Source: Parcubacteria group bacterium (GTDB lineage Bacteria; Patescibacteriota; Minisyncoccia; Moranbacterales; UBA2206). From it: 45,661 nucleotides of DNA. Position 1 is the first letter of the stretch, and each line of letters starts with the position of its first letter. Where the stretch lies: the NCBI GenBank assembly GCA_041662285.1, contig JBAZSS010000003.1:1-45661 (forward strand), read 5' to 3'. Shown one piece after another: positions 1 to 45,661 of this stretch. The notes below the pieces were generated by a model, which had not been told where the DNA came from, searched no databases, and saw nothing but the letters and a program-made list of their open reading frames with translations. Position numbers and translations under genes: made by a program.

Positions 1-1409
1 CCGCCAACCCTGATTTAGCGCAAGAACAAGTTTATGAACTTTTTATGGATCTCGGAGCCACGGACGAACAACTGGATTTTGAAACAATTTATGCCATTGG
101 CCGAGAAGGAATTGCTAAGGCACATTTGGACGATGAATCAAAAAATTTGGAACCGCTTTTGGATGTGATTTTGGAAAAAGTTCAACCGGCCAAGGCCGAT
201 AAATCGGCCGAGCTTCGAATGCAACCTTTCAACCTGGGATATGATAATTTCTTGGGTCGACTAGCGGTGGGAAGAATTCATGAAGGCACAATCAAAATGG
301 GTGAAGAATATCTGTTGAAAAAAATGGATGGCACTATTGAAAAATCTCGCATCACTAAACTCTATACTTTTAAAGGCGTTGCCAAGGAAGAAGTTCAGGA
401 GGCCTATGCTGGTGACATTGCGATGGTGGCGGGATTTCCAAAAATTGATATCGGAGAAACTATTTGTGAAAATGAAACTCAAGAAGCTTTGCCGGCAATC
501 TCGATTGATGAGCCGACAATTTCTTTGCGTTTTATGGTGAACGATTCTCCATTTGCCGGACGCGAAGGAAAATTTGTGACCAACAAACAAATTCGAGAAA
601 GATTAGAAAAAGAATTAGAAGTAAATGTGGGACTCAAGATTGATTTTTCTTCCGCCGAATTTTATACAGTTTTTGGTCGTGGAGAATTGCATGTGGCAAT
701 CCTTTTGGAAAATATGCGACGGGAAGGATATGAAATTCAAGTTTCTCAACCGCAAGTTATCATCAAGGATGTAGACGGCGTGAAATCGGAACCGTTTGAA
801 GAAGTGACAATTGATGTTCCAAGCGAACTTTCTGGCACAGTAATTGAGAGACTTGGCAAGAGAAAGGGCATTATGAATGATATGCAAATGCATGGTAGTC
901 AAACCAGAATTTTGTTTTTGGCTCCGACTCGAGGAATATTAGGATTTCGCGGACAGTTTGTGGTGGACACTAAGGGTGAAGGAATTTTTTCTTCCCGCGT
1001 GATTGGTTTTCAACCCTACGCTGGTGAAATCAAAAAACGTGAAGTTGGTTCGATGATTTCTATGGCGACCGGAAAAGTTTTGGGATTTTCTTTGGCAAAT
1101 TTGCAAGAACGTGGCACGCTCTATGTCGGTCCAGGGATGGAAGTTTATGAAGGAATGGTAATTGGAAATTCTTCAAAGGGAACTGATATGTCAGTCAATC
1201 CAACCAAAGGTAAGCAAATGAGCAATATGCGTTCCTCTGGCGCCGATGAAGCCATTCAACTTGTTCCGCCAATGGTACTCGACATTGAAAAAGGTTTGGA
1301 AGTTATGACCGAGGATGAATATTTGGAAGTCACTCCAGTCTCCGTGCGTCTTCGAAAACAATTTCTAACTGAAAATGATCGCATCAAAGCTGGCAGAAAA
1401 GCAAAATAA
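1..1409 (+). CDS. typA: Translational GTPase TypA/BipA, C-terminal ~468 aa (5' end lies outside the window; codon phase starts at nt 3)
   Basis: The frame is open from nt 3 to the stop at 1409. The translation ...ANPDLAQEQVYELFMDLGATDEQLDFETIYA...GRLAVGRIHEGTIK... matches the BipA region after the G domain, plus the BipA-specific C-terminal domain. Confidence 0.9.
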   Translation, partial: ANPDLAQEQVYELFMDLGATDEQLDFETIYAIGREGIAKAHLDDESKNLEPLLDVILEKVQPAKADKSAELRMQPFNLGYDNFLGRLAVGRIHEGTIKMGEEYLLKKMDGTIEKSRITKLYTFKGVAKEEVQEAYAGDIAMVAGFPKIDIGETICENETQEALPAISIDEPTISLRFMVNDSPFAGREGKFVTNKQIRERLEKELEVNVGLKIDFSSAEFYTVFGRGELHVAILLENMRREGYEIQVSQPQVIIKDVDGVKSEPFEEVTIDVPSELSGTVIERLGKRKGIMNDMQMHGSQTRILFLAPTRGILGFRGQFVVDTKGEGIFSSRVIGFQPYAGEIKKREVGSMISMATGKVLGFSLANLQERGTLYVGPGMEVYEGMVIGNSSKGTDMSVNPTKGKQMSNMRSSGADEAIQLVPPMVLDIEKGLEVMTEDEYLEVTPVSVRLRKQFLTENDRIKAGRKAK

Positions 1410-1488
1410 TTTTATTTTTTTTAAAGATATTTTTTGTTCTTTGAATTTCTTTTTTTAAATCCTAACCCTTTTATAGGAGGAACGACAA

Positions 1489-1749
1489 ATGGAAAATCCA
1501 AAAGAGCAGATACTGAAAAAAAGAGGAAATCCTGAACTGAGAGCCTATCAGCTTTCGGAGTTGGAGTATTTCCAAGATACAGTAATGAAATCCAAAATAA
1601 TTTCAGACGGGCAATTTTATAGCTTGCTGAAACAAATCGGGATTTCAAAAAAATTAGTGCTTCACATAAGAATGTATGTGAAGCAAGTGAGAAAAGTTTC
1701 CGGTGTAAGCTTTAGAAATATGGCTAGGAGTATTATCAGTCTGATCTAA
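1489..1749 (+). CDS. Hypothetical small protein (86 aa)
   Basis: AGGAGG lies 8 nt upstream of the ATG and a strong hairpin terminator follows. I recognise no family. Confidence 0.5.
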   Translation: MENPKEQILKKRGNPELRAYQLSELEYFQDTVMKSKIISDGQFYSLLKQIGISKKLVLHIRMYVKQVRKVSGVSFRNMARSIISLI

Positions 1750-1763
1750 GCTTTTTGCCGATA

Positions 1764-1801
1764 GGGTCTCTTCGTTAAAACGAATGAGACCCTGTTTTTT
1801 T
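1764..1801 (+). terminator. Rho-independent terminator
   Basis: Stem GGGTCTC (1764-1770) pairs with GAGACCC (1786-1792), followed by a T7 run. Confidence 0.7.
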
Positions 1802-1828
1802 GCCAATTATTTTGTTTGGGCGTAAAAT
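1800..1828 (+). promoter_or_regulatory. Sigma-70-like promoter, TTGCCA-17 nt-TAAAAT
   Basis: The -35 TTGCCA is at 1800-1805 and the -10 TAAAAT at 1823-1828. It sits about 35 nt upstream of the ATG at 1863. Confidence 0.45.
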
Positions 1829-1862
1829 ATAATTACGTAATAAATTACTTACATAAAAAAAT

Positions 1863-2213
1863 ATGCAACAAAAAAATGCCAATAAAAATTTAATTGCTTA
1901 TTGCGGACTCTATTGTGGGGAGTGTAGGAAATATAAAAAAGGAAAATGTCCGGGATGTCAGAAGAATGAGAAGGCTAGTTGGTGCACGGTTCGAAAATGT
2001 TGCATGGAAAATGGCAAGCTCAGTTGTGCGGATTGCACCGTTTTTGCGAGCACGTCGGATTGCAAAAAATTCAACAATATTTTTTCCAAACTCTTCGGTT
2101 TTATTTTTGGCTCTGACCGCCAAGCTTCAATTGATATGATAAAAGAAAAAGGCTACGACGCCTATGTCGAGGAGATGACTCGCCGTGGCACGCATTGTGT
2201 GAAGAAAAAATAA
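1863..2213 (+). CDS. Cys-rich DUF3795-like protein (116 aa)
   Basis: Has the N-terminal CGLYCGEC...CPGC motif and several more Cys residues, as is typical of DUF3795. Confidence 0.7.
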   Translation: MQQKNANKNLIAYCGLYCGECRKYKKGKCPGCQKNEKASWCTVRKCCMENGKLSCADCTVFASTSDCKKFNNIFSKLFGFIFGSDRQASIDMIKEKGYDAYVEEMTRRGTHCVKKK

Positions 2214-2225
2214 TTTTTTTATTTT

Positions 2226-3209
2226 ATGAAATACATTGACAGAATTTATGGGGAGTTTGAAATAAGTGAACCGGTGATTTTGGAAATAATTCAAAGTCCG
2301 GAAATGCAAAGGCTTAAGGGCGTTGATAATGGTGGATACCTTGAGCCCTATTTTCCAAAAACAAAACGCAACCGTTTTGATCATTCAATTGGCGTATATT
2401 TATTGCTGAAAAAATATAGAGCGTCTTTAGAGGAACAAATTGCGGGACTTATTCATGATGTTTCGCATCCGGTTTTTTCACATGCAGGAGATTATTATTT
2501 TTCAAATGGTTCAGCAGAAAATCAAAGTCATCAGGATAATTCTTTTGAAAAATATGTGAGAAAATCTGATTTGCCGAAAATTTTTAAGAAATATAATATT
2601 GATTTGGAGTATATTTTAAATGATGAAAATTTTCCAATTAAGGAGAATAATTTGCCAGATATTTGCGCCGATAGAATCGATTATTCTTTGCGGGAGATCT
2701 TAATTTTTAAAATCGGGGAAAAGGAAGATGTTGATTATCTATTGAATAATTTGGAAATAAAAGATGGGCGGTGGATTTTTTATGATTTTAAATGCGCGAA
2801 AAAGTATGCTAATTATTTTAGAATGTTAAATAAAATATATTGGTGTGATTTGCCATCGGCTTTAATGTTTATGACTGTTAGGGATTATATGAGATACTCT
2901 TTAGAAAAAAAATACATTAACTTATTTGATTTATACACTACCGATGGGGAGGTTCTTTCAAAAATTTCATATTATTTAAACAGAGATGAAAGATTAAGAT
3001 ATTTATTCGATCGGATGAATAATAAAATTAAGGTTAAGAATGACTCGGAAGATTTCCAAGAAAGAATTGTTTGTAAATCACGCGTGATTGATCCGCTGTG
3101 TTATCATGATGGAAGAATACAAAGAGTTTCGGATATCAATTTAGAATGGAAAGAAGTTATTAGAGAAGAAATAAAGCCAAAGGAATACTTTTTGAAATTT
3201 CTGGAATGA
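2226..3209 (+). CDS. HD-domain metal-dependent phosphohydrolase (COG1078 / SAMHD1-like architecture)
   Basis: Motifs RFDHSIGVYLL and GLIHDVSHPVFSH (the H...HD signature), with ADRIDY further downstream. Confidence 0.8.
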   Translation: MKYIDRIYGEFEISEPVILEIIQSPEMQRLKGVDNGGYLEPYFPKTKRNRFDHSIGVYLLLKKYRASLEEQIAGLIHDVSHPVFSHAGDYYFSNGSAENQSHQDNSFEKYVRKSDLPKIFKKYNIDLEYILNDENFPIKENNLPDICADRIDYSLREILIFKIGEKEDVDYLLNNLEIKDGRWIFYDFKCAKKYANYFRMLNKIYWCDLPSALMFMTVRDYMRYSLEKKYINLFDLYTTDGEVLSKISYYLNRDERLRYLFDRMNNKIKVKNDSEDFQERIVCKSRVIDPLCYHDGRIQRVSDINLEWKEVIREEIKPKEYFLKFLE

Positions 3210-3293
3210 TATTGGGGACAGCCTGTGCATAACTTTTTTGGAAAGCGCCTAAAATGGGCGTTTTTTTGTTATTTTAAAAACAGAAAAAAAGTG

Positions 3294-3322
3294 TTGACCA
3301 ATGAAGTGTGGTGGGGTAAAAT
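3294..3322 (+). promoter_or_regulatory. Putative dcw/mraZ promoter, TTGACC-17 nt-TAAAAT
   Basis: The -35 TTGACC is at 3294-3299 and the -10 TAAAAT at 3317-3322, an exact 17-nt spacer. Confidence 0.6.
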
Positions 3323-3328
3323 AGAAGC

Positions 3329-3360
3329 AAGTTGTAATTAAGTGGTGAAAAGTGGTGAAT
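3329..3360 (+). promoter_or_regulatory. Putative MraZ operator: three direct AAGTKG repeats at 10-11 bp spacing
   Basis: AAGTTG is at 3329-3334, AAGTGG at 3340-3345 and AAGTGG at 3350-3355. The last two lie inside a perfect tandem AGTGGTGAA(A/T) at 3341-3360. All are just downstream of the -10. Confidence 0.5.
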
Positions 3361-3380
3361 TACTTGTCCGATTCGAATCA

Positions 3381-3440
3381 ACGAATGAATGCGAATCTAC
3401 GAATAAGAATTTGCAAATTCGTAGATTCGAATGTATTCGT
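3381..3440. repeat. TACGAAT/ATTCGTA palindromic intergenic repeat, copy 1 (hairpin in the mraZ leader)
   Basis: Perfect 13-bp arms CGAATCTACGAAT (3392-3404) and ATTCGTAGATTCG (3417-3429). The stem extends imperfectly to 3381/3440. Confidence 0.8.
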
Positions 3441-3457
3441 AAATTCGCATCGCGTTT

Positions 3458-3892
3458 ATGTTTATAGGTGAATACCAACATTCAATTGATCCGAAGAAAA
3501 GATTGGCGGTTCCAAGCAAATTTCGCAATGATTTGAAAAATAAAATTGTGCTCACAAAAGGTTTGGATAAATGTCTCATTATCTACCCAATGAAAGTTTG
3601 GCAAGAGCTGGCTGAAAAACTCGGAACATTGCCAATCGGAGAATCATCCACGCGAAGTTTTGTGCGCTCAATGTTGGCCGGAGCGGTGGATTGTGAAATC
3701 GACAAACAAGGAAGAATTTTGATTCCAGATTTTTTGAAAAGTTATGCTGATCTCGACAAAAATGTCATTATCGCGGGAGTGTATAACCGACTGGAAATTT
3801 GGGATGAAAAGAAATGGGAGGAATATAAGAATAACGCTGAAAAAAACACTGATGAGGTGGCAGAACAGTTGGGAAAGTTGGGAGTATATTAA
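3458..3892 (+). CDS. mraZ: Transcriptional regulator MraZ
   Basis: MFIGEYQHSIDPKKRLAVPSKFR plus a second DxxGR-type repeat (IDKQGRILIP). It is the first gene of the dcw block. Confidence 0.95.
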   Translation: MFIGEYQHSIDPKKRLAVPSKFRNDLKNKIVLTKGLDKCLIIYPMKVWQELAEKLGTLPIGESSTRSFVRSMLAGAVDCEIDKQGRILIPDFLKSYADLDKNVIIAGVYNRLEIWDEKKWEEYKNNAEKNTDEVAEQLGKLGVY

Positions 3893-3904
3893 TCAAAAAA
3901 CAAG

Positions 3905-3957
3905 AGACAAGGAACAAGAAACAATAAAATAAGAATATTGTTCATTGGTCATTGCTC
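3905..3957. repeat. Heptamer arrays in the mraZ-rsmH spacer: (NNACAAK)x3 and (ATTGNTC)x3 in inverted orientation
   Basis: AGACAAG GAACAAG AAACAAT at 3905-3925, and ATTGTTC ATTGGTC ATTGCTC at 3937-3957. Confidence 0.75.
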
Positions 3958-3970
3958 GCTGAAAGTTGCT

Positions 3971-4987
3971 ATGTCTGTTCATAAATCTGTACTGCTTAGG
4001 GAGACTATTGAATCGCTTAATCTGAAATCAGAATCTATTGTGGTTGATGCGACATTTGGTGGTGGTGGTCATTCGAAAGAAATTTTGAAAATAATAGAGA
4101 ATGGAAAATTGATTGGGATTGATGCGGATGAAAAAGCCATTGAAGAATCGGATTTGAAAAATGATGAGAGAGTGATTTTAGTTAATGATAATTTTGAGAA
4201 TTTAGAAAATATTTTAGAGAGAATCGGAATTAGAAAAGTTGATGCTATTTTGGCGGATCTCGGTTGGTCGAGTGACCAGCTTGTCGGCAAAGGAATGAGT
4301 TTCCAAGAAGATGAACAGTTGGATATGCGACTTTCTGAAAATCAAGAAATTTCCGCTAAGACTGTTGTTAATGAATATGAACAAAGAGATTTAGAAAGAA
4401 TAATCAGAGAAAATGGCGAAGAAAAATTTTGGAAAATTATTGCTAAGAGAATTGTTGAATATAGAAAAGAGAAAAAAATAGAAACGACTCAAGAATTGGC
4501 AGGCATTGTGAAAAATGCCATTCCAGAAAAATTCAGACATAGTAAATTGAATTTAGCCACCAAAACTTTTCAGGCTCTGCGAATTGAAGTTAATCAGGAA
4601 CTTGCGAATTTAGAAAAGTTTATCCCGCAAGCGATTGAAAGATTGAATTTAGGAGGGAGACTTGCGATAATTTCGTTTCATTCATTAGAAGATAGGATAG
4701 TAAAAAATATATTACGGGAAAATGCTAGGGGATGCATTTGCCCGCCTGCCTTGCAATTACAAATATTGCAGGAGAAATATATAAAAGCTGTAGAAAATAA
4801 TAGTCCCGATGCTGAAATTTTAGAAAAGGCATTGCGGGCAGGCCCACCGGACTTTCCACAGTGTGCTTGCGGAAAGAAACCGAAAATTGCAATCATCACA
4901 AAAAAGCCAATTGCGCCAACTGATTTGGAAGTTAGCGATAATCCAAAATCAAGAAGCGCCAAGCTTCGGGTGTGTGAGAAAAAATAA
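3971..4987 (+). CDS. rsmH: 16S rRNA (cytosine1402-N4)-methyltransferase RsmH
   Basis: HKSVLLRETIESL, DATFGGGGHS, SFHSLEDRIVK and NPKSRSAKLRV motifs. I prefer the ATG at 3971. The track ORF starts at TTG 3938 and reads through the heptamer repeat. Confidence 0.9.
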   Translation: MSVHKSVLLRETIESLNLKSESIVVDATFGGGGHSKEILKIIENGKLIGIDADEKAIEESDLKNDERVILVNDNFENLENILERIGIRKVDAILADLGWSSDQLVGKGMSFQEDEQLDMRLSENQEISAKTVVNEYEQRDLERIIRENGEEKFWKIIAKRIVEYRKEKKIETTQELAGIVKNAIPEKFRHSKLNLATKTFQALRIEVNQELANLEKFIPQAIERLNLGGRLAIISFHSLEDRIVKNILRENARGCICPPALQLQILQEKYIKAVENNSPDAEILEKALRAGPPDFPQCACGKKPKIAIITKKPIAPTDLEVSDNPKSRSAKLRVCEKK

Positions 4988-5038
4988 AGATAAATAAACA
5001 ATTTAAGCACATTTAATTTTCAGGGGGACTGAAATTTA

Positions 5039-5455
5039 ATGTCGAGAGTTTTAACCATCAATAGAAATGCTCGCAAGAGAACGGCCGGTGCATCATTGAA
5101 TTGCTCTGTTTTTAGTATGCGAAAAAGCGTGAGAACAAAACAGACCGTTTCCCAAAATTGCCGAGGCAGTGTGACATTTAGTCCTAAATCCGTGATGGTA
5201 GTTTTGATTTTTATGGTATTTATATGTTGTTCTTTTTATCTCTATCAAGTTAATGATTTAGCAACTAAGGGTTATGAAATTAGAGATATTGAAAATGAAA
5301 TCAAAAAGCTCAAGGCGGATAATGAAAAAAACAAAATTCAAGAAGTGGAACTGAAATCGATGCATAACATTGAAAAGGCGGCCGAAGATTTGAATTTGGT
5401 CAGTTCTAAAAACTCAACTTTCGTAAGTCTCAAGGGTCCGGTAGCAATGAAATAA
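5039..5455 (+). CDS. ftsL: FtsL-like cell division protein (single TM helix plus coiled coil)
   Basis: It lies between rsmH and ftsI. It has a TM segment VMVVLIFMVFICCSFYLY followed by a coiled coil. GGGGGA lies about 10 nt upstream of the ATG. Confidence 0.6.
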   Translation: MSRVLTINRNARKRTAGASLNCSVFSMRKSVRTKQTVSQNCRGSVTFSPKSVMVVLIFMVFICCSFYLYQVNDLATKGYEIRDIENEIKKLKADNEKNKIQEVELKSMHNIEKAAEDLNLVSSKNSTFVSLKGPVAMK

Positions 5456-5459
5456 TATT

Positions 5460-7340
5460 ATGGCAAATATAGCTTCAAAAGATTTAAGAAACGGAAAAAC
5501 CAAATTAAAAAGATATTCCGATTCAAGAATCTATATATTATTTCTATTAATTTCTATTTTTGCTTTTTTGATAATTTTTCGGCTCTATAATTTGCAAATA
5601 CTTTCTCGTGATTATTATGAAGCTTTAGCGGAGGGACAGCATTCTATTTTTTCCAATTTGATTCCAGAGCGCGGAGAAATATTTTTGAAAGATAAGGATG
5701 GGGACTATCCTGTCGCGGTGAATAAGAGTACTAAGCTGGCTTTTGCTGTTCCGCGAGAAATGGATGATCCAAAAAATGTAGCGGAAGTTTTATCCCGAAC
5801 ATTAGGACTAGATGAAACAGAACTTCGAGAAAAGCTTGGGAAAGCAGATGACATGTATGAAGTTTTGAAACATCGCTTGAGTGATGAAGAAATAGCCAAT
5901 TTGAATAATTTAAAACTAGAAGGAGTGCATTTATCAGACGAAAGTTTCCGTTATTATCCCGGTGGGGAATTGTCTGCGCAAGTTTTAGGTTTTGTGGGTT
6001 GGAGAGGGGAAACCTTTGGTGGACGCTATGGCATTGAAAATTATTTTGACAAAGAGCTTATCGGTCAAGAAGGAAAACTTTTCCAAAATAAGGACAATGC
6101 TGGGCGTTGGATTCCGACTGGCAAAAAAGAATTGACGCGAGCACAAAATGGGGATGATTTAATTTTGACAATCGATCGCATCATTCAATATCAAACAGAA
6201 AAAATTCTCAAAAGTGCAGTGCAAAAATTTGAAGCTGATAGGGGCACGATTATCGTGATGGATCCGCCGACGGGAAAAATTCTTGCTCTTGCTAGCTATC
6301 CTTCTTTTGATCCAAATAATTATAAGGATGCCGAGTTAGAAAATTTCAGAAATATTGCAGTGAGTGATGCATATGAATCAGGTAGTGTTTTCAAAACTTT
6401 CACATTAGCTTCAGCTATTGATGACGGAAAAATTTCTCCAGAAACTACCTATATTGATACTGGCGCAGTCAAGGAAGCTGGCTATACTATGAGAAATTCT
6501 GATTTGAAAGCTTATGGCTTGCAAACGATGACGCAAGTTTTAGAAAATTCCCTAAATACCGGTGTGATATACGCGGAAAAACTTTTGGGCAATGCTAATT
6601 TTGCAGATTATATAAAAAGATTTGGTTTTGGAGAAACAACCGGCATTGAACTTCCGGGAGAAGGCGCCGGTAATATTGCTAATCTAAAAAATAAAAAATC
6701 AGATATAAATTTTTTCACCATATCATTTGGACAAGGGATAACAGTGACACCAATTCAGTTGGTTAGTGCTTATAATGCTATTGCCAACGGCGGAACACTG
6801 ATGAAACCCCAAATTGTGGACAAAATAATTTATAGTGATGGAAGCGTTGAGGAAATTGCACCTCAAGAAATTAGAAAGGTTATTTCCCAATCAACCGCTA
6901 ATCAGATTTCACAAATGCTCGAAAGTGTGGTGATTAAGGGGCATGGAAAAAGAGCTGGAGTTCCAGGATATAAAGTAGGCGGAAAAACCGGCACCGCTCA
7001 AGTAGCCAGTACAGAAAAGAAAGGTTATGAAGACGGAAAAAATATTGGATCATTCGCTGGGTTTGCTCCGATTGATAATCCCCAGTTTACTATTTTAGTT
7101 CGAATGGATAACCCAAAAACAGTAGAATGGGCAGAATCTAGTGCAGCGCCAACCTTTGGAGAATTGATGAAATTTTTGCTAGATTATAAAAACATCAAGC
7201 CGACAGAAGAATTTACTGACAAAGATCTTGATGTTTTCAAACAAACGCATACCTTGAATGAATTTTTTATAGATAATATGAAAGAAGAAAAAAGAAAGAA
7301 GGATGAAAAAGAAAAAAAAGATGAACAAGCAAAACCATAA
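5460..7340 (+). CDS. ftsI: Penicillin-binding protein / peptidoglycan D,D-transpeptidase (FtsI class)
   Basis: N-terminal TM anchor and the SVFK (SxxK), SLN (SxN) and KTGT motifs, in dcw context. Confidence 0.9.
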   Translation: MANIASKDLRNGKTKLKRYSDSRIYILFLLISIFAFLIIFRLYNLQILSRDYYEALAEGQHSIFSNLIPERGEIFLKDKDGDYPVAVNKSTKLAFAVPREMDDPKNVAEVLSRTLGLDETELREKLGKADDMYEVLKHRLSDEEIANLNNLKLEGVHLSDESFRYYPGGELSAQVLGFVGWRGETFGGRYGIENYFDKELIGQEGKLFQNKDNAGRWIPTGKKELTRAQNGDDLILTIDRIIQYQTEKILKSAVQKFEADRGTIIVMDPPTGKILALASYPSFDPNNYKDAELENFRNIAVSDAYESGSVFKTFTLASAIDDGKISPETTYIDTGAVKEAGYTMRNSDLKAYGLQTMTQVLENSLNTGVIYAEKLLGNANFADYIKRFGFGETTGIELPGEGAGNIANLKNKKSDINFFTISFGQGITVTPIQLVSAYNAIANGGTLMKPQIVDKIIYSDGSVEEIAPQEIRKVISQSTANQISQMLESVVIKGHGKRAGVPGYKVGGKTGTAQVASTEKKGYEDGKNIGSFAGFAPIDNPQFTILVRMDNPKTVEWAESSAAPTFGELMKFLLDYKNIKPTEEFTDKDLDVFKQTHTLNEFFIDNMKEEKRKKDEKEKKDEQAKP

Positions 7341-8661
7341 ATCTAAAAAAATAATACTGCTGGAAAAAACCTTGCGTGTCATGGCGATTTTAATTTTGAA
7401 AAAATATAAACCGCGCGTCATTGGCATCACTGGCTCAGTCGGCAAAACTTCTTCCAAGGAAGCGATTTATGCAGTGCTCTCTAATCATTTCCGTGTGAGA
7501 AAAACTGAAAAAAATTATAACAACGAAATTGGTTTGCCTCTCACGATAATTGGCACCGAGAGTGGTGAAAGATCTTTTTGGAAATGGTTGGGGATATCTT
7601 TCAAGTGGTTGGCTTTTATCATTTTTCCTTTGAAATATCCGGAAATTTTGATTTTAGAAATGGGCGCTGATCGACCCGGCGACATCGGGTATCTAACCAG
7701 CTTTATCTCGTGTGAAGCTTCGGTTATCACGGAAATTTCTGGCAGTCATTTGGAATATTTCAAAACTATTGACAAAATTGCCAATGAGAAATGGACGCTG
7801 GTGGATAATTTAGTGGCCAAAGGTTTTGCAGCGATAAATCTCGACAATCCAAAACTCAAAAAATTAACAAATCAAAACAAGAGAGCGGATATAACTTTTT
7901 TGACGTTTGGTTTTTCGCCGGAGGCGGATATCCAAGCAACAGATGTGTTATATAACTATTCCAACGGAGAATTTAGCGACGCCAAAGAAATCAAAGGTCT
8001 TTCTTTTAAGCTTAATTATAAGGGCACGAGCATTCCAGTGCGACTCAACAATATTTTGGCCAAGCATAATATTTATGCGGCGCTTAGCGCCATTGCCATT
8101 GGACTGGCGTTTAAACTTAATTTAGTAGAAATTGCGGGAGCATTGGAAAATTTTTCTATGCCAACTGGCCGAATGAATTTGATTTCTGGCATAAAAAACA
8201 CTTCTATTATCGATGACACCTATAATTCTTCGCCGATTTCGGCTATTTCCGCGCTGGATGTTTTGAAAAATATTAATGCCCCCAGAAAAATTACTGTACT
8301 CGGAGATATGCTAGAGCTTGGCGCAGAAATGGAATCGGGGCACAAAGATGTGGCCAAGAAATTTTTGGAAATTAAAAATGGAATATTTTTTGCAGTCGGG
8401 GAAAGAATGCAATTCGCCGTCGAGGAACTCAAAAAACACAATATTAACCAGAATAGACTGTTTGTTTTTTCCGATCCAATGAGCGCTGGGAAAAAATTGA
8501 AAGAAATAATCGAGTCGGGGGATTTGATTTTGGTCAAAGGTTCGCAAGGGATGCGGATGGAAAAAGTGGTAGAAGAAATTATGGCCGAACCGCAAAAATC
8601 CGACGAACTTCTTTGTCGACAAAGTGAAGTTTGGAAAAGAATTCCGTGGAAGAAAATTTAA
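7303..8661 (+). CDS. murF: Mur ligase, probable UDP-MurNAc-pentapeptide synthetase MurF (short N-terminus)
   Basis: GITGSVGKTSSKE P-loop, NYNNEIGLPLT, DDTYNSSP and LGDMLELG motifs. The start is uncertain: 7303, 7321 and 7381 are all in frame. Confidence 0.75.
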   Translation: MKKKKKMNKQNHKSKKIILLEKTLRVMAILILKKYKPRVIGITGSVGKTSSKEAIYAVLSNHFRVRKTEKNYNNEIGLPLTIIGTESGERSFWKWLGISFKWLAFIIFPLKYPEILILEMGADRPGDIGYLTSFISCEASVITEISGSHLEYFKTIDKIANEKWTLVDNLVAKGFAAINLDNPKLKKLTNQNKRADITFLTFGFSPEADIQATDVLYNYSNGEFSDAKEIKGLSFKLNYKGTSIPVRLNNILAKHNIYAALSAIAIGLAFKLNLVEIAGALENFSMPTGRMNLISGIKNTSIIDDTYNSSPISAISALDVLKNINAPRKITVLGDMLELGAEMESGHKDVAKKFLEIKNGIFFAVGERMQFAVEELKKHNINQNRLFVFSDPMSAGKKLKEIIESGDLILVKGSQGMRMEKVVEEIMAEPQKSDELLCRQSEVWKRIPWKKI

Positions 8662-8730
8662 TTTAGAAAAAAATTTGGTGTGGAGTAAGAATTTCGGATT
8701 AGATGGGGGAGGCAATCCGAAAAAAGAAAA

Positions 8731-8766
8731 AACTCCGAGGTTCGCGCCTCGGAGTTTTGAGTTTTT
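8731..8766 (+). terminator. Rho-independent terminator after murF
   Basis: Perfect 10-bp stem AACTCCGAGG (8731-8740) / CCTCGGAGTT (8747-8756), followed by a T-rich tail. Confidence 0.8.
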
Positions 8767-8793
8767 GACCGCGAGGCATATTTAAAGTAGAAT
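8765..8793 (+). promoter_or_regulatory. Promoter TTGACC-17 nt-TAGAAT, with the ATG only 6 nt after the -10 (predicted leaderless mRNA)
   Basis: The -35 is at 8765-8770, the -10 at 8788-8793 and the ATG at 8800. Confidence 0.55.
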
Positions 8794-8799
8794 TGAAAT

Positions 8800-9303
8800 A
8801 TGAAAATATCAATCGACATTGAATTTGAAAAAGCGGTGAGGATATTGGCGAAATATTTGCCGATGTCCGAAGAAAATTCGCGAAAGCCGATTCTTTTTCA
8901 TGATATTCGTGTTGGCGTTTATCTTTATGAAAATAATTATTCGCGCGAAATTATTTTGGCGGGAGTTTTGCATGACGCTTTGGAATTTAGTGAAATTACG
9001 CAGGATTTATTCAAAAAAGAATTTGGCGAAGAGGTTTTGAAATTAATCAAAGCGAATTCAAAAGATCGAACAATTAAAGATTCAGATGAAAGAATTGAGG
9101 AATTGATAAAAAGATGTGCCGAAACGGGAGAGGAAGCGCTAATTGTGAAAACAGCTGACACACTAGATAGTTTCAAACACTACACTGCTACCAAAAATCA
9201 ATCCGAACTTGAATATTGTCGAAAAACAATCTCGGCGATTTTCAAATATAAACCAGAAAGTTTCAAAGATCCGATTTTTGAAAAATTAAAATTACTTGAC
9301 TAG
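8800..9303 (+). CDS. HD-domain protein, SpoT/Mesh1-like (p)ppGpp hydrolase fold (small alarmone hydrolase candidate)
   Basis: LFHDIRVGVYL ... AGVLHDALEFSE ... VKTADTLDS follows the HD_4 pattern H..HD..E..(K)xAD. Length 167 aa. Confidence 0.6.
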   Translation: MKISIDIEFEKAVRILAKYLPMSEENSRKPILFHDIRVGVYLYENNYSREIILAGVLHDALEFSEITQDLFKKEFGEEVLKLIKANSKDRTIKDSDERIEELIKRCAETGEEALIVKTADTLDSFKHYTATKNQSELEYCRKTISAIFKYKPESFKDPIFEKLKLLD

Positions 9304-9418
9304 TGCTAGCGGTCCTTGCTAGGCTTAATTTAGAAGGAGGTAGGGAGGATTTGTTCTTATTGATCTTAATGAAAAGTGAAATTCCATTTTTTTCAACATT
9401 TAATCAGGGAGGATTTTT

Positions 9419-9787
9419 ATGGCGAAAAAAGGAGTTCGAAATTTTCCAAGAAAAACGAGCAAGCAACCTCCGAGCTGGAGAGTTGTGATCAATGTTTTGG
9501 GAAACGGCAATGGCTTTAAGGGTTTTAGCCACATTATTCCTTTTAAAGCTTTTAATGGAGGAGAAGCTCAAGGGAAAGCTTTGCCCAAAATTCAACATTT
9601 TCTGGAAGTATCTCTTTGGGATGTCCATGGAAGTCCCAAGGTGGATCTATTACTTGAGAAAATTCCAATAAACGGGAAAAGTAATGGCGGTGTTCCTTCC
9701 TATATCTCAAGAAAAAACAGATCGTATTTCCAGGGCATTATGAGAGTTAAGCGTCCCTCTCAACTTTTTGAAGTGGCGAATGCGTAA
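9419..9787 (+). CDS. Hypothetical protein (122 aa)
   Basis: GGGAGG lies 7 nt upstream of the ATG. A hairpin spans the stop codon. I recognise no family. Confidence 0.45.
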   Translation: MAKKGVRNFPRKTSKQPPSWRVVINVLGNGNGFKGFSHIIPFKAFNGGEAQGKALPKIQHFLEVSLWDVHGSPKVDLLLEKIPINGKSNGGVPSYISRKNRSYFQGIMRVKRPSQLFEVANA

Positions 9788-9808
9788 AATCGCCACTGAA
9801 AGTCTCAT

Positions 9809-9852
9809 AAAAATCCCGAAAGCATTTTATTGCTGACGGGATTTTTGCTTTT
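9809..9852 (+). terminator. Probable terminator
   Basis: Stem AAAATCCCG (9810-9818) / CGGGATTTT (9837-9845), followed by TGCTTTTT. Confidence 0.5.
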
Positions 9853-9880
9853 TGACCTTAGTGTGTATTTAAAGTAGAAT
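9852..9880 (+). promoter_or_regulatory. Promoter TTGACC-17 nt-TAGAAT, with the ATG 6 nt after the -10 (predicted leaderless mRNA)
   Basis: The -35 is at 9852-9857, the -10 at 9875-9880 and the ATG at 9887. It shares the 16-nt TATTTAAAGTAGAATT with the 8765 promoter. Confidence 0.55.
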
Positions 9881-9886
9881 TAGGAT

Positions 9887-10453
9887 ATGGAAATAACATC
9901 AATTCAATTTGTCAAAGGAATCATTGGACCGGACAGAGCTTTGGAAAATAGTTTTCCGCAGGTGGCTTTTATAGGTCGTTCGAATGTGGGAAAATCGAGC
10001 GTGATTAATTCACTGACAAAACAAAAAAAACTAGCTCGAACTAGCGCGAATCCTGGGCGCACACAACAGATAAATTTATTTTTGATCAACAACGCTTTCT
10101 ATTTGTTGGATTTACCAGGATATGGCTATGCTAAAACTTCCAGAGAAAATCAAGTGGAACTCAAAAAAATAATTCGGGGCTATTTGTTCGAATCGACATA
10201 TAAACAAAAAAAAGTAGTGCTCATTATAGACGCCAGCGTGGGTCCCAAAGAAATTGATTTGGAAATGCTGGAACTTCTCAAAAAGAACAAGAAAAATGTG
10301 GTGGTTTTGGCTAATAAGGTGGATAAAATAAAACCTTCGCTTTATAAAAAACAATTTGAATACATTCAAGAAAAGATTGGTCCGCATCTGATTATTCCCT
10401 ATAGTGCCAAAAAAGATATCGGCCGTAAGGAATTGCTTCGAGAAATTTCATAA
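9887..10453 (+). CDS. engB: Ribosome biogenesis GTPase YsxC/EngB
   Basis: AFIGRSNVGKSSVINSL (G1), DLPGYGYA (G3) and NKVDK (G4) motifs. Length 188 aa. Confidence 0.9.
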   Translation: MEITSIQFVKGIIGPDRALENSFPQVAFIGRSNVGKSSVINSLTKQKKLARTSANPGRTQQINLFLINNAFYLLDLPGYGYAKTSRENQVELKKIIRGYLFESTYKQKKVVLIIDASVGPKEIDLEMLELLKKNKKNVVVLANKVDKIKPSLYKKQFEYIQEKIGPHLIIPYSAKKDIGRKELLREIS

Positions 10454-10480
10454 ACTGCCATTTGGCAGTTTATGATTTTT
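10452..10480 (+). terminator. Terminator overlapping the engB stop codon
   Basis: AAACTGCC (10452-10459) / GGCAGTTT (10464-10471), followed by a T-rich tail. Confidence 0.65.
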
Positions 10481-10526
10481 GAGAATTATGTTATTATAAA
10501 AAAGTAAAAAAATAAAAATAAAAAAT

Positions 10527-13500
10527 ATGCAAAAAAACAAAATATTCAAAAAAACATCCTCGCTGTTTTTTTTCTTGGCTATGATAATAATGTCTTTTGG
10601 TATATACCATTTGACAACAGCGGATGAATTTGATGAGGAAGAATATGACGAATGTGAAGAAAGTGATTGTGTTTGGGAAATTAGAGATGACGCAGTGCTG
10701 GAAAAAGGTGTCACGGTGCTCAATAAGTCAGTACGGATATATGAAGGAGGAACGCTCACTATAAAACCAGGCGCCAAAATTGAATTTGCAGATAGTTGCT
10801 GGGGCGAAAGCACGCAAATTTTTGTTTTGGGCGGTCGCATTGTTGCCAATGGAACAAAAGAAAATCCCATATATATTTCAAGACAAGGATATAATCATAT
10901 GAACACTTTGCTGTATTTTGCCAATGATATTTATGACGAAGATGGCAGAGTTTCTACACCCGAATCAACTTTTAGTTATGTGAAAATTTCTGGCGGAGGA
11001 ACGAGTCCCTATGACGGAGGCGGATGTATCGATGGTATTTGTCCAGCTTTTCAAAATATTTTTCGTTCTTTTGTGAATACTGCCTATGCGGATGATTATG
11101 GAGAACCGGCTCTTGGTTTCAAAGGCGGAAAATTACGCTTGGAAAATTGTCAATTTTCTGACAACTATGGACTGGATGTCAAAGTTGATTTGAGAGTAGA
11201 AAATGAAAATCAAGATGATAGTTTGAGAATCATCAATTCGAATTTTGAAAATAATATTAATAATATAGCTGTCGTTTCCGATATCCATGGTTCGCAGATA
11301 AATTCCAATCCCAATCTTTTGGATATGCTTGTTTTGCAAAATAATTGGTACGGCAGTCCAAGTGGTCCAAAGCTAAGTCCTTATGATGATAGAGAAGGAG
11401 AATTTTTAATCGGAGCTTCTGCTGTGGGAGGATTTAGTTCGACTCGCTGGGCACTGTTTCCCGATGGCAATGCTAATGTTTTGTTTTTACCAGGGATAAA
11501 AGCTAGCTATTTGTATAAATACGGATCTTCGGGAGAAGATCAGTTGTGGCCACCAAATTATTTCGGAGATGATGTGTCGGAATTGGCTTTGGATGAAAAT
11601 GGAGAAAGCCTTGAGGATGTTTATGCAAAAGATATCATTGAACAGCTTCCATTTATCGGGAAAAATATCTATAAATCTTTTGCAGAAAAACTGGCGGAGC
11701 TCAAAGAAAATCGAGATATTAATGACTACAGTCTTTTCGCCTATGACTGGCGAAGAAATGTGGAAAACATTGAAGTGATAGGAGAAATTGAAAGACTTGC
11801 CATAAACTCCCAAAACAAAAAAGTGACAATCATTGCCCATTCAAACGGCGGACTGCTGGCGAAAGATGCGATGCGAAAATTAGAAGAGATGGGAAGAGCG
11901 GATATAATAGACAAAATTATTTTCGTGGGCACACCGCAGATGGGGACTCCGCGAGCTATTCTTTCTCTGCTATATGGTTATGATGAAGATTTGGCGCTTG
12001 GTTCTCTTATGAGTCGTGCAGAAGCAAGAAAATTAGTGGAAAATATGCCGGGAGCTTATGGGCTTTTGCCATCAGAAGAATATCTCAATCGCCTAGAAGA
12101 ACCACTCATTGATTTTTTTTCTGGAGAAAGCATTGGAAAAGGGGACTTCGAAAAGTTTCAGAATTTTTTGACTGGCAAAATTGATGGACGAGAAAAGCCC
12201 GATGAGGATGAGGTGGAAAAGGAAAATATTTTGCGGGAAAATCTTTTAGATCAAGCTAGTCTCACTCACGAAAATTTGGATGAGTGGGAACCGCCGGAAA
12301 ATGTGAAAGCGATTCAAATTGCTGGGTGGGGATTGGATACTATAAGCGGAATCAAATATTCCCAGAAAGAAAAGGTTAATTGCTATTCGGCCGATGGGAA
12401 ACTGCCTTCTTGCGCTGGATCAGGCGAATATGAGCCAATTTATGAACCAAAATGGACGGTCGATGGAGACGAAGTAGTGACCGCTCCTAGTGCGCTGATG
12501 ATACCGGAAAAGGATAATAGTGTGGAGAAGTATTGGGTGGATTTGTGGTCTTATGATGATATTTTAACGACAGGGAGAAATCACGGAGATATTTTTGAAG
12601 TTTCTGATTTACAAGAATTTCTTGATAATATAATTAAAAATAAATATCAAAGCGAAGAATTGCCTGAAAATATTAAAAGATATCATCCTAATCCAGAAGA
12701 TTATAACGATGCCCAGCCGAGGATCCGAATGTCCCTCTATTCACCGCTCGACATTCATCTTTATGATGAAAGCAACAATCATACCGGACCAAAAGAAATT
12801 ACGGATGAAAATGGCAACAAAAAAATAATTTTTGAAGAAGAAATTCCTAATAGTTATTACCAGCAATTTGGTGAGCGAAAATATGTCGGTTTTTCCGAGG
12901 GAGAAAAAATTCGAATTGAACTCGAAGGATATGCTGATGGAGCTTATACTCTCAAATTGGAAGAAGTCGCTTTTGCCGAAGCGGGTGAAGAAATTATTTC
13001 GCATACCTCCTTTGTCAATCTGCCGGCTTCAAAAGATACTAGTGCTAAGTTGGAAATTTCTGAAGCGGGACTAGCCAACCTTTCGGAACTTCAGGTTGAT
13101 TTTGACGGGGATGAACAAGTTGATTATTCAGTAATACCTGTGCCTAATGGCGAAGCGACGCTAAGCAGTGACGAAATTTTGCCAGAAATCATAATCTCCA
13201 GCCCACAAAACAAAACCTATCCAGGAGATACAAATTTGGAAATTGTTTTTTCAGTAAGTGATAATATTTCTCAGCCCGAAAACATTCCAACTGAAACATA
13301 TCTAGACAATGAAAAAATTTCTACCAGAACTATTGATCTTTCAAAACTTATCCCAGGAAAACACACCCTCAAAATATCAGCTATGGATGAAGCAAACAAC
13401 AAAGTCGAAAAAGAAGTGGAATTTTCAGTGACAATGAATCTCAATATTTTCCAAAACAATGTAGAAAGATATTATCAATCAGGGCTAATCAAAACCAAAG

Positions 13501-13748
13501 CAGAAAAAAACAAATTGCTAGCCGAAACTAACTTGATTCAAAATGAATTAAGACTTTTGGCAATAATAAAACACAATCCTTTCTTGAATAAAAAAACAAG
13601 GAATTTATTGATAACTCTTATTAAGAATGAGATAGATCGACAGTTTGATTCTATGATCAAAAGAATTGGCCGAGACAAAAAGAATTATGACTTGGCAACA
13701 AAAAATATTATTATCGAGGATTTAAAATGGATAAAAAATAATTTGTAA
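10527..13748 (+). CDS. Large secreted/anchored multidomain protein with an LCAT-like (alpha/beta hydrolase) lipase/acyltransferase domain
   Basis: N-terminal hydrophobic anchor, an acidic linker and a beta-helix-like region. It carries a YDWR motif (LFAYDWRRN) and the nucleophile elbow IIAHSNGG, as in the LCAT/PF02450 family. The C-terminus has Ig-like and helical regions. Confidence 0.75.
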   Translation: MQKNKIFKKTSSLFFFLAMIIMSFGIYHLTTADEFDEEEYDECEESDCVWEIRDDAVLEKGVTVLNKSVRIYEGGTLTIKPGAKIEFADSCWGESTQIFVLGGRIVANGTKENPIYISRQGYNHMNTLLYFANDIYDEDGRVSTPESTFSYVKISGGGTSPYDGGGCIDGICPAFQNIFRSFVNTAYADDYGEPALGFKGGKLRLENCQFSDNYGLDVKVDLRVENENQDDSLRIINSNFENNINNIAVVSDIHGSQINSNPNLLDMLVLQNNWYGSPSGPKLSPYDDREGEFLIGASAVGGFSSTRWALFPDGNANVLFLPGIKASYLYKYGSSGEDQLWPPNYFGDDVSELALDENGESLEDVYAKDIIEQLPFIGKNIYKSFAEKLAELKENRDINDYSLFAYDWRRNVENIEVIGEIERLAINSQNKKVTIIAHSNGGLLAKDAMRKLEEMGRADIIDKIIFVGTPQMGTPRAILSLLYGYDEDLALGSLMSRAEARKLVENMPGAYGLLPSEEYLNRLEEPLIDFFSGESIGKGDFEKFQNFLTGKIDGREKPDEDEVEKENILRENLLDQASLTHENLDEWEPPENVKAIQIAGWGLDTISGIKYSQKEKVNCYSADGKLPSCAGSGEYEPIYEPKWTVDGDEVVTAPSALMIPEKDNSVEKYWVDLWSYDDILTTGRNHGDIFEVSDLQEFLDNIIKNKYQSEELPENIKRYHPNPEDYNDAQPRIRMSLYSPLDIHLYDESNNHTGPKEITDENGNKKIIFEEEIPNSYYQQFGERKYVGFSEGEKIRIELEGYADGAYTLKLEEVAFAEAGEEIISHTSFVNLPASKDTSAKLEISEAGLANLSELQVDFDGDEQVDYSVIPVPNGEATLSSDEILPEIIISSPQNKTYPGDTNLEIVFSVSDNISQPENIPTETYLDNEKISTRTIDLSKLIPGKHTLKISAMDEANNKVEKEVEFSVTMNLNIFQNNVERYYQSGLIKTKAEKNKLLAETNLIQNELRLLAIIKHNPFLNKKTRNLLITLIKNEIDRQFDSMIKRIGRDKKNYDLATKNIIIEDLKWIKNNL

Positions 13749-13767
13749 TAAAAATTAAGAAAAAAAT

Positions 13768-14190
13768 ATGAGTAAAAAAACTTATTGGTGGAGAGTGATA
13801 ACGGTGTTACTATTTTTAACGGGAACTTTTATTGGGTATATACTTTTTTATCCATATCAGGTCGGAATTTGTAATTCCTTAGGTAGGGGTTGTGTTTTTA
13901 GTGCTCTTAAGAGAACTATTGCCGAGCCACTTTTTCTTTTCTCCGCATTTTCTTCTATTGTCTCCATCTTCCTTTTCTTCATCAACGATAAAATTTTCCT
14001 CAAATGGCTTCGGTTTGCCGGAGTTTGGATTGTTCTTTCTATTTTTGCCATTGCTATAACTCCAAGTCATTCTGGAGGAATATTGTCTTTTGGTGGTCCC
14101 AGCAAAGAAGACGTTTCTATCTGGATGGGTGCACTTTTTGTCATTTTGAGTCTGGCAAAAATTGTATGGGATTCGAGAAAAAAAGATTGA
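13768..14190 (+). CDS. Hypothetical integral membrane protein (4 predicted TM helices)
   Basis: Hydrophobic segments run through the whole 140 aa. It is tightly spaced after the upstream gene. Confidence 0.55.
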   Translation: MSKKTYWWRVITVLLFLTGTFIGYILFYPYQVGICNSLGRGCVFSALKRTIAEPLFLFSAFSSIVSIFLFFINDKIFLKWLRFAGVWIVLSIFAIAITPSHSGGILSFGGPSKEDVSIWMGALFVILSLAKIVWDSRKKD

Positions 14191-14210
14191 AATATTCAAA
14201 CAAATGTCAA

Positions 14211-14250
14211 AAATCAAGAAACTGCTATACTAGCGGTTTTTTGATTTATT
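14211..14250 (+). terminator. Rho-independent terminator
   Basis: 17-bp stem (two G:U pairs) AAATCAAGAAACTGCTA (14211-14227) / TAGCGGTTTTTTGATTT (14231-14247). Confidence 0.65.
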
Positions 14251-14301
14251 AGAGGAAAAGAGGTAGAATATAGATAGTCAAAGGGTTGGCCAGGGATAAA
14301 G

Positions 14302-14310
14302 TTATCCACA
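14302..14310 (+). promoter_or_regulatory. Perfect consensus DnaA box TTATCCACA
   Basis: Exact 9-mer, 9 nt upstream of the -35 of the R-M promoter. Confidence 0.3.
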
Positions 14311-14319
14311 GCGGAGGAG

Positions 14320-14347
14320 TTGCCAAAATTTTGCAGAGTGATATAAT
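14320..14347 (+). promoter_or_regulatory. Promoter TTGCCA-16 nt-TGATATAAT (extended -10) for the R-M operon
   Basis: The -35 is at 14320-14325. The TG is at 14339-14340 and TATAAT at 14342-14347. Confidence 0.5.
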
Positions 14348-14383
14348 ATCATTGTAATAAATATAAATTTATAAAATAAAACT

Positions 14384-15232
14384 ATGGAAACAAATTTACT
14401 TATTGCTATTGCAAATTTAGTTAAAAATCCAATTACAAATTTAGTTTCTCATTATAGTGCCACCAATCGGGCTAACCATATGGGCGACGCTTTAGAATTT
14501 TATATCAAAGATTTATTTTGCAACTCGCTAGATGAAAACAATCTTGAAAAGAAAAATGAAATTTACAGTAAATATTTTTCCTATATCGGAAATCAAAATA
14601 ATCCACCAGATATTATTATCAAACAAGGCGACGCAATAGAGGTAAAAAAGATTGAAAGTTTGCGTTCGGGAATTGCGCTTAACAGCTCTTATCCAAAAGA
14701 TAAGTTGTATTATGATAGTCCGATGATAACTACGGCTTGCAGAAATTGTGAAGATTGGAGAGAAAAAGATTTGGTGTATATTGTTGGCGTTTCAAAAGAC
14801 GATAAATTAAAAGCGTTATGGCTTGTTTATGGCAATTGCTATTCAGCAAGTAAAGAAGTGTATGAGAGAGTAAGAGATAAAATTTCAAAAGGCGTCAATG
14901 AATTGCAAGACGTTGAATTTTCAGAAACCAATGAGCTTGGCAGGGTCAACAGAGTTGATCCGTTAGGGATAACTTATTTGCGTATTCGTGGAATGTGGGG
15001 CATTGAAAATCCTATCAAGGTTTTTGATTATGTTGTTTCGACAGAGCAAAATTCTGAATTTTTTGTTAATGCAATTTTGCTGAAAGAAAAATATTTGTCC
15101 TTTCCAGAAAAAGACAGAAAAAATCTTGAGAATTTAGTTGGTGCTAATTTTTCAATAAAAGATATAAAAATAAAATCGCCAAACAACCCAGCAAAACTGC
15201 TGGAAGCGAAGTTATTGAGTTTTAGAAAATAA
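14384..15232 (+). CDS. Type II restriction endonuclease candidate (PD-(D/E)XK; partner of the GGCC-type methyltransferase; NgoPII/HaeIII-like by size and context)
   Basis: PPDIIIKQGDAIEVKK fits PD...(D/E)xK. Its stop is 1 nt before the m5C methyltransferase start. Length 282 aa. Confidence 0.6.
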   Translation: METNLLIAIANLVKNPITNLVSHYSATNRANHMGDALEFYIKDLFCNSLDENNLEKKNEIYSKYFSYIGNQNNPPDIIIKQGDAIEVKKIESLRSGIALNSSYPKDKLYYDSPMITTACRNCEDWREKDLVYIVGVSKDDKLKALWLVYGNCYSASKEVYERVRDKISKGVNELQDVEFSETNELGRVNRVDPLGITYLRIRGMWGIENPIKVFDYVVSTEQNSEFFVNAILLKEKYLSFPEKDRKNLENLVGANFSIKDIKIKSPNNPAKLLEAKLLSFRK

Positions 15233-15233
15233 T

Positions 15234-16214
15234 ATGAAATTAGCTTCTTTATTTACAGGTGCGGGTGGATTAGATTTAGGTTTTGAAAGAGCTGGTTTTC
15301 ATGTTGTTTGGGCAAATGAATATGACCCTACAATTTGGGAAACATTTGAGCATAATTTTCCTAAAACAAAATTAGACAAAAGAAGTATTGTAGATGTTCC
15401 AGCGTCTGAAATTCCAGATGTTGACGGAATAATCGGCGGACCACCATGTCAGAGTTGGAGTGAGGCAGGAGCTGGTCGCGGAATAAATGATAAGAGAGGG
15501 CAGTTGTTTTATGACTATATCCGTTTGTTAAAAGAAAAACAGCCAAAATTTTTTCTTGCAGAAAATGTTTCAGGTATTCTACACCCAAAACACAAAGAAG
15601 CATTTTCAAACATAATCAAAGAATTTGAAAATGCTGGCTATGAGATTTCATGCAAATTACTAAATGCAAATGATTATGATGTCCCAGAAGATAGACTTCG
15701 CGTTATTATTGTGGGTTATCATAAAAGACTAAAAAATAAATTTGAATTTCCAGAGCCACAAAAATACAAACCAGTGTTAAGAGACGCTATTTTTGATTTG
15801 CGCTTGGCAAAGCCAGCAAAGGATAAAAACAAGACAAATGGTGATGAACTAAAAATTCCAAACCATGAATATATGAATGGTGGTTTTTCTTCAATTTATA
15901 TGTCAAGAAATCGAGTGCGTTCATGGGATGAACCTTCTTTCACAATTCAAGCTGGCGGTCGCCATGCTCCAATTCACCCGCAAGCACCAAAAATGAAATT
16001 TATAAGCCAAAATGAAAGAATTTTTGTTCCTGGCAAAGAAAATTTATATCGTCGCTTATCTGTTCGTGAATGTGCAAGAATACAAACATTCCCTGACGAT
16101 TTTATTTTCAAATATCGTGATATTGCTGATGGATATAAAATGATAGGAAATGCAGTTGCAGTAAATTTTGCTCATCATTTAGCGAAAAAAATTTATGAAG
16201 ATCTGAAAATATAG
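15234..16214 (+). CDS. DNA (cytosine-5)-methyltransferase, M.HaeIII-like (probable GGCC specificity)
   Basis: FTGAGGLDLGF (motif I), GGPPCQSWS (IV), ENV (VI), QTFPDDF and GNAV (IX/X). The variable region DKNKTNG..PNHEY..MSRNRVR.W.EP.FT.QA.GR...HPQAP...LYRRLSVRECARIQ resembles M.HaeIII as I recall it. Confidence 0.93.
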   Translation: MKLASLFTGAGGLDLGFERAGFHVVWANEYDPTIWETFEHNFPKTKLDKRSIVDVPASEIPDVDGIIGGPPCQSWSEAGAGRGINDKRGQLFYDYIRLLKEKQPKFFLAENVSGILHPKHKEAFSNIIKEFENAGYEISCKLLNANDYDVPEDRLRVIIVGYHKRLKNKFEFPEPQKYKPVLRDAIFDLRLAKPAKDKNKTNGDELKIPNHEYMNGGFSSIYMSRNRVRSWDEPSFTIQAGGRHAPIHPQAPKMKFISQNERIFVPGKENLYRRLSVRECARIQTFPDDFIFKYRDIADGYKMIGNAVAVNFAHHLAKKIYEDLKI

Positions 16215-16280
16215 AGATAAAAAAGTAAAATTTTGAATGTTGATTGATAATTAATAAATAATTTTTCTAAAAATAATTTT

Positions 16281-16913
16281 ATGTCAAAAAAAACAAAAAA
16301 AGAGGTGGTCGTAGTGAAAGAACTTTCGCAAGGCGAGTTGCAAAAGTTGGCACATTCTGGCACAAAAGAAGCTATTGAGAAAATTGAAAAATATATCAAA
16401 ATAGAAAAAGATTATGATAAGCGTGCTTATGCCGAAATGGCTCTGGAAGAGTGCGAAATGTTTTTTTATCAACCAAAAAACGAAAAAGAAGATGAAGAAT
16501 TTACATTGAGCGAACTAATTAGAAGAAAAGAGCGCTATATCGATGACCAAACAATGAAAATGTGTGATATCAAAGAAAGAATTGAGAAGTTGATGTTGGA
16601 GAAAAAAGTGCATGAAAAAGTTTTGGCAAAACACAAAAACAAAAAAGAAGAATGGAAATATAATTGGATGCAAGATTTTGTGTCGATGGAAGAAAACGAA
16701 TTGCATAAAATTGAAGAAGACCTCGGATATGACGAAGCTTGGGTGGCTGAGGCTAAAAAAATGATTACTACTGCTCGGTATAAGAATATGCCAGCTCGCC
16801 AGCTCGGACATTTCAATTTCAACTTTGGCGAAGATTATTTTGATGATGAAAAAGATGATTGTGATTGTGAAAATAATTGTGATTGCGAGGATGTTTTTAA
16901 GGGGATGGTATAA
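16281..16913 (+). CDS. Hypothetical acidic coiled-coil protein with a Cys/Asp-rich tail (210 aa)
   Basis: Long ORF with charged helical sequence. The C-terminus DDEKDDCDCENNCDCED is encoded by repeated GATTGT units. Confidence 0.55.
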   Translation: MSKKTKKEVVVVKELSQGELQKLAHSGTKEAIEKIEKYIKIEKDYDKRAYAEMALEECEMFFYQPKNEKEDEEFTLSELIRRKERYIDDQTMKMCDIKERIEKLMLEKKVHEKVLAKHKNKKEEWKYNWMQDFVSMEENELHKIEEDLGYDEAWVAEAKKMITTARYKNMPARQLGHFNFNFGEDYFDDEKDDCDCENNCDCEDVFKGMV

Positions 16914-16935
16914 AATAAAATACGAAAATATAATT

Positions 16936-17709
16936 ATGTCTGAATATTATAAAGCCAATCGAACTAGAAATATTTATGATCCAAAAAGCGGGGAGGCTTT
17001 CAAGCTGTCGCGGTCGAGAATTGAAAATTTTATGCATTGTCCAAAATGTTTCTATTTGGATCGAAGGCTGGGAATTGGCCAGCCACCGGGATTTCCGTTT
17101 AATTTAAATTCAGCAGTGGACAAACTTTTGAAAAAAGAATTCGACATTCATCGAGCCAAAAAGATTGCTCATCCACTCATGAAAGCTTATGGACTTTCAG
17201 CCGTACCATTCCAACACAAAATGTTGGATGAGTGGCGAGAAAATTTCAAGGGCGTGCAGTTTTATCACAAACCGACTAATCTCATCATTACGGGCGCCGT
17301 GGATGATTTGTGGCAAGATGAGAATGGAGAAATCATTGTGGTTGACTACAAGGCTACAAGCAAAGATGCGAAAGTGTCACTGGATGCCGATTGGCAAGAT
17401 GGATATAAGCGACAAATGGAAATTTATCAATGGTTACTACGAAAAAATGGCTTGGATGTTTCCAATACCGGATATTTTGTCTATTGCAATGGCAAAACAG
17501 ACAAAGAAGCTTTTGATGCTAAATTAGAATTCGATATTGATTTGTTGCCATATACCGGCGATGATTCTTGGGTGGAAAATACTTTATTGGAAATCAAAAA
17601 ATGTTTAGACGGCGAAATGCCACAACCAGACAAGGATTGTGATTTTTGTAACTATCGAAAAGCAGTTGGGGAAATAGAAAATGAATTGCAGAAAAAACTA
17701 ATATTTTGA
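16936..17709 (+). CDS. PD-(D/E)XK nuclease, Cas4/RecB-like with four-Cys cluster
   Basis: N-terminal CPKC, GAVDDL, VVDYK, QMEIYQWL (QxxxY) and C-terminal C..CDFC. I prefer the ATG at 16936. The track ORF from 16825 overlaps the upstream gene. Confidence 0.75.
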   Translation: MSEYYKANRTRNIYDPKSGEAFKLSRSRIENFMHCPKCFYLDRRLGIGQPPGFPFNLNSAVDKLLKKEFDIHRAKKIAHPLMKAYGLSAVPFQHKMLDEWRENFKGVQFYHKPTNLIITGAVDDLWQDENGEIIVVDYKATSKDAKVSLDADWQDGYKRQMEIYQWLLRKNGLDVSNTGYFVYCNGKTDKEAFDAKLEFDIDLLPYTGDDSWVENTLLEIKKCLDGEMPQPDKDCDFCNYRKAVGEIENELQKKLIF

Positions 17710-17830
17710 AAGCTCAACGAATATTATAAGTTAAAAATAATAAGTGTTAATTGATGTAGAAAATGCTTTTTTTAAATTTGTATTGATTAAATTTAAGACG
17801 CGTGCTATAAAGAAGGGGAATAAAAAAGAA

Positions 17831-19252
17831 ATGGAAGAAAAAGCATCATATTTTACTCGATTTTTCAAAAAAAGCCTTGAAAACAATGCCTTTCCTTTTA
17901 CGGTGGCTGTTTCAAGTCTAGCACTATTTTTTGTAAGTCAGCAAAATTTTTTACTTTTTCATTTGTTTGTAGAGGTGTTTACAACCGTTATCGCTTTTGG
18001 AATATTTGTGATCGCTTGGTCGTCTCGTCGATATATTGACAATAATTTCCTATTGATTTTGGGGATAGGATATTTTTTTATCGGGGTTTTAGATTTAATT
18101 CATATGTTAAGTTATAAGGGTATGCCGGCATTTTCCAGTTATACCACTGATCTGCCGACCCAACTTTGGCTTTCAGCCAGATATATGGAAGCGCTTACAT
18201 TTTTAGGAGCGCTTTTATTTTTGAAAAAAGATTCAAAAAGCGAACCTAGAATTCCAACAGGAAAATCTGAAATAATATTCCTTTCTTATTTTTTCGTTTT
18301 TGCGTTAATTATAATGTCTATTTTCTATTGGAAATTTTTTCCGGCGACGTATATTGAAGGAGGAGGACTTACAGCTTTCAAAAAAAACAGTGAATATATA
18401 ATATCTATTATCTTCTTGATATCCGTCGGGCTCATTTTTTGGAAAAAAGAAAGATTTGATTCCAAGATGGTTAGTTTTCTTTCTTTCGCGCTTATTATAA
18501 AAGCAGTTTCAGAATTTTTGTTTACTGAATATGCCGGTGTTTTCGATTTTTCTAATATACTTGGGCATTTACTAAAGTTTATTTCTTTTGCACTTTTATA
18601 CAAAGCAGTTTTAGAAATCGGGCTTATGAATCCCTATCAGTTTCTTTTCCTTGATTTAAAAAAAAGTCAAGCGGAATACCGTGCGACGCAAAGTGAATTG
18701 CAAAGAAGAATTGAGGAACATTTAGACGAAGCCTATAGGCATTTGGGAACAACTAATAGAAAAATATCGCTTCTTTTAGAAATAGAGGAAAATTCGCAGA
18801 AAAACAAGAATCGGGATGAAATCATAGAACATATAGTAAGTTTGGCTAAAAGTGCTTCGCATGCGAAAAAAGCTTTGCTTTATCGCAGTGAAAGAGACGG
18901 TTTATTTTCTCTTATTGCAGGAAGGGGATATGATGAAGACGAGTTAAAAAATCTTAAGAACATTTCTTTTTCCCAAGCGAATTTTCTAAAGAATCTTATG
19001 GAAGAAAAAAAACGGATAAATTCTTCCTGTGATCTTTTTGAATTAAGCTATTTGAATCACAATAAGAAAATAAGTTATTTTGTAGTGCTTCCGCTTATTT
19101 ATGAAAAAGTTTGTGCCGGATTTTTATTTTTAGGCTTCGAAAAAAGAAAATCTATGGATGCTCATGAGCTGGAATTTTTGGATGTTTTTTCAGTGCATGC
19201 TTCAACTGCTCTTGCTCGACTCAAAGTAATTCGAAAAAATAATAATTTGTAA
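17831..19252 (+). CDS. Polytopic membrane sensor-like protein: N-terminal multi-TM domain (MASE3-like) plus C-terminal GAF-like domain, with no recognisable output domain
   Basis: Roughly 8 TM segments, then a coiled coil and a ~150-aa alpha/beta region resembling GAF. I saw no H-box, GGDEF, EAL or HD-GYP motifs. I prefer the ATG at 17831 (GGGGA upstream). Confidence 0.6.
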   Translation: MEEKASYFTRFFKKSLENNAFPFTVAVSSLALFFVSQQNFLLFHLFVEVFTTVIAFGIFVIAWSSRRYIDNNFLLILGIGYFFIGVLDLIHMLSYKGMPAFSSYTTDLPTQLWLSARYMEALTFLGALLFLKKDSKSEPRIPTGKSEIIFLSYFFVFALIIMSIFYWKFFPATYIEGGGLTAFKKNSEYIISIIFLISVGLIFWKKERFDSKMVSFLSFALIIKAVSEFLFTEYAGVFDFSNILGHLLKFISFALLYKAVLEIGLMNPYQFLFLDLKKSQAEYRATQSELQRRIEEHLDEAYRHLGTTNRKISLLLEIEENSQKNKNRDEIIEHIVSLAKSASHAKKALLYRSERDGLFSLIAGRGYDEDELKNLKNISFSQANFLKNLMEEKKRINSSCDLFELSYLNHNKKISYFVVLPLIYEKVCAGFLFLGFEKRKSMDAHELEFLDVFSVHASTALARLKVIRKNNNL

Positions 19253-19464
19253 TAATTAATGCAGACAGATATGTCCGTAATGGGATGATTTTCGCCAAAT
19301 AAAAAAGCCCTCAATTCTGGCATGAGCGTGTGGATCCCTTGAAAAATGTATCGGAAAAAAATATTTTTCCCTATAAATCTAGGTGGGTTCCAATTTTTCA
19401 CTCTTCCGTCGTGAAGGCCTTTTCAATTCAAGTATAATATAAATTAGGAAATATTTCAAAATAA

Positions 19465-19725
19465 ATGTATTATCTATATATCCTGAGATGCGCTGACAAA
19501 ACTCTCTATACTGGAATCACCACTGATTTGAAACGGAGAATTTTGGAGCATAATGAAAAAAAACTTGGAGCAAGATATACTGCTTCGCGTCGGCCGGTAA
19601 AGTTGGTATATTCCAAGAAATTCAAAAGTCGATCCTTGGCTTCCAAGGAAGAAGCGAGGATTAAGAAATTAAAAAGAGTGCAAAAATTAGAATTAATTAA
19701 AAATTTAAAATATGCAAAACTATAA
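19465..19725 (+). CDS. GIY-YIG nuclease superfamily protein (UPF0213/YhbQ-like)
   Basis: MYYLYILRC..KTLYTGITTDLKRRILEHN. Length 86 aa. Confidence 0.85.
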   Translation: MYYLYILRCADKTLYTGITTDLKRRILEHNEKKLGARYTASRRPVKLVYSKKFKSRSLASKEEARIKKLKRVQKLELIKNLKYAKL

Positions 19726-20107
19726 TTGGTACTCACAATTAATTAAACCGACTTGGTCTCCGCCGGCTTGGCTTTTTGGTCCAGTCTGGACTTTTCTCTA
19801 CGCGCTAATTGCCATTTCTTTTGGCAAGGTTTTTTGGATGACACTCAAAAAACAAATTCCTTTCTTAGTAGCGTTGCCGTTTGTTCTAAATCTGATTTTC
19901 AACTTTTCTTTCACCCCCATTCAATTCGGATTAAAAAACAATCTCTTGGCAGCGGTGGATATTCTATTAGTACTAGGAACGCTTATTTGGGCGATGGTGG
20001 CAATCTATCCGCACTCAAAATGGATTACTTATATCCAAATCCCATATCTTCTTTGGGTGTCATTTGCAACTATTTTGCAACTCACAATTACGTATTTAAA
20101 TAAGTAA
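19712..20107 (+). CDS. TspO/MBR family tryptophan-rich sensory protein (short form)
   Basis: LIKPTWSPPAWLFGPVWTFLY motif and multiple TM segments. Confidence 0.75.
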   Translation: MQNYNWYSQLIKPTWSPPAWLFGPVWTFLYALIAISFGKVFWMTLKKQIPFLVALPFVLNLIFNFSFTPIQFGLKNNLLAAVDILLVLGTLIWAMVAIYPHSKWITYIQIPYLLWVSFATILQLTITYLNK

Positions 20108-20173
20108 TTTTTTGAAATATAAAAAATATTCAATGGTATTAATTTTGTGTAAATAATAAATAATAAAAAACAT

Positions 20174-20572
20174 ATGAAAGGATTCATGGGAAACATCGAG
20201 AAGGACACTCTCGAGAATGAAAACTTTAGAAAGGTTTTGTACACTGGCAAGCATAGTCAGTTGGTGCTGATGAGTTTGGCACCAAAGGAAGAAATTGGTA
20301 TGGAAGTTCATGAGGACAATGATCAATTTTTCCGTTTTGAAAAAGGTGAGGGAAAGGTGCTTATTGATGGTAATGAATATGCGGTAGGGGACGGCGTGGC
20401 GATTGTCGTGCCGGCAGGAGCCCAGCATAATGTGATTAATGTTTCCGAAACAGAGGAATTAAAGCTTTATACAATTTATTCTCCCGCGCATCATCAAGAC
20501 GGCATTGTTCGCCATACTAAAGCCGAAGCCGAAAGTAATGAGGCGGAATTTGACGGAAAAACGACGGAATAA
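20174..20572 (+). CDS. Cupin domain protein
   Basis: G.EVHEDNDQFF..EGEG...G....V..G..IVVPAGAQHNV matches the cupin_2 motifs. Confidence 0.8.
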   Translation: MKGFMGNIEKDTLENENFRKVLYTGKHSQLVLMSLAPKEEIGMEVHEDNDQFFRFEKGEGKVLIDGNEYAVGDGVAIVVPAGAQHNVINVSETEELKLYTIYSPAHHQDGIVRHTKAEAESNEAEFDGKTTE

Positions 20573-20589
20573 TTTTGGTTTATTCTTTA

Positions 20590-20626
20590 AAAACCGGTCC
20601 TTTAAAATGAGGCCGGTTTTGTTTTT
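20590..20626 (+). terminator. Probable terminator
   Basis: AAAACCGG (20590-20597) / CCGGTTTT (20613-20620), followed by GTTTTT. Confidence 0.5.
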
Positions 20627-20722
20627 CTGTGTTAATTTTTTGAAATTGACGTGGGGTTTACTTTTGTTTTATCTAATACTATACTTATATTAGTAAGTTG
20701 TTTAACTATTTAAATAAAACCT

Positions 20723-21325
20723 ATGTCAGAAATATTGGAAATTCTTTTCGGTTCCAAGGAGCGAGCACGGCTTTTGCGTTTTTTTCTGCAAAACCCAGAA
20801 CCAGTTTTTAGTTTTTCGGATATTATTTCGAGAAATATGCTAAACTCAGGAAGAAGTAAAAGTGAGTTAAATAGTTTAGCGAATATAAAATTTATCCTAA
20901 AACGAACCAAAGCCGGAAAAACTTTCTATCAGCTTAATCAAGATTTCAATTTTTATCCAGAACTGAAAAATCTTATCGCTAAATCGAATGTTTATCCGCA
21001 ATGTCAAAGTCTTTCCAAAATAGCCAAAATTGGCAATGTTAAATTGGCTTTGATAAGCGGAGTGTTTATCAATTATGCTAAAAGTAAAGCGGATATGATA
21101 ATTGTGGGGGACGCCGTAAGCAAGGCTAGGCTCAAAAATCTCATGAGTAGCCTAGAAGCGGAAATTGGCAAGGAAATCAATTTTGTTTTGATGACAATGG
21201 ATGAATTCAAATATCGCCTCAATATGCTGGACAAATTTGTTTTAGAATTTCTTGAAGGTCCGCACGAAGAGGTGATCAATAAAATTTCCGGACTAAAAAG
21301 ATTTATCGCGCAAAGAAAGCTATAA
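20723..21325 (+). CDS. Hypothetical protein with a possible N-terminal winged-helix domain (200 aa)
   Basis: Clean ORF. The N-terminal ERARLLRFFLQNP...FSFSDI pattern resembles wHTH regulators. Family uncertain. Confidence 0.5.
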   Translation: MSEILEILFGSKERARLLRFFLQNPEPVFSFSDIISRNMLNSGRSKSELNSLANIKFILKRTKAGKTFYQLNQDFNFYPELKNLIAKSNVYPQCQSLSKIAKIGNVKLALISGVFINYAKSKADMIIVGDAVSKARLKNLMSSLEAEIGKEINFVLMTMDEFKYRLNMLDKFVLEFLEGPHEEVINKISGLKRFIAQRKL

Positions 21326-21328
21326 CGC

Positions 21329-21385
21329 GATGCGAAACTACGAATGACATGCGCCTGCCTGCCGGTAGGCAGGAATCTACGAATA
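21329..21385. repeat. TACGAAT-family intergenic repeat, copy 2
   Basis: GCGAAACTACGAAT at 21332-21345 and GAATCTACGAAT at 21373-21384. They flank a GC hairpin CCTGCCT (21354-21360) / AGGCAGG (21367-21373). Confidence 0.75.
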
Positions 21386-21395
21386 AAATAAAAAA

Positions 21396-22484
21396 ATGTT
21401 AAATATTTTAATCATACTTTTAATCGTGATAAGTGCTGGGTTGATCTGGCTGATTTTGGATGTGAAGAAGAAGATTGATGGTAATCGGGATGGGGAAAAA
21501 TCGGTGGCGATTCTGGAACGGTTGTCTATGATGGCTGAGCAAAATCGTGAACTTAGGCGAACGATGGATTCCAAACTTTCTGAAACGCATAGGGCAACTC
21601 AAGAACAATTGGGACAAACAATGAAAACAGCTCAAGGAATTGCCAGCCAATCAGTGCGGTCTATCTCGGAAATAACAGAAAAATTGACGAAATTAGAGGA
21701 AACGAACAAGCAAGTGATAAACTTTTCCGCGCAATTACAAAATCTGCAGGATATCTTGAAAAATCCAAAGCAACGAGGTGTGCTCGGTGAATATTTTCTA
21801 GAAGAAACATTGAAAAATGTGTTGCCACCGAATTCCTATCAAATGCAATATCCCTTCAAGGACGGTACCATTGTGGATGCAGTAGTTTTTGTCAAAAAAA
21901 ATGTTATTCCAGTTGACTCAAAATTTTCTTTGGAAAATTATGAAAAGATTCTAAATTGCAAAGATAGTGAAGAAAGAGAAAGGCTAGAAAAAGTTTTCAA
22001 ACAAGATTTGAAAAACAGGATTGATGAAACCTCAAAATATATCAAACCGTCAGAGGGGACAATGGATTTTGCTTTTATGTTTATCCCTTCCGAAGCTATC
22101 TATTATGACCTTTTGATCAACAAAGTTGGCGCAGTACAAGTCAACACTCGCGATCTCATCGAATATGCTTTTCAAGACAAAAAAGTGATCATAGTTTCCC
22201 CAACTTCTTTCCTCGCATATTTGCAAACTGTGCTTCAGGGTCTGCGAGCTTTTCAAATTGAAGAAAGCGCCAAGACTATTCGAACTAATGTGGAAAAGCT
22301 CGGCAGGCATATTGTGGCTTTTGAAGATTATATGAAAAAATTGGGCAATGGTTTGGGCACAACCGTCAACCAATATAATATCGCCTACAAGGAATTGGGA
22401 AAAATTGACAAAGATGTGGCGCGCATCACCGAAGGAGAAAAAATTATCGAACCAATATCACTGGAAAAACCAAAAGAAGAATAA
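21396..22484 (+). CDS. rmuC: DNA recombination protein RmuC
   Basis: N-terminal TM helix, a long coiled coil and KQRGVLGEYFLE...FMFIPSEAIY, typical of RmuC. Confidence 0.88.
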   Translation: MLNILIILLIVISAGLIWLILDVKKKIDGNRDGEKSVAILERLSMMAEQNRELRRTMDSKLSETHRATQEQLGQTMKTAQGIASQSVRSISEITEKLTKLEETNKQVINFSAQLQNLQDILKNPKQRGVLGEYFLEETLKNVLPPNSYQMQYPFKDGTIVDAVVFVKKNVIPVDSKFSLENYEKILNCKDSEERERLEKVFKQDLKNRIDETSKYIKPSEGTMDFAFMFIPSEAIYYDLLINKVGAVQVNTRDLIEYAFQDKKVIIVSPTSFLAYLQTVLQGLRAFQIEESAKTIRTNVEKLGRHIVAFEDYMKKLGNGLGTTVNQYNIAYKELGKIDKDVARITEGEKIIEPISLEKPKEE

Positions 22485-22488
22485 GTAT

Positions 22489-22908
22489 ATGGAAAACAAA
22501 TTAAAAATTAAAATAAACAATAACTCAAAAAAAAGCTTAATTTATAAATTCAAGCTTTTTTTCAACCAAGAATTTTTCAAAAATCACATTGTGCTTTGGC
22601 TTTTGATTTTTAATTTTTTGGCTAATCTAACTAATTGGATAATTCTGGCAATTTTTATCAATAAGACCCAGAGGAACATAATTTTGCACTACAATGTCTA
22701 TTTTGGAGTGGATAATCTCGGAAATTGGAAACAATCTTTTTTAGCGCCAGCCATCGGTCTATTTTTATTTTTAGTAAATTTTAGCTTGGCTTTTTTCTTC
22801 TATAAAAACAGAGAAAGAATCGCCAGCTACAGCTTGCTTCTAGCTTCAGTTATTATTCAAATAAACTTGATAATTTCTTCGGTTAGTGTTATACTAATAA
22901 ACTATTAA
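22489..22908 (+). CDS. Hypothetical membrane protein (139 aa)
   Basis: The ATG at 22489 comes right after the rmuC stop. Three hydrophobic segments. The track ORF from 22348 overlaps rmuC. Confidence 0.55.
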   Translation: MENKLKIKINNNSKKSLIYKFKLFFNQEFFKNHIVLWLLIFNFLANLTNWIILAIFINKTQRNIILHYNVYFGVDNLGNWKQSFLAPAIGLFLFLVNFSLAFFFYKNRERIASYSLLLASVIIQINLIISSVSVILINY

Positions 22909-22915
22909 TTAAAAC

Positions 22916-23010
22916 CGATGCGAATCTACGAATTCGATGCGAATCTACGAATAATCTTGAGGGATGATTCGCATGTCCGGCATTCGTAGCGCCGGTTCGC
23001 GAAGCGAATA
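22916..23010. repeat. TACGAAT-family intergenic repeat, copy 3 (19-bp tandem duplication plus inverted partners)
   Basis: CGATGCGAATCTACGAAT at 22916-22933 and again at 22935-22952. GATTCGCAT is at 22966-22974, ATTCGTAG at 22982-22989, and a CCGGC/GCCGG stem at 22977-22995. Confidence 0.8.
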
Positions 23011-23014
23011 ACTT

Positions 23015-24703
23015 ATGTTTAATTTTCCTGACCCAAAAACCACAGACCCTAAAAAGCGTCGCATACAGCGAATGCTGGAAGTTATTCCGGGAATTTTGAC
23101 TTGGACAACGCTTATTGGCATGTTTATTTTTTCTTTTCTTTTACCTGTTTATGTGGCTATTTTTATTATAGTCTTTGATATCTACTGGATTTATCGAACG
23201 ATTTTTATCGCGTATTATTCAGTAGTAGGATACAAAAAGCTAAGGGCGGGTAAGGAAATTGACTGGTGGGAAAGGTGTCAAAATATTATGAATCCAGATA
23301 AGTATGCAAAAATAATAGACGAACGTATTTCAAATATGTCTAAAAGTCTGACAGAGAGTAATGAACTACCCAGAAAAGAAAAGAAAATTTTAAAGAAAGA
23401 AATATTTAAGTGCCAAGAATATTTAGAAGAAATTGAAAAAATCTCAAAAATCAAAGATCAAATTTTGGATTGGCGGGAAATCGTGCATGTAGTTCTTTTG
23501 CCAACTGCCGGAGAACCAGCGGAAGTCATTGAGCCGGCAATCCAAGCTATAGCTGACTGCAATTTTCCTAATCAGCAATTTATCATTCTCTTAGCTACAG
23601 AAGAAAGAGAGTCAGAAGAACAAAGACTAGAAAAAGTTAATTATCTGAAAAATAAATTCCAAGGAGTTTTTCGTGATTTTCTTGTTACCACGCATATTGT
23701 AGCCGGAGGAGAAATGAAATGCAAAGCATCAAACGCAACTTTTGCGGCTAAAGAACTTATGAAATATCTTGATTTGCACGGAGTTGATTATAAAAAAGTT
23801 CTTCTATCTAATTTTGATTGCGATACTGTGGCTCATCCGCAATATTTTGCTGCGCTTACATATAACTTCATAACAGAGCCTAAACGTTTGCAACTCGCCT
23901 ATCAGCCTTTGCCGATGTACCACAATAATCTTTGGGACACTAACGCTTTTGTGCGGGTGATTGTGACAGGTTCAAGTTTTTGGCATATCTTTCAAAGTAC
24001 CAGACCAGAAGGAATGGTGACATTCGCTTCGCACAGTGAATCTTTTGATACTTTGGTGAAAGTTGGATTTTGGCCAGTGAATATAATCAATGAAGACTCG
24101 ATAATTTACTGGAAAGGGTTTTCCTATTTTCACGGAGACTATAGGGTAAAGCCGATTCATTTGCCAGTTTCTTTGGATGCAGTTTTAGCAGAAACATATT
24201 GGAAAACTATCAAGAATCAATATAAGCAAAAAAGACGCTGGGCTTATGGCATTGAACATTTCCCAACTGTTATGCGAGCGATTGTGCCAGACAAAAAAAT
24301 TTCGCGTTGGAAAAAATTTACCGTAGCCTTTGAAATGTTAGAAGGACATCACAGTTGGGCAACAGCTAGCATGATCTTGGCGATCTTAGGGTGGCTTCCA
24401 CTTATTTTTGGCGGGGATGAATTCAATCAATCTGTTTTAGCACATAATCTTCCCTTTATCACGCGTTATCTCATGACTTTGGCTATGATGGGTTTAGTTA
24501 TATCAATGTCGCTTAGCTTCCTTTTGATGCCACCACGTCCTAAAAAATATTCTAAATGGAGAAATATATATATGATACTACAATGGGCCTTAGTGCCGAT
24601 TATTTCGCCATTTCTTGGTTCAATGCCGGCTATTGATTCACAAACCAGAATAATGCTCGGAAAATATTTCGGAGAATTCTGGGTGACGCCTAAACGTAAA
24701 TAG
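23015..24703 (+). CDS. Membrane glycosyltransferase family 2 (processive, cellulose/chitin-synthase-like)
   Basis: TM helices flank a GT-A domain. It has an NFDCDT (DxD-like) motif and a QKRRW (QxxRW) motif. Confidence 0.8.
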   Translation: MFNFPDPKTTDPKKRRIQRMLEVIPGILTWTTLIGMFIFSFLLPVYVAIFIIVFDIYWIYRTIFIAYYSVVGYKKLRAGKEIDWWERCQNIMNPDKYAKIIDERISNMSKSLTESNELPRKEKKILKKEIFKCQEYLEEIEKISKIKDQILDWREIVHVVLLPTAGEPAEVIEPAIQAIADCNFPNQQFIILLATEERESEEQRLEKVNYLKNKFQGVFRDFLVTTHIVAGGEMKCKASNATFAAKELMKYLDLHGVDYKKVLLSNFDCDTVAHPQYFAALTYNFITEPKRLQLAYQPLPMYHNNLWDTNAFVRVIVTGSSFWHIFQSTRPEGMVTFASHSESFDTLVKVGFWPVNIINEDSIIYWKGFSYFHGDYRVKPIHLPVSLDAVLAETYWKTIKNQYKQKRRWAYGIEHFPTVMRAIVPDKKISRWKKFTVAFEMLEGHHSWATASMILAILGWLPLIFGGDEFNQSVLAHNLPFITRYLMTLAMMGLVISMSLSFLLMPPRPKKYSKWRNIYMILQWALVPIISPFLGSMPAIDSQTRIMLGKYFGEFWVTPKRK

Positions 24704-24711
24704 AAAATAAA

Positions 24712-25740
24712 ATGAAATATCTAATCCCGTTTCTAATTTCACTGACACTTACAGTAATTTCAATTTATGGGATTATTCTTTTTACGAAAGAAATAAAATG
24801 GTTAGGCAGGGTTGGTTTGCGCCATATTCACAAAAATAATATCTCAAGACTGGGTGGGTTGGTGATGATTGTGATTTTTGATTTTTCGATTCTCGTGAAT
24901 AGAGATTTGTTTATAACCCCTCAACTTTATGGTTTTCTGATTAGCAATATCATTCTTCTCTCAGTTTATTTTTGGGATGATCTCGGAGAAATTCGCTGGA
25001 AAATTCAACTTTTTGGGCAAATCGCTGTGTCAGTTTTTGTTTTTATTATGGGAGTCAGAATCTATTATGTGACTAATCCGCTAAATGGCGGAATCTTGAG
25101 GTTAGATTCAAGCTTGGGCGTGGTTTTTTCTGTTACCCTAGTTATCTTTTGGTTAGTTTTACTTATGAATGCTATTAATTGGGCAGATGGAATCGATGGT
25201 CTTTCTGGTGGCATTACTTTTATAACAGTGGCTACGATATTTTTTTTGAGTTTTCGCTCAGAGGTAAACCAGCCACCCATCGCTGTTATGTGTGCAATTT
25301 TAATGGGAACTATCCTGGGATTTTTGATGTTTAATTTTTATCCATCGAAAATCATTGCTGGAACAACGGGCGCAATGTTTATGGGTTTTTCTTTGGGAAT
25401 TTTGGCTATTTTCGCTGGCACAAAAATTGCTACTTCTCTTTTAGCTTTGGCTATTCCAATTATTGATTTTTTCTGGGTGATTGGCGAAAGAATTCGCAAT
25501 AAGAAATCAATATTTATTCCCGATCGAAACCATCTGCACTACAAGCTGATGGAATTAGGCTGGTCTCAGCGAAAAATAGTTCTGGGTTACTGGATAATTA
25601 CAAGTATTATCGCTTGTGTTGCTCTTAACACTCGGGCGATTGGCAAGGGGATTACCTTGCTTTTAGTGTTAATAATTATGATAACTTCAATTTTGATTAT
25701 AAATAGAAAAATTTCTAAATTGGATAATGCAAAAAATTAA
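24712..25740 (+). CDS. Polyprenyl-phosphate N-acetylhexosamine-1-phosphate transferase (WecA/TagO/MraY family, GT4)
   Basis: ISRLGGL and NAINWADGIDGLSGG motifs and about 10 TM helices. The N-terminal pattern looks more like WecA than MraY. Confidence 0.85.
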   Translation: MKYLIPFLISLTLTVISIYGIILFTKEIKWLGRVGLRHIHKNNISRLGGLVMIVIFDFSILVNRDLFITPQLYGFLISNIILLSVYFWDDLGEIRWKIQLFGQIAVSVFVFIMGVRIYYVTNPLNGGILRLDSSLGVVFSVTLVIFWLVLLMNAINWADGIDGLSGGITFITVATIFFLSFRSEVNQPPIAVMCAILMGTILGFLMFNFYPSKIIAGTTGAMFMGFSLGILAIFAGTKIATSLLALAIPIIDFFWVIGERIRNKKSIFIPDRNHLHYKLMELGWSQRKIVLGYWIITSIIACVALNTRAIGKGITLLLVLIIMITSILIINRKISKLDNAKN

Positions 25741-26182
25741 TCTAAAAACAAAAAATACTGGAAAGATATTAGCAATTATTCTCTTAATATTTTTTTTAAC
25801 GTCGATAATAACAGGATCTTTTTATTTTAGTAAACATGGAATAGTTGAAATTGGGGGTCAAAAGTTTTTTGTAGAATTGGCGAAAACTCCCGAAAAGCAG
25901 ATGCAAGGCTTGGGTGGTCGAGCGAAAATGAGAGAAAAAGAAGGGATGCTTTTTGATTTTGGAAAATATGGCAAATATTCTTTTTGGATGAAAGATGCGA
26001 AATTTGATTTGGATATACTCTGGATAAACGAAGGGAAAATAGTCCATATTGCGGAAAATGTTTCTCATGAATCTCTAGAAACAATCAATCCGCAGATTAC
26101 GGCGGATAAGGTTTTGGAAATAAATAGTGGACTAACGGACAAATATAATTTCAAGATAGGGGATAGTGTGAAAATATACTGA
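25727..26182 (+). CDS. DUF192 domain protein
   Basis: GMLFDF...FWMKD..F.LDILWI pattern and an N-terminal signal anchor. Confidence 0.75.
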   Translation: MQKINLKTKNTGKILAIILLIFFLTSIITGSFYFSKHGIVEIGGQKFFVELAKTPEKQMQGLGGRAKMREKEGMLFDFGKYGKYSFWMKDAKFDLDILWINEGKIVHIAENVSHESLETINPQITADKVLEINSGLTDKYNFKIGDSVKIY

Positions 26183-26190
26183 ATTTTACA

Positions 26191-26239
26191 TATATAACAA
26201 AAATCCTTCCCGCTAAGCGAGAAGGATTTTTGTTATATA
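26191..26239. terminator. Bidirectional terminator with a 19-bp perfect inverted repeat
   Basis: TATATAACAAAAATCCTTC (26191-26209) / GAAGGATTTTTGTTATATA (26221-26239), between convergent genes. Confidence 0.85.
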
Positions 26240-26299
26240 GAAAGTAATAATATACTTGCCTAAAAAAAGAACAAAGTGATTATGAATAAAGGAAATCTA

Positions 26300-26884
26300 T
26301 TATGACAACGATGGTACTCGAACGGCATATTTATGTAGATTTTTCAATTGGTTGTCGTTGAGATTTTTAGATTTTGAAATTGCATCCTTAATCAAATCTT
26401 TTGAGAATTCTATTGATGTGCCTACAGAAACTCTTCCTTTGTGTCCTGAATTTTTACGCAAATAATCTTCAATATAGATCTTGTGTTCAGCCATGAGCGT
26501 TGAATCGGGATTTTTTTCAAGAAAATCAGCAAGAGCTCTTCGCGCTAATTTTGTTTGACTGTCGCCCTTAATTGCTGTTTCAATCAAAGAATTTTCAGTT
26601 TCTTGACTTGTAGCAATCGAAGAAGTTTCTTTTTCGCCAGAAACAGTACTGTCATTGACGGCTTCTTGTTTCACAATAGAATTATTCTCTTCATTTAAGG
26701 CTATGGTCGGCTCATCAATCTGTGGAGATTCTGTTCGCTTAGAATAGGAATAGATTCCTCCAGCAATCAAAATTACGATAAGAATGCTTACGATAATTCG
26801 CATATTATCTTCTAACCATTCTTTCATTTTATTTTGAGTAGATTCTTCTTCTGTAGTTTTTTCATCTAGTTCTTGGTTATCCAT
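26300..26884 (-). CDS. Hypothetical membrane-anchored protein (194 aa from the ATG at 26884; the GTG at 26893 is an alternative start)
   Basis: Acidic N-terminus, one TM helix (IIVSILIVILIAGGIY) and an extracytoplasmic C-terminal domain. GGAAGGTGA lies 5 nt upstream of the ATG. Confidence 0.6.
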   Translation of the reverse strand: MDNQELDEKTTEEESTQNKMKEWLEDNMRIIVSILIVILIAGGIYSYSKRTESPQIDEPTIALNEENNSIVKQEAVNDSTVSGEKETSSIATSQETENSLIETAIKGDSQTKLARRALADFLEKNPDSTLMAEHKIYIEDYLRKNSGHKGRVSVGTSIEFSKDLIKDAISKSKNLNDNQLKNLHKYAVRVPSLS

Positions 26885-26887
26885 AAT

Positions 26888-26907
26888 TTTCACCTTCCTT
26901 TCTATTT
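26888..26907. repeat. Left arm of a 20-bp perfect inverted repeat (partner at 27298-27317) that contains the Shine-Dalgarno of both divergent genes
   Basis: TTTCACCTTCCTTTCTATTT is the exact reverse complement of AAATAGAAAGGAAGGTGAAA at 27298-27317. Confidence 0.9.
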
Positions 26908-26956
26908 AATATTTATTGTTTTTAACGTGCTTTCGTTGAAGCTATTCTTCTACTAA

Positions 26957-26985
26957 ATTTTAACTTCATCTGGTGCAAGCGTCAA
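26957..26985 (-). promoter_or_regulatory. Promoter on the minus strand, TTGACG-17 nt-TAAAAT
   Basis: On the minus strand the -35 TTGACG corresponds to 26980-26985 and the -10 TAAAAT to 26957-26962. It would drive the 26884 gene. Confidence 0.55.
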
Positions 26986-27144
26986 CTAGACAAAGGAGCT
27001 TATTTAGGGCGTAATAAATAGATAATTTTAACTTCTTAATAATTATTTCTCTTAATTATTTTTTAAAAAATTAAAAAATAATTTAGCAAATTAATTTTTT
27101 TCATAAATATTTTTATAAAAAAGAAATAATTTATTTTTTTCACC

Positions 27145-27153
27145 TGTGGATAA
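27145..27153 (-). promoter_or_regulatory. Perfect consensus DnaA box (TGTGGATAA on the plus strand)
   Basis: Exact reverse complement of TTATCCACA. It adjoins a ~150-bp run of almost pure A/T. Confidence 0.3.
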
Positions 27154-27163
27154 CTTTTTTCTA

Positions 27164-27191
27164 TTGCAAAAAAAAATATATGTTGTATAAT
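27164..27191 (+). promoter_or_regulatory. Possible promoter TTGCAA-16 nt-TATAAT
   Basis: The -35 is at 27164-27169 and the -10 at 27186-27191. It is about 130 nt upstream of the small ORF. Confidence 0.35.
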
Positions 27192-27297
27192 TAAGTTAAG
27201 AAAAATATTTTTATCCGATAACATTCGGAAGAATAATTTTTTTCAAAACAAAAGGTCGAAAATAAAAATGTAAATTATTTTAAAGTTAAAAAAATAA

Positions 27298-27317
27298 AAA
27301 TAGAAAGGAAGGTGAAA
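27298..27317. repeat. Right arm of the 20-bp perfect inverted repeat (partner at 26888-26907)
   Basis: AAATAGAAAGGAAGGTGAAA. Confidence 0.9.
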
Positions 27318-27322
27318 TCAAC

Positions 27323-27418
27323 ATGGCAGCAAAAAAGAAAGCAGCTAAAAAAGCTACAAAGAAAAAAGCTACAAAGAAAGTAGCAAAAAAGAAAGCAACA
27401 AAGAAGAAAAAGAAATAG
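27323..27418 (+). CDS. Unannotated 31-aa lysine/alanine-rich ORF (histone H1/Hc-like AKKA repeats)
   Basis: ATG at 27323 and TAG at 27416-27418. Translation MAAKKKAAKKATKKKATKKVAKKKATKKKKK. GGAAGGTGA lies 7 nt upstream and a strong terminator lies downstream. It is below the ORF-track length cutoff. Confidence 0.5.
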   Translation: MAAKKKAAKKATKKKATKKVAKKKATKKKKK

Positions 27419-27465
27419 TCTTTTTTGAATAATTGTTCTTTAATGCCTTAGGTATTATTGATAAA

Positions 27466-27495
27466 GCAAAAAATCGCGAAATCGCGATTTTTTGC
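27466..27495. terminator. Bidirectional terminator
   Basis: Perfect 13-bp stem GCAAAAAATCGCG (27466-27478) / CGCGATTTTTTGC (27483-27495), between the small ORF (+) and prmC (-). Confidence 0.85.
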
Positions 27496-27516
27496 TTTGA
27501 AAATAGGCCTAGTCGA

Positions 27517-28398
27517 TTATATCTCAAAGATAGCAACGCGCCATTTTTGGGCTAAATCTTTTCGAAATTCAATATGGGCATTAGGAAAATATTTTCTGAT
27601 TAATTTTGCAATTTTTTGTTTTTGTTCAGGACTTATTTCAAGAATCAACGAACAATGATCAATGATCAATGAGATATTTTTTATTTGTTTAAATAATTTT
27701 TCATAATGATCAAGTCCATCGATTCCGGAAAGTAGAGCGGACTTTGGTTCAAAGTTTTTTACATCAGGCATCGCTTCAGAATAAATTTTTTTCGAAAGAT
27801 AGGGGAGATTGGCAATTACAATGCAGTGATTAGTAATCAAGGAACAATGATCAATAAAATATTTTAGTAAATCAGATTTAATAAATTTGATTTTATTGTT
27901 AAGTTTATGAATTTTAGAATTTTTTTTGGCAATAGCCAATGCTTTTTCTGAAATATCAATTCCGAAGTATTTAATTTTATTACTGTTCATTGATTGTTGT
28001 TCATTGTTCTTTGCGATAGACATAATTATATTTCCACTACCGGTTCCAATATCGATAATTGTTTTATTTTGCGGATTCAATTTTAAAACATTTTCAACTA
28101 ATAGTTCTGTCTCTGGGCGGGGAATCAAAGTATGCTTATTTACCTTAAAATTAAGGCCGTAGAACTCTTTTTGACCGAGAATATAGGCAATTGGTTCATA
28201 GTTCAGTCTTCTTTTGATAAGATTAGTGAATTTCGCGACTTGCCTAGAGGTTAATTCTTTTTCCAGATGAATCATCACATATTCTCGAGGTTTTTTGAGA
28301 ATAAAGCCGAGCAAAAGCTCCGCATCAAGTTGCGGAGTTATAATCTTCTTTTCTTTTAGTTTTTCGATTGATTCAGCGAGAATCTGATTTATATTCAT
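27517..28398 (-). CDS. prmC: Release factor glutamine N5-methyltransferase PrmC/HemK
   Basis: IDIGTGSGNI (SAM motif I), ANLPY in place of NPPY, and a HemK N-terminal domain. It lies immediately downstream of prfA. Confidence 0.88.
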   Translation of the reverse strand: MNINQILAESIEKLKEKKIITPQLDAELLLGFILKKPREYVMIHLEKELTSRQVAKFTNLIKRRLNYEPIAYILGQKEFYGLNFKVNKHTLIPRPETELLVENVLKLNPQNKTIIDIGTGSGNIIMSIAKNNEQQSMNSNKIKYFGIDISEKALAIAKKNSKIHKLNNKIKFIKSDLLKYFIDHCSLITNHCIVIANLPYLSKKIYSEAMPDVKNFEPKSALLSGIDGLDHYEKLFKQIKNISLIIDHCSLILEISPEQKQKIAKLIRKYFPNAHIEFRKDLAQKWRVAIFEI

Positions 28399-28409
28399 CT
28401 CTTCTTAAT

Positions 28410-29477
28410 TTAAATTTTCCCCAATTTTCTTTTCGCATCTTCCTCTTGTAGGACAACCATCATTTCGTCTAAATTTCCTTCAAGGATAGATTTAATATTA
28501 CTCCAGCTTTGTTTTATGCGATGATCGGTGATGCGATCTTGTGGAAAATTGTAAGTGCGGATTTTTTCACTGCGGTCACCCGTACCAATTTGCGATTTTC
28601 GTGCGTCGCCAAGTTCTTTGGCTTTTCTTTCATCTTCCAACTGCAAGAGACGAGAGCGCAAAACTTTCATAGCCTTTTCTTTATTTTTGATTTGGGATTT
28701 TTCATCTTGGCAAGAAACTATAAGGTTAGTCGGAATGTGAGTGATGCGCACAGCGGATTTGGTAGTGTTGACGGATTGTCCTCCAGGGCCGGAAGAACAA
28801 AAAGTGTCAATTCTGATGTCTTTTTCTTCTATTTTTAAATCTACTTCTTCTGCTTCCGGCAAAACTGCCACAGTAGCGGTAGAAGTGTGTACTCGGCCAT
28901 TTTTTTCCGTTTCAGGAATTCTTTGCACGCGATGCACCCCAGATTCATATTTCATTTTTTCATAGACATTATTTCCATTAATTTCAAAGACAACTTCTTT
29001 ATACCCACCAATCCCGATGACATTGGAATTGAGAAGTACGGTGCTCCAACGATTTTTTTCCGCATATTTAGCATACATTTGAAAAAGATCTCCAGCAAAA
29101 AGAGCCGATTCATCTCCACCGGCGCCAGCCCGAATTTCCACGATAACATTTTTGTGGTCATTAGGATCCTTAGGAAGAAAAGTTTTTTCTAATTCTTTTT
29201 CCAAGAGGGCCTTTTTTGCGCTCAGGGTGACATTTTCTTCCATAGCCATTTGTTTCATTTCTGGATCTTCTTCAGCGGAATTGATAATCACAGCATTCTC
29301 TGCCATTGCTTTTTCCATTCTTTCCAATGCGTTTATATTCTCCATCGTTTCTGAGAGTTCAGCTTGTCTTTTGCCAAGTTCGCCCATCTTCTTGGCATCA
29401 CTAAAAATATCCGGGCTATTAAGCTCAGTGGAAATTTCCTCATATTCTTTCCTAATTTTCTCGATTTGTTCTTTCAT
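28410..29477 (-). CDS. prfA: Peptide chain release factor 1
   Basis: [11 protein letters not shown] (GGQ) and PET-containing tripeptide region (RIPETEK). Length 355 aa. Confidence 0.97.
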
Positions 29478-29481
29478 AACA

Positions 29482-29560
29482 CTACGAATTACCCGCCTCG
29501 ACTCGCAAGGTGATTGTTCGTCGACGCGAGGCGGGCGAATTTATACAAATTTACGAATAT
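29482..29560. repeat. TACGAAT-family repeat, copy 4 (directly upstream of prfA on the minus strand)
   Basis: CTACGAAT at 29482-29489, GCGAAT at 29535-29540 and TACGAAT at 29552-29558. They flank a 9-bp GC stem CCCGCCTCG (29492-29500) / CGAGGCGGG (29527-29535), which encloses GATTGTTCG. Confidence 0.75.
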
Positions 29561-29692
29561 ACAAATCCCAGTTTTTTTGTTATAATTAAACTATAAATTA
29601 AGTGTATATAATATTTGCAAAATTAGCAATATTTAGCTGATTAAGTTAGTAAGGATAATTTTAAACTCATATTTACAAAGCTATCGAGAAGG

Positions 29693-30112
29693 ATGAAAAT
29701 ATATAAAACAAAAATTAAAAAATATTCAGGTTCTGATTTTAGTGAGGTTCATCAAAAAGCTTTTGGACTTTACTCGCAGATAAAAAGAAAATCGAAACGT
29801 CGTGCCTATTTGCGATCAGCATATTTTAATAAAGACAAGATATTCATAGATTTGTTTTGGCATCATTTGTTTGAAAAAGAAAATTGGCGTGATCGAGTAA
29901 GGCGTATGAAATATTTTAGTTGTGCTGTAGAATTAATTAGAAATTCACGATTTGAGCCGAAATCAAAAGAAAACCCAAACACATCCTCAGAAATATTGCA
30001 TCGTTTTTATGGTATAACAGCGGAACACGAATTATTTTGTGTGCAAATTAAAGAAGAGAAAAAGAAAAGTCAAAAGTTTTTAATTTCCGTTTTTCCAACA
30101 GACGGTCCATGA
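29693..30112 (+). CDS. Hypothetical basic protein (139 aa)
   Basis: Clean ORF. I recognise no family. Confidence 0.5.
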   Translation: MKIYKTKIKKYSGSDFSEVHQKAFGLYSQIKRKSKRRAYLRSAYFNKDKIFIDLFWHHLFEKENWRDRVRRMKYFSCAVELIRNSRFEPKSKENPNTSSEILHRFYGITAEHELFCVQIKEEKKKSQKFLISVFPTDGP

Positions 30113-30271
30113 TATGCGGATAAATAAAAAAAGACCCTCCGCTAAGTGTGGTGTATAAACCACGGCCGAAAGCCTTTTTCTATATATAATACTACCAGAT
30201 TCTGGAAATATGTCAATAGCGAAATAAATGGCTCAAAAAAGCCAAAATAATCCAATAATAATCAAAATTTT

Positions 30272-31198
30272 ATGCAAAAAATATTAATTATAGGGAGTAA
30301 GGGGATGCTGGGGCAGGAGTTGGTAAAAACATTTAAGAAAGACAAGGATTATAAGGTAATTGCGTGGGATAGAGAAGATATTGATATTTCTAAGGAAAAA
30401 GAAGTTTCCAAAAAAATTGGTTTTACAAAACCTAATATTATCATCAACGCGGCGGCATATAATGCGGTGGATAAATGCGAGGAAGATAAAAAGGAATATA
30501 AATTAGCTTTGGAGTTAAACGGTAAGGCGCCGGGGTATTTAGCCAAGTCAGCCAAAAAAAACAAGGCTGTATTGGTGCATTATTCAACCGACTATGTTTT
30601 TGATGGTGAACCGGAAATTCCGGAACCGGCTGGTTGCTCTCATTCTTGTGCTTCTTGTTCGCTTCATCAGGGATTTGCTCCAGAGGTTGGATTTGATGAA
30701 ACGGCAAAGCCTGCGCCAATTAGCAATTATGGAAAGTCGAAATTAATGGGTGAAAAAGAAGTAGCAAAAAATATGAAAAGTTATTATATTATTCGACTTT
30801 CCAAATTATTTGGTAGTCCAGCTATGGGAGAAGGAGCAAAAAGAAGTTTTTTTGATGTAATGCTTGAAGTGGGAAAGAAGAATGAGGAAGTTAAGGCAGT
30901 AGACGAAGAAACAAGTTGCTTTACTTATGCGCCGGATTTAGCCAAAAAAACTAAGGAAATAATTGATGCCAAAAAGCCTTTTGGAATATATCATATTGTG
31001 AATAGCGACCCTTGCACATGGTACGAAGCTGTCGTAGAATTATATCGTCAAGCGAAAATAAAAATTAAAATTATTCCAGTTGATGGAAATGAATTTCCTC
31101 GACCAGCTAAGCGACCGTTTTATTCAGTTTTGATAAACACTAAATTAAATCCAATGAGAAGTTGGAAGGAGGCGTTGAAAGAGTATTTGAAAAGGTAA
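30272..31198 (+). CDS. rfbD: dTDP-4-dehydrorhamnose reductase (RmlD/RfbD) with a ~22-aa internal insertion
   Basis: ILIIGSKGMLG Rossmann fold, HYSTDYVFDG and YGKSKLMGE (YxxxK). Confidence 0.85.
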   Translation: MQKILIIGSKGMLGQELVKTFKKDKDYKVIAWDREDIDISKEKEVSKKIGFTKPNIIINAAAYNAVDKCEEDKKEYKLALELNGKAPGYLAKSAKKNKAVLVHYSTDYVFDGEPEIPEPAGCSHSCASCSLHQGFAPEVGFDETAKPAPISNYGKSKLMGEKEVAKNMKSYYIIRLSKLFGSPAMGEGAKRSFFDVMLEVGKKNEEVKAVDEETSCFTYAPDLAKKTKEIIDAKKPFGIYHIVNSDPCTWYEAVVELYRQAKIKIKIIPVDGNEFPRPAKRPFYSVLINTKLNPMRSWKEALKEYLKR

Positions 31199-31203
31199 AT
31201 CTT

Positions 31204-31246
31204 TACTAATTACTAATTAAGTACGAATATACTAATAAAATTCGTA
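31204..31246. repeat. Heptamer repeat block, copy 5: TACTAAT x3 and a TACGAAT/ATTCGTA hairpin
   Basis: TACTAAT at 31204-31210, 31211-31217 and 31230-31236. TACGAAT at 31222-31228 and ATTCGTA at 31240-31246. Confidence 0.7.
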
Positions 31247-31253
31247 AAAAATT

Positions 31254-32498
31254 ATGAAGTATCTAAAAAACCAAGACAAGGAAGTTTATAGAGCAACAAT
31301 GGGGGAATTAAAACGCCAGCAGGAAGGTATGGAAATGATTGCGAGTGAAAATTATGTGTCAGAGGCAGTGCTTGAAGCACTGGGATCTGTTTTTACCAAT
31401 AAATATAGCGAAGGTTATCCAGGACATCGCTATTATGGCGGTCAAGAATATACGGATGTGGTGGAAAGTTTGGCCATTACTCGAGCGAAAAAACTTTTTG
31501 GCGCGGAGCATGTGAATGTTCAGCCACTTTCTGGCGCACCGGCTAATATGATTGCATATAGTGCAGTTCTCCAGCCAGGAGACAAGGTTCTAGGCATGGA
31601 TTTGGCACACGGCGGACATTTGACGCATGGTCATCCTGTGACGCTTTCTGCTAAGATATATAATTTTGTGCGTTATAAAACAGATGCTTCAGGGAAAATA
31701 GATTATAAAGAATTGGAAAAAATGGCCATTAAAGAAAAACCAAAAATGATCCTGGCTGGTTTTTCCGCTTATACAAGACAATTGGATTATAAGAAATTTC
31801 AAGCTATTGCCAAAAAGGTTGGAGCAATCACGATGTTTGACATCGCTCACATTGCTGGACTAATTGCTGGCAAAGCTCTTCCAAATCCAGTGCCATATTT
31901 TGATATCGTCACCACCACAACTCACAAGACTTTGCGTGGTCCACGAGGTGGAATGATTATGTGCAAAGAAAAATATGCCAAGGCCATTGACAAAGCTACT
32001 TTCCCAGGATTTCAGGGTGGACCGCATGAAAATAATATTGCCGCCAAAGCCGTGGCATTTGGTGAAGCTTTGAAACCAGCTTTCAAAAAATATGCTGTGC
32101 AAACTATAAAAAATGCCAAAATTTTGGAACAAGAGCTGAAAAAATATGGATTTGACATTTGTTTTGGAGGAACGGATAATCATATGGTTCTAGTGGATGT
32201 TTGGGGCTCAAAGGGCGTGAGCGGAAAAGAGGCGCAAGAAGCCTTGGACGAAATTGGAATTTCACTTAACAAAAATATGATTCCCAATGACACAAGGAGT
32301 CCAATGGACCCAAGTGGGATTCGCATTGGTGTGCCAGCCATCACCACGCGTGGAATGAAAGAAAAAGAGATAAAAATTATTTCCAAGTGGATAAAGGATG
32401 CAATTGAAAATAAGGATAATAAAAAAGAACTAAAGAAAATTCACACTGAAGTAATCAAGCTTTGTAAGAGGTTTCCGATTTATAAAAATTTAAAATAA
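31254..32498 (+). CDS. glyA: Serine hydroxymethyltransferase
   Basis: SENYVS, GYPGHRYYGG and TTTTHKTLRGPRGG (PLP lysine) motifs. Confidence 0.97.
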   Translation: MKYLKNQDKEVYRATMGELKRQQEGMEMIASENYVSEAVLEALGSVFTNKYSEGYPGHRYYGGQEYTDVVESLAITRAKKLFGAEHVNVQPLSGAPANMIAYSAVLQPGDKVLGMDLAHGGHLTHGHPVTLSAKIYNFVRYKTDASGKIDYKELEKMAIKEKPKMILAGFSAYTRQLDYKKFQAIAKKVGAITMFDIAHIAGLIAGKALPNPVPYFDIVTTTTHKTLRGPRGGMIMCKEKYAKAIDKATFPGFQGGPHENNIAAKAVAFGEALKPAFKKYAVQTIKNAKILEQELKKYGFDICFGGTDNHMVLVDVWGSKGVSGKEAQEALDEIGISLNKNMIPNDTRSPMDPSGIRIGVPAITTRGMKEKEIKIISKWIKDAIENKDNKKELKKIHTEVIKLCKRFPIYKNLK

Positions 32499-32502
32499 TA
32501 TT

Positions 32503-33300
32503 ATGAAAGGAATAATTCTCTCGGGTGGAACAGCGACAAGACTGTTTCCACTCACCGCGACAACTTCTAAGCAACTTTTTCCGGTTTATGACCGACAGAT
32601 GATTTTTTATCCGCTAAATACGCTCATTAAGGCTGGGATAAAAGACATTTTGATTATTGTAGCGCCGGAACACAGTGGGCAATATTTGAATCTTTTGGGT
32701 TCAATTTTTGAAAAATATGACATTCGTATTGATTTTAAAGTGCAAAAATTGCCAAAAGGCTTGGCGGAAGCTTTTGTTTTGGGTGAAGATTTCATTGATA
32801 AGGGCGATGTGGCGATGATTTTGGGGGATAATATTTTTGAAGATGATTTCTCTGAGGATATCAAAAATTTCAAATCTGGCGGGAAAATATTTGCCAAAAA
32901 AGTTTCTGACCCGGAGCGTTATGGCGTGGTGAAATTTGATGAAAATAATAAGGCGGTGGAAATTGTAGAAAAACCTGAAAATTGGATTAGTGATTATGCT
33001 ATTCCCGGACTTTATATTTTTGATAATCGAGTATCGGATGCAGCCAAAAATGTGACCCCATCCGAACGAGGAGAAAAGGAAATAACATCACTGCATAATT
33101 ATTATTTGGAAAAAGGAGAATTGGAAGTTAGTACATTTTCCGGCGCATGGTTGGACGCTGGAACATTTGACACTCTCCTAGAAGCTGGAAATATTGTCAA
33201 AGAAAAAGAGATTTACAAAAAATTTGATCCGATAATTGACAAAGCAATTTTGGAATTCAATGAAGAACTCAAAGCGATTGCCAAAAAAAGATTGATTTAA
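32503..33300 (+). CDS. rfbA: Glucose-1-phosphate thymidylyltransferase-like sugar nucleotidyltransferase (short RmlA)
   Basis: GIILSGGTATRLFPLT..SKQLFPVYDRQMIFYPL matches the RmlA N-terminal signature. Length 265 aa. Confidence 0.75.
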   Translation: MKGIILSGGTATRLFPLTATTSKQLFPVYDRQMIFYPLNTLIKAGIKDILIIVAPEHSGQYLNLLGSIFEKYDIRIDFKVQKLPKGLAEAFVLGEDFIDKGDVAMILGDNIFEDDFSEDIKNFKSGGKIFAKKVSDPERYGVVKFDENNKAVEIVEKPENWISDYAIPGLYIFDNRVSDAAKNVTPSERGEKEITSLHNYYLEKGELEVSTFSGAWLDAGTFDTLLEAGNIVKEKEIYKKFDPIIDKAILEFNEELKAIAKKRLI

Positions 33301-33316
33301 TATTTTAATTATATAT

Positions 33317-34186
33317 ATGCAAAAAATTAGAAAAGCAATTTTACCAGTAGCAGGTTTTGGAACGAGATTTTTGCCAGCTACTAAGGCTCAACCAAAAGAA
33401 ATGCTTCCGGTGCTAAATAAGCCGGCAGTGCAATATGTAGTAGAAAGTGTGGTAGCAGCTGGAATCGAAGAAATTATTTTCGTGACAGGTCGCGGAAAAC
33501 GTGCAATCGAAGATCATTTTGACATTGCCTATGAATTGGAGGATAAGTTAGCAGAAAAAAATAAAACAGATTTATTGGAAGAACTGAAAAAAATTCAAGG
33601 ATTAGCTAAGTTTTCTTATGTCAGACAATCTAATCAATTAGGAGATGGACATGCAATTCTTCAGGCAGCTCACTTGGTGGGAGATGAGCCAGTGGCGGTA
33701 GTTTTTGGAGACACTGTTTATGATAGTAAAGTTCCAATAGTGAAACAACTCATTGAAACTTATGAAAAATATCATGATCCTGTAATAGGCTTAACAGAAG
33801 TCTCTCGTGAAGATGTGCATAAGTTTGGTGTTTATACAGGTATTTCACTTGATAAAGAAACAATAGAAATAAAACAATTAATAGAGAAGCCAAAAAATGA
33901 AGAAGCTCCGGCACTGACAGTGGCAATTGGCGCATATATAATTACTCCAGAAGTTTTTAAGGTTTTATCTACAATTGAACATGGAAATTCTGGGGAAATT
34001 CGCCTGATTGATGCTTTTGAAATAATGATGAAAGAGGGAAAGCCACTTTATGGAAAAATTTTAGAAGGAGCTTGGCTTGATACAGGAGATCCTTTTAATC
34101 TTTTGCGAGTTAGTATTTATTTAGGTTTAAAACATCCAGAAATAAAAGATAAATTAAGAGCCTATTTAAAAACTTTAAAAATATAA
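33317..34186 (+). CDS. galU: UTP--glucose-1-phosphate uridylyltransferase
   Basis: KAILPVAGFGTRFLPATKAQPKEMLPV and VFGD motifs. Confidence 0.9.
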   Translation: MQKIRKAILPVAGFGTRFLPATKAQPKEMLPVLNKPAVQYVVESVVAAGIEEIIFVTGRGKRAIEDHFDIAYELEDKLAEKNKTDLLEELKKIQGLAKFSYVRQSNQLGDGHAILQAAHLVGDEPVAVVFGDTVYDSKVPIVKQLIETYEKYHDPVIGLTEVSREDVHKFGVYTGISLDKETIEIKQLIEKPKNEEAPALTVAIGAYIITPEVFKVLSTIEHGNSGEIRLIDAFEIMMKEGKPLYGKILEGAWLDTGDPFNLLRVSIYLGLKHPEIKDKLRAYLKTLKI

Positions 34187-34189
34187 ATT

Positions 34190-34267
34190 TACGAACTACG
34201 AAATAACGAAATTACGAACAAGAAATTTTTCGTATTTCGTATTTCGTATTAGATTCGTATTTCGTAA
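34190..34267. repeat. TACGAAN / TTCGTAT heptamer arrays in inverted orientation, copy 6
   Basis: TACGAAC at 34190-34196, TACGAAA at 34197-34203 and TACGAAC at 34213-34219. TTCGTAT is in perfect tandem x3 at 34229-34249, with further units at 34254-34260 and 34261-34267. Confidence 0.85.
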
Positions 34268-34270
34268 AAT

Positions 34271-35392
34271 ATGAAAATTGCTATTCAAGCGGCAGATTTG
34301 GATTGGGCGCGAATTGATGGAACTAGGGTGTATATTCTAAATATGCTGAAATATTTCGGGCAACTTGATCCAAAAAGTCAATTTCTAATTTATCACAAGA
34401 AGAATTTTAATCCGGAGCTCACTCCGGCAAATTTTTCTAATTATAAAATTTGGAAAATTCCTTTTCCATTTTTTTGGACGCAAATTCGTCTGTGTCTCAG
34501 TCTTTTCTGGGAAAAACCAGATGTACTTTGGATGCCAATGCATAACATTCCACTCTTTCGCAACAAGAAAATGAAAACAGTGGTGACGATTCATGATTTA
34601 GCTTTCAAATATTTCCCGGATCATTTCAGGGCCGGTGATTTATTAAAACTCAATCTTTTGGTCGGCTGGGCAGTGCGAAGAAGTGACGGGATAATTGCCA
34701 TTTCCGAGGCGACGAAATATGATATCTTAAAATTTTATCCTAAGATAGAGGAAAATAAAATCAAGGTAATAAACCATGGCTTTGACAAGGAAGTTTTTGA
34801 CAAAGATCGAAATCCCGAAAAAGAACAGGAAATTAGAAATAAATTTAATATCCAAGGACGCTACATTTTTTATATCGGTGCTCTTCAACCCAGAAAAAAT
34901 CTAAAAACACTAATTAGCGCATTTGAAGAACTAAAAAAAGAAGAACAATATAAAGATGTGAAATTGGTTTTGGCTGGAGAAAAAGCTTGGCTATGGAAAG
35001 AAATTTTCTCGCAAATTGAAAATAGTCCGGCAAAACTGGAAATAATAACTCCTGGTAAAATAAAATTTGCCGATTTAGGGCATCTAATGCGCGGAGCGGA
35101 GATTTTTTGTTTTCCGTCACTCTATGAGGGATTTGGCATCCCAGTGCTTGAGGCCTTCAATTCTCGCGTCCCAGTGGTCTGTGCTAATAATTCTTCTCTT
35201 CCTGAAGTAGCGGGGGAGGCAGCACTGTATTTTGAACCAAAAGATCATTCACAATTGTCTTTGCAAATTAAAAAAATTCTGGATAACCCAGAACTTAGGA
35301 AAGATTTTATTTCCAAAGGCCTTGCGCAAGCTAATAAATTTTCTTGGGAAAAATGTGCACAGGAAACACTGGAATATTTGAAAAATTCATGA
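34271..35392 (+). CDS. Glycosyltransferase, GT-B fold (Glycos_transf_1 / GT4 family)
   Basis: C-terminal EGFGIPVLEA motif and the typical two-domain length. Confidence 0.85.
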   Translation: MKIAIQAADLDWARIDGTRVYILNMLKYFGQLDPKSQFLIYHKKNFNPELTPANFSNYKIWKIPFPFFWTQIRLCLSLFWEKPDVLWMPMHNIPLFRNKKMKTVVTIHDLAFKYFPDHFRAGDLLKLNLLVGWAVRRSDGIIAISEATKYDILKFYPKIEENKIKVINHGFDKEVFDKDRNPEKEQEIRNKFNIQGRYIFYIGALQPRKNLKTLISAFEELKKEEQYKDVKLVLAGEKAWLWKEIFSQIENSPAKLEIITPGKIKFADLGHLMRGAEIFCFPSLYEGFGIPVLEAFNSRVPVVCANNSSLPEVAGEAALYFEPKDHSQLSLQIKKILDNPELRKDFISKGLAQANKFSWEKCAQETLEYLKNS

Positions 35393-35534
35393 CTTACGCA
35401 TTTCTCTTCAAATCTATTGTTCGCTGAAATTATAAAAAAACAAACTAAGATTATAGATATAAGTAGTTTATTATAATCCTGCCATTGTCATGGCTACATA
35501 AATAGATTTTCAGGTAAACGCGTAAGTCCTAAAG

Positions 35535-35942
35535 TTATTTTTGGCTTTTGGAAGTAATTTGGAAAAAAGCAAAGAAGATAAACAAGGCAAAAACGCAAGA
35601 AGCAATTAGGGGAAAAATTTCCAAAGTTCTAAATGAATTTATAATTAAAGCAGAGGATATGATAATCAGAAAAACTAAGGTCTCGCTTAGTTTTTTTGTT
35701 TTTTCTTTATTTTCTTCGCTAGAAACATCTTGTCTTTTGCCAAAAAATCCGATGAGAAATAGAATAGCGAAAAGTCCAAAAATTATTTTCGCTAAAGAAA
35801 ATTCACTGAAAAAATAATTAGGCAATATATTTTGCGCTGTGAGCAAGCAAACGGTTCCAAAAAGCCACAAAAAAAGAACATCGTGGAGCAATTTATATAC
35901 CAATAATTCCAATTGTTGTTTAGAGTGTTTCTCCATAGCCAT
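35535..35942 (-). CDS. Hypothetical membrane protein (135 aa)
   Basis: Four hydrophobic segments. It overlaps the end of the upstream gene by 23 nt in the same operon. Confidence 0.5.
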   Translation of the reverse strand: MAMEKHSKQQLELLVYKLLHDVLFLWLFGTVCLLTAQNILPNYFFSEFSLAKIIFGLFAILFLIGFFGKRQDVSSEENKEKTKKLSETLVFLIIISSALIINSFRTLEIFPLIASCVFALFIFFAFFQITSKSQK

Positions 35943-37230
35943 AACTTCCCAAGAGGCGTTGTTTTATATCCGAGAAAATATCTCGCATATTGAGCCAATT
36001 TATCTCTCGAGAAAAAATTATATTAACTTGCGAAATTTCAAAAGTAGAATTTGAATTTAATTTAAATTGGTAATCTTTTCCAGTTATTTTTTCCAAGGTT
36101 GCCGTTGGCATTTGGCAACCATAAGAGTTAAACGGCCATAACTTCTTTTCTAGCTTACAGGAAATATCAAAACTCAGACTTTTTTCGTTTACTAAAACGG
36201 GTTTTCTTTTGAGATAGATGCGTTGGATATTTTCTCCTCGGATTTCTTTTTTATCTTTTCCCGAAATCAAATAATATTTTCCACTATCCTGATCTTGGAA
36301 AACTGTTCCTGATGGATGTGGCCGGCTGATGGAAAAAACCTTATCGCGTTGATACAGACCAATCTCTTCTTCATTAGCAGAAATTATATCATCCCAGTTA
36401 TAACCCAAAGCCAGAAAAGTTTCCGGATTGTTAAATGGCACTACCTTTCCCTCTTCGACTAAAAACACTCCGATGTCAAAAGACAAAAGGGTTCCATTAG
36501 CAAAACCAATTAGGTTATCTTGGTTGATGGAATATTTTTTCAAAAAATCATCATCTTTTACTAAAGCTTGATTTTTCTCGCAATGTGAAAGAAAGGCTTT
36601 TTCACTCACGAAAGGACGCAAAGCACCAACTAAGAGTTCGTAATAGGTTCCATCAATTAAAAACAGGGAATTGTCGGGATAATTTTGGGTGTCAGTTATT
36701 TCTTCACCTTTTTCCATGTAGCCAATTTCCTCGTCAGTTATTTTTTGAAAATTATCTTGCGAATATCCGAGAGCTTCGAGAGTTTTGAATGAAGAAAATT
36801 TTCTTATTTTTCCGTTGGAAACAAGAAAAAAATCATTGTTATTTTGAAGTAATGTTCTGTCAGGGAAAGTTGCCAGTTGATCTGAGAGTGGATAAGCAAA
36901 AGCCGAGTAGGTTTTTCGCAACAACACTTCCTTGTCTGTTAAATTAGGTTGATTTTTTTTGGCGGTTATTTTGAAATTAGCAAAAGAAAAATTATCCTTG
37001 GAATAGGCGCTAAAAATTTTTTCCAAAGATGAAACATCCTCATAGCCCAGCAAGCTTTCTTCTATTTTCTGATTGTTAAAATCCAAAGCGAATTTTTCTG
37101 AAGGGAAGAGGGTGTTTTTTAGGAAATATAGAACAACTAATAAGAAAAAAATTAAGATAGCGACACGTCCAACAAAATAAATTTTTTGCCAGACTGGTTC
37201 CAAAACTATATTTTTAGTTGGGTTAAACAT
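35920..37230 (-). CDS. Hypothetical N-terminally anchored protein with internal ~40-aa repeats
   Basis: TM anchor (VAILIFFLLVVLYF). It has repeated modules ending in ...F.S..TLEALGY..D.......EEIGY... (see findings). Confidence 0.6.
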   Translation of the reverse strand: MFNPTKNIVLEPVWQKIYFVGRVAILIFFLLVVLYFLKNTLFPSEKFALDFNNQKIEESLLGYEDVSSLEKIFSAYSKDNFSFANFKITAKKNQPNLTDKEVLLRKTYSAFAYPLSDQLATFPDRTLLQNNNDFFLVSNGKIRKFSSFKTLEALGYSQDNFQKITDEEIGYMEKGEEITDTQNYPDNSLFLIDGTYYELLVGALRPFVSEKAFLSHCEKNQALVKDDDFLKKYSINQDNLIGFANGTLLSFDIGVFLVEEGKVVPFNNPETFLALGYNWDDIISANEEEIGLYQRDKVFSISRPHPSGTVFQDQDSGKYYLISGKDKKEIRGENIQRIYLKRKPVLVNEKSLSFDISCKLEKKLWPFNSYGCQMPTATLEKITGKDYQFKLNSNSTFEISQVNIIFSREINWLNMRDIFSDIKQRLLGSYGYGETL

Positions 37231-38981
37231 TATTTTAGTAAATAAATTTTGCCTAAAATTAGATGGGTTTCAGCTTCCGGCAAAACTAATTTTCCACTCA
37301 GGGAAATTTTTCCTATCGTTTTGTTTTCTATGAAATAGTTCTCAACTGGTTCTAATCTATCAACGAGATTGTTTTTTGAATAAAAATCTAAATTATCATT
37401 GGGAATGATGAAATAAACATTGTTAAATTTTTCAAGATCGATTTTTTCCAAATCTTGCGGATTGAAAAAATAAACCGCTTGCAAACCATAGAGAAAATTC
37501 ATTGGTCCGCTCATCATTGCCCAATTTTCTCCCGTAGCTTTTTGATCGACAAGAACGAGGTCGTCCTTTTTGAAATTATGGCTAATTTTTTCAATTTGTG
37601 CAAGCAGATTTGGATTTGGAATTGATCTTAGAAAATAGAAAAGCATCAGTGAATTTCCAGCTAAAAATAAAACTAAAAAAGCATAAATAATTATTTTTCG
37701 GCGAAAAAATTTTTCCAAAAAAATAACTGAATAAAGAATGCTAACGGGAATTATAGCAAACATAAAGCGTCTGAGCATCCAAGGGTGATCGCCGGAAATG
37801 TTTGGATAGATGACATATATAAAGGCCGGCAAGATTATCAAAAAGGGGATGAGTATCCTGATTTTTTTTTCTCGCAAGGATAATATAGCCCCAGCTAAGC
37901 CTAAGAGGAAAAAAATGAGCAGTCCATAGAGATAAAATATCTTCATAATCTGCCAAATGGAAAGGAGCGGATTGGATGGCAAAAAAGAATTATTTGAAGA
38001 TTCAAGAAATGGCTTAGTGATCGCTTTGGCAATGGAAATGAAAAATTGCCAGTCAATGAAAATGTTTAGGCCGTAAAGAGTGATAAGGGCAAAAAACAAA
38101 AAAATAATTTTTTTATCCAACAAAATTCTAAATGGATGATGATTTTTAAATTTCAAGAAAAATAATATTATAGCAATTAAAAGAAAAGCTAAACCTTCAA
38201 TGCGGACAAAAATCAAAAGGCCGAATATCAAAAAAGAAAGAATGAAGTATGATTTTTTCGGATTATCCCAAAAAATAACAAAGAAATAAATGCCAAGCCA
38301 AACTAACGCTAAAGCTAAATTTTCACTGAGAGTAAATTTAAAAAACCAAAAAGAAGTGAAAACAGTAGTGGATAAAACCCAAGTTATAAGAGCACAAAAA
38401 GGCGATAGTAGCCTTTTAGCTAAAAGATAAAAAGCGCAAGAAAAAACAAAAAAGGAAACTCCATTAGCGAGTGTCAAACCGAAAAGGCCGAAAAGAGAGA
38501 AAAATGAAGCTAGCCAGACGATGTAGCCAAGAGGAAAATGAGTTATTAAATCACCATTTTCTTTGTAGCTAAAACCAGGAAAATTCAAAGCTTGCCCTGG
38601 GCCATAAATTTTGAAAAATTCTTTTGTTGCTGGAGAGGAAAAAGTTAATTTGTGATTTTGGGAAAGATGGACAGCTGCTTCGCTAAGCGAACCTTGATCT
38701 CGACCGGAAAAAATTGTTGGTTGGGAAAAAAAAGAAAAGAGGATGATGAAAAATAAAACTAAAGATAGGAAAAATAGTTCACTCTTAGTTGGCTTGATTT
38801 GAGAAAAATTTTTCCAAATCAAATAGCCCAAAAATGAACCGGCGCCAAGTACATAAAGCCAAATAATGGCTGTATAAAAAATGCCTAAAAAAGCCAAGAT
38901 CAAGGAAAGCCAAATTTGACCCAAGAAAAGCAGGATAAAAACAGAGAATAGTTCTTTTTTATTTAGCGGTGTTTCAAACAT
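37230..38981 (-). CDS. Polytopic membrane protein, putative GT-C fold glycosyltransferase (ArnT/PMT-like)
   Basis: More than 10 TM helices, a first-loop acidic motif (SGRDQGS) and a C-terminal soluble domain. The family assignment is tentative. Confidence 0.55.
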   Translation of the reverse strand: MFETPLNKKELFSVFILLFLGQIWLSLILAFLGIFYTAIIWLYVLGAGSFLGYLIWKNFSQIKPTKSELFFLSLVLFFIILFSFFSQPTIFSGRDQGSLSEAAVHLSQNHKLTFSSPATKEFFKIYGPGQALNFPGFSYKENGDLITHFPLGYIVWLASFFSLFGLFGLTLANGVSFFVFSCAFYLLAKRLLSPFCALITWVLSTTVFTSFWFFKFTLSENLALALVWLGIYFFVIFWDNPKKSYFILSFLIFGLLIFVRIEGLAFLLIAIILFFLKFKNHHPFRILLDKKIIFLFFALITLYGLNIFIDWQFFISIAKAITKPFLESSNNSFLPSNPLLSIWQIMKIFYLYGLLIFFLLGLAGAILSLREKKIRILIPFLIILPAFIYVIYPNISGDHPWMLRRFMFAIIPVSILYSVIFLEKFFRRKIIIYAFLVLFLAGNSLMLFYFLRSIPNPNLLAQIEKISHNFKKDDLVLVDQKATGENWAMMSGPMNFLYGLQAVYFFNPQDLEKIDLEKFNNVYFIIPNDNLDFYSKNNLVDRLEPVENYFIENKTIGKISLSGKLVLPEAETHLILGKIYLLK

Positions 38982-38999
38982 AGTCCCTTATAGTATAGA

Positions 39000-39629
39000 T
39001 TAAATTAGAATTAATACAATAATCAAGAAAATTGAAAAAATGATAAAACTGAGAAAAATGACCCAAAGAAAATAGTGCTTCAAGAAAAATGGCTTATATT
39101 GAGACACTCTTTGACTAAGCTCGTCGATGTTTTGCCAAATATTATTATTTGTATAGACTGCTCGCATAGCCGGCTTTCCATTTGAGGTATACACTTGAAG
39201 ATTTTTCGCATCAGATTCTTGAGGTGCATATCCTAAAATAAGGCAATATTTTTTGCCTTTGGAATCAGCAATTTTGGAAAATCTGAATTCATAAATATCT
39301 TTTCTTTTTAAATAGGAAGGATCAACTGATCCTTCGCGGATAATTTTGGAGCAATTTTCATCTGCTAGCTTAACTTTGACGGCTGTCGGATTAGTTAGTT
39401 TTTTCCCTCCGCCTAGTAATATCTCAACTTGGGTGAGATTTGCGCGTGTGGATTCAAATTTTCCGGAAAGTTCTTGACCCTTCGAGATTTTTATCGGGGA
39501 ATTTTTTTGGAGACTTTTTTCAAAAAAGATCAATTCTTTCCCAAATCTAAGAAAGATGAAAATTAGAAATATTGCCAAAATTAACAATAGGAATATTTTT
39601 TTGGAAAATTTAAATCCGGTTATTTTCAT
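39000..39629 (-). CDS. Hypothetical protein with N- and C-terminal TM helices (209 aa)
   Basis: Its start overlaps the upstream gene's stop by 4 nt (translationally coupled). No family recognised. Confidence 0.5.
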   Translation of the reverse strand: MKITGFKFSKKIFLLLILAIFLIFIFLRFGKELIFFEKSLQKNSPIKISKGQELSGKFESTRANLTQVEILLGGGKKLTNPTAVKVKLADENCSKIIREGSVDPSYLKRKDIYEFRFSKIADSKGKKYCLILGYAPQESDAKNLQVYTSNGKPAMRAVYTNNNIWQNIDELSQRVSQYKPFFLKHYFLWVIFLSFIIFSIFLIIVLILI

Positions 39630-41095
39630 AAATAAAAATCTAATAATAATAAATTGAATAAATTATGCATAAAAAGAATAAACATCAAAACTAGTCCGGA
39701 AGATAAAATAAAATCAAAATAGTTTTCTTTTTTTAATGTTTTAGAAATCATACCTAGGTCGATAAAAACCAGTGTAATATGGAGGGCGATATTGGGGAAG
39801 AAATATCTCCCTGGAGTTTGTAATTCTAATTTTCCATTTTGAACGAAATATTGCCAATCAGCCAGACGGATACCAGCTTGAAGAGCGAGAATCATCAAAA
39901 TAAAGAAAATAACATATTTTTTTTCCGGCAAAAACTCGGGCTTCTTTTTTGAGAAAATAAAAAGAAATAGGCCGATGATTGAAATGAATTGAATAAGCCA
40001 GATGATGTTGATGAGGTTATCAGAAATCCAATTGCCAAAAGGCAATGTTCCCCAATAAGTCTTTGATGACAAAAGTATAAGCCCAAAATCAGCGTTTTTC
40101 ATAAAATAACGGAAAAAACTTCCGGCGATTTCATTGAAATTTCCAATCAATGGTAAATATCTTTCAAGAGTTACTGTTATGATAAAAAAAGAAATAGCTA
40201 GAAAAAAATATAACCAATAGACAGCCCTGACGTTAGTTTTCTTGGATAACTTCTTATATGTAAGAAAAGAAATTAGAAAAACAAAGACAGCTAGGAGTAT
40301 GTAGGCAGTTCCCTTGACCCAAATCCCAAAGAAGATAGACGCTATCATCAGAGTTAAGTTTTTCCAATTGATTCCGTTTTTGAGAGAAAGAATTGCTCCC
40401 AAAACAAAAGTAGCAAAAAATAAAATCAATAGGCAATCGTAATTTATATAAGTGTAATAAAAAGAAAAGTGAGGCTGGAAAGAAATGATGGCAGTAAGAA
40501 TCAGGTTGTGTTTTTTTGAAAAACCGATATTTCTTAAGATTAAATAGAAAATGAGAATAGTTATTGTTCCAAATAGAACTGAAAAGATTCGAAGAGTATA
40601 AAATCTGGTCAAGATACTTTTTTCACTAAGTAATTTTTCAATTATGGCGCCAAGCTTATGATACAAGCTTTTTCCTGAAGAAGCTATATTCACTGGATAT
40701 TCATCATTGTATTGTTTCCATGGTCGGCTGTTGATTTCTTTTTCATTTTGACCATAGGATCCTTGAATAAAAAGATTATTTTCATATAGATTACATTTGT
40801 CTTCTCCGCCGACGCAACGGATTTTTTCAGCCGTTTTTTTTATCTCTTCGCTATAGTTGAAACGTTGAACTAAATCACCCTCATTAGTTTTGCCTTTTTC
40901 AATTGTTGGCCAATTTTTTTCTTTTGATTCGGCTAGGTATTGAATAGTGTTATAGTGCCGAGCTTCGTCGTAGCCGTTAAAAATTGGGATAACGGTGAGA
41001 AGCGCTAGTCCCTTTAAAAAGAAAATGGCCAAGATTAGGAATAATAGGAAGTGTGATTTTTTGCAAAAATCCTTAAATTGTTGAAAGTTTTTCAT
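39626..41095 (-). CDS. Polytopic membrane protein, DUF2142/GT-C-like
   Basis: A first periplasmic loop with YDEARHY (DE..H-type motif) and more than 10 TM helices. I prefer the ATG at 41095 (GGAGG upstream). The track start at 41131 is a TTG. Confidence 0.55.
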   Translation of the reverse strand: MKNFQQFKDFCKKSHFLLFLILAIFFLKGLALLTVIPIFNGYDEARHYNTIQYLAESKEKNWPTIEKGKTNEGDLVQRFNYSEEIKKTAEKIRCVGGEDKCNLYENNLFIQGSYGQNEKEINSRPWKQYNDEYPVNIASSGKSLYHKLGAIIEKLLSEKSILTRFYTLRIFSVLFGTITILIFYLILRNIGFSKKHNLILTAIISFQPHFSFYYTYINYDCLLILFFATFVLGAILSLKNGINWKNLTLMIASIFFGIWVKGTAYILLAVFVFLISFLTYKKLSKKTNVRAVYWLYFFLAISFFIITVTLERYLPLIGNFNEIAGSFFRYFMKNADFGLILLSSKTYWGTLPFGNWISDNLINIIWLIQFISIIGLFLFIFSKKKPEFLPEKKYVIFFILMILALQAGIRLADWQYFVQNGKLELQTPGRYFFPNIALHITLVFIDLGMISKTLKKENYFDFILSSGLVLMFILFMHNLFNLLLLDFYL

Positions 41096-41124
41096 ATGTT
41101 CTATTATAACCTCCAAAATCAGTT

Positions 41125-41153
41125 TTGCCAATATTTAATATTTGAGTTAGAAT
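41125..41153 (+). promoter_or_regulatory. Promoter TTGCCA-17 nt-TAGAAT
   Basis: The -35 is at 41125-41130 and the -10 at 41148-41153, in the divergent spacer upstream of the DUF4012 gene. Confidence 0.5.
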
Positions 41154-41233
41154 TAAGCAGTAGGGGAAAGCAAGTATTGTAAAATACTTTTTGTTTTTGC
41201 CGGCAAATTAATTTAATAATAAACAAAAAATAA

Positions 41234-42625
41234 ATGAAAAAATTTTTCACTAGAAGAAGGATGATTTTAATTGGGATTGCTCTGGTTCTTCTGGCAGGCG
41301 GAGTATATTTATTCAATTTTTCTAAAATAAATAAAAGAGACCTTGCTATAAAATCATTAGCGGTGATTACCAAATTTTCCGGCCTTTTGCCAATTCCTGA
41401 CGATGAAAAAAAAGAGCTGGATGTGATAAATAAGCTGGTAGAATATTTCACCAAAAAAGATGGCGTGACGCGGACTTTTATGTTGATGCTTCAAAATAAT
41501 ATGGAGCTCCGTCCAGGGGGAGGATTTTTGGGTCAGTATGCGATTTTGAAGGTCAAGGACGGCGAAGTGGTTTCTACTTTCTTTGAAGATGCTAATCTTT
41601 TGGATCAAAGAATTGATGCTAAAATTGTGCCACCATATCCTTTCACTCGAATGATGGATATAAAGAAGTGGAAATTTCGCGATTCAAATTTCTCACCGGA
41701 TTTTCCAACTAATGTTGAAAAAGCCAAATATTTCTATCGCCTAGCGGGAAGAAGTTCTGATTTCGATGGAGTAATCGCGGTTAATGCTGAAGTTTTCAAT
41801 GATGTTTTGGAACTAACTGGTCCGATCACTGTTCCAGGATACGGCGTCACATTTAACAGCACGGATGGAGCTTTGAAATTGGAAGAATATGTGGAAAAAC
41901 GCTATATTATGAATCCAGAAATAGACACGCAAAACAGAAAGGAAATTATGAAAAAGATGGCACCGATGATGATTGAAAAATTATTTAGCTTAGGAAATAT
42001 CACTAAGATTGCCGAACTTGGACACAAAGAATTGCAAAATAGAAATGTGATGATAAATTTCAAAGACCCATATCTTCAAGGTCTTGTGGAAAGTGTTTAT
42101 TGGGACGGAAAGGTAGCTAAGGGCTGGAATTCTGATTATTTGATGATGGTGGATGCTAATATGGGCGCTCTAAAAACTGATCACTATATCAAACGAGATG
42201 TTTCATATGACGTTGATTTGACACTCGAAAAACCGACCGTGACACTTAATATCATTTATAAAAACACCGCTACCTATGGCGATTGGCGTACTTCAGACTA
42301 TCATTCATATCTGCGCGTCTATGTTCCGAAAGGTTCAACTTTCCTAGAAAGCAAAATGGTGAGTTTGGCGAATAAAGGTGAAGATTTTGAAAAAACATAT
42401 TTCGGTTTTATCTGTCATGTATTAATCGGCAGGGAAACAAATGCGATAATAAAATATGAACTGCCAGCTGGTTTTGGCATTGATGATTACCGCTTGCTGA
42501 TCCAAAAGCAATCCGGAGTAGGGAATATTCCTTTCAAAGTTCATCTAAAAACTAAGGACGGAGAATATAATCAAGAGCAAATATTGGACAAAGATTTGAA
42601 ATTTGAATTTCAAAAGGGGGATTAG
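41234..42625 (+). CDS. DUF4012 domain protein (N-terminally anchored, extracytoplasmic)
   Basis: MLQNNMELRPGGGFLGQYAILKV matches the DUF4012 core motif. Confidence 0.8.
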   Translation: MKKFFTRRRMILIGIALVLLAGGVYLFNFSKINKRDLAIKSLAVITKFSGLLPIPDDEKKELDVINKLVEYFTKKDGVTRTFMLMLQNNMELRPGGGFLGQYAILKVKDGEVVSTFFEDANLLDQRIDAKIVPPYPFTRMMDIKKWKFRDSNFSPDFPTNVEKAKYFYRLAGRSSDFDGVIAVNAEVFNDVLELTGPITVPGYGVTFNSTDGALKLEEYVEKRYIMNPEIDTQNRKEIMKKMAPMMIEKLFSLGNITKIAELGHKELQNRNVMINFKDPYLQGLVESVYWDGKVAKGWNSDYLMMVDANMGALKTDHYIKRDVSYDVDLTLEKPTVTLNIIYKNTATYGDWRTSDYHSYLRVYVPKGSTFLESKMVSLANKGEDFEKTYFGFICHVLIGRETNAIIKYELPAGFGIDDYRLLIQKQSGVGNIPFKVHLKTKDGEYNQEQILDKDLKFEFQKGD

Positions 42626-42633
42626 TTGGGAAT

Positions 42634-43824
42634 ATGAAATCTTTTTTGATAAAATTGAATAAAGCTCGCCGGATGATTCAGAAAAGTGGATTTAGAATTG
42701 GCGGAAAAATAGTTTTGGGATATGTCAAAGATTATGCCAAATCTTTTTTCGTGAATTCAGGAGAAATCTTATTCATCACAGGAGGAATAGGCGACAAAGC
42801 TCATTTTCGAGCTTTTGGCGTAGCGGAAGAATTAATGATCCATGATTTCAAATGTGCCGTGACCGTGGCGGATAATTTTAATTTGCCAAAAATTGCCAAG
42901 AAGTTTAAGATTTTTGTTTTGCATAAAGTGGCTTATAACGAAAAAATAGCTAAATTAATTTCCGAGATAAAAAAACAAAACAAAGAAATTATTTTTGACA
43001 CGGATGATTTGGATTACGATCCGCAATATTTGAAATATATGGACTATTTTTCACTTATTTCGGACTCGGAAAAAAAAGAATATGAAAAAGGAATTGGCGC
43101 AGAAATTATAAATGACGAATATGTTAAGGTATGCACCACTACTGTTTCATATTTAGCGCAGAAAATTAGAGAAAAGAATAAAAAAGTTTTTATAGTGCCG
43201 AATAAAATTTCCAATAATGAATTGGAAATTGCTGATAAAATATTATCAGAAAGAAAAAAACAGGATGGATTTTTGCGGATAGGATATTTTTCTGGAACTT
43301 ATTCGCATAATAGGGATTTTGCCACAATAAATGATGCGCTTTTAGAAATTTTAGAAAAAAATAAAAATGTCAAATTGCTTTTAGCAGGACCGCTAGATAT
43401 CGAAAATAAACTTAATAGATTCAAAGATCGCATTGAAATTTTGCCGAGAGTGCCACGAGAAGAATATTACAATAATATTTTTAAATGTGATATTAACATA
43501 GTGCCTTTAGAAATTGGTAATCCTTTTTGTGAATCAAGATCGGAACTCAAATTTTTTGAAGCGGGAATTCTTGAAATTCCGACTGTGGCGGTGAGAAATC
43601 AAACTTTTAGCGAAGCAATTTCTGATGGCGTGGATGGATTTTTAGCGGATAAAACTTCCGAGTGGGTGGAAAAAATAAGCCGACTGGTTGAAGATGAAAA
43701 ATTAAGACAAGATATGGGAAAGAAAGCGCGAAAAAAAGTCTTACTTGATTATACTAATAAAAACAGTCATAACGAAGAATATTATAATTATTTAAAATCA
43801 TGTATCATGAAACATGAAGCATGA
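42634..43824 (+). CDS. Glycosyltransferase, GT-B fold (group 1-like)
   Basis: C-terminal half with the ...E.SR.ELKFFEAG.LEIPTVA pattern. The last 7 codons run into the heptamer array. Confidence 0.7.
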   Translation: MKSFLIKLNKARRMIQKSGFRIGGKIVLGYVKDYAKSFFVNSGEILFITGGIGDKAHFRAFGVAEELMIHDFKCAVTVADNFNLPKIAKKFKIFVLHKVAYNEKIAKLISEIKKQNKEIIFDTDDLDYDPQYLKYMDYFSLISDSEKKEYEKGIGAEIINDEYVKVCTTTVSYLAQKIREKNKKVFIVPNKISNNELEIADKILSERKKQDGFLRIGYFSGTYSHNRDFATINDALLEILEKNKNVKLLLAGPLDIENKLNRFKDRIEILPRVPREEYYNNIFKCDINIVPLEIGNPFCESRSELKFFEAGILEIPTVAVRNQTFSEAISDGVDGFLADKTSEWVEKISRLVEDEKLRQDMGKKARKKVLLDYTNKNSHNEEYYNYLKSCIMKHEA

Positions 43825-43845
43825 AACATGAAACAATAAAACATA
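43797..43845. repeat. Tandem heptamer array (NNCATGA)x5 plus 2 degenerate units, spanning a stop/start junction
   Basis: ATCATGT ATCATGA AACATGA AGCATGA AACATGA AACAATA AAACATA. The TGA stop of the glycosyltransferase is at 43822-43824 and the next ATG at 43845. Confidence 0.85.
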
Positions 43846-44801
43846 TGACAAAAGTTCTAATCACGGGAGGGGCGGGGTTCATCGGTAGTGCTATTGCCAA
43901 AAAGTTAATGGACAGGGGAGACCAAGTAGTTTTGATTGATAATTTTAATGATTATTATGATCCAAGCTTAAAAGAGGCGAGAATAAAAATTTTTTTGAAA
44001 GGCTACAAATTTAAACTCTACCGCGGAGATATTCGTGATGAGAAATTAACTGAGAAAATTTTCAAGAACGAAAAAATTGACAAAGTGATTCACTTGGCTG
44101 CGATGGCGGGAGTGCGTTATGCCATTGAGCACCCGCTTCTTTATGCCGATGTCAACATTCTTGGCACAACTAATTTGTTGAATTTGAGTGCGAAATATAA
44201 AATCAAAAATTTCATCTATGCTTCATCATCTTCGGTTTATGGCAACAATAAAAAACAACCTTTTTCAGAAACCGACAATGTGGACACGCCAATTTCACCC
44301 TACGCTGCTTCCAAAAAAGCCACAGAACTGATGGCACATGTCTTTTCTCATATCTATGGTCTAAAAACTACCGGACTGCGATTTTTCACAGTTTATGGTC
44401 CGTGGGGACGACCGGATATGGCACTTTTCAAATTTACAAAAAACACTCTAGCTGGCAAACCAATCGAAGTATATAATCGTGGAAAAATGTCACGAAATTT
44501 CACCTATATTGATGATATCGTTTCCGGCACCATCACAGTCCTAGATGCTAATCTAGATTATGGTGTGATGAACATCGGCGGAGACCGCGAAGAAAAACTT
44601 TTGCGTTACATTGAGGTTTTGGAAGATTGTCTTGGAAAAAAAGCTAAGAAAAAACTACTTCCAATGCAACCAGGAGATGTCCCAGCGACCGTCGCTGACA
44701 TCAAAAAACTTCGCAAACTTGGCTGGGCGCCATCAACTCGAATCGAAGAAGGAATCGCTAATTTTGTGGCTTGGTATAAGGAGTATTATAAGGTGAAATA
44801 A
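43845..44801 (+). CDS. NAD-dependent sugar-nucleotide epimerase (UDP-glucuronate 4-epimerase-like SDR)
   Basis: [12 protein letters not shown] and SPYAASKKA (YxxxK). I prefer the ATG at 43845. The track start at 43821 lies inside the repeat. Confidence 0.88.
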
Positions 44802-44821
44802 TAATTAATTTATTTAATAAA

Positions 44822-45661
44822 ATGGAAACGAAAAAAAATATCAGACTCATCACTTCCGAATCAGTGACGGAAGGTCATCCGGATAAGGTTTGTGACCGCA
44901 TTTCGGACGGGATCTTGGATGAAATGCTCAAGCAAGACAAGGACAGTCATGCGGGGATTGAATGCTTTTGCACTACGGGATTAGTTTTGGTGGGTGGAGA
45001 AGCGAGAACGAAGGCTTATGTTAATATTGACCAAGTGGTACGAGAAGTGCTTCATGACATTGGTTATGACAAACCGGAATATGGTTTTTCTGCGGATGAT
45101 GTGGGAGTAGTTATCACGCTTCATGAACAAAGTCCCGACATTGCGCAGGGCGTGGATGAAGAAGCGGGGGAATATAAGGAACAGGGCGCAGGAGACCAAG
45201 GCTTGATGATTGGGTATGCCACGGATGAAACTCCGGAACTCATGCCTTTGCCAATTCTTTTGGCGCATAAACTCACCAAGCGTCTCACGCAAGTTAGAAA
45301 AGAAGGAATTTTGCCCTATCTTCGACCAGACGGCAAAAGCCAGGTGACGATTGAATATGAAAATGGCATTGCCAAGCGAGTGGAAACGGTGGTGATCTCA
45401 GCTCATCACAGCGACAAAGTAAGTTTGAAAAAACTGCGAGCGGATATTCGAGAAAAAGTCATCGAACCAGTTTTGGAAAATTTGCTCGACAAGAAAACTA
45501 AAATTTTCATCAACCCAACCGGAAGATTTGTGATTGGTGGGCCTCCTGGTGACGCTGGGCTTACGGGACGAAAAATTATCGTGGATACTTATGGCGGAGT
45601 GGCTCCGCACGGCGGAGGAGCATTTTCTGGCAAAGATCCTTCGAAAGTTGATCGTAGTGGT
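44822..45661 (+). CDS. metK: S-adenosylmethionine synthase, N-terminal 280 aa (3' end outside the window; absent from the ORF track because no stop is reached)
   Basis: My own translation from the ATG at 44822 gives [52 protein letters not shown] and [17 protein letters not shown]. Confidence 0.95.

Follow-up and report, generated by a model that had tools for sequence, protein, structure and literature searches.

The repeat elements of the window

The window is the whole stretch of 45,661 nucleotides of DNA that was analysed. Six of its spacers, adjoining the start codons of mraZ, rmuC, GT2, prfA, glyA and GT4, all carry the hexamer TACGAA, and the identities of the six genes are confirmed by Pfam. 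The host of these TACGAAN units is a bacterium of the Moranbacteria, within the CPR. TACGAA is the hexamer most enriched in the intergenic DNA of the window, with 20 of its 27 copies falling within the 8% that is non-coding. The heptamer TACGAAT is present 14 times against 5.7 expected, a count reached by none of 100 shuffles, and the motif thus stands above k-mer expectation. A first-pass annotation, all of whose quoted coordinates are correct, took a 14-mer as the basic unit. This sequence, GCGAATCTACGAAT, is found at 3391-3404, 22920-22933 and 22939-22952, with variants of one or two mismatches at 21332-21345 and 21371-21384 and inverted copies, missing from the earlier list, at 3417-3430 and 3435-3448. 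Allowing up to two mismatches, it has 8 matches in the window compared to 0.35 expected. The basic repeat unit is nevertheless the heptamer, (T/A)ACGAAN.

The mraZ and GT4 sites are full modules. The module in the mraZ 5' UTR (3368..3453) ends 9 nt before the ATG at 3458. Its left arm consists of TCGAATCAACGAAT (3373-3386), gaat and GCGAATCTACGAAT (3391-3404), followed by a 12-nt loop and a right arm of ATTCGTAGATTCGA (3417-3430), atgt and ATTCGTAAATTCGC (3435-3448). Upstream lie a promoter-like TTGACC-N17-TAAAAT (3294-3322) and then two AAGTGGTGAA MraZ boxes (3340-3359). The predicted fold has an energy of -34 kcal/mol (z -4.56), and the module scores 66.8 bits against the covariance model R1, to whose training set this copy belonged. 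The second full module (34186..34270) occupies the entire spacer between the NTP-transferase and GT4 genes, ending 3 nt before the ATG at 34271. It contains four TACGAA(C/A) units (34190-34219), a 10-nt loop and five TTTCGTA units (34228-34267), detected by TRF as period 7 with 6 copies. Its fold has a z of -4.25, and R1 gives 56.5 bits (E 7e-9) for this copy, which was outside the training set.

The GT2 leader (22915..23010) is a decayed module. It harbors two tandem 19-nt boxes, GATGCGAATCTACGAATN (22917-22952; period 19, 1.9 copies), and degenerate inverse copies, GATTCGCAT (around 22966), ATTCGTAGC (22982-22990) and TTCGCGAAGCGAAT (22995-23009); the fold has a z of -1.2 and R1 returns only 22 bits (E 0.21). 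The glyA leader (31222..31246) is a minimal inverted pair, TACGAAT-N11-ATTCGTA, with a 7-bp stem that ends 7 nt before the ATG at 31254, and its fold is not significant (z -1.7). The rmuC leader (21332..21384) has two direct copies, GCGAAACTACGAAT (21332-21345) and GAATCTACGAAT (21373-21384), flanking a 20-nt GC mini-palindrome, CCTGCCTGCCGGTAGGCAGG (21354-21373); it contains no inverted TACGAAT copy, and the spacer folds no better than shuffles (z -1.2). In the leader of prfA, a minus-strand gene starting at 29477, the element (29483..29558) has TACGAAT at 29483-29489 and 29552-29558 and CGAAT at 29536-29540. Here a 44-nt GC palindrome, CCCGCCTCG...CGAGGCGGG (29492-29535), cuts cleanly through one unit (ATTCG^TA as read on the prfA strand), and the strong fold (-37.1 kcal/mol, z -4.3) is owed to this palindrome. 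The rmuC and GT2 elements are assigned to the plus strand and the other four to neither. The claim that each site holds a reverse complement and can fold is therefore borne out strongly for mraZ and GT4 and weakly or partially for GT2 and glyA, but fails for rmuC and prfA, where the TACGAAT units are direct repeats around an unrelated GC-rich palindrome.

Position relative to start codons

The elements do adjoin the six start codons, with a measured gap of 3-11 nt rather than the 4-18 nt originally given. The six genes also lack a Shine-Dalgarno (SD) sequence, as had been noted, but the contrast drawn with SD-bearing neighbors is misleading, as SD-like sites are found at only 8 of the 46 starts in the window. 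Because some 83% of genes (38 of 46) are without an SD, with or without an element, its lack is no marker of the six, and drawing six SD-less genes in six has a chance of about 0.3. The closeness to the start codon arises because the element fills a short spacer; in relatives, heptamer arrays adjoin stop codons as often as starts.

These observations bear on the proposal that the hairpin is a structured translation-initiation region, which would replace the SD or couple initiation to unwinding, for example by a ribosome terminating on the upstream cistron. Hairpins do begin 3-10 nt past the upstream stop codon, and 3-11 nt separate their ends from the start; moreover, in some CPR-like contigs an SD-like 3' foot, TAGGAG or TAGGGA, is paired with a 5' CTCC. 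The window copies, however, have no such foot, start codons are mostly unpaired in the predicted folds, SD-less starts are the genome norm and the mraZ and prfA 5' UTRs have no upstream cistron. The elements are moreover dispensable: relatives whose PrfA is 84-90% identical lack them in the orthologous spacers of GT4, GT2, glyA and prfA. Such a role is very unlikely. Both a gene-specific operator and an SD substitute were rejected as identities for the TACGAAN elements.

Heptamer arrays in the window and the lineage

TACGAAN is one family within a wider class of period-7 repeats, the units of which vary in the lineage. In the window, the spacer between mraZ and rsmH contains a (CAAGAAA)x5 array of this class (3894..3928, plus strand), which is also kept in L340, the relative whose MraZ is most similar (95% identity). 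An A-rich array, (ATAAAAA)x4.4 (10496..10527, plus strand), runs into the start codon at 10527. A (CATGAAA)x5.4 array (43806..43844, plus strand) lies directly before the epimerase start at 43845, the position from which the epimerase Pfam match begins, and the ATGs within the array give rise to a spurious upstream extension of the reading frame. L013, L014 and L015 also have this unit family, as does the prmC gene of L003. Heptamer arrays are in addition carried in the reading frame of the window's own prmC (27642..28013, minus strand), at 27642-27672 (SLIIDHCSLIL), 27823-27852 (IDHCSLITNHC) and 27983-28013 (KNNEQQSMNS). The prmC of L003 has arrays of a different unit at matching sites, together with an in-frame GC palindrome. 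These in-frame arrays, like the GC mini-palindromes that split a unit exactly, point to mutational or selfish behavior.

Across the lineage, 57 intergenic tandem arrays have a period of 7, compared to between 1 and 9 for each other period. In the 375 kb of Moranbacteria loci they reach a density of 24.0 per 100 kb, whereas 1.04 Mb of control sequence yields 1.6 per 100 kb and shuffled sequence about 0.5. This enrichment of about 15-fold agrees with the suggestion of a REP-like or STRR-like dispersed element. The doubt expressed about a single pathway regulon was also justified, since the same TACGAAN units precede unrelated genes in many related and unrelated contigs.

The TACGAAN module has the layout yC-(TACGAAT)2-N3-4-TACGAAT-N-TACGAAT, followed by a variable loop of 10-55 nt and then the inverse. 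In the predicted single-strand fold, an outer helix of about 14-18 bp is separated by an internal loop (3x3 or 4x4) from an inner helix of 15 bp. Module folds range from -30 to -48 kcal/mol (z -5.9 to -8.2), the window copies having been folded separately. The arms have 89.6% of their cells paired, compared with 28-41% in slid controls, and 12 cells are changed on both sides, a value equalled by 1 of 500 shuffles. Structural covariation is also evident in the seventh base, with 33 of 37 pairs covarying across the two arms. R1 found new module copies in L345 and nothing in control sequences. Of the 31 matches that the half-module pattern has in metagenome loci, only three lie outside low-GC (≤0.44) contigs, and the pattern has none in 1.07 Mb of controls or in 1.18 Mb of viral loci chosen with the same seed pattern.

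Arrays occur at 1.24 per kb of co-directional spacer, 0.36 of divergent and 0 of convergent (5.2 kb of convergent spacer). In L171, three modules are found within a ribosomal-protein operon, at rpsH/rplF, rplN/rplX and rpsC/rplP. That the modules might be transcription terminators or attenuators without a U-tract is suggested by the strong hairpins directly past stop codons, but is hardly credible. Convergent spacers, where only terminators are expected, have no arrays, and modules lie within the ribosomal-protein operon and downstream of the mraZ promoter. No module has a T-run after it, while ordinary T-run terminators are present in the window at 3240-3266, 8729-8758 and 10448-10475. A scan that requires a T-run misses the module hairpins, its sole call within an element being a weak 6-bp stem at 22995-23009.

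Turnover at orthologous spacers

Elements come and go at most orthologous spacers. L003, L004 and L011 lack the GT4 element and have a spacer of 5-8 nt in its place. At GT2, L004 has a 4-nt spacer, that of L003 is degenerate and that of L010 is filled with other heptamers, whereas the glyA spacer has other heptamer arrays (GAACAAN, GATCCTT) in L003 and none in L004. Among 22 relatives, the prfA arrangement is found in L003 only. Several lineages have kept elements in their mraZ and rmuC leaders. At the rmuC spot, 4-5 uninterrupted TACGAAN units are present in L003, L004 and L345, and the mraZ module is at an equal position in L342, L344 and L173; for each leader the position is common to four divergent lineages. 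Turnover is thus not uniform, and selection at these two sites is possible.

The TACGAA core and the 2+2 spacing are retained even where two organisms have only 38-69% identity in their shared proteins. This is not what pure slippage would predict, and a conserved binding factor or a long-lived mobile family would account for it better. In the first case, the 2+2 TACGAAT box would be bound by a conserved host factor of the CPR (a protein that binds DNA or RNA, or a nuclease), and leaders and intercistronic spacers would have recruited it time and again as a genuine signal for cis-regulation or processing, not as repeat DNA. Consistent with this, the TACGAA core is nearly invariant whereas the seventh base and spacers vary, and the fixed spacing (7/8-10/11-7/8) occurs only in low-GC CPR-like contigs and is absent from viral arrays of the same heptamer. 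Half-modules without an inverted partner are found directly before starts (rpmE of L010 and L026, L189, L097), and the mraZ-leader position is maintained across lineages with 69-85% MraZ identity. Yet the relatives with the most similar MraZ (93-95%) lack the module in the mraZ leader, the downstream genes are unrelated, and the GT4, GT2, glyA and prfA elements are variably present among close relatives. The orientation also varies, the sense strand reading TACGAA for rmuC and TTCGTA for prfA and rpmE, and no candidate protein was identified. We regard a dedicated binding site as unlikely.

In the second case, the modules would be non-autonomous mobile elements, MITE- or REPIN-like, with heptamer-built terminal inverted repeats recognised by a transposase encoded elsewhere. 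The conserved inverted termini around a variable core, the total length of 75-125 nt, the CTAC...GTAG ends, the clean filled and empty orthologous sites and the three similar copies in the L171 operon all speak for this. A Y1 (IS200/RAYT-type) transposase-like gene is present in the relative L345 (Pfam 25.5 bits, cut-off 23), but the hairpin on its flanks is a different one, CTTCCAAGGTTGAACCTTGGAAG, rather than TACGAAT. The 46 proteins of the window include no transposase, no target-site duplication or transposase link was seen for the modules, and within-genome copies are diverged rather than near-identical (L190). Mobility of this type is improbable.

Origin and possible effect

The anatomy, distribution, turnover and predicted folding of the sites, together with the period-7 excess, are probably best explained by lineage-wide tandem heptanucleotide repeats, STRR/REP/MITE-like DNA that is transcribed into long intercistronic hairpins. 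The TACGAAN elements resemble known intergenic repeat families and not a special start signal of six genes. The first-pass observation as a whole is accordingly confirmed in part, and its interpretation partly supported. In Candidatus Moranbacteria and related low-GC CPR genomes, period-7 repeats would take up intergenic DNA and occasionally also loop-coding parts of genes. They would behave as repeat DNA, with gain, decay and loss at orthologous spacers, different heptamer units in one spacer from species to species, and tiny GC-rich palindromes inserting into the arrays. The TACGAAN family is often built as a stereotyped quasi-palindrome predicted to give hairpins of roughly 30 bp. Replication slippage with fold-back copying, or copy-and-paste, may account for their origin.

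Because the elements lie inside transcription units and lack a U-tract, they are probably transcribed into long double-stranded hairpins. Like REP, Correia and hmw-type hairpins, these could block 3' exonucleases, be substrates for RNase III, or both, which would uncouple the fates of neighboring cistrons. An influence on mRNA processing or stability between cistrons would be the most likely effect. Selection of the hairpin at the RNA level finds no support, since the strand asymmetry expected from G-U wobble is absent, the sense strand folding better in 5 spacers and the antisense in 7.

Relation to known repeat families

Heptameric repeats are said to have been described by Mazel in 1990 and Mrazek in 2007, namely the STRR of heterocystous cyanobacteria and the GGGAATC and GGGGAYT repeats of Xanthomonas and Nostoc. 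One of the window variants, GCGAATC, is a single base away from the Xanthomonas GGGAATC. In many bacteria, intergenic DNA contains more heptameric SSRs than expected, and in Xanthomonas and Nostoc they also occur as inverted pairs (Rehm 2015, PMC4692102). The window arrays share with them a strongly intergenic, tandem 7-nt unit with a conserved core and variable positions, many unit families per genome and, often, an inverted partner array able to form a hairpin (PMC4692102). They differ in having as host a CPR bacterium whose genome is very small, in that arrays are also found in frame within prmC, and in the fixed 2+2 box layout of the TACGAAN family (steps 7/8, 10/11, 7/8) rather than plain arrays. 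As the window heptamers contain no G-runs, G-quadruplex formation cannot be a property common to STRR-type repeats.

Correia/NEMIS, ERIC and RUP are small MITEs that are co-transcribed and processed. The TACGAAN elements are similar in having a short variable core enclosed by inverted termini of about 30 nt (about 75-125 nt in total), filled and empty orthologous sites, insertion by starts and within operons, and a predicted long dsRNA. Unlike these, they have no target-site duplication or cognate transposase that could be seen, and unlike a usual MITE family their sequence is conserved over much deeper divergence. The three families are named in PMC3116915. With REP/BIME and with REPIN and their RAYT transposases (PMC3116915), the TACGAAN elements have in common that they are imperfect palindromes outside genes, that their doublets can form hairpins as ssDNA or mRNA, that they are located in co-transcribed spacers and that singlets resemble decayed copies. 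In contrast to REP/REPIN, the TACGAAN arms are made of heptamers, CTAC/GTAG lies within the stem and not in a 5' single-stranded head, no RAYT is encoded in the window, and the sole Y1-like gene, in a relative, has a different hairpin beside it.

RNase III sites also occur between phage T7 early genes. Both these and the hmw1A/hmw2A hairpin of Haemophilus influenzae resemble the window elements in having an interrupted duplex of >20 bp just upstream of a start codon. In the Haemophilus 5' UTR, as predicted for the window elements, transcribed heptamer repeats form one arm of a long hairpin; the Haemophilus hairpin is cut by RNase III, its other arm, unlike in the window, is a G-rich region, and its repeat number is phase-variable (PMC12721329). 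Heptamer SSRs upstream of hmw1A switch the gene by copy number (PMC12721329), and the window arrays might be contingency repeats of the same kind. This is extremely doubtful, given that the units are imperfect and interrupted and that the downstream genes are housekeeping genes (prfA, glyA, mraZ and ribosomal proteins). No copy-number polymorphism was seen, a weak test as the sole other copies of this genome are essentially identical. Dispersed repeat DNA, probably transcribed into intercistronic hairpins, is the reading that we retain for these sites.

The small dispersed repeats (SDR) of Nostoc, reportedly described by Elhai in 2008 in a study that PMC3116915 cites, and the Rickettsia palindromic elements provide a comparison for the GC mini-palindromes of the window (21354-21373, 29492-29535). 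The latter differ in having unrelated sequences and only a handful of copies. Like the Nostoc and Rickettsia elements they are 20-45 nt long, lie inside arrays of different heptamers, are present or absent between close relatives and can be in frame in a protein gene. Four to ten sites suggest that these GC mini-palindromes may be mobile.

Repeats of the window

The repeats are real. The sequence GCGAATCTACGAAT is present in eight copies in the window when near copies at up to two mismatches are included, against an expectation of 0.35, and TACGAAT occurs 14 times where 5.7 occurrences are expected. TACGAA is the hexamer with the highest intergenic enrichment, and with genes delimited from the ORF list, 20 of its 27 copies fall within the 8% of the DNA that is non-coding. 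The first-pass annotation had placed these repeats in six intergenic spacers, and its coordinates agree with the sequence at all of them; Pfam likewise confirms the identities of the downstream genes, which encode MraZ, RmuC, GT2, PrfA, GlyA/SHMT, and GT4. The accompanying claim that each site carries the unit in both orientations holds for mraZ, GT4, and glyA, but not for rmuC and prfA, which contain direct units only, and the GT2 element is a decayed copy.

The elements of mraZ (3373-3448) and GT4 (34190-34267) each consist of an array followed by an inverted array, and fold into long hairpins with z scores of -4.56 and -4.25, respectively. The glyA element is a bare inverted pair of 7 bp (z -1.7), and the GT2 element scores just 22 bits as a module copy with the covariance model R1 described below. 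At rmuC and prfA, direct repeats of TACGAAT flank an unrelated GC-rich palindrome. No Rfam model matches the window at its gathering score. A DNA-uptake sequence (DUS/USS) is ruled out by the rarity of TACGAA in coding DNA, of which around 42 kb hold just 7 copies. A promoter is also ruled out, as good sigma-70-like sites are located elsewhere and the unit is unlike either a -10 or a -35 hexamer.

A lineage-wide class of heptamer repeats

The basic unit is the heptamer (T/A)ACGAAN. The array before GT4 reads TACGAAC, TACGAAA, TAACGAAAT, and TACGAAC, followed by a loop and then by five copies of TTTCGTA; here TRF reports six copies of period 7 at 34228-34266. CGAA cores follow one another most often at steps of 7-8 nt, and the 14-mer reported in the first-pass annotation is composed of two heptamers, GCGAATC and TACGAAT.

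The host is a member of Candidatus Moranbacteria (Patescibacteria/CPR), as judged from its PrfA relatives, the closest genome being 90% identical, and MraZ relatives at 78-95% identity also bear Moranbacteria names. TRF was applied to the window and 22 Moranbacteria loci, around 375 kb in all, for intergenic tandem repeats of at least three copies and periods of 3-15. Period 7 is represented by 57 arrays and every other period by between one and nine. The density of period-7 arrays is 24.0 per 100 kb in Moranbacteria, in comparison to 1.6 in controls (1.04 Mb of loci fetched by the same query, mostly from Bacillota and Nitrospirota) and about 0.5 in Markov shuffles. The units of the Moranbacteria arrays vary and include, among others, CAAGAAA, CATGAAA, TTGTTCC, GATCAAG, AATTTCT, and AGCTTTT. 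Three arrays in the window itself are built from other units (3894-3928, 10496-10527, and 43806-43844). Since the unit differs from array to array and period 7 is dominant, TACGAAN is one family of a heptamer-repeat phenomenon that extends across the lineage.

The repeats share the hallmarks of heptameric SSR or STRR-like sequences, namely a head-to-tail 7-nt unit, an excess over other periods and over chance, and a mostly intergenic location. They are not STRRs in the strict sense, as the host belongs to the Moranbacteria rather than the heterocystous cyanobacteria, and the unit is TACGAAN and none of STRR1-3. Heptameric SSRs are over-represented in the intergenic DNA of many bacteria, including Calothrix and Nostoc (STRR) and Xanthomonas, and inverted pairs are found among them (PMC4692102). 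No literature was found that ties CPR taxa to heptameric repeats, nor any that contains TACGAATTACGAAT. The kind of element is already known, in the form of heptameric intergenic repeats and palindromic repeat elements. What is new, as far as the literature found extends, is the density in a CPR lineage, the deeply conserved TACGAAT module with its 2+2 layout, and the in-frame presence in prmC.

When metagenomes were scanned for two adjacent units with a third within 10 nt, at least 120 loci were returned, with a GC content of 0.31-0.69 among the matches listed. The same scan of viral contigs gave many loci, plain arrays being present too among the matches listed. With both scans so rich in matches, plain (TACGAAN)n arrays can be called widespread. 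Perfect (TACGAAT)4 arrays are found at 19 loci in viral contigs, compared to 10 and 4 for two composition-matched control heptamers; the TACGAAT heptamer is commoner there than the matched controls, yet it is not unique. In the high-GC viral contigs L236, L238, L246, and L248, the TACGAAT arrays adjoin arrays of AGGAATT and GGGAATT. A GAAT(T/C) core is common to these viral units, to GCGAATC in the window, and to GGGAATC in Xanthomonas (PMC4692102), which hints that units with this core may form a wider related set of heptamer repeats.

The 2+2 module

A more stereotyped layout recurs in low-GC, CPR-like contigs, the taxonomy of the module-bearing metagenome contigs being inferred from low GC and distant protein matches only. 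The left arm reads yC-TACGAAT-TACGAAT-N3-4-TACGAAT-N-TACGAAT and is followed by a loop of 10-55 nt and a right arm of ATTCGTA-N-ATTCGTA-N3-4-ATTCGTA-ATTCGTA-Gr. The half-module pattern is present in 31 copies in the metagenome loci listed, all except three in low-GC (≤0.44) contigs, and is absent from 1.18 Mb of viral loci fetched with the same seed and from 1.07 Mb of controls. Steps from core to core are nearly all 7 in viral and high-GC contigs, whereas the CPR-like set and the lineage of the window have steps of 7/8 and 10/11. The mraZ element of the window matches the layout exactly, with steps of 8-10-8 in both arms.

The module alignment, A1, contains conserved arms of around 33 nt, with loops across the same 10-55 nt range. 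The covariance model R1 was built from 12 modules with the register set by hand. It recovers the GT4 element, on which it was not trained, at 56.5 bits (E 7e-9), picks up new copies in the Moranbacteria relative L345, and has no match in the control loci. CPR-like modules score 55-90 bits, versus 30-49 bits for the plain array hairpins of viral contigs.

In the predicted fold, a 3x3 or 4x4 internal loop separates an outer helix (14-18 bp) from an inner one of 15 bp; folding energies are -30 to -48 kcal/mol, and z scores are -5.9 to -8.2. Because the units repeat, RNAalifold paired the arms out of register, and pairing was counted subsequently in a hand-defined register. In A1, 89.6% of cells are paired, against 28-41% in slid registers. 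Changes on both sides are seen in 12 cells, mostly within a 4-bp foot outside the conserved units, a number matched by one of 500 shuffles. In 33 of 37 array pairs, the two arms also agree at the seventh base of the unit. Judged by these counts the palindrome is maintained, and the counts are silent on whether this occurs at the level of DNA or RNA. Across 12 element-bearing co-directional spacers, the sense strand folds better in five and the antisense strand in seven, giving no bias. In A1 columns 15/121 and 34/93, units two and four recurrently have the G of their CG replaced, giving TACTAAT or ATTAGTA. A mismatch at these same two positions of the helix results in about half of the modules, which come from different contigs (e.g., L171, L342, L344, L201, and L341).

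Position relative to genes

The mraZ module lies 3' of a TTGACC-N17-TAAAAT site (3294-3322) and of two AAGTGGTGAA boxes, which are probably MraZ sites, judged by the form of MraZ operators. Lying downstream of the promoter-like site and the boxes, the module is therefore located in the 5' UTR. The GT4, GT2, and rmuC elements fill entire spacers of 70-106 nt between same-strand genes, and a ribosomal-protein operon on the contig L171 contains three full modules, at the rpsH/rplF, rplN/rplX, and rpsC/rplP junctions. In the Moranbacteria loci, period-7 arrays are found at 1.24 per kb of co-directional spacer, a value that includes some arrays really inside prmC, compared to 0.36 per kb of divergent spacer and none in 5.2 kb of convergent spacer. 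The proximity of the elements to start codons is largely geometric, because the spacers are short and are filled by the elements; in relatives, arrays adjoin stop codons as often as starts.

It is unlikely that the elements act as intrinsic terminators. Their stems are AT-rich with no T-run after them, and the terminator scan left the module hairpins uncalled, bar one weak 6-bp stem at 22995-23009; terminators of the ordinary T-run type are present elsewhere in the window. A duplex of at least 20 bp within a transcript, as in RNase III-type hairpins, is predicted in silico from the helices of 14-18 and 15 bp and their small internal loop. These predicted duplexes sit downstream of the promoter-like site or between cistrons.

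Conservation, turnover, and translation initiation

Individual positions turn over among relatives in some spacers and are retained in others. The GT4 element is found in the window alone, the orthologous spacer being 5-8 nt long in the relatives L003, L004, and L011. For GT2, the orthologous spacer is 4 nt in L004, is degenerate in L003, and is occupied by different heptamers in L010. At glyA, the spacer of L003 has GAACAAN and GATCCTT arrays and that of L004 has no array, and the prfA arrangement is common to the window and L003 only, among 22 relatives. TACGAAN units are present in the rmuC leader of the window, L003, L004, and L345. In the mraZ leader, L342, L344, and L173 (MraZ identities of 85%, 83%, and 69%) have a full module at the same place, L343 has a remnant, and L340 and L341 (95% and 93%) as well as L345 have no module. 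In both L173 and L341, a module is located between rsmH and the next gene. The proteins of module-bearing contigs are only 38-69% identical to those of the window, which makes the module sequence older than its positions, or else more mobile. Comparison of filled and empty GT4 and GT2 sites reveals no clear target-site duplication, the flanks being A/T-rich and the ends palindromic.

These distributions bear on the idea that the elements substitute for a Shine-Dalgarno sequence. It was originally proposed that the six downstream genes lack such a sequence and that other genes have it, but SD-like sequence is found at just 8 of the 46 starts in the window. The six genes are not distinctive among these, leaving the link to SD-less initiation unsupported. 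Conservation ahead of orthologous genes, which a role as an SD substitute would predict, is seen in the mraZ and rmuC leaders of the relatives named above, and the elements are absent at GT4, GT2, glyA, and prfA in most relatives; we consider such a role unlikely.

Several genes have the look of leaderless ones. Two near-identical promoter-like sites, TTGACC-N17-TAGAAT at 8765-8793 and 9852-9880, stop 6 nt short of the ATGs at 8800 and 9887, which suggests that the mRNAs starting at these codons may be leaderless. Together, the leaderless-type promoters and the 38 SD-less starts out of 46 suggest that initiation in this organism may be mostly SD-independent. The strongest SD in the window belongs to a tiny ORF (27323-27415, plus strand) that encodes a lysine- and alanine-rich peptide of 30 amino acids (MAAKKKAAKKATKKK...).

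Arrays within prmC, GC-rich palindromes, and transposases

Heptamer arrays are not confined to spacers. The prmC gene (27517-28398, minus strand, assigned by Pfam) contains in-frame arrays at three loop sites, 27642-27672, 27823-27852, and 27983-28013. In L003, prmC (11155-12114) has the corresponding sites occupied by arrays built from a different unit, together with a 42-nt GC palindrome that is translated in frame. In the majority of relatives, period-7 arrays cluster most densely in the prmC region.

The GC palindrome, CCCGCCTCG...CGAGGCGGG, is 42-45 nt long and occurs at four sites. In the prfA leaders of the window (29492-29535) and L003 (9942-9986) it splits one unit exactly, ATTCG^TA; in L003 prmC (11934-11975) it lies in frame between two TGTTTTA units; and the fourth copy is in L010 (11365-11409). 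A 20-nt palindrome, CCTGCCTGCCGGTAGGCAGG, located between the rmuC units of the window (21354-21373), recurs in six relatives, for instance at 13502-13521 in L010, and is present in the mraZ leader of L340 and missing from the otherwise collinear leader of L341. These two palindrome families, found inside heptamer arrays of different units, would appear to behave like very small insertion elements. They resemble the small dispersed repeats of Nostoc reported by Elhai in 2008 (cited in PMC3116915). The in-frame prmC arrays and the palindromes that split units can be seen as putative signs of a mutational or selfish process.

No transposase, Y1_Tnp included, is found among the window proteins. 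In L345, a 222-aa protein (15313-16042) matches Y1_Tnp (IS200-like) at 25.5 bits, against a Pfam cut-off of 23. Identical copies of the hairpin CTTCCAAGGTTGAACCTTGGAAG flank its gene on either side, with a similar third copy inside the gene (15529). This arrangement looks like a RAYT/IS200-type unit and is unrelated to TACGAAT. Within the window and the loci of relatives, a RAYT link to the TACGAAT repeats is not supported, as the sole Y1-like gene found is flanked by this different hairpin.

Nature and possible mechanism of the elements

The elements are most likely repeat DNA of an STRR-, REP-, or MITE-like kind, for which we infer a mechanism from an anatomy and a distribution that are observed directly. 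They are like REP/REPIN sequences in being repeated, extragenic, imperfect palindromes that form inverted doublets in the window and its relatives, but are unlike them in that no cognate RAYT flanked by the TACGAAT repeat is found, either among the window proteins or at the Y1 gene of L345. As in the MITEs Correia and ERIC, inverted repeats form the termini of the module and enclose a short variable core. The repeats would be generated by slippage in a 7-nt register and fold-back copying, or spread by copy-and-paste, and would be tolerated in transcribed spacers, where the transcribed elements would form interrupted duplexes of around 30 bp. An effect on mRNA processing, or on 3'-end protection between cistrons, is probable by analogy to REP, Correia, and the heptamer-repeat hairpin of Haemophilus hmw, the last of which is cleaved by RNase III (PMC12721329).

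The main rival to repeat DNA as an explanation is that a specific host factor recognizes the 2+2 box, a less likely view, sustained by the conserved core and fixed spacing of the box, and by the mraZ and rmuC leaders, which keep their elements in several lineages. Phase variation, in which the number of units would change, is an unlikely explanation. Other samples of the same genome show no indels, although these samples, being 99.8-100% identical, can say little about copy number. We think it rather improbable that the 2+2 quasi-palindrome is a dedicated, CPR-wide "punctuation" hairpin, read by RNase III or an unknown box-binding protein to set mRNA processing, stability, or translational coupling. 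Were this so, the signal would serve genomes bereft of most conventional regulators, and the NNGAATN heptamer repeats of Xanthomonas, cyanobacteria, and many phages would share one mechanism.

To our knowledge, heptamer repeats (STRR and relatives) have been recognized for around 35 years with no accepted function or origin. Here, with around one array every 4 kb, they are dense in a CPR genome that is ultra-small and streamlined, and extend even to a ribosomal-protein operon and, in frame, to prmC. Such a density implies a strong and peculiar mutational process or else real use, and either origin is unexpected for genomes that are thought to be pared to a minimum. The TACGAAT module also provides a concrete and readily synthesized object for RNase III, protein-binding, and reporter assays.

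The arrays have consequences for CPR annotation as well, as gene calls are lengthened where heptamer arrays that contain ATGs precede the true start. At the array at 43806-43844, the ORF is called from 43821 and the real start is at 43845. The same cause possibly accounts for several database MraZ homologues of 156-163 aa, versus 144 aa, which are 12-19 residues too long.

Other features of the window

The sequence GTTATCCACAG, which includes the DnaA-box consensus TTATCCACA, is present in the window in three copies at up to one mismatch, against 0.28 expected, at 14301-14311 (plus strand) and 27144-27154 (minus strand), with a near-copy at 3223-3233 (minus strand). One copy lies after prmC, as is also the case in most Moranbacteria relatives, and several Bacillota controls carry the sequence around 3 kb beyond prfA. 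The near-copy is upstream of the mraZ promoter, and similar sequences are found in L342-L345. The 623-nt, AT-rich (GC 0.29) spacer that houses the tiny ORF contains the DnaA-box-like motif as well. Finally, at 14384-16214 an NgoPII-type restriction endonuclease adjoins a C5 cytosine methylase, forming a type II R-M pair; a PD-(D/E)XK nuclease gene comes after the pair, at 16825-17709.

Follow-up and report, generated by a model that had tools for sequence, protein, structure and literature searches.

Heptanucleotide tandem arrays read in frame within loops of the release-factor methyltransferase PrmC of a patescibacterium

Introduction

How does the gene of a conserved translation enzyme come to carry, in frame, two 21-nt segments that differ at a single base and a third, related segment that runs in the opposite direction? 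The question is raised by the prmC gene in a stretch of patescibacterial DNA of 45,661 nt (contig JBAZSS010000003.1), which was analysed as a whole and is called the window here. An initial sequence-only reading related these segments to several intergenic repeats and offered two explanations: an element tolerated in coding DNA only in the frame that reads HCSL, or pairing of the opposed copies within the mRNA. Tandem repeats within genes usually have periods that are multiples of three. The period found here is 7 nt, and a literature search found no report of period-7 arrays in Patescibacteria.

Results

The prmC gene and its neighbours

27517..28398, minus strand: prmC (release-factor N5-glutamine methyltransferase), an ORF of 293 aa that hosts all three arrays
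28410..29477, minus strand: prfA (RF1), ORF directly upstream of prmC, 11 nt away
27456..27505, no strand assigned: perfect hairpin terminator after prmC, common to the convergent small ORF 27323-27418 (inverted repeat I2)

The gene had been correctly named prmC. Its 293-aa product contains a PrmC_N domain (PF17827, E = 5.9e-21, residues 5-75) as well as methyltransferase domains (Pfam), and is matched by HemK structures at 4e-28. The SAM-binding motif GTGSG (residues 118-122) and the catalytic (N/D)PPY-type motif NLPY (residues 197-200) align to the HemK structures 1NV8 and 2B3T, and N197, L198, P199 and Y200 are invariant across 27 orthologues. The search for homologues returned 8000 proteins, the closest of which are named PrmC and come from Moranbacteria/Patescibacteria; among the matches listed, the closest all belong to MAGs of Moranbacteria, Parcubacteria and Patescibacteria. 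When genome contigs were scanned with the prmC alignment, the only close relatives among the matches listed were L001-L003, the others being mostly distant PrmC. RF1, the product of prfA, is the substrate of PrmC, and the order prfA-prmC recurs in L105, L107, L108, L111 and L112, where the syntenic genes encode PCRF and RF-1 domains. The two genes probably form one operon, and the terminator that follows prmC folds at -25.3 kcal/mol (z = -5.8).

Assembly support, a point left for checking by the sequence-only reading, was found in two independent groundwater runs (2018 and 2022), whose contigs are identical to the window over 27400-28500. An assembly artefact as the source of the prmC repeats was rejected because of these identical independent assemblies and because L105, the closest relative, keeps all three arrays.

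Three arrays of a 7-nt unit in prmC

27643..27672, minus strand: site B array, TCATTGA TCATTGA TCATTGT TCGTTGA TT, read as S-L-I-I-D-H-C-S-L-I (residues 243-252)
27821..27855, minus strand: site A array, ATTGATC ATTGTTC CTTGATT ACTAATC ACTGCAT, read as I-D-H-C-S-L-I-T-N-H-C (residues 182-192); direct repeat family D1
27984..28013, plus strand: site C array with the unit inverted, TTCATTG ATTGTTG TTCATTG TTC, read in prmC as N-N-E-Q-Q-S-M-N-S (residues 131-139)

The two near-identical segments, ATTGATCATTGTTCGTTGATT (27643-27663, minus strand) and ATTGATCATTGTTCCTTGATT (27835-27855, minus strand), encode I-D-H-C-S-L-I in the frame of prmC, at residues 246-252 and 182-188, respectively. They agree at 20/21 positions, as had been stated, and are the window's only matches at up to 3 mismatches; in shuffled sequence 0.01 matches are expected, and none of 100 shuffles contained at least 2. 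The 21-base repeats are in fact short period-7 tandem arrays of the unit ATTGATC/ATTGTTC; two run in the sense direction and the third is antisense. Tandem Repeats Finder (TRF) describes site B (27644-27672) as ATCAATG x4.1 with period 7 and 86% matches, and site C (27984-28013) as TGTTCAT x4.3, also with period 7; the lag-7 score of site B is 13-14, at which 0.05 arrays are expected. No array in prmC of the window holds more than 2 perfect units, and the inserts, 7-mers in tandem over 21-35 nt, have neither terminal inverted repeats nor a defined element boundary. The third copy is inverted, as proposed: it can pair with both of the others, over 27 nt with site B (27987-28013 with 27646-27672) and over 20 nt with site A (27994-28013 with 27838-27857), each time with 85% complementarity (inverted repeats I1 and I5).

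Position of the arrays in the protein

In the AlphaFold model of PrmC (pLDDT 90.2), site A spans the last part of helix 179-183 together with the turn that precedes strand 191-196, which leads into NLPY; site B fills the loop that follows helix 230-242 and extends over the first half of strand 248-254; and helix 123-135 and strand 143-148 are connected by site C, a disordered loop with pLDDT <50 at residues 137-139. The three segments coincide with gaps of 7+1, 3 and 5 aa against Thermotoga maritima HemK (1NV8/1SG9). The 7+1-aa gap falls at site C, which bears out the impression that extra residues follow GTGSG. The loops are 5-7 aa shorter in the repeat-free relatives L007, L092 and L025 than in PrmC with arrays, site A being about 5-6 aa longer than in L007 and L092. 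Alignment to orthologues and structures, the proposed check, thus places the segments in loops: between helix A and strand 2, before the NLPY strand, and before strand 5. Judging from the known class-I methyltransferase fold, all three loops would be located along the sheet's N-terminal edge, clear of the SAM/substrate face. These data support the view that the segments are lineage-specific, repeat-derived stretches in surface loops of a housekeeping enzyme.

Period-7 arrays elsewhere in the window

3894..3964, plus strand: opposed pair of intergenic period-7 arrays, (CAAGRAA)n then ATTGTTC ATTGGTC ATTGCTC (TRF and pattern search)
34190..34268, plus strand: intergenic hairpin of opposed arrays, (TACGAAA)n and (TTTCGTA)n (TRF period 7 x6, array at 34228)
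43797..43844, plus strand: (CATGAAA)n array that takes in the final codons of ORF 42634-43824 plus the spacer leading to an epimerase gene (start 43845)

A lag scan of the window found 3 strong arrays at period 7 against 0.05 expected; at lags 4-13 other than 7 there were none, and lags 14 (twice 7) and 15 gave one each. The opposed arrays at 3894..3964 lie just upstream of an rsmH-like start at 3971 and fold into a hairpin (z = -2.1), and the second arm (3937-3964) and the prmC arrays share a unit family. The hairpin at 34190..34268 (lag-7 score 16; -24.6 kcal/mol, z = -4.4, with 0/200 shuffles as good) illustrates how such arrays normally occur in this genome. The array at 43797..43844 (TRF period 7 x5.4, score 55) is the reverse complement of a CATGTTT family present in prmC of relatives.

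The suggestion that intergenic repeats are related to those in prmC holds in part. The copy at 3937-3964 is a true array, and when 1 mismatch is allowed, the two-unit pattern ATTGNTCATTGNTC occurs 7 times in the window against 0.63 expected. The copies at 29512-29520 and 35416-35429, on the other hand, are chance occurrences of the 8-mer ATTGTTCG and do not rise above the background, since its count (5 in the window against 2.28 expected) is reached by 8/100 shuffles. Since CATTGTT, ATTGTTC and CATTGAT are not enriched in the window, a dispersed motif of 7-8 nt comparable to a DNA uptake sequence was rejected as well.

Arrays in relatives

Across 259 kb of CPR loci, 21 arrays were found at lag 7 and 17 at lag 14 but 0 at lags 4-6, 8 and 10; 412 kb of non-CPR loci contained 0 arrays at lag 7. 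In 19 prmC genes there were 33 period-7 arrays, against 1-5 for periods 5, 6, 8, 9 and 10. Period 7 is therefore the sole enriched short period, in the window as in the relatives. Over five syntenic loci, array density per kb was 2.39 in prmC, 0.83 in intergenic DNA and 0.022 in other CDS. Tolerance of loops alone does not account for this roughly 100-fold excess of prmC over other coding DNA; orthologous prmC sites are not independent events, and the true number of insertions may be perhaps 3-4 only.

In related, Moranbacteria-like Patescibacteria, the period-7 arrays at the same prmC loops are built from quite different units: TACTCAC x4.7, perfect, in L002; GGAAATT x4.7, perfect, in L112; CATGTTT x4 in L088; and GATACAA, AAAACTA, AGTTACT and CACTGTY in others. 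Small palindromic hairpins stand in place of arrays at these loops in L089, L111 and P0008, and in prmC of L111 a 21-nt GC-rich hairpin, CCTGCCTGCCGAAGAGGCAGG, lies in frame within a CATGYTT array. All 27 aligned PrmC orthologues are nevertheless intact ORFs. In L112 the unit family of the window's prmC recurs, antisense, where an epimerase gene encodes its C-terminal tail, and other heptamer arrays stand in frame in a few other CPR genes, at lower density. In-frame heptamer arrays are thus a habit common to related groundwater Patescibacteria. In four groundwater metagenomes the depth of the L002 prmC arrays is 100-1000x that of their flanks, and contigs break there, which marks the arrays as dispersed.

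The 7-nt periodicity, the differing arrays at the loops of relatives and the concentration of arrays in prmC are observations on which the sequence-only reading had made no remark.

Viral contigs rarely carry such arrays (5 matches and 1 match in searches), and the single viral match for the window's unit is an intergenic hairpin of opposed arrays in a GC-rich phage contig. A query of the protein database with six concatenated heptad peptides yielded nothing but short ORFs of low complexity, spread over organisms of every kind. A link to a RAYT-type enzyme was tried and rejected: tblastn with the Y1_Tnp-like gene of L108 gave no homologue in the window, and the analysis as a whole linked no enzyme or mobile element to the heptamer arrays.

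Discussion

Reading frame and proposed explanation

Because 7 is not a multiple of 3, an array cycles through the three frames and yields a peptide with a period of 7 residues. All three frames of a period-7 array give the same cyclic heptapeptide, which makes the idea of an element tolerated only in the HCSL-reading frame moot. The orientation does matter: in sense, the array can read only (IDHCSLI)n, and in antisense only peptides of the NNEQ..SMN type. The near-identity of sites A and B (20/21) follows from one unit being read in one phase. Where the arrays depart from the unit, they do so in precisely the way needed to avoid in-frame stops, with TGA>TGT in A and B and TGA>CAA in C. Among the units themselves there is no enrichment for stop-free ones (24/47 are free of stops in all frames, against a random expectation of 51%); long perfect arrays (>=30 nt) use stop-free units, a trivial rule.

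We consider it likely that the prmC repeats are members of a dispersed, genome-wide class of heptanucleotide arrays, similar to the STRRs of cyanobacteria, which are tolerated in frame in permissive loops. This explanation builds on the following findings: the arrays have a period of 7, they stand in loops, orthologues carry other arrays in those loops, period 7 is enriched, and prmC holds an excess of arrays. Period-7 arrays of this Moranbacteria-like patescibacterium are normally intergenic, often opposed and hairpin-forming, and may have arisen by slippage or template switching or by another copying mechanism. Their insertion into the prmC loops would have been near-neutral, whatever function they may have; the arrays are translated straight through as a 7-residue periodic peptide (IDHCSLI). 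All that selection would have needed to do is to hold the total length at a multiple of 3 and to alter the units giving TGA, while local gene conversion or template switching may have strengthened the identity of sites A and B. The site A peptide would later have been fixed as an ordinary conserved part of the protein. One point against the explanation is that the peptide YFIDHCSLIT is conserved among orthologues mostly via synonymous changes (alignment A3), which argues that the site A array is old, is now under protein-level selection and is not freely evolving.

Alternative explanations

The likeness of sites A and B could in principle be due to chance or to two loops that both need IDHCSLI. 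Identical codons are fairly likely under AT-rich codon bias, and the site A peptide is kept in many orthologues. However, given the same peptide and the genome's own codon usage, the probability that at least 6/7 codons are identical is only ~0.02, which favours a common DNA origin over protein-level convergence, and the number of matches expected by chance is no higher than the 0.01 given above. In addition, the structural contexts differ (helix end and turn at A, loop and beta-strand at B), the peptide of the antisense copy is unrelated and identical arrays occur in non-coding DNA; chance or convergence is thus scarcely credible. A one-off local event, in which the 21-nt segment was duplicated or converted from site A to site B with an inverted copy at C, unrelated to the genome-wide class, agrees with the single difference in 21 between A and B in the window (orthologous copies differ at 1-5 positions), with the location of all three copies inside 370 nt and with the 9-mer TCATTGTTC, which within the window is confined to prmC. 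Yet every copy is internally period-7, arrays of unrelated units occupy the same loops in relatives, and arrays of the same family exist at 3937-3964 and in the epimerase gene tail of L112. Moreover, just 1 position separates the window's site A from that of the distant L108, and the A/B identity is therefore not clearly recent. We regard this event as improbable on its own; the data largely show that the array class is genome-wide, and the event survives only as a contributing local-conversion step in the main explanation.

Pairing of the opposed copies, the other explanation first offered, stands as far as complementarity and the predicted fold are concerned: in the MFE fold of 27620-28030 (overall z = -2.7), GAACAAUGA of site C pairs with UCAUUGUUC of site A. 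In the prfA-prmC mRNA, or in ssDNA, array C and arrays A/B could build a stem with a function, for instance in translation, stability or pausing, and selection would keep them complementary. The window's intergenic arrays do fold into hairpins, and matched changes are seen anecdotally, from CAATG/CATTG to CAGTG/CACTG in L106 and in the joint presence of GAGCA and TGCTC in L107. Against such selection, covariation over seven orthologues in two registers does not exceed that of shuffles (138-336 of 500 reach the observed values), the pairing is broken in L108 and L109, and the units at C, A and B are unrelated in most orthologues. Arrays of one unit that face each other are bound to be complementary, matched changes are predicted equally well by template-switch conversion between inverted repeats, and the window has no Rfam match at the gathering threshold. 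A selected stem is accordingly quite improbable. Marginally less probable again is that the arrays are contingency loci, in which slipped-strand mispairing would add or remove a 7-nt unit, shift the frame and switch PrmC off and on, with heritable variation in release-factor methylation and stop-codon read-through as the outcome. A unit length not divisible by 3, perfect tracts of 4-4.7 units in prmC of L002, L112 and L088, the far higher number of arrays in prmC than in other coding DNA, and the N's and frame change inside an array of the relative L095 would all suit such a switch. The arrays of the window are degenerate, however, with at most 2 perfect units, so that slippage would be rare; the ORF is intact in every aligned orthologue; the exact P0012 protein is encoded on 22 contigs from many samples; the contigs of two runs are identical to the window; and 7-nt indels were not seen in the assembled contigs. 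The N's in L095 probably reflect an assembly problem.

The same few unit families recur across many lineages and loci, and simple in-situ slippage with drift does not account for this recurrence. In Patescibacteria of this group, a tiny mobile element or dedicated copying enzyme might actively seed and exchange arrays from a limited repertoire of units in a sequence-templated process, with prmC as a preferred target or as a selected host in which arrays tune release-factor methylation and stop-codon read-through, through a slippage/recombination switch or through DNA/RNA structure. We think this unlikely, and favour dispersed heptanucleotide arrays that permissive loops tolerate.

Significance

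A 7-nt period dominates both the intergenic DNA and the loops of a conserved translation enzyme in an uncultivated phylum, and the cyanobacterial STRR phenomenon would thereby extend to a second, very distant lineage. The read-out of arrays in coding sequence (frame, stop avoidance, loop tolerance) can be used to study their origin and turnover. The arrays also explain the odd Cys/His/Trp/Met-rich heptad-like peptides in the PrmC proteins of this analysis (HCSLIID, CFMFHVS, GNWKLEI, KSYKLKA, DTRYKIQ) and similar peptides that are sparser in the few other CPR genes where they occur. The tendency of these arrays to break metagenome assemblies is a warning, and the roughly 100-fold excess that they reach in prmC poses a concrete puzzle.

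Comparison with known systems

Contingency loci, known from Haemophilus, Neisseria and others, are long perfect tracts in surface or restriction-modification genes. The prmC arrays resemble them as in-frame tandem repeats whose unit is not a multiple of three, but differ in that the window's tracts are short as well as degenerate, no orthologue has a broken ORF, and the gene concerned encodes a translation-factor methyltransferase. Heptanucleotide repeats do figure among the SSRs catalogued in H. influenzae (PMC2651432). Rickettsia palindromic elements (RPEs) provide a different precedent, being inserted in frame in unrelated housekeeping genes and read through as an extra peptide compatible with the fold (PMC10969869). 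Like RPEs and intragenic MITEs, the prmC inserts lie in frame at fold-compatible loops with the ORFs intact in all orthologues, and relatives P0008, L089 and L111 even have small palindromic elements at the same loops. Unlike RPEs, which are ~150 bp long with a defined, conserved sequence, and set against the 100-150 bp and palindromic ends of MITEs, the inserts are 7-mer arrays of 21-35 nt. The SDR repeats of Nostoc (Elhai et al. 2008, Genome Res 18:1484) are very small mobile repeats of 21-27 nt, dispersed and able to form hairpins. SDR repeats are reportedly often nested in heptameric tandem repeats. The 21-nt hairpin CCTGCCTGCCGAAGAGGCAGG nested in the L111 prmC array is similar to SDR so described, whereas prmC of the window has arrays only, without such a hairpin.

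The closest likeness is to the STRRs of cyanobacteria, dispersed 7-bp tandem repeats of several unit families that are mostly intergenic, can form hairpins and have no known function (PMC2670836). The arrays described here share with the STRRs of heterocyst-forming cyanobacteria the head-to-tail 7-nt units, the several families and the dispersed, mainly intergenic, hairpin-forming occurrence. An STRR is also said to lie inside a functional gene, at a variable element of the RNase P RNA gene rnpB (according to the title of Vioque 1997), and the window's arrays likewise lie inside a functional gene. The units resemble the reported STRR units CCCCAAT, TTGGTCA and CAACAGT: ATTGGTC at 3944-3950 is a rotation of TTGGTCA, and ACTGTTC and ATTGGGA are each one base off the reverse complements of the other two. 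In contrast to STRRs, the host is a patescibacterium (CPR), the prmC arrays are translated in frame within three or four loops of a housekeeping protein gene, one loop bears different unit families in different lineages, and a single gene is a strong hot spot. As the closest homologues are all from Patescibacteria-type MAGs, we regard the arrays as an analogue of STRRs in another phylum and not as strict members of that class.

Results

Heptanucleotide arrays in frame in prmC

The repeats within prmC are tandem arrays of a heptanucleotide, read in frame, and belong to a dispersed class resembling the cyanobacterial STRRs (short tandemly repeated repetitive heptanucleotide sequences). Permissive loops of PrmC tolerate them, two in the sense and one in the antisense direction. 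The host ORF is identified as PrmC/HemK by its PrmC_N and methyltransferase domains and matches solved HemK structures (4e-28); prfA lies 11 nt upstream, and the nearest PrmC homologues come exclusively from Moranbacteria, Parcubacteria and Patescibacteria MAGs.

Features in and around prmC
27517-28398, minus strand: prmC ORF (293 aa), host of all three repeats
27821-27855: site A, coding strand ATTGATC ATTGTTC CTTGATT ACTAATC ACTGCAT
27643-27672: site B, coding strand TCATTGA TCATTGA TCATTGT TCGTTGA
27984-28013: site C, coding strand GAACAAT GAACAAC AATCAAT GAACAGT, reverse complement of the site A/B unit
27323-27418, plus strand: small Lys/Ala-rich ORF (31 aa, MAAKKKAAKKATKKKATKKVAKKKATKKKKK), convergent with prmC, ribosome-binding site GGAAGGTGA in front
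27456-27505: perfect 16-bp stem AAAGCAAAAAATCGCGA/TCGCGATTTTTTGCTTT separating prmC from the small ORF (z = -5.8)
29487-29545, minus strand: GC-rich hairpin CCCGCCTCG...CGAGGCGGG in the prfA leader (-27.3 kcal/mol, z = -3.0)

As the sequence-only reading described, two 21-mers are identical at 20 of 21 positions (0.01 matches expected from shuffles), both encode IDHCSLI (residues 182-188 at site A, 246-252 at site B), and site C is their inverted repeat (27 nt, 85% complementary to B; 20 nt, 85% to A). Each of the three copies is internally periodic at 7 nt, and TRF reports period 7 at 27644-27672 and 27984-28013. Over 27400-28500 the window sequence recurs without any difference in contigs of two independent groundwater metagenome runs (2018, 2022), and the repeats are therefore not an assembly artefact. 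Given the same peptide and the codon usage of this genome, the probability that at least 6 of the 7 codons coincide is ~0.02, so that a common DNA origin of sites A and B is likelier than protein-level convergence. The peptide YFIDHCSLIT at site A is kept in many orthologues, chiefly via synonymous changes; judging from these sequences, this array appears to be old and to behave now like ordinary protein sequence.

Downstream of prmC, the 16-bp stem looks like a bidirectional intrinsic terminator; the small ORF beyond it is composed of 12-27-nt tandem repeats (TRF), and its product is possibly a small, basic protein resembling a histone tail. The prfA-leader hairpin lies directly upstream of the prfA start and has ATTCGTA-type words on its flanks.

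Position in the protein and reading of a 7-nt period

The suspicion that the three segments are lineage-specific was borne out: alignment to Thermotoga maritima HemK opens gaps exactly at the three sites (7+1, 3 and 5 residues), and in the repeat-free patescibacterial relatives L007, L092 and L025 the loops at C and A are 5-7 residues shorter. An AlphaFold model computed from 27 orthologues (pLDDT 90.2) shows helix 123-135 and strand 143-148 joined by a disordered loop, which is site C (pLDDT <50 at 137-139). Site A takes in the last part of helix 179-183 and the turn that precedes strand 191-196, the strand leading to NLPY; site B consists of loop 243-247 plus the initial half of strand 248-254. 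One heptapeptide is thus modelled in different local structures at A and B. From known class-I methyltransferase topology, all three loops would border the parallel sheet at its N-terminal edge, facing away from the SAM/substrate side.

Since 7 mod 3 = 1, a heptamer array runs through all three frames and gives one cyclic heptapeptide whatever the entry frame, which makes the proposal that the element is tolerated only in the "HCSL frame" moot; (IDHCSLI)n is the sole possible sense reading of the ATTGATC-type unit. A perfect (ATTGATC)3 would read ATT GAT CAT TGA; both sense copies have TGT there, and site C has CAA CAA in place of CAA TGA, so that the imperfections are those needed for an open ORF. 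Units free of stops in all frames are not enriched among in-gene arrays (24 of 47, against 51% expected), and every long perfect array (at least 30 nt) has a stop-free unit.

The same loops in relatives

Both the PrmC protein alignment and DNA from about 25 orthologous genes revealed that the orthologous loops hold period-7 arrays of quite different units.

Examples of units in orthologous loops
TACTCAC, 4.7 perfect copies: peptide YSLLTTH, site A of locus L002
GGAAATT, 4.7 perfect copies: peptide GNWKLEI, site B of locus L112
CATGTTT, 4 copies: peptide CFMFHVS, site B of locus L088
GATACAA: peptide DTRYKIQ, several sites

Further prmC units are AAAACTA, AGTTACT, AATTAGT and CACTGTY, together with AACCTGT in Daviesbacteria (L039) and a period-14 unit in L003. 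Relatives also bear arrays in a fourth loop, directly before the GTGSG strand, which has a short form in the window. Altogether, period 7 accounts for 33 arrays in 19 prmC genes; periods 5, 6, 8, 9 and 10 account for 1-5 each. In certain lineages small palindromic hairpins replace the arrays (VIPAQAGIQ and GTAGGGGCAATTCATGAATTGCCCCTAC in L089; LCHSRENGNP..SRFHGNDK in the homologous protein P0008). At site B of L111 (10765-10816), a 21-nt GC-rich hairpin, CCTGCCTGCCGAAGAGGCAGG (CCTGCC..GGCAGG), lies in frame within a CATGYTT array and encodes CLPKRQV; the same hairpin family yields LPRRQAG/PPAGEAG peptides in other orthologues and, in L095 (about 3255-3295), a terminator-like element directly after prmC.

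The closest relative, L105 (GCA_030654225.1; 83% aa identity), retains all three arrays with few substitutions. Alignment of window prmC with L105 10001-10894 consists of long blocks of 97-100% identity and two nearly unalignable 60-80-nt blocks of very low identity (columns 134-200 and 296-380). Such a mosaic points to sub-genic recombination between diverged alleles, which would help to account for the patchwork of units among orthologues.

Period 7 in the window, and dispersal

A simple score of lag matches gave 3 strong window arrays at lag 7 (0.05 expected), none at any other lag from 4 to 13, and one each at lags 14 (twice 7) and 15. CPR loci (259 kb) gave 21 arrays at lag 7, 17 at lag 14 and none at lags 4-6, 8 and 10; non-CPR loci (412 kb) gave none at lag 7. 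Period 7 characterises the whole genome region. The remaining strong window arrays lie between genes or at gene ends.

Other repeats in the window
34190-34268: (TACGAAA)n facing (TTTCGTA)n, arms of an intergenic hairpin (34185-34272; fold z = -4.4)
3894-3964: (CAAGRAA)n facing ATTGTTC ATTGGTC ATTGCTC (hairpin fold z = -2.1)
43797-43844: (CATGAAA)n array
22916-22952 and 3417-3447, listed jointly: perfect 19-nt direct repeat CGATGCGAATCTACGAATT, two copies, upstream of ORF 23015, and period-8 ATTCGTAG array

Among the intergenic matches proposed for the prmC repeat, 3937-3964 is a genuine array and belongs to the prmC unit family, but the ATTGTTCG 8-mers at 29513 (in the loop of the prfA-leader hairpin) and 35416 do not exceed chance (5 observed versus 2.28 expected; 5 reached in 8 of 100 shuffles). 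The hairpin at 34185-34272 is immediately upstream of an ORF starting at 34271. TTCGTA-containing words recur in several upstream regions of the window and are possibly members of one family of regulatory or promoter-proximal motifs. An intergenic spacer (7160-7250) of L118, an unrelated, GC-rich, phage-like viral contig (IMGVR_UViG_3300015608_001411), has ATTGATC ATTGTTC ATTGATC facing TGAACAATGAAAC and a TTTTCAA array; the ATTGATC/ATTGTTC unit thus forms opposed arrays there too.

Density of arrays scoring at least 10 across five gene-called syntenic loci (about 20 kb each)
prmC: 11 arrays in 4.6 kb, 2.39 per kb (orthologous sites, hence non-independent events)
Other coding DNA: 2 arrays in 89.5 kb, 0.022 per kb
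Intergenic DNA: 8 arrays in 9.7 kb, 0.83 per kb

Three or four loops of prmC carry arrays, and about 20 neighbouring genes carry essentially none. In-frame arrays are also present in a few other genes of less related loci, such as the C-terminal tail of an L112 epimerase, which has the antisense form (NSVNSEQGIMNN) of the window prmC unit family; in coding DNA they are general but rare. In contigs of four groundwater metagenomes, word depth at the L002 array segments (1060-1093, 1474-1507) is 100-1000 times that of the prmC flanks, and contigs break at these arrays with many different continuations; the community hence carries these arrays in highly dispersed form, and they fragment assemblies. 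Identical unit families occur at different loops and in different lineages, which argues for a limited, shared unit repertoire rather than free in-situ drift. A syntenic relative, L108, encodes a 222-aa protein (19641-20309) with a faint Y1_Tnp (IS200/RAYT-type) Pfam match; the window has no homologue of this gene.

Discussion

The observation made by the sequence-only reading is thus confirmed, but its interpretation is only partly supported. Pairing of the opposed copies within the mRNA, which it had proposed, is seen in the MFE fold of 27620-28030, where GAACAAUGA of site C pairs with UCAUUGUUC of site A (overall z = -2.7) and a local stem joins site B to the upstream region coding for GIDGLDHY. 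However, covariation in two registers of the C/A stem was no better than in shuffles among seven orthologues that have homologous arrays (observed values reached by 138-336 of 500), and pairing in RNA is not supported by these seven sequences. L106 and L107 supply one or two matched double changes, offset by broken pairing in L108 and L109; such changes could equally be produced by template-switch conversion between inverted repeats, opposed arrays of a single unit are paired by construction, and Rfam has no family match in the whole window.

A unit length of 7 and the perfect tracts of some relatives would also allow slippage to shift the reading frame, as in phase variation. Nevertheless, the window tracts are degenerate, the orthologous prmC ORFs are all intact, one exact PrmC protein is found on 22 contigs, and no 7-nt indels occur among the assembled contigs examined. 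The L095 prmC (2396-3237) contains NN within a period-14 array (GTGGAACACGAAAT) and changes reading frame there, most simply an assembly problem at the array, the alternative being a real frameshift.

For the tolerated in-frame arrays of the window, the closest known kind are the cyanobacterial STRRs, whose published units resemble some of those seen here. The SDRs of Nostoc, tiny elements, are often nested in heptamer repeats, and the 21-nt hairpin inside the L111 heptamer array resembles them. We found no published description of heptamer arrays in CPR/Patescibacteria. STRRs are 7-bp tandem repeats of several families, mainly intergenic, hairpin-forming and of unknown function (PMC2670836); going by the title of Vioque 1997, they also occur within the gene for RNase P RNA. 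Repeat DNA that lies in frame in housekeeping genes, at positions compatible with the fold, is known classically from the Rickettsia palindromic elements (PMC10969869).
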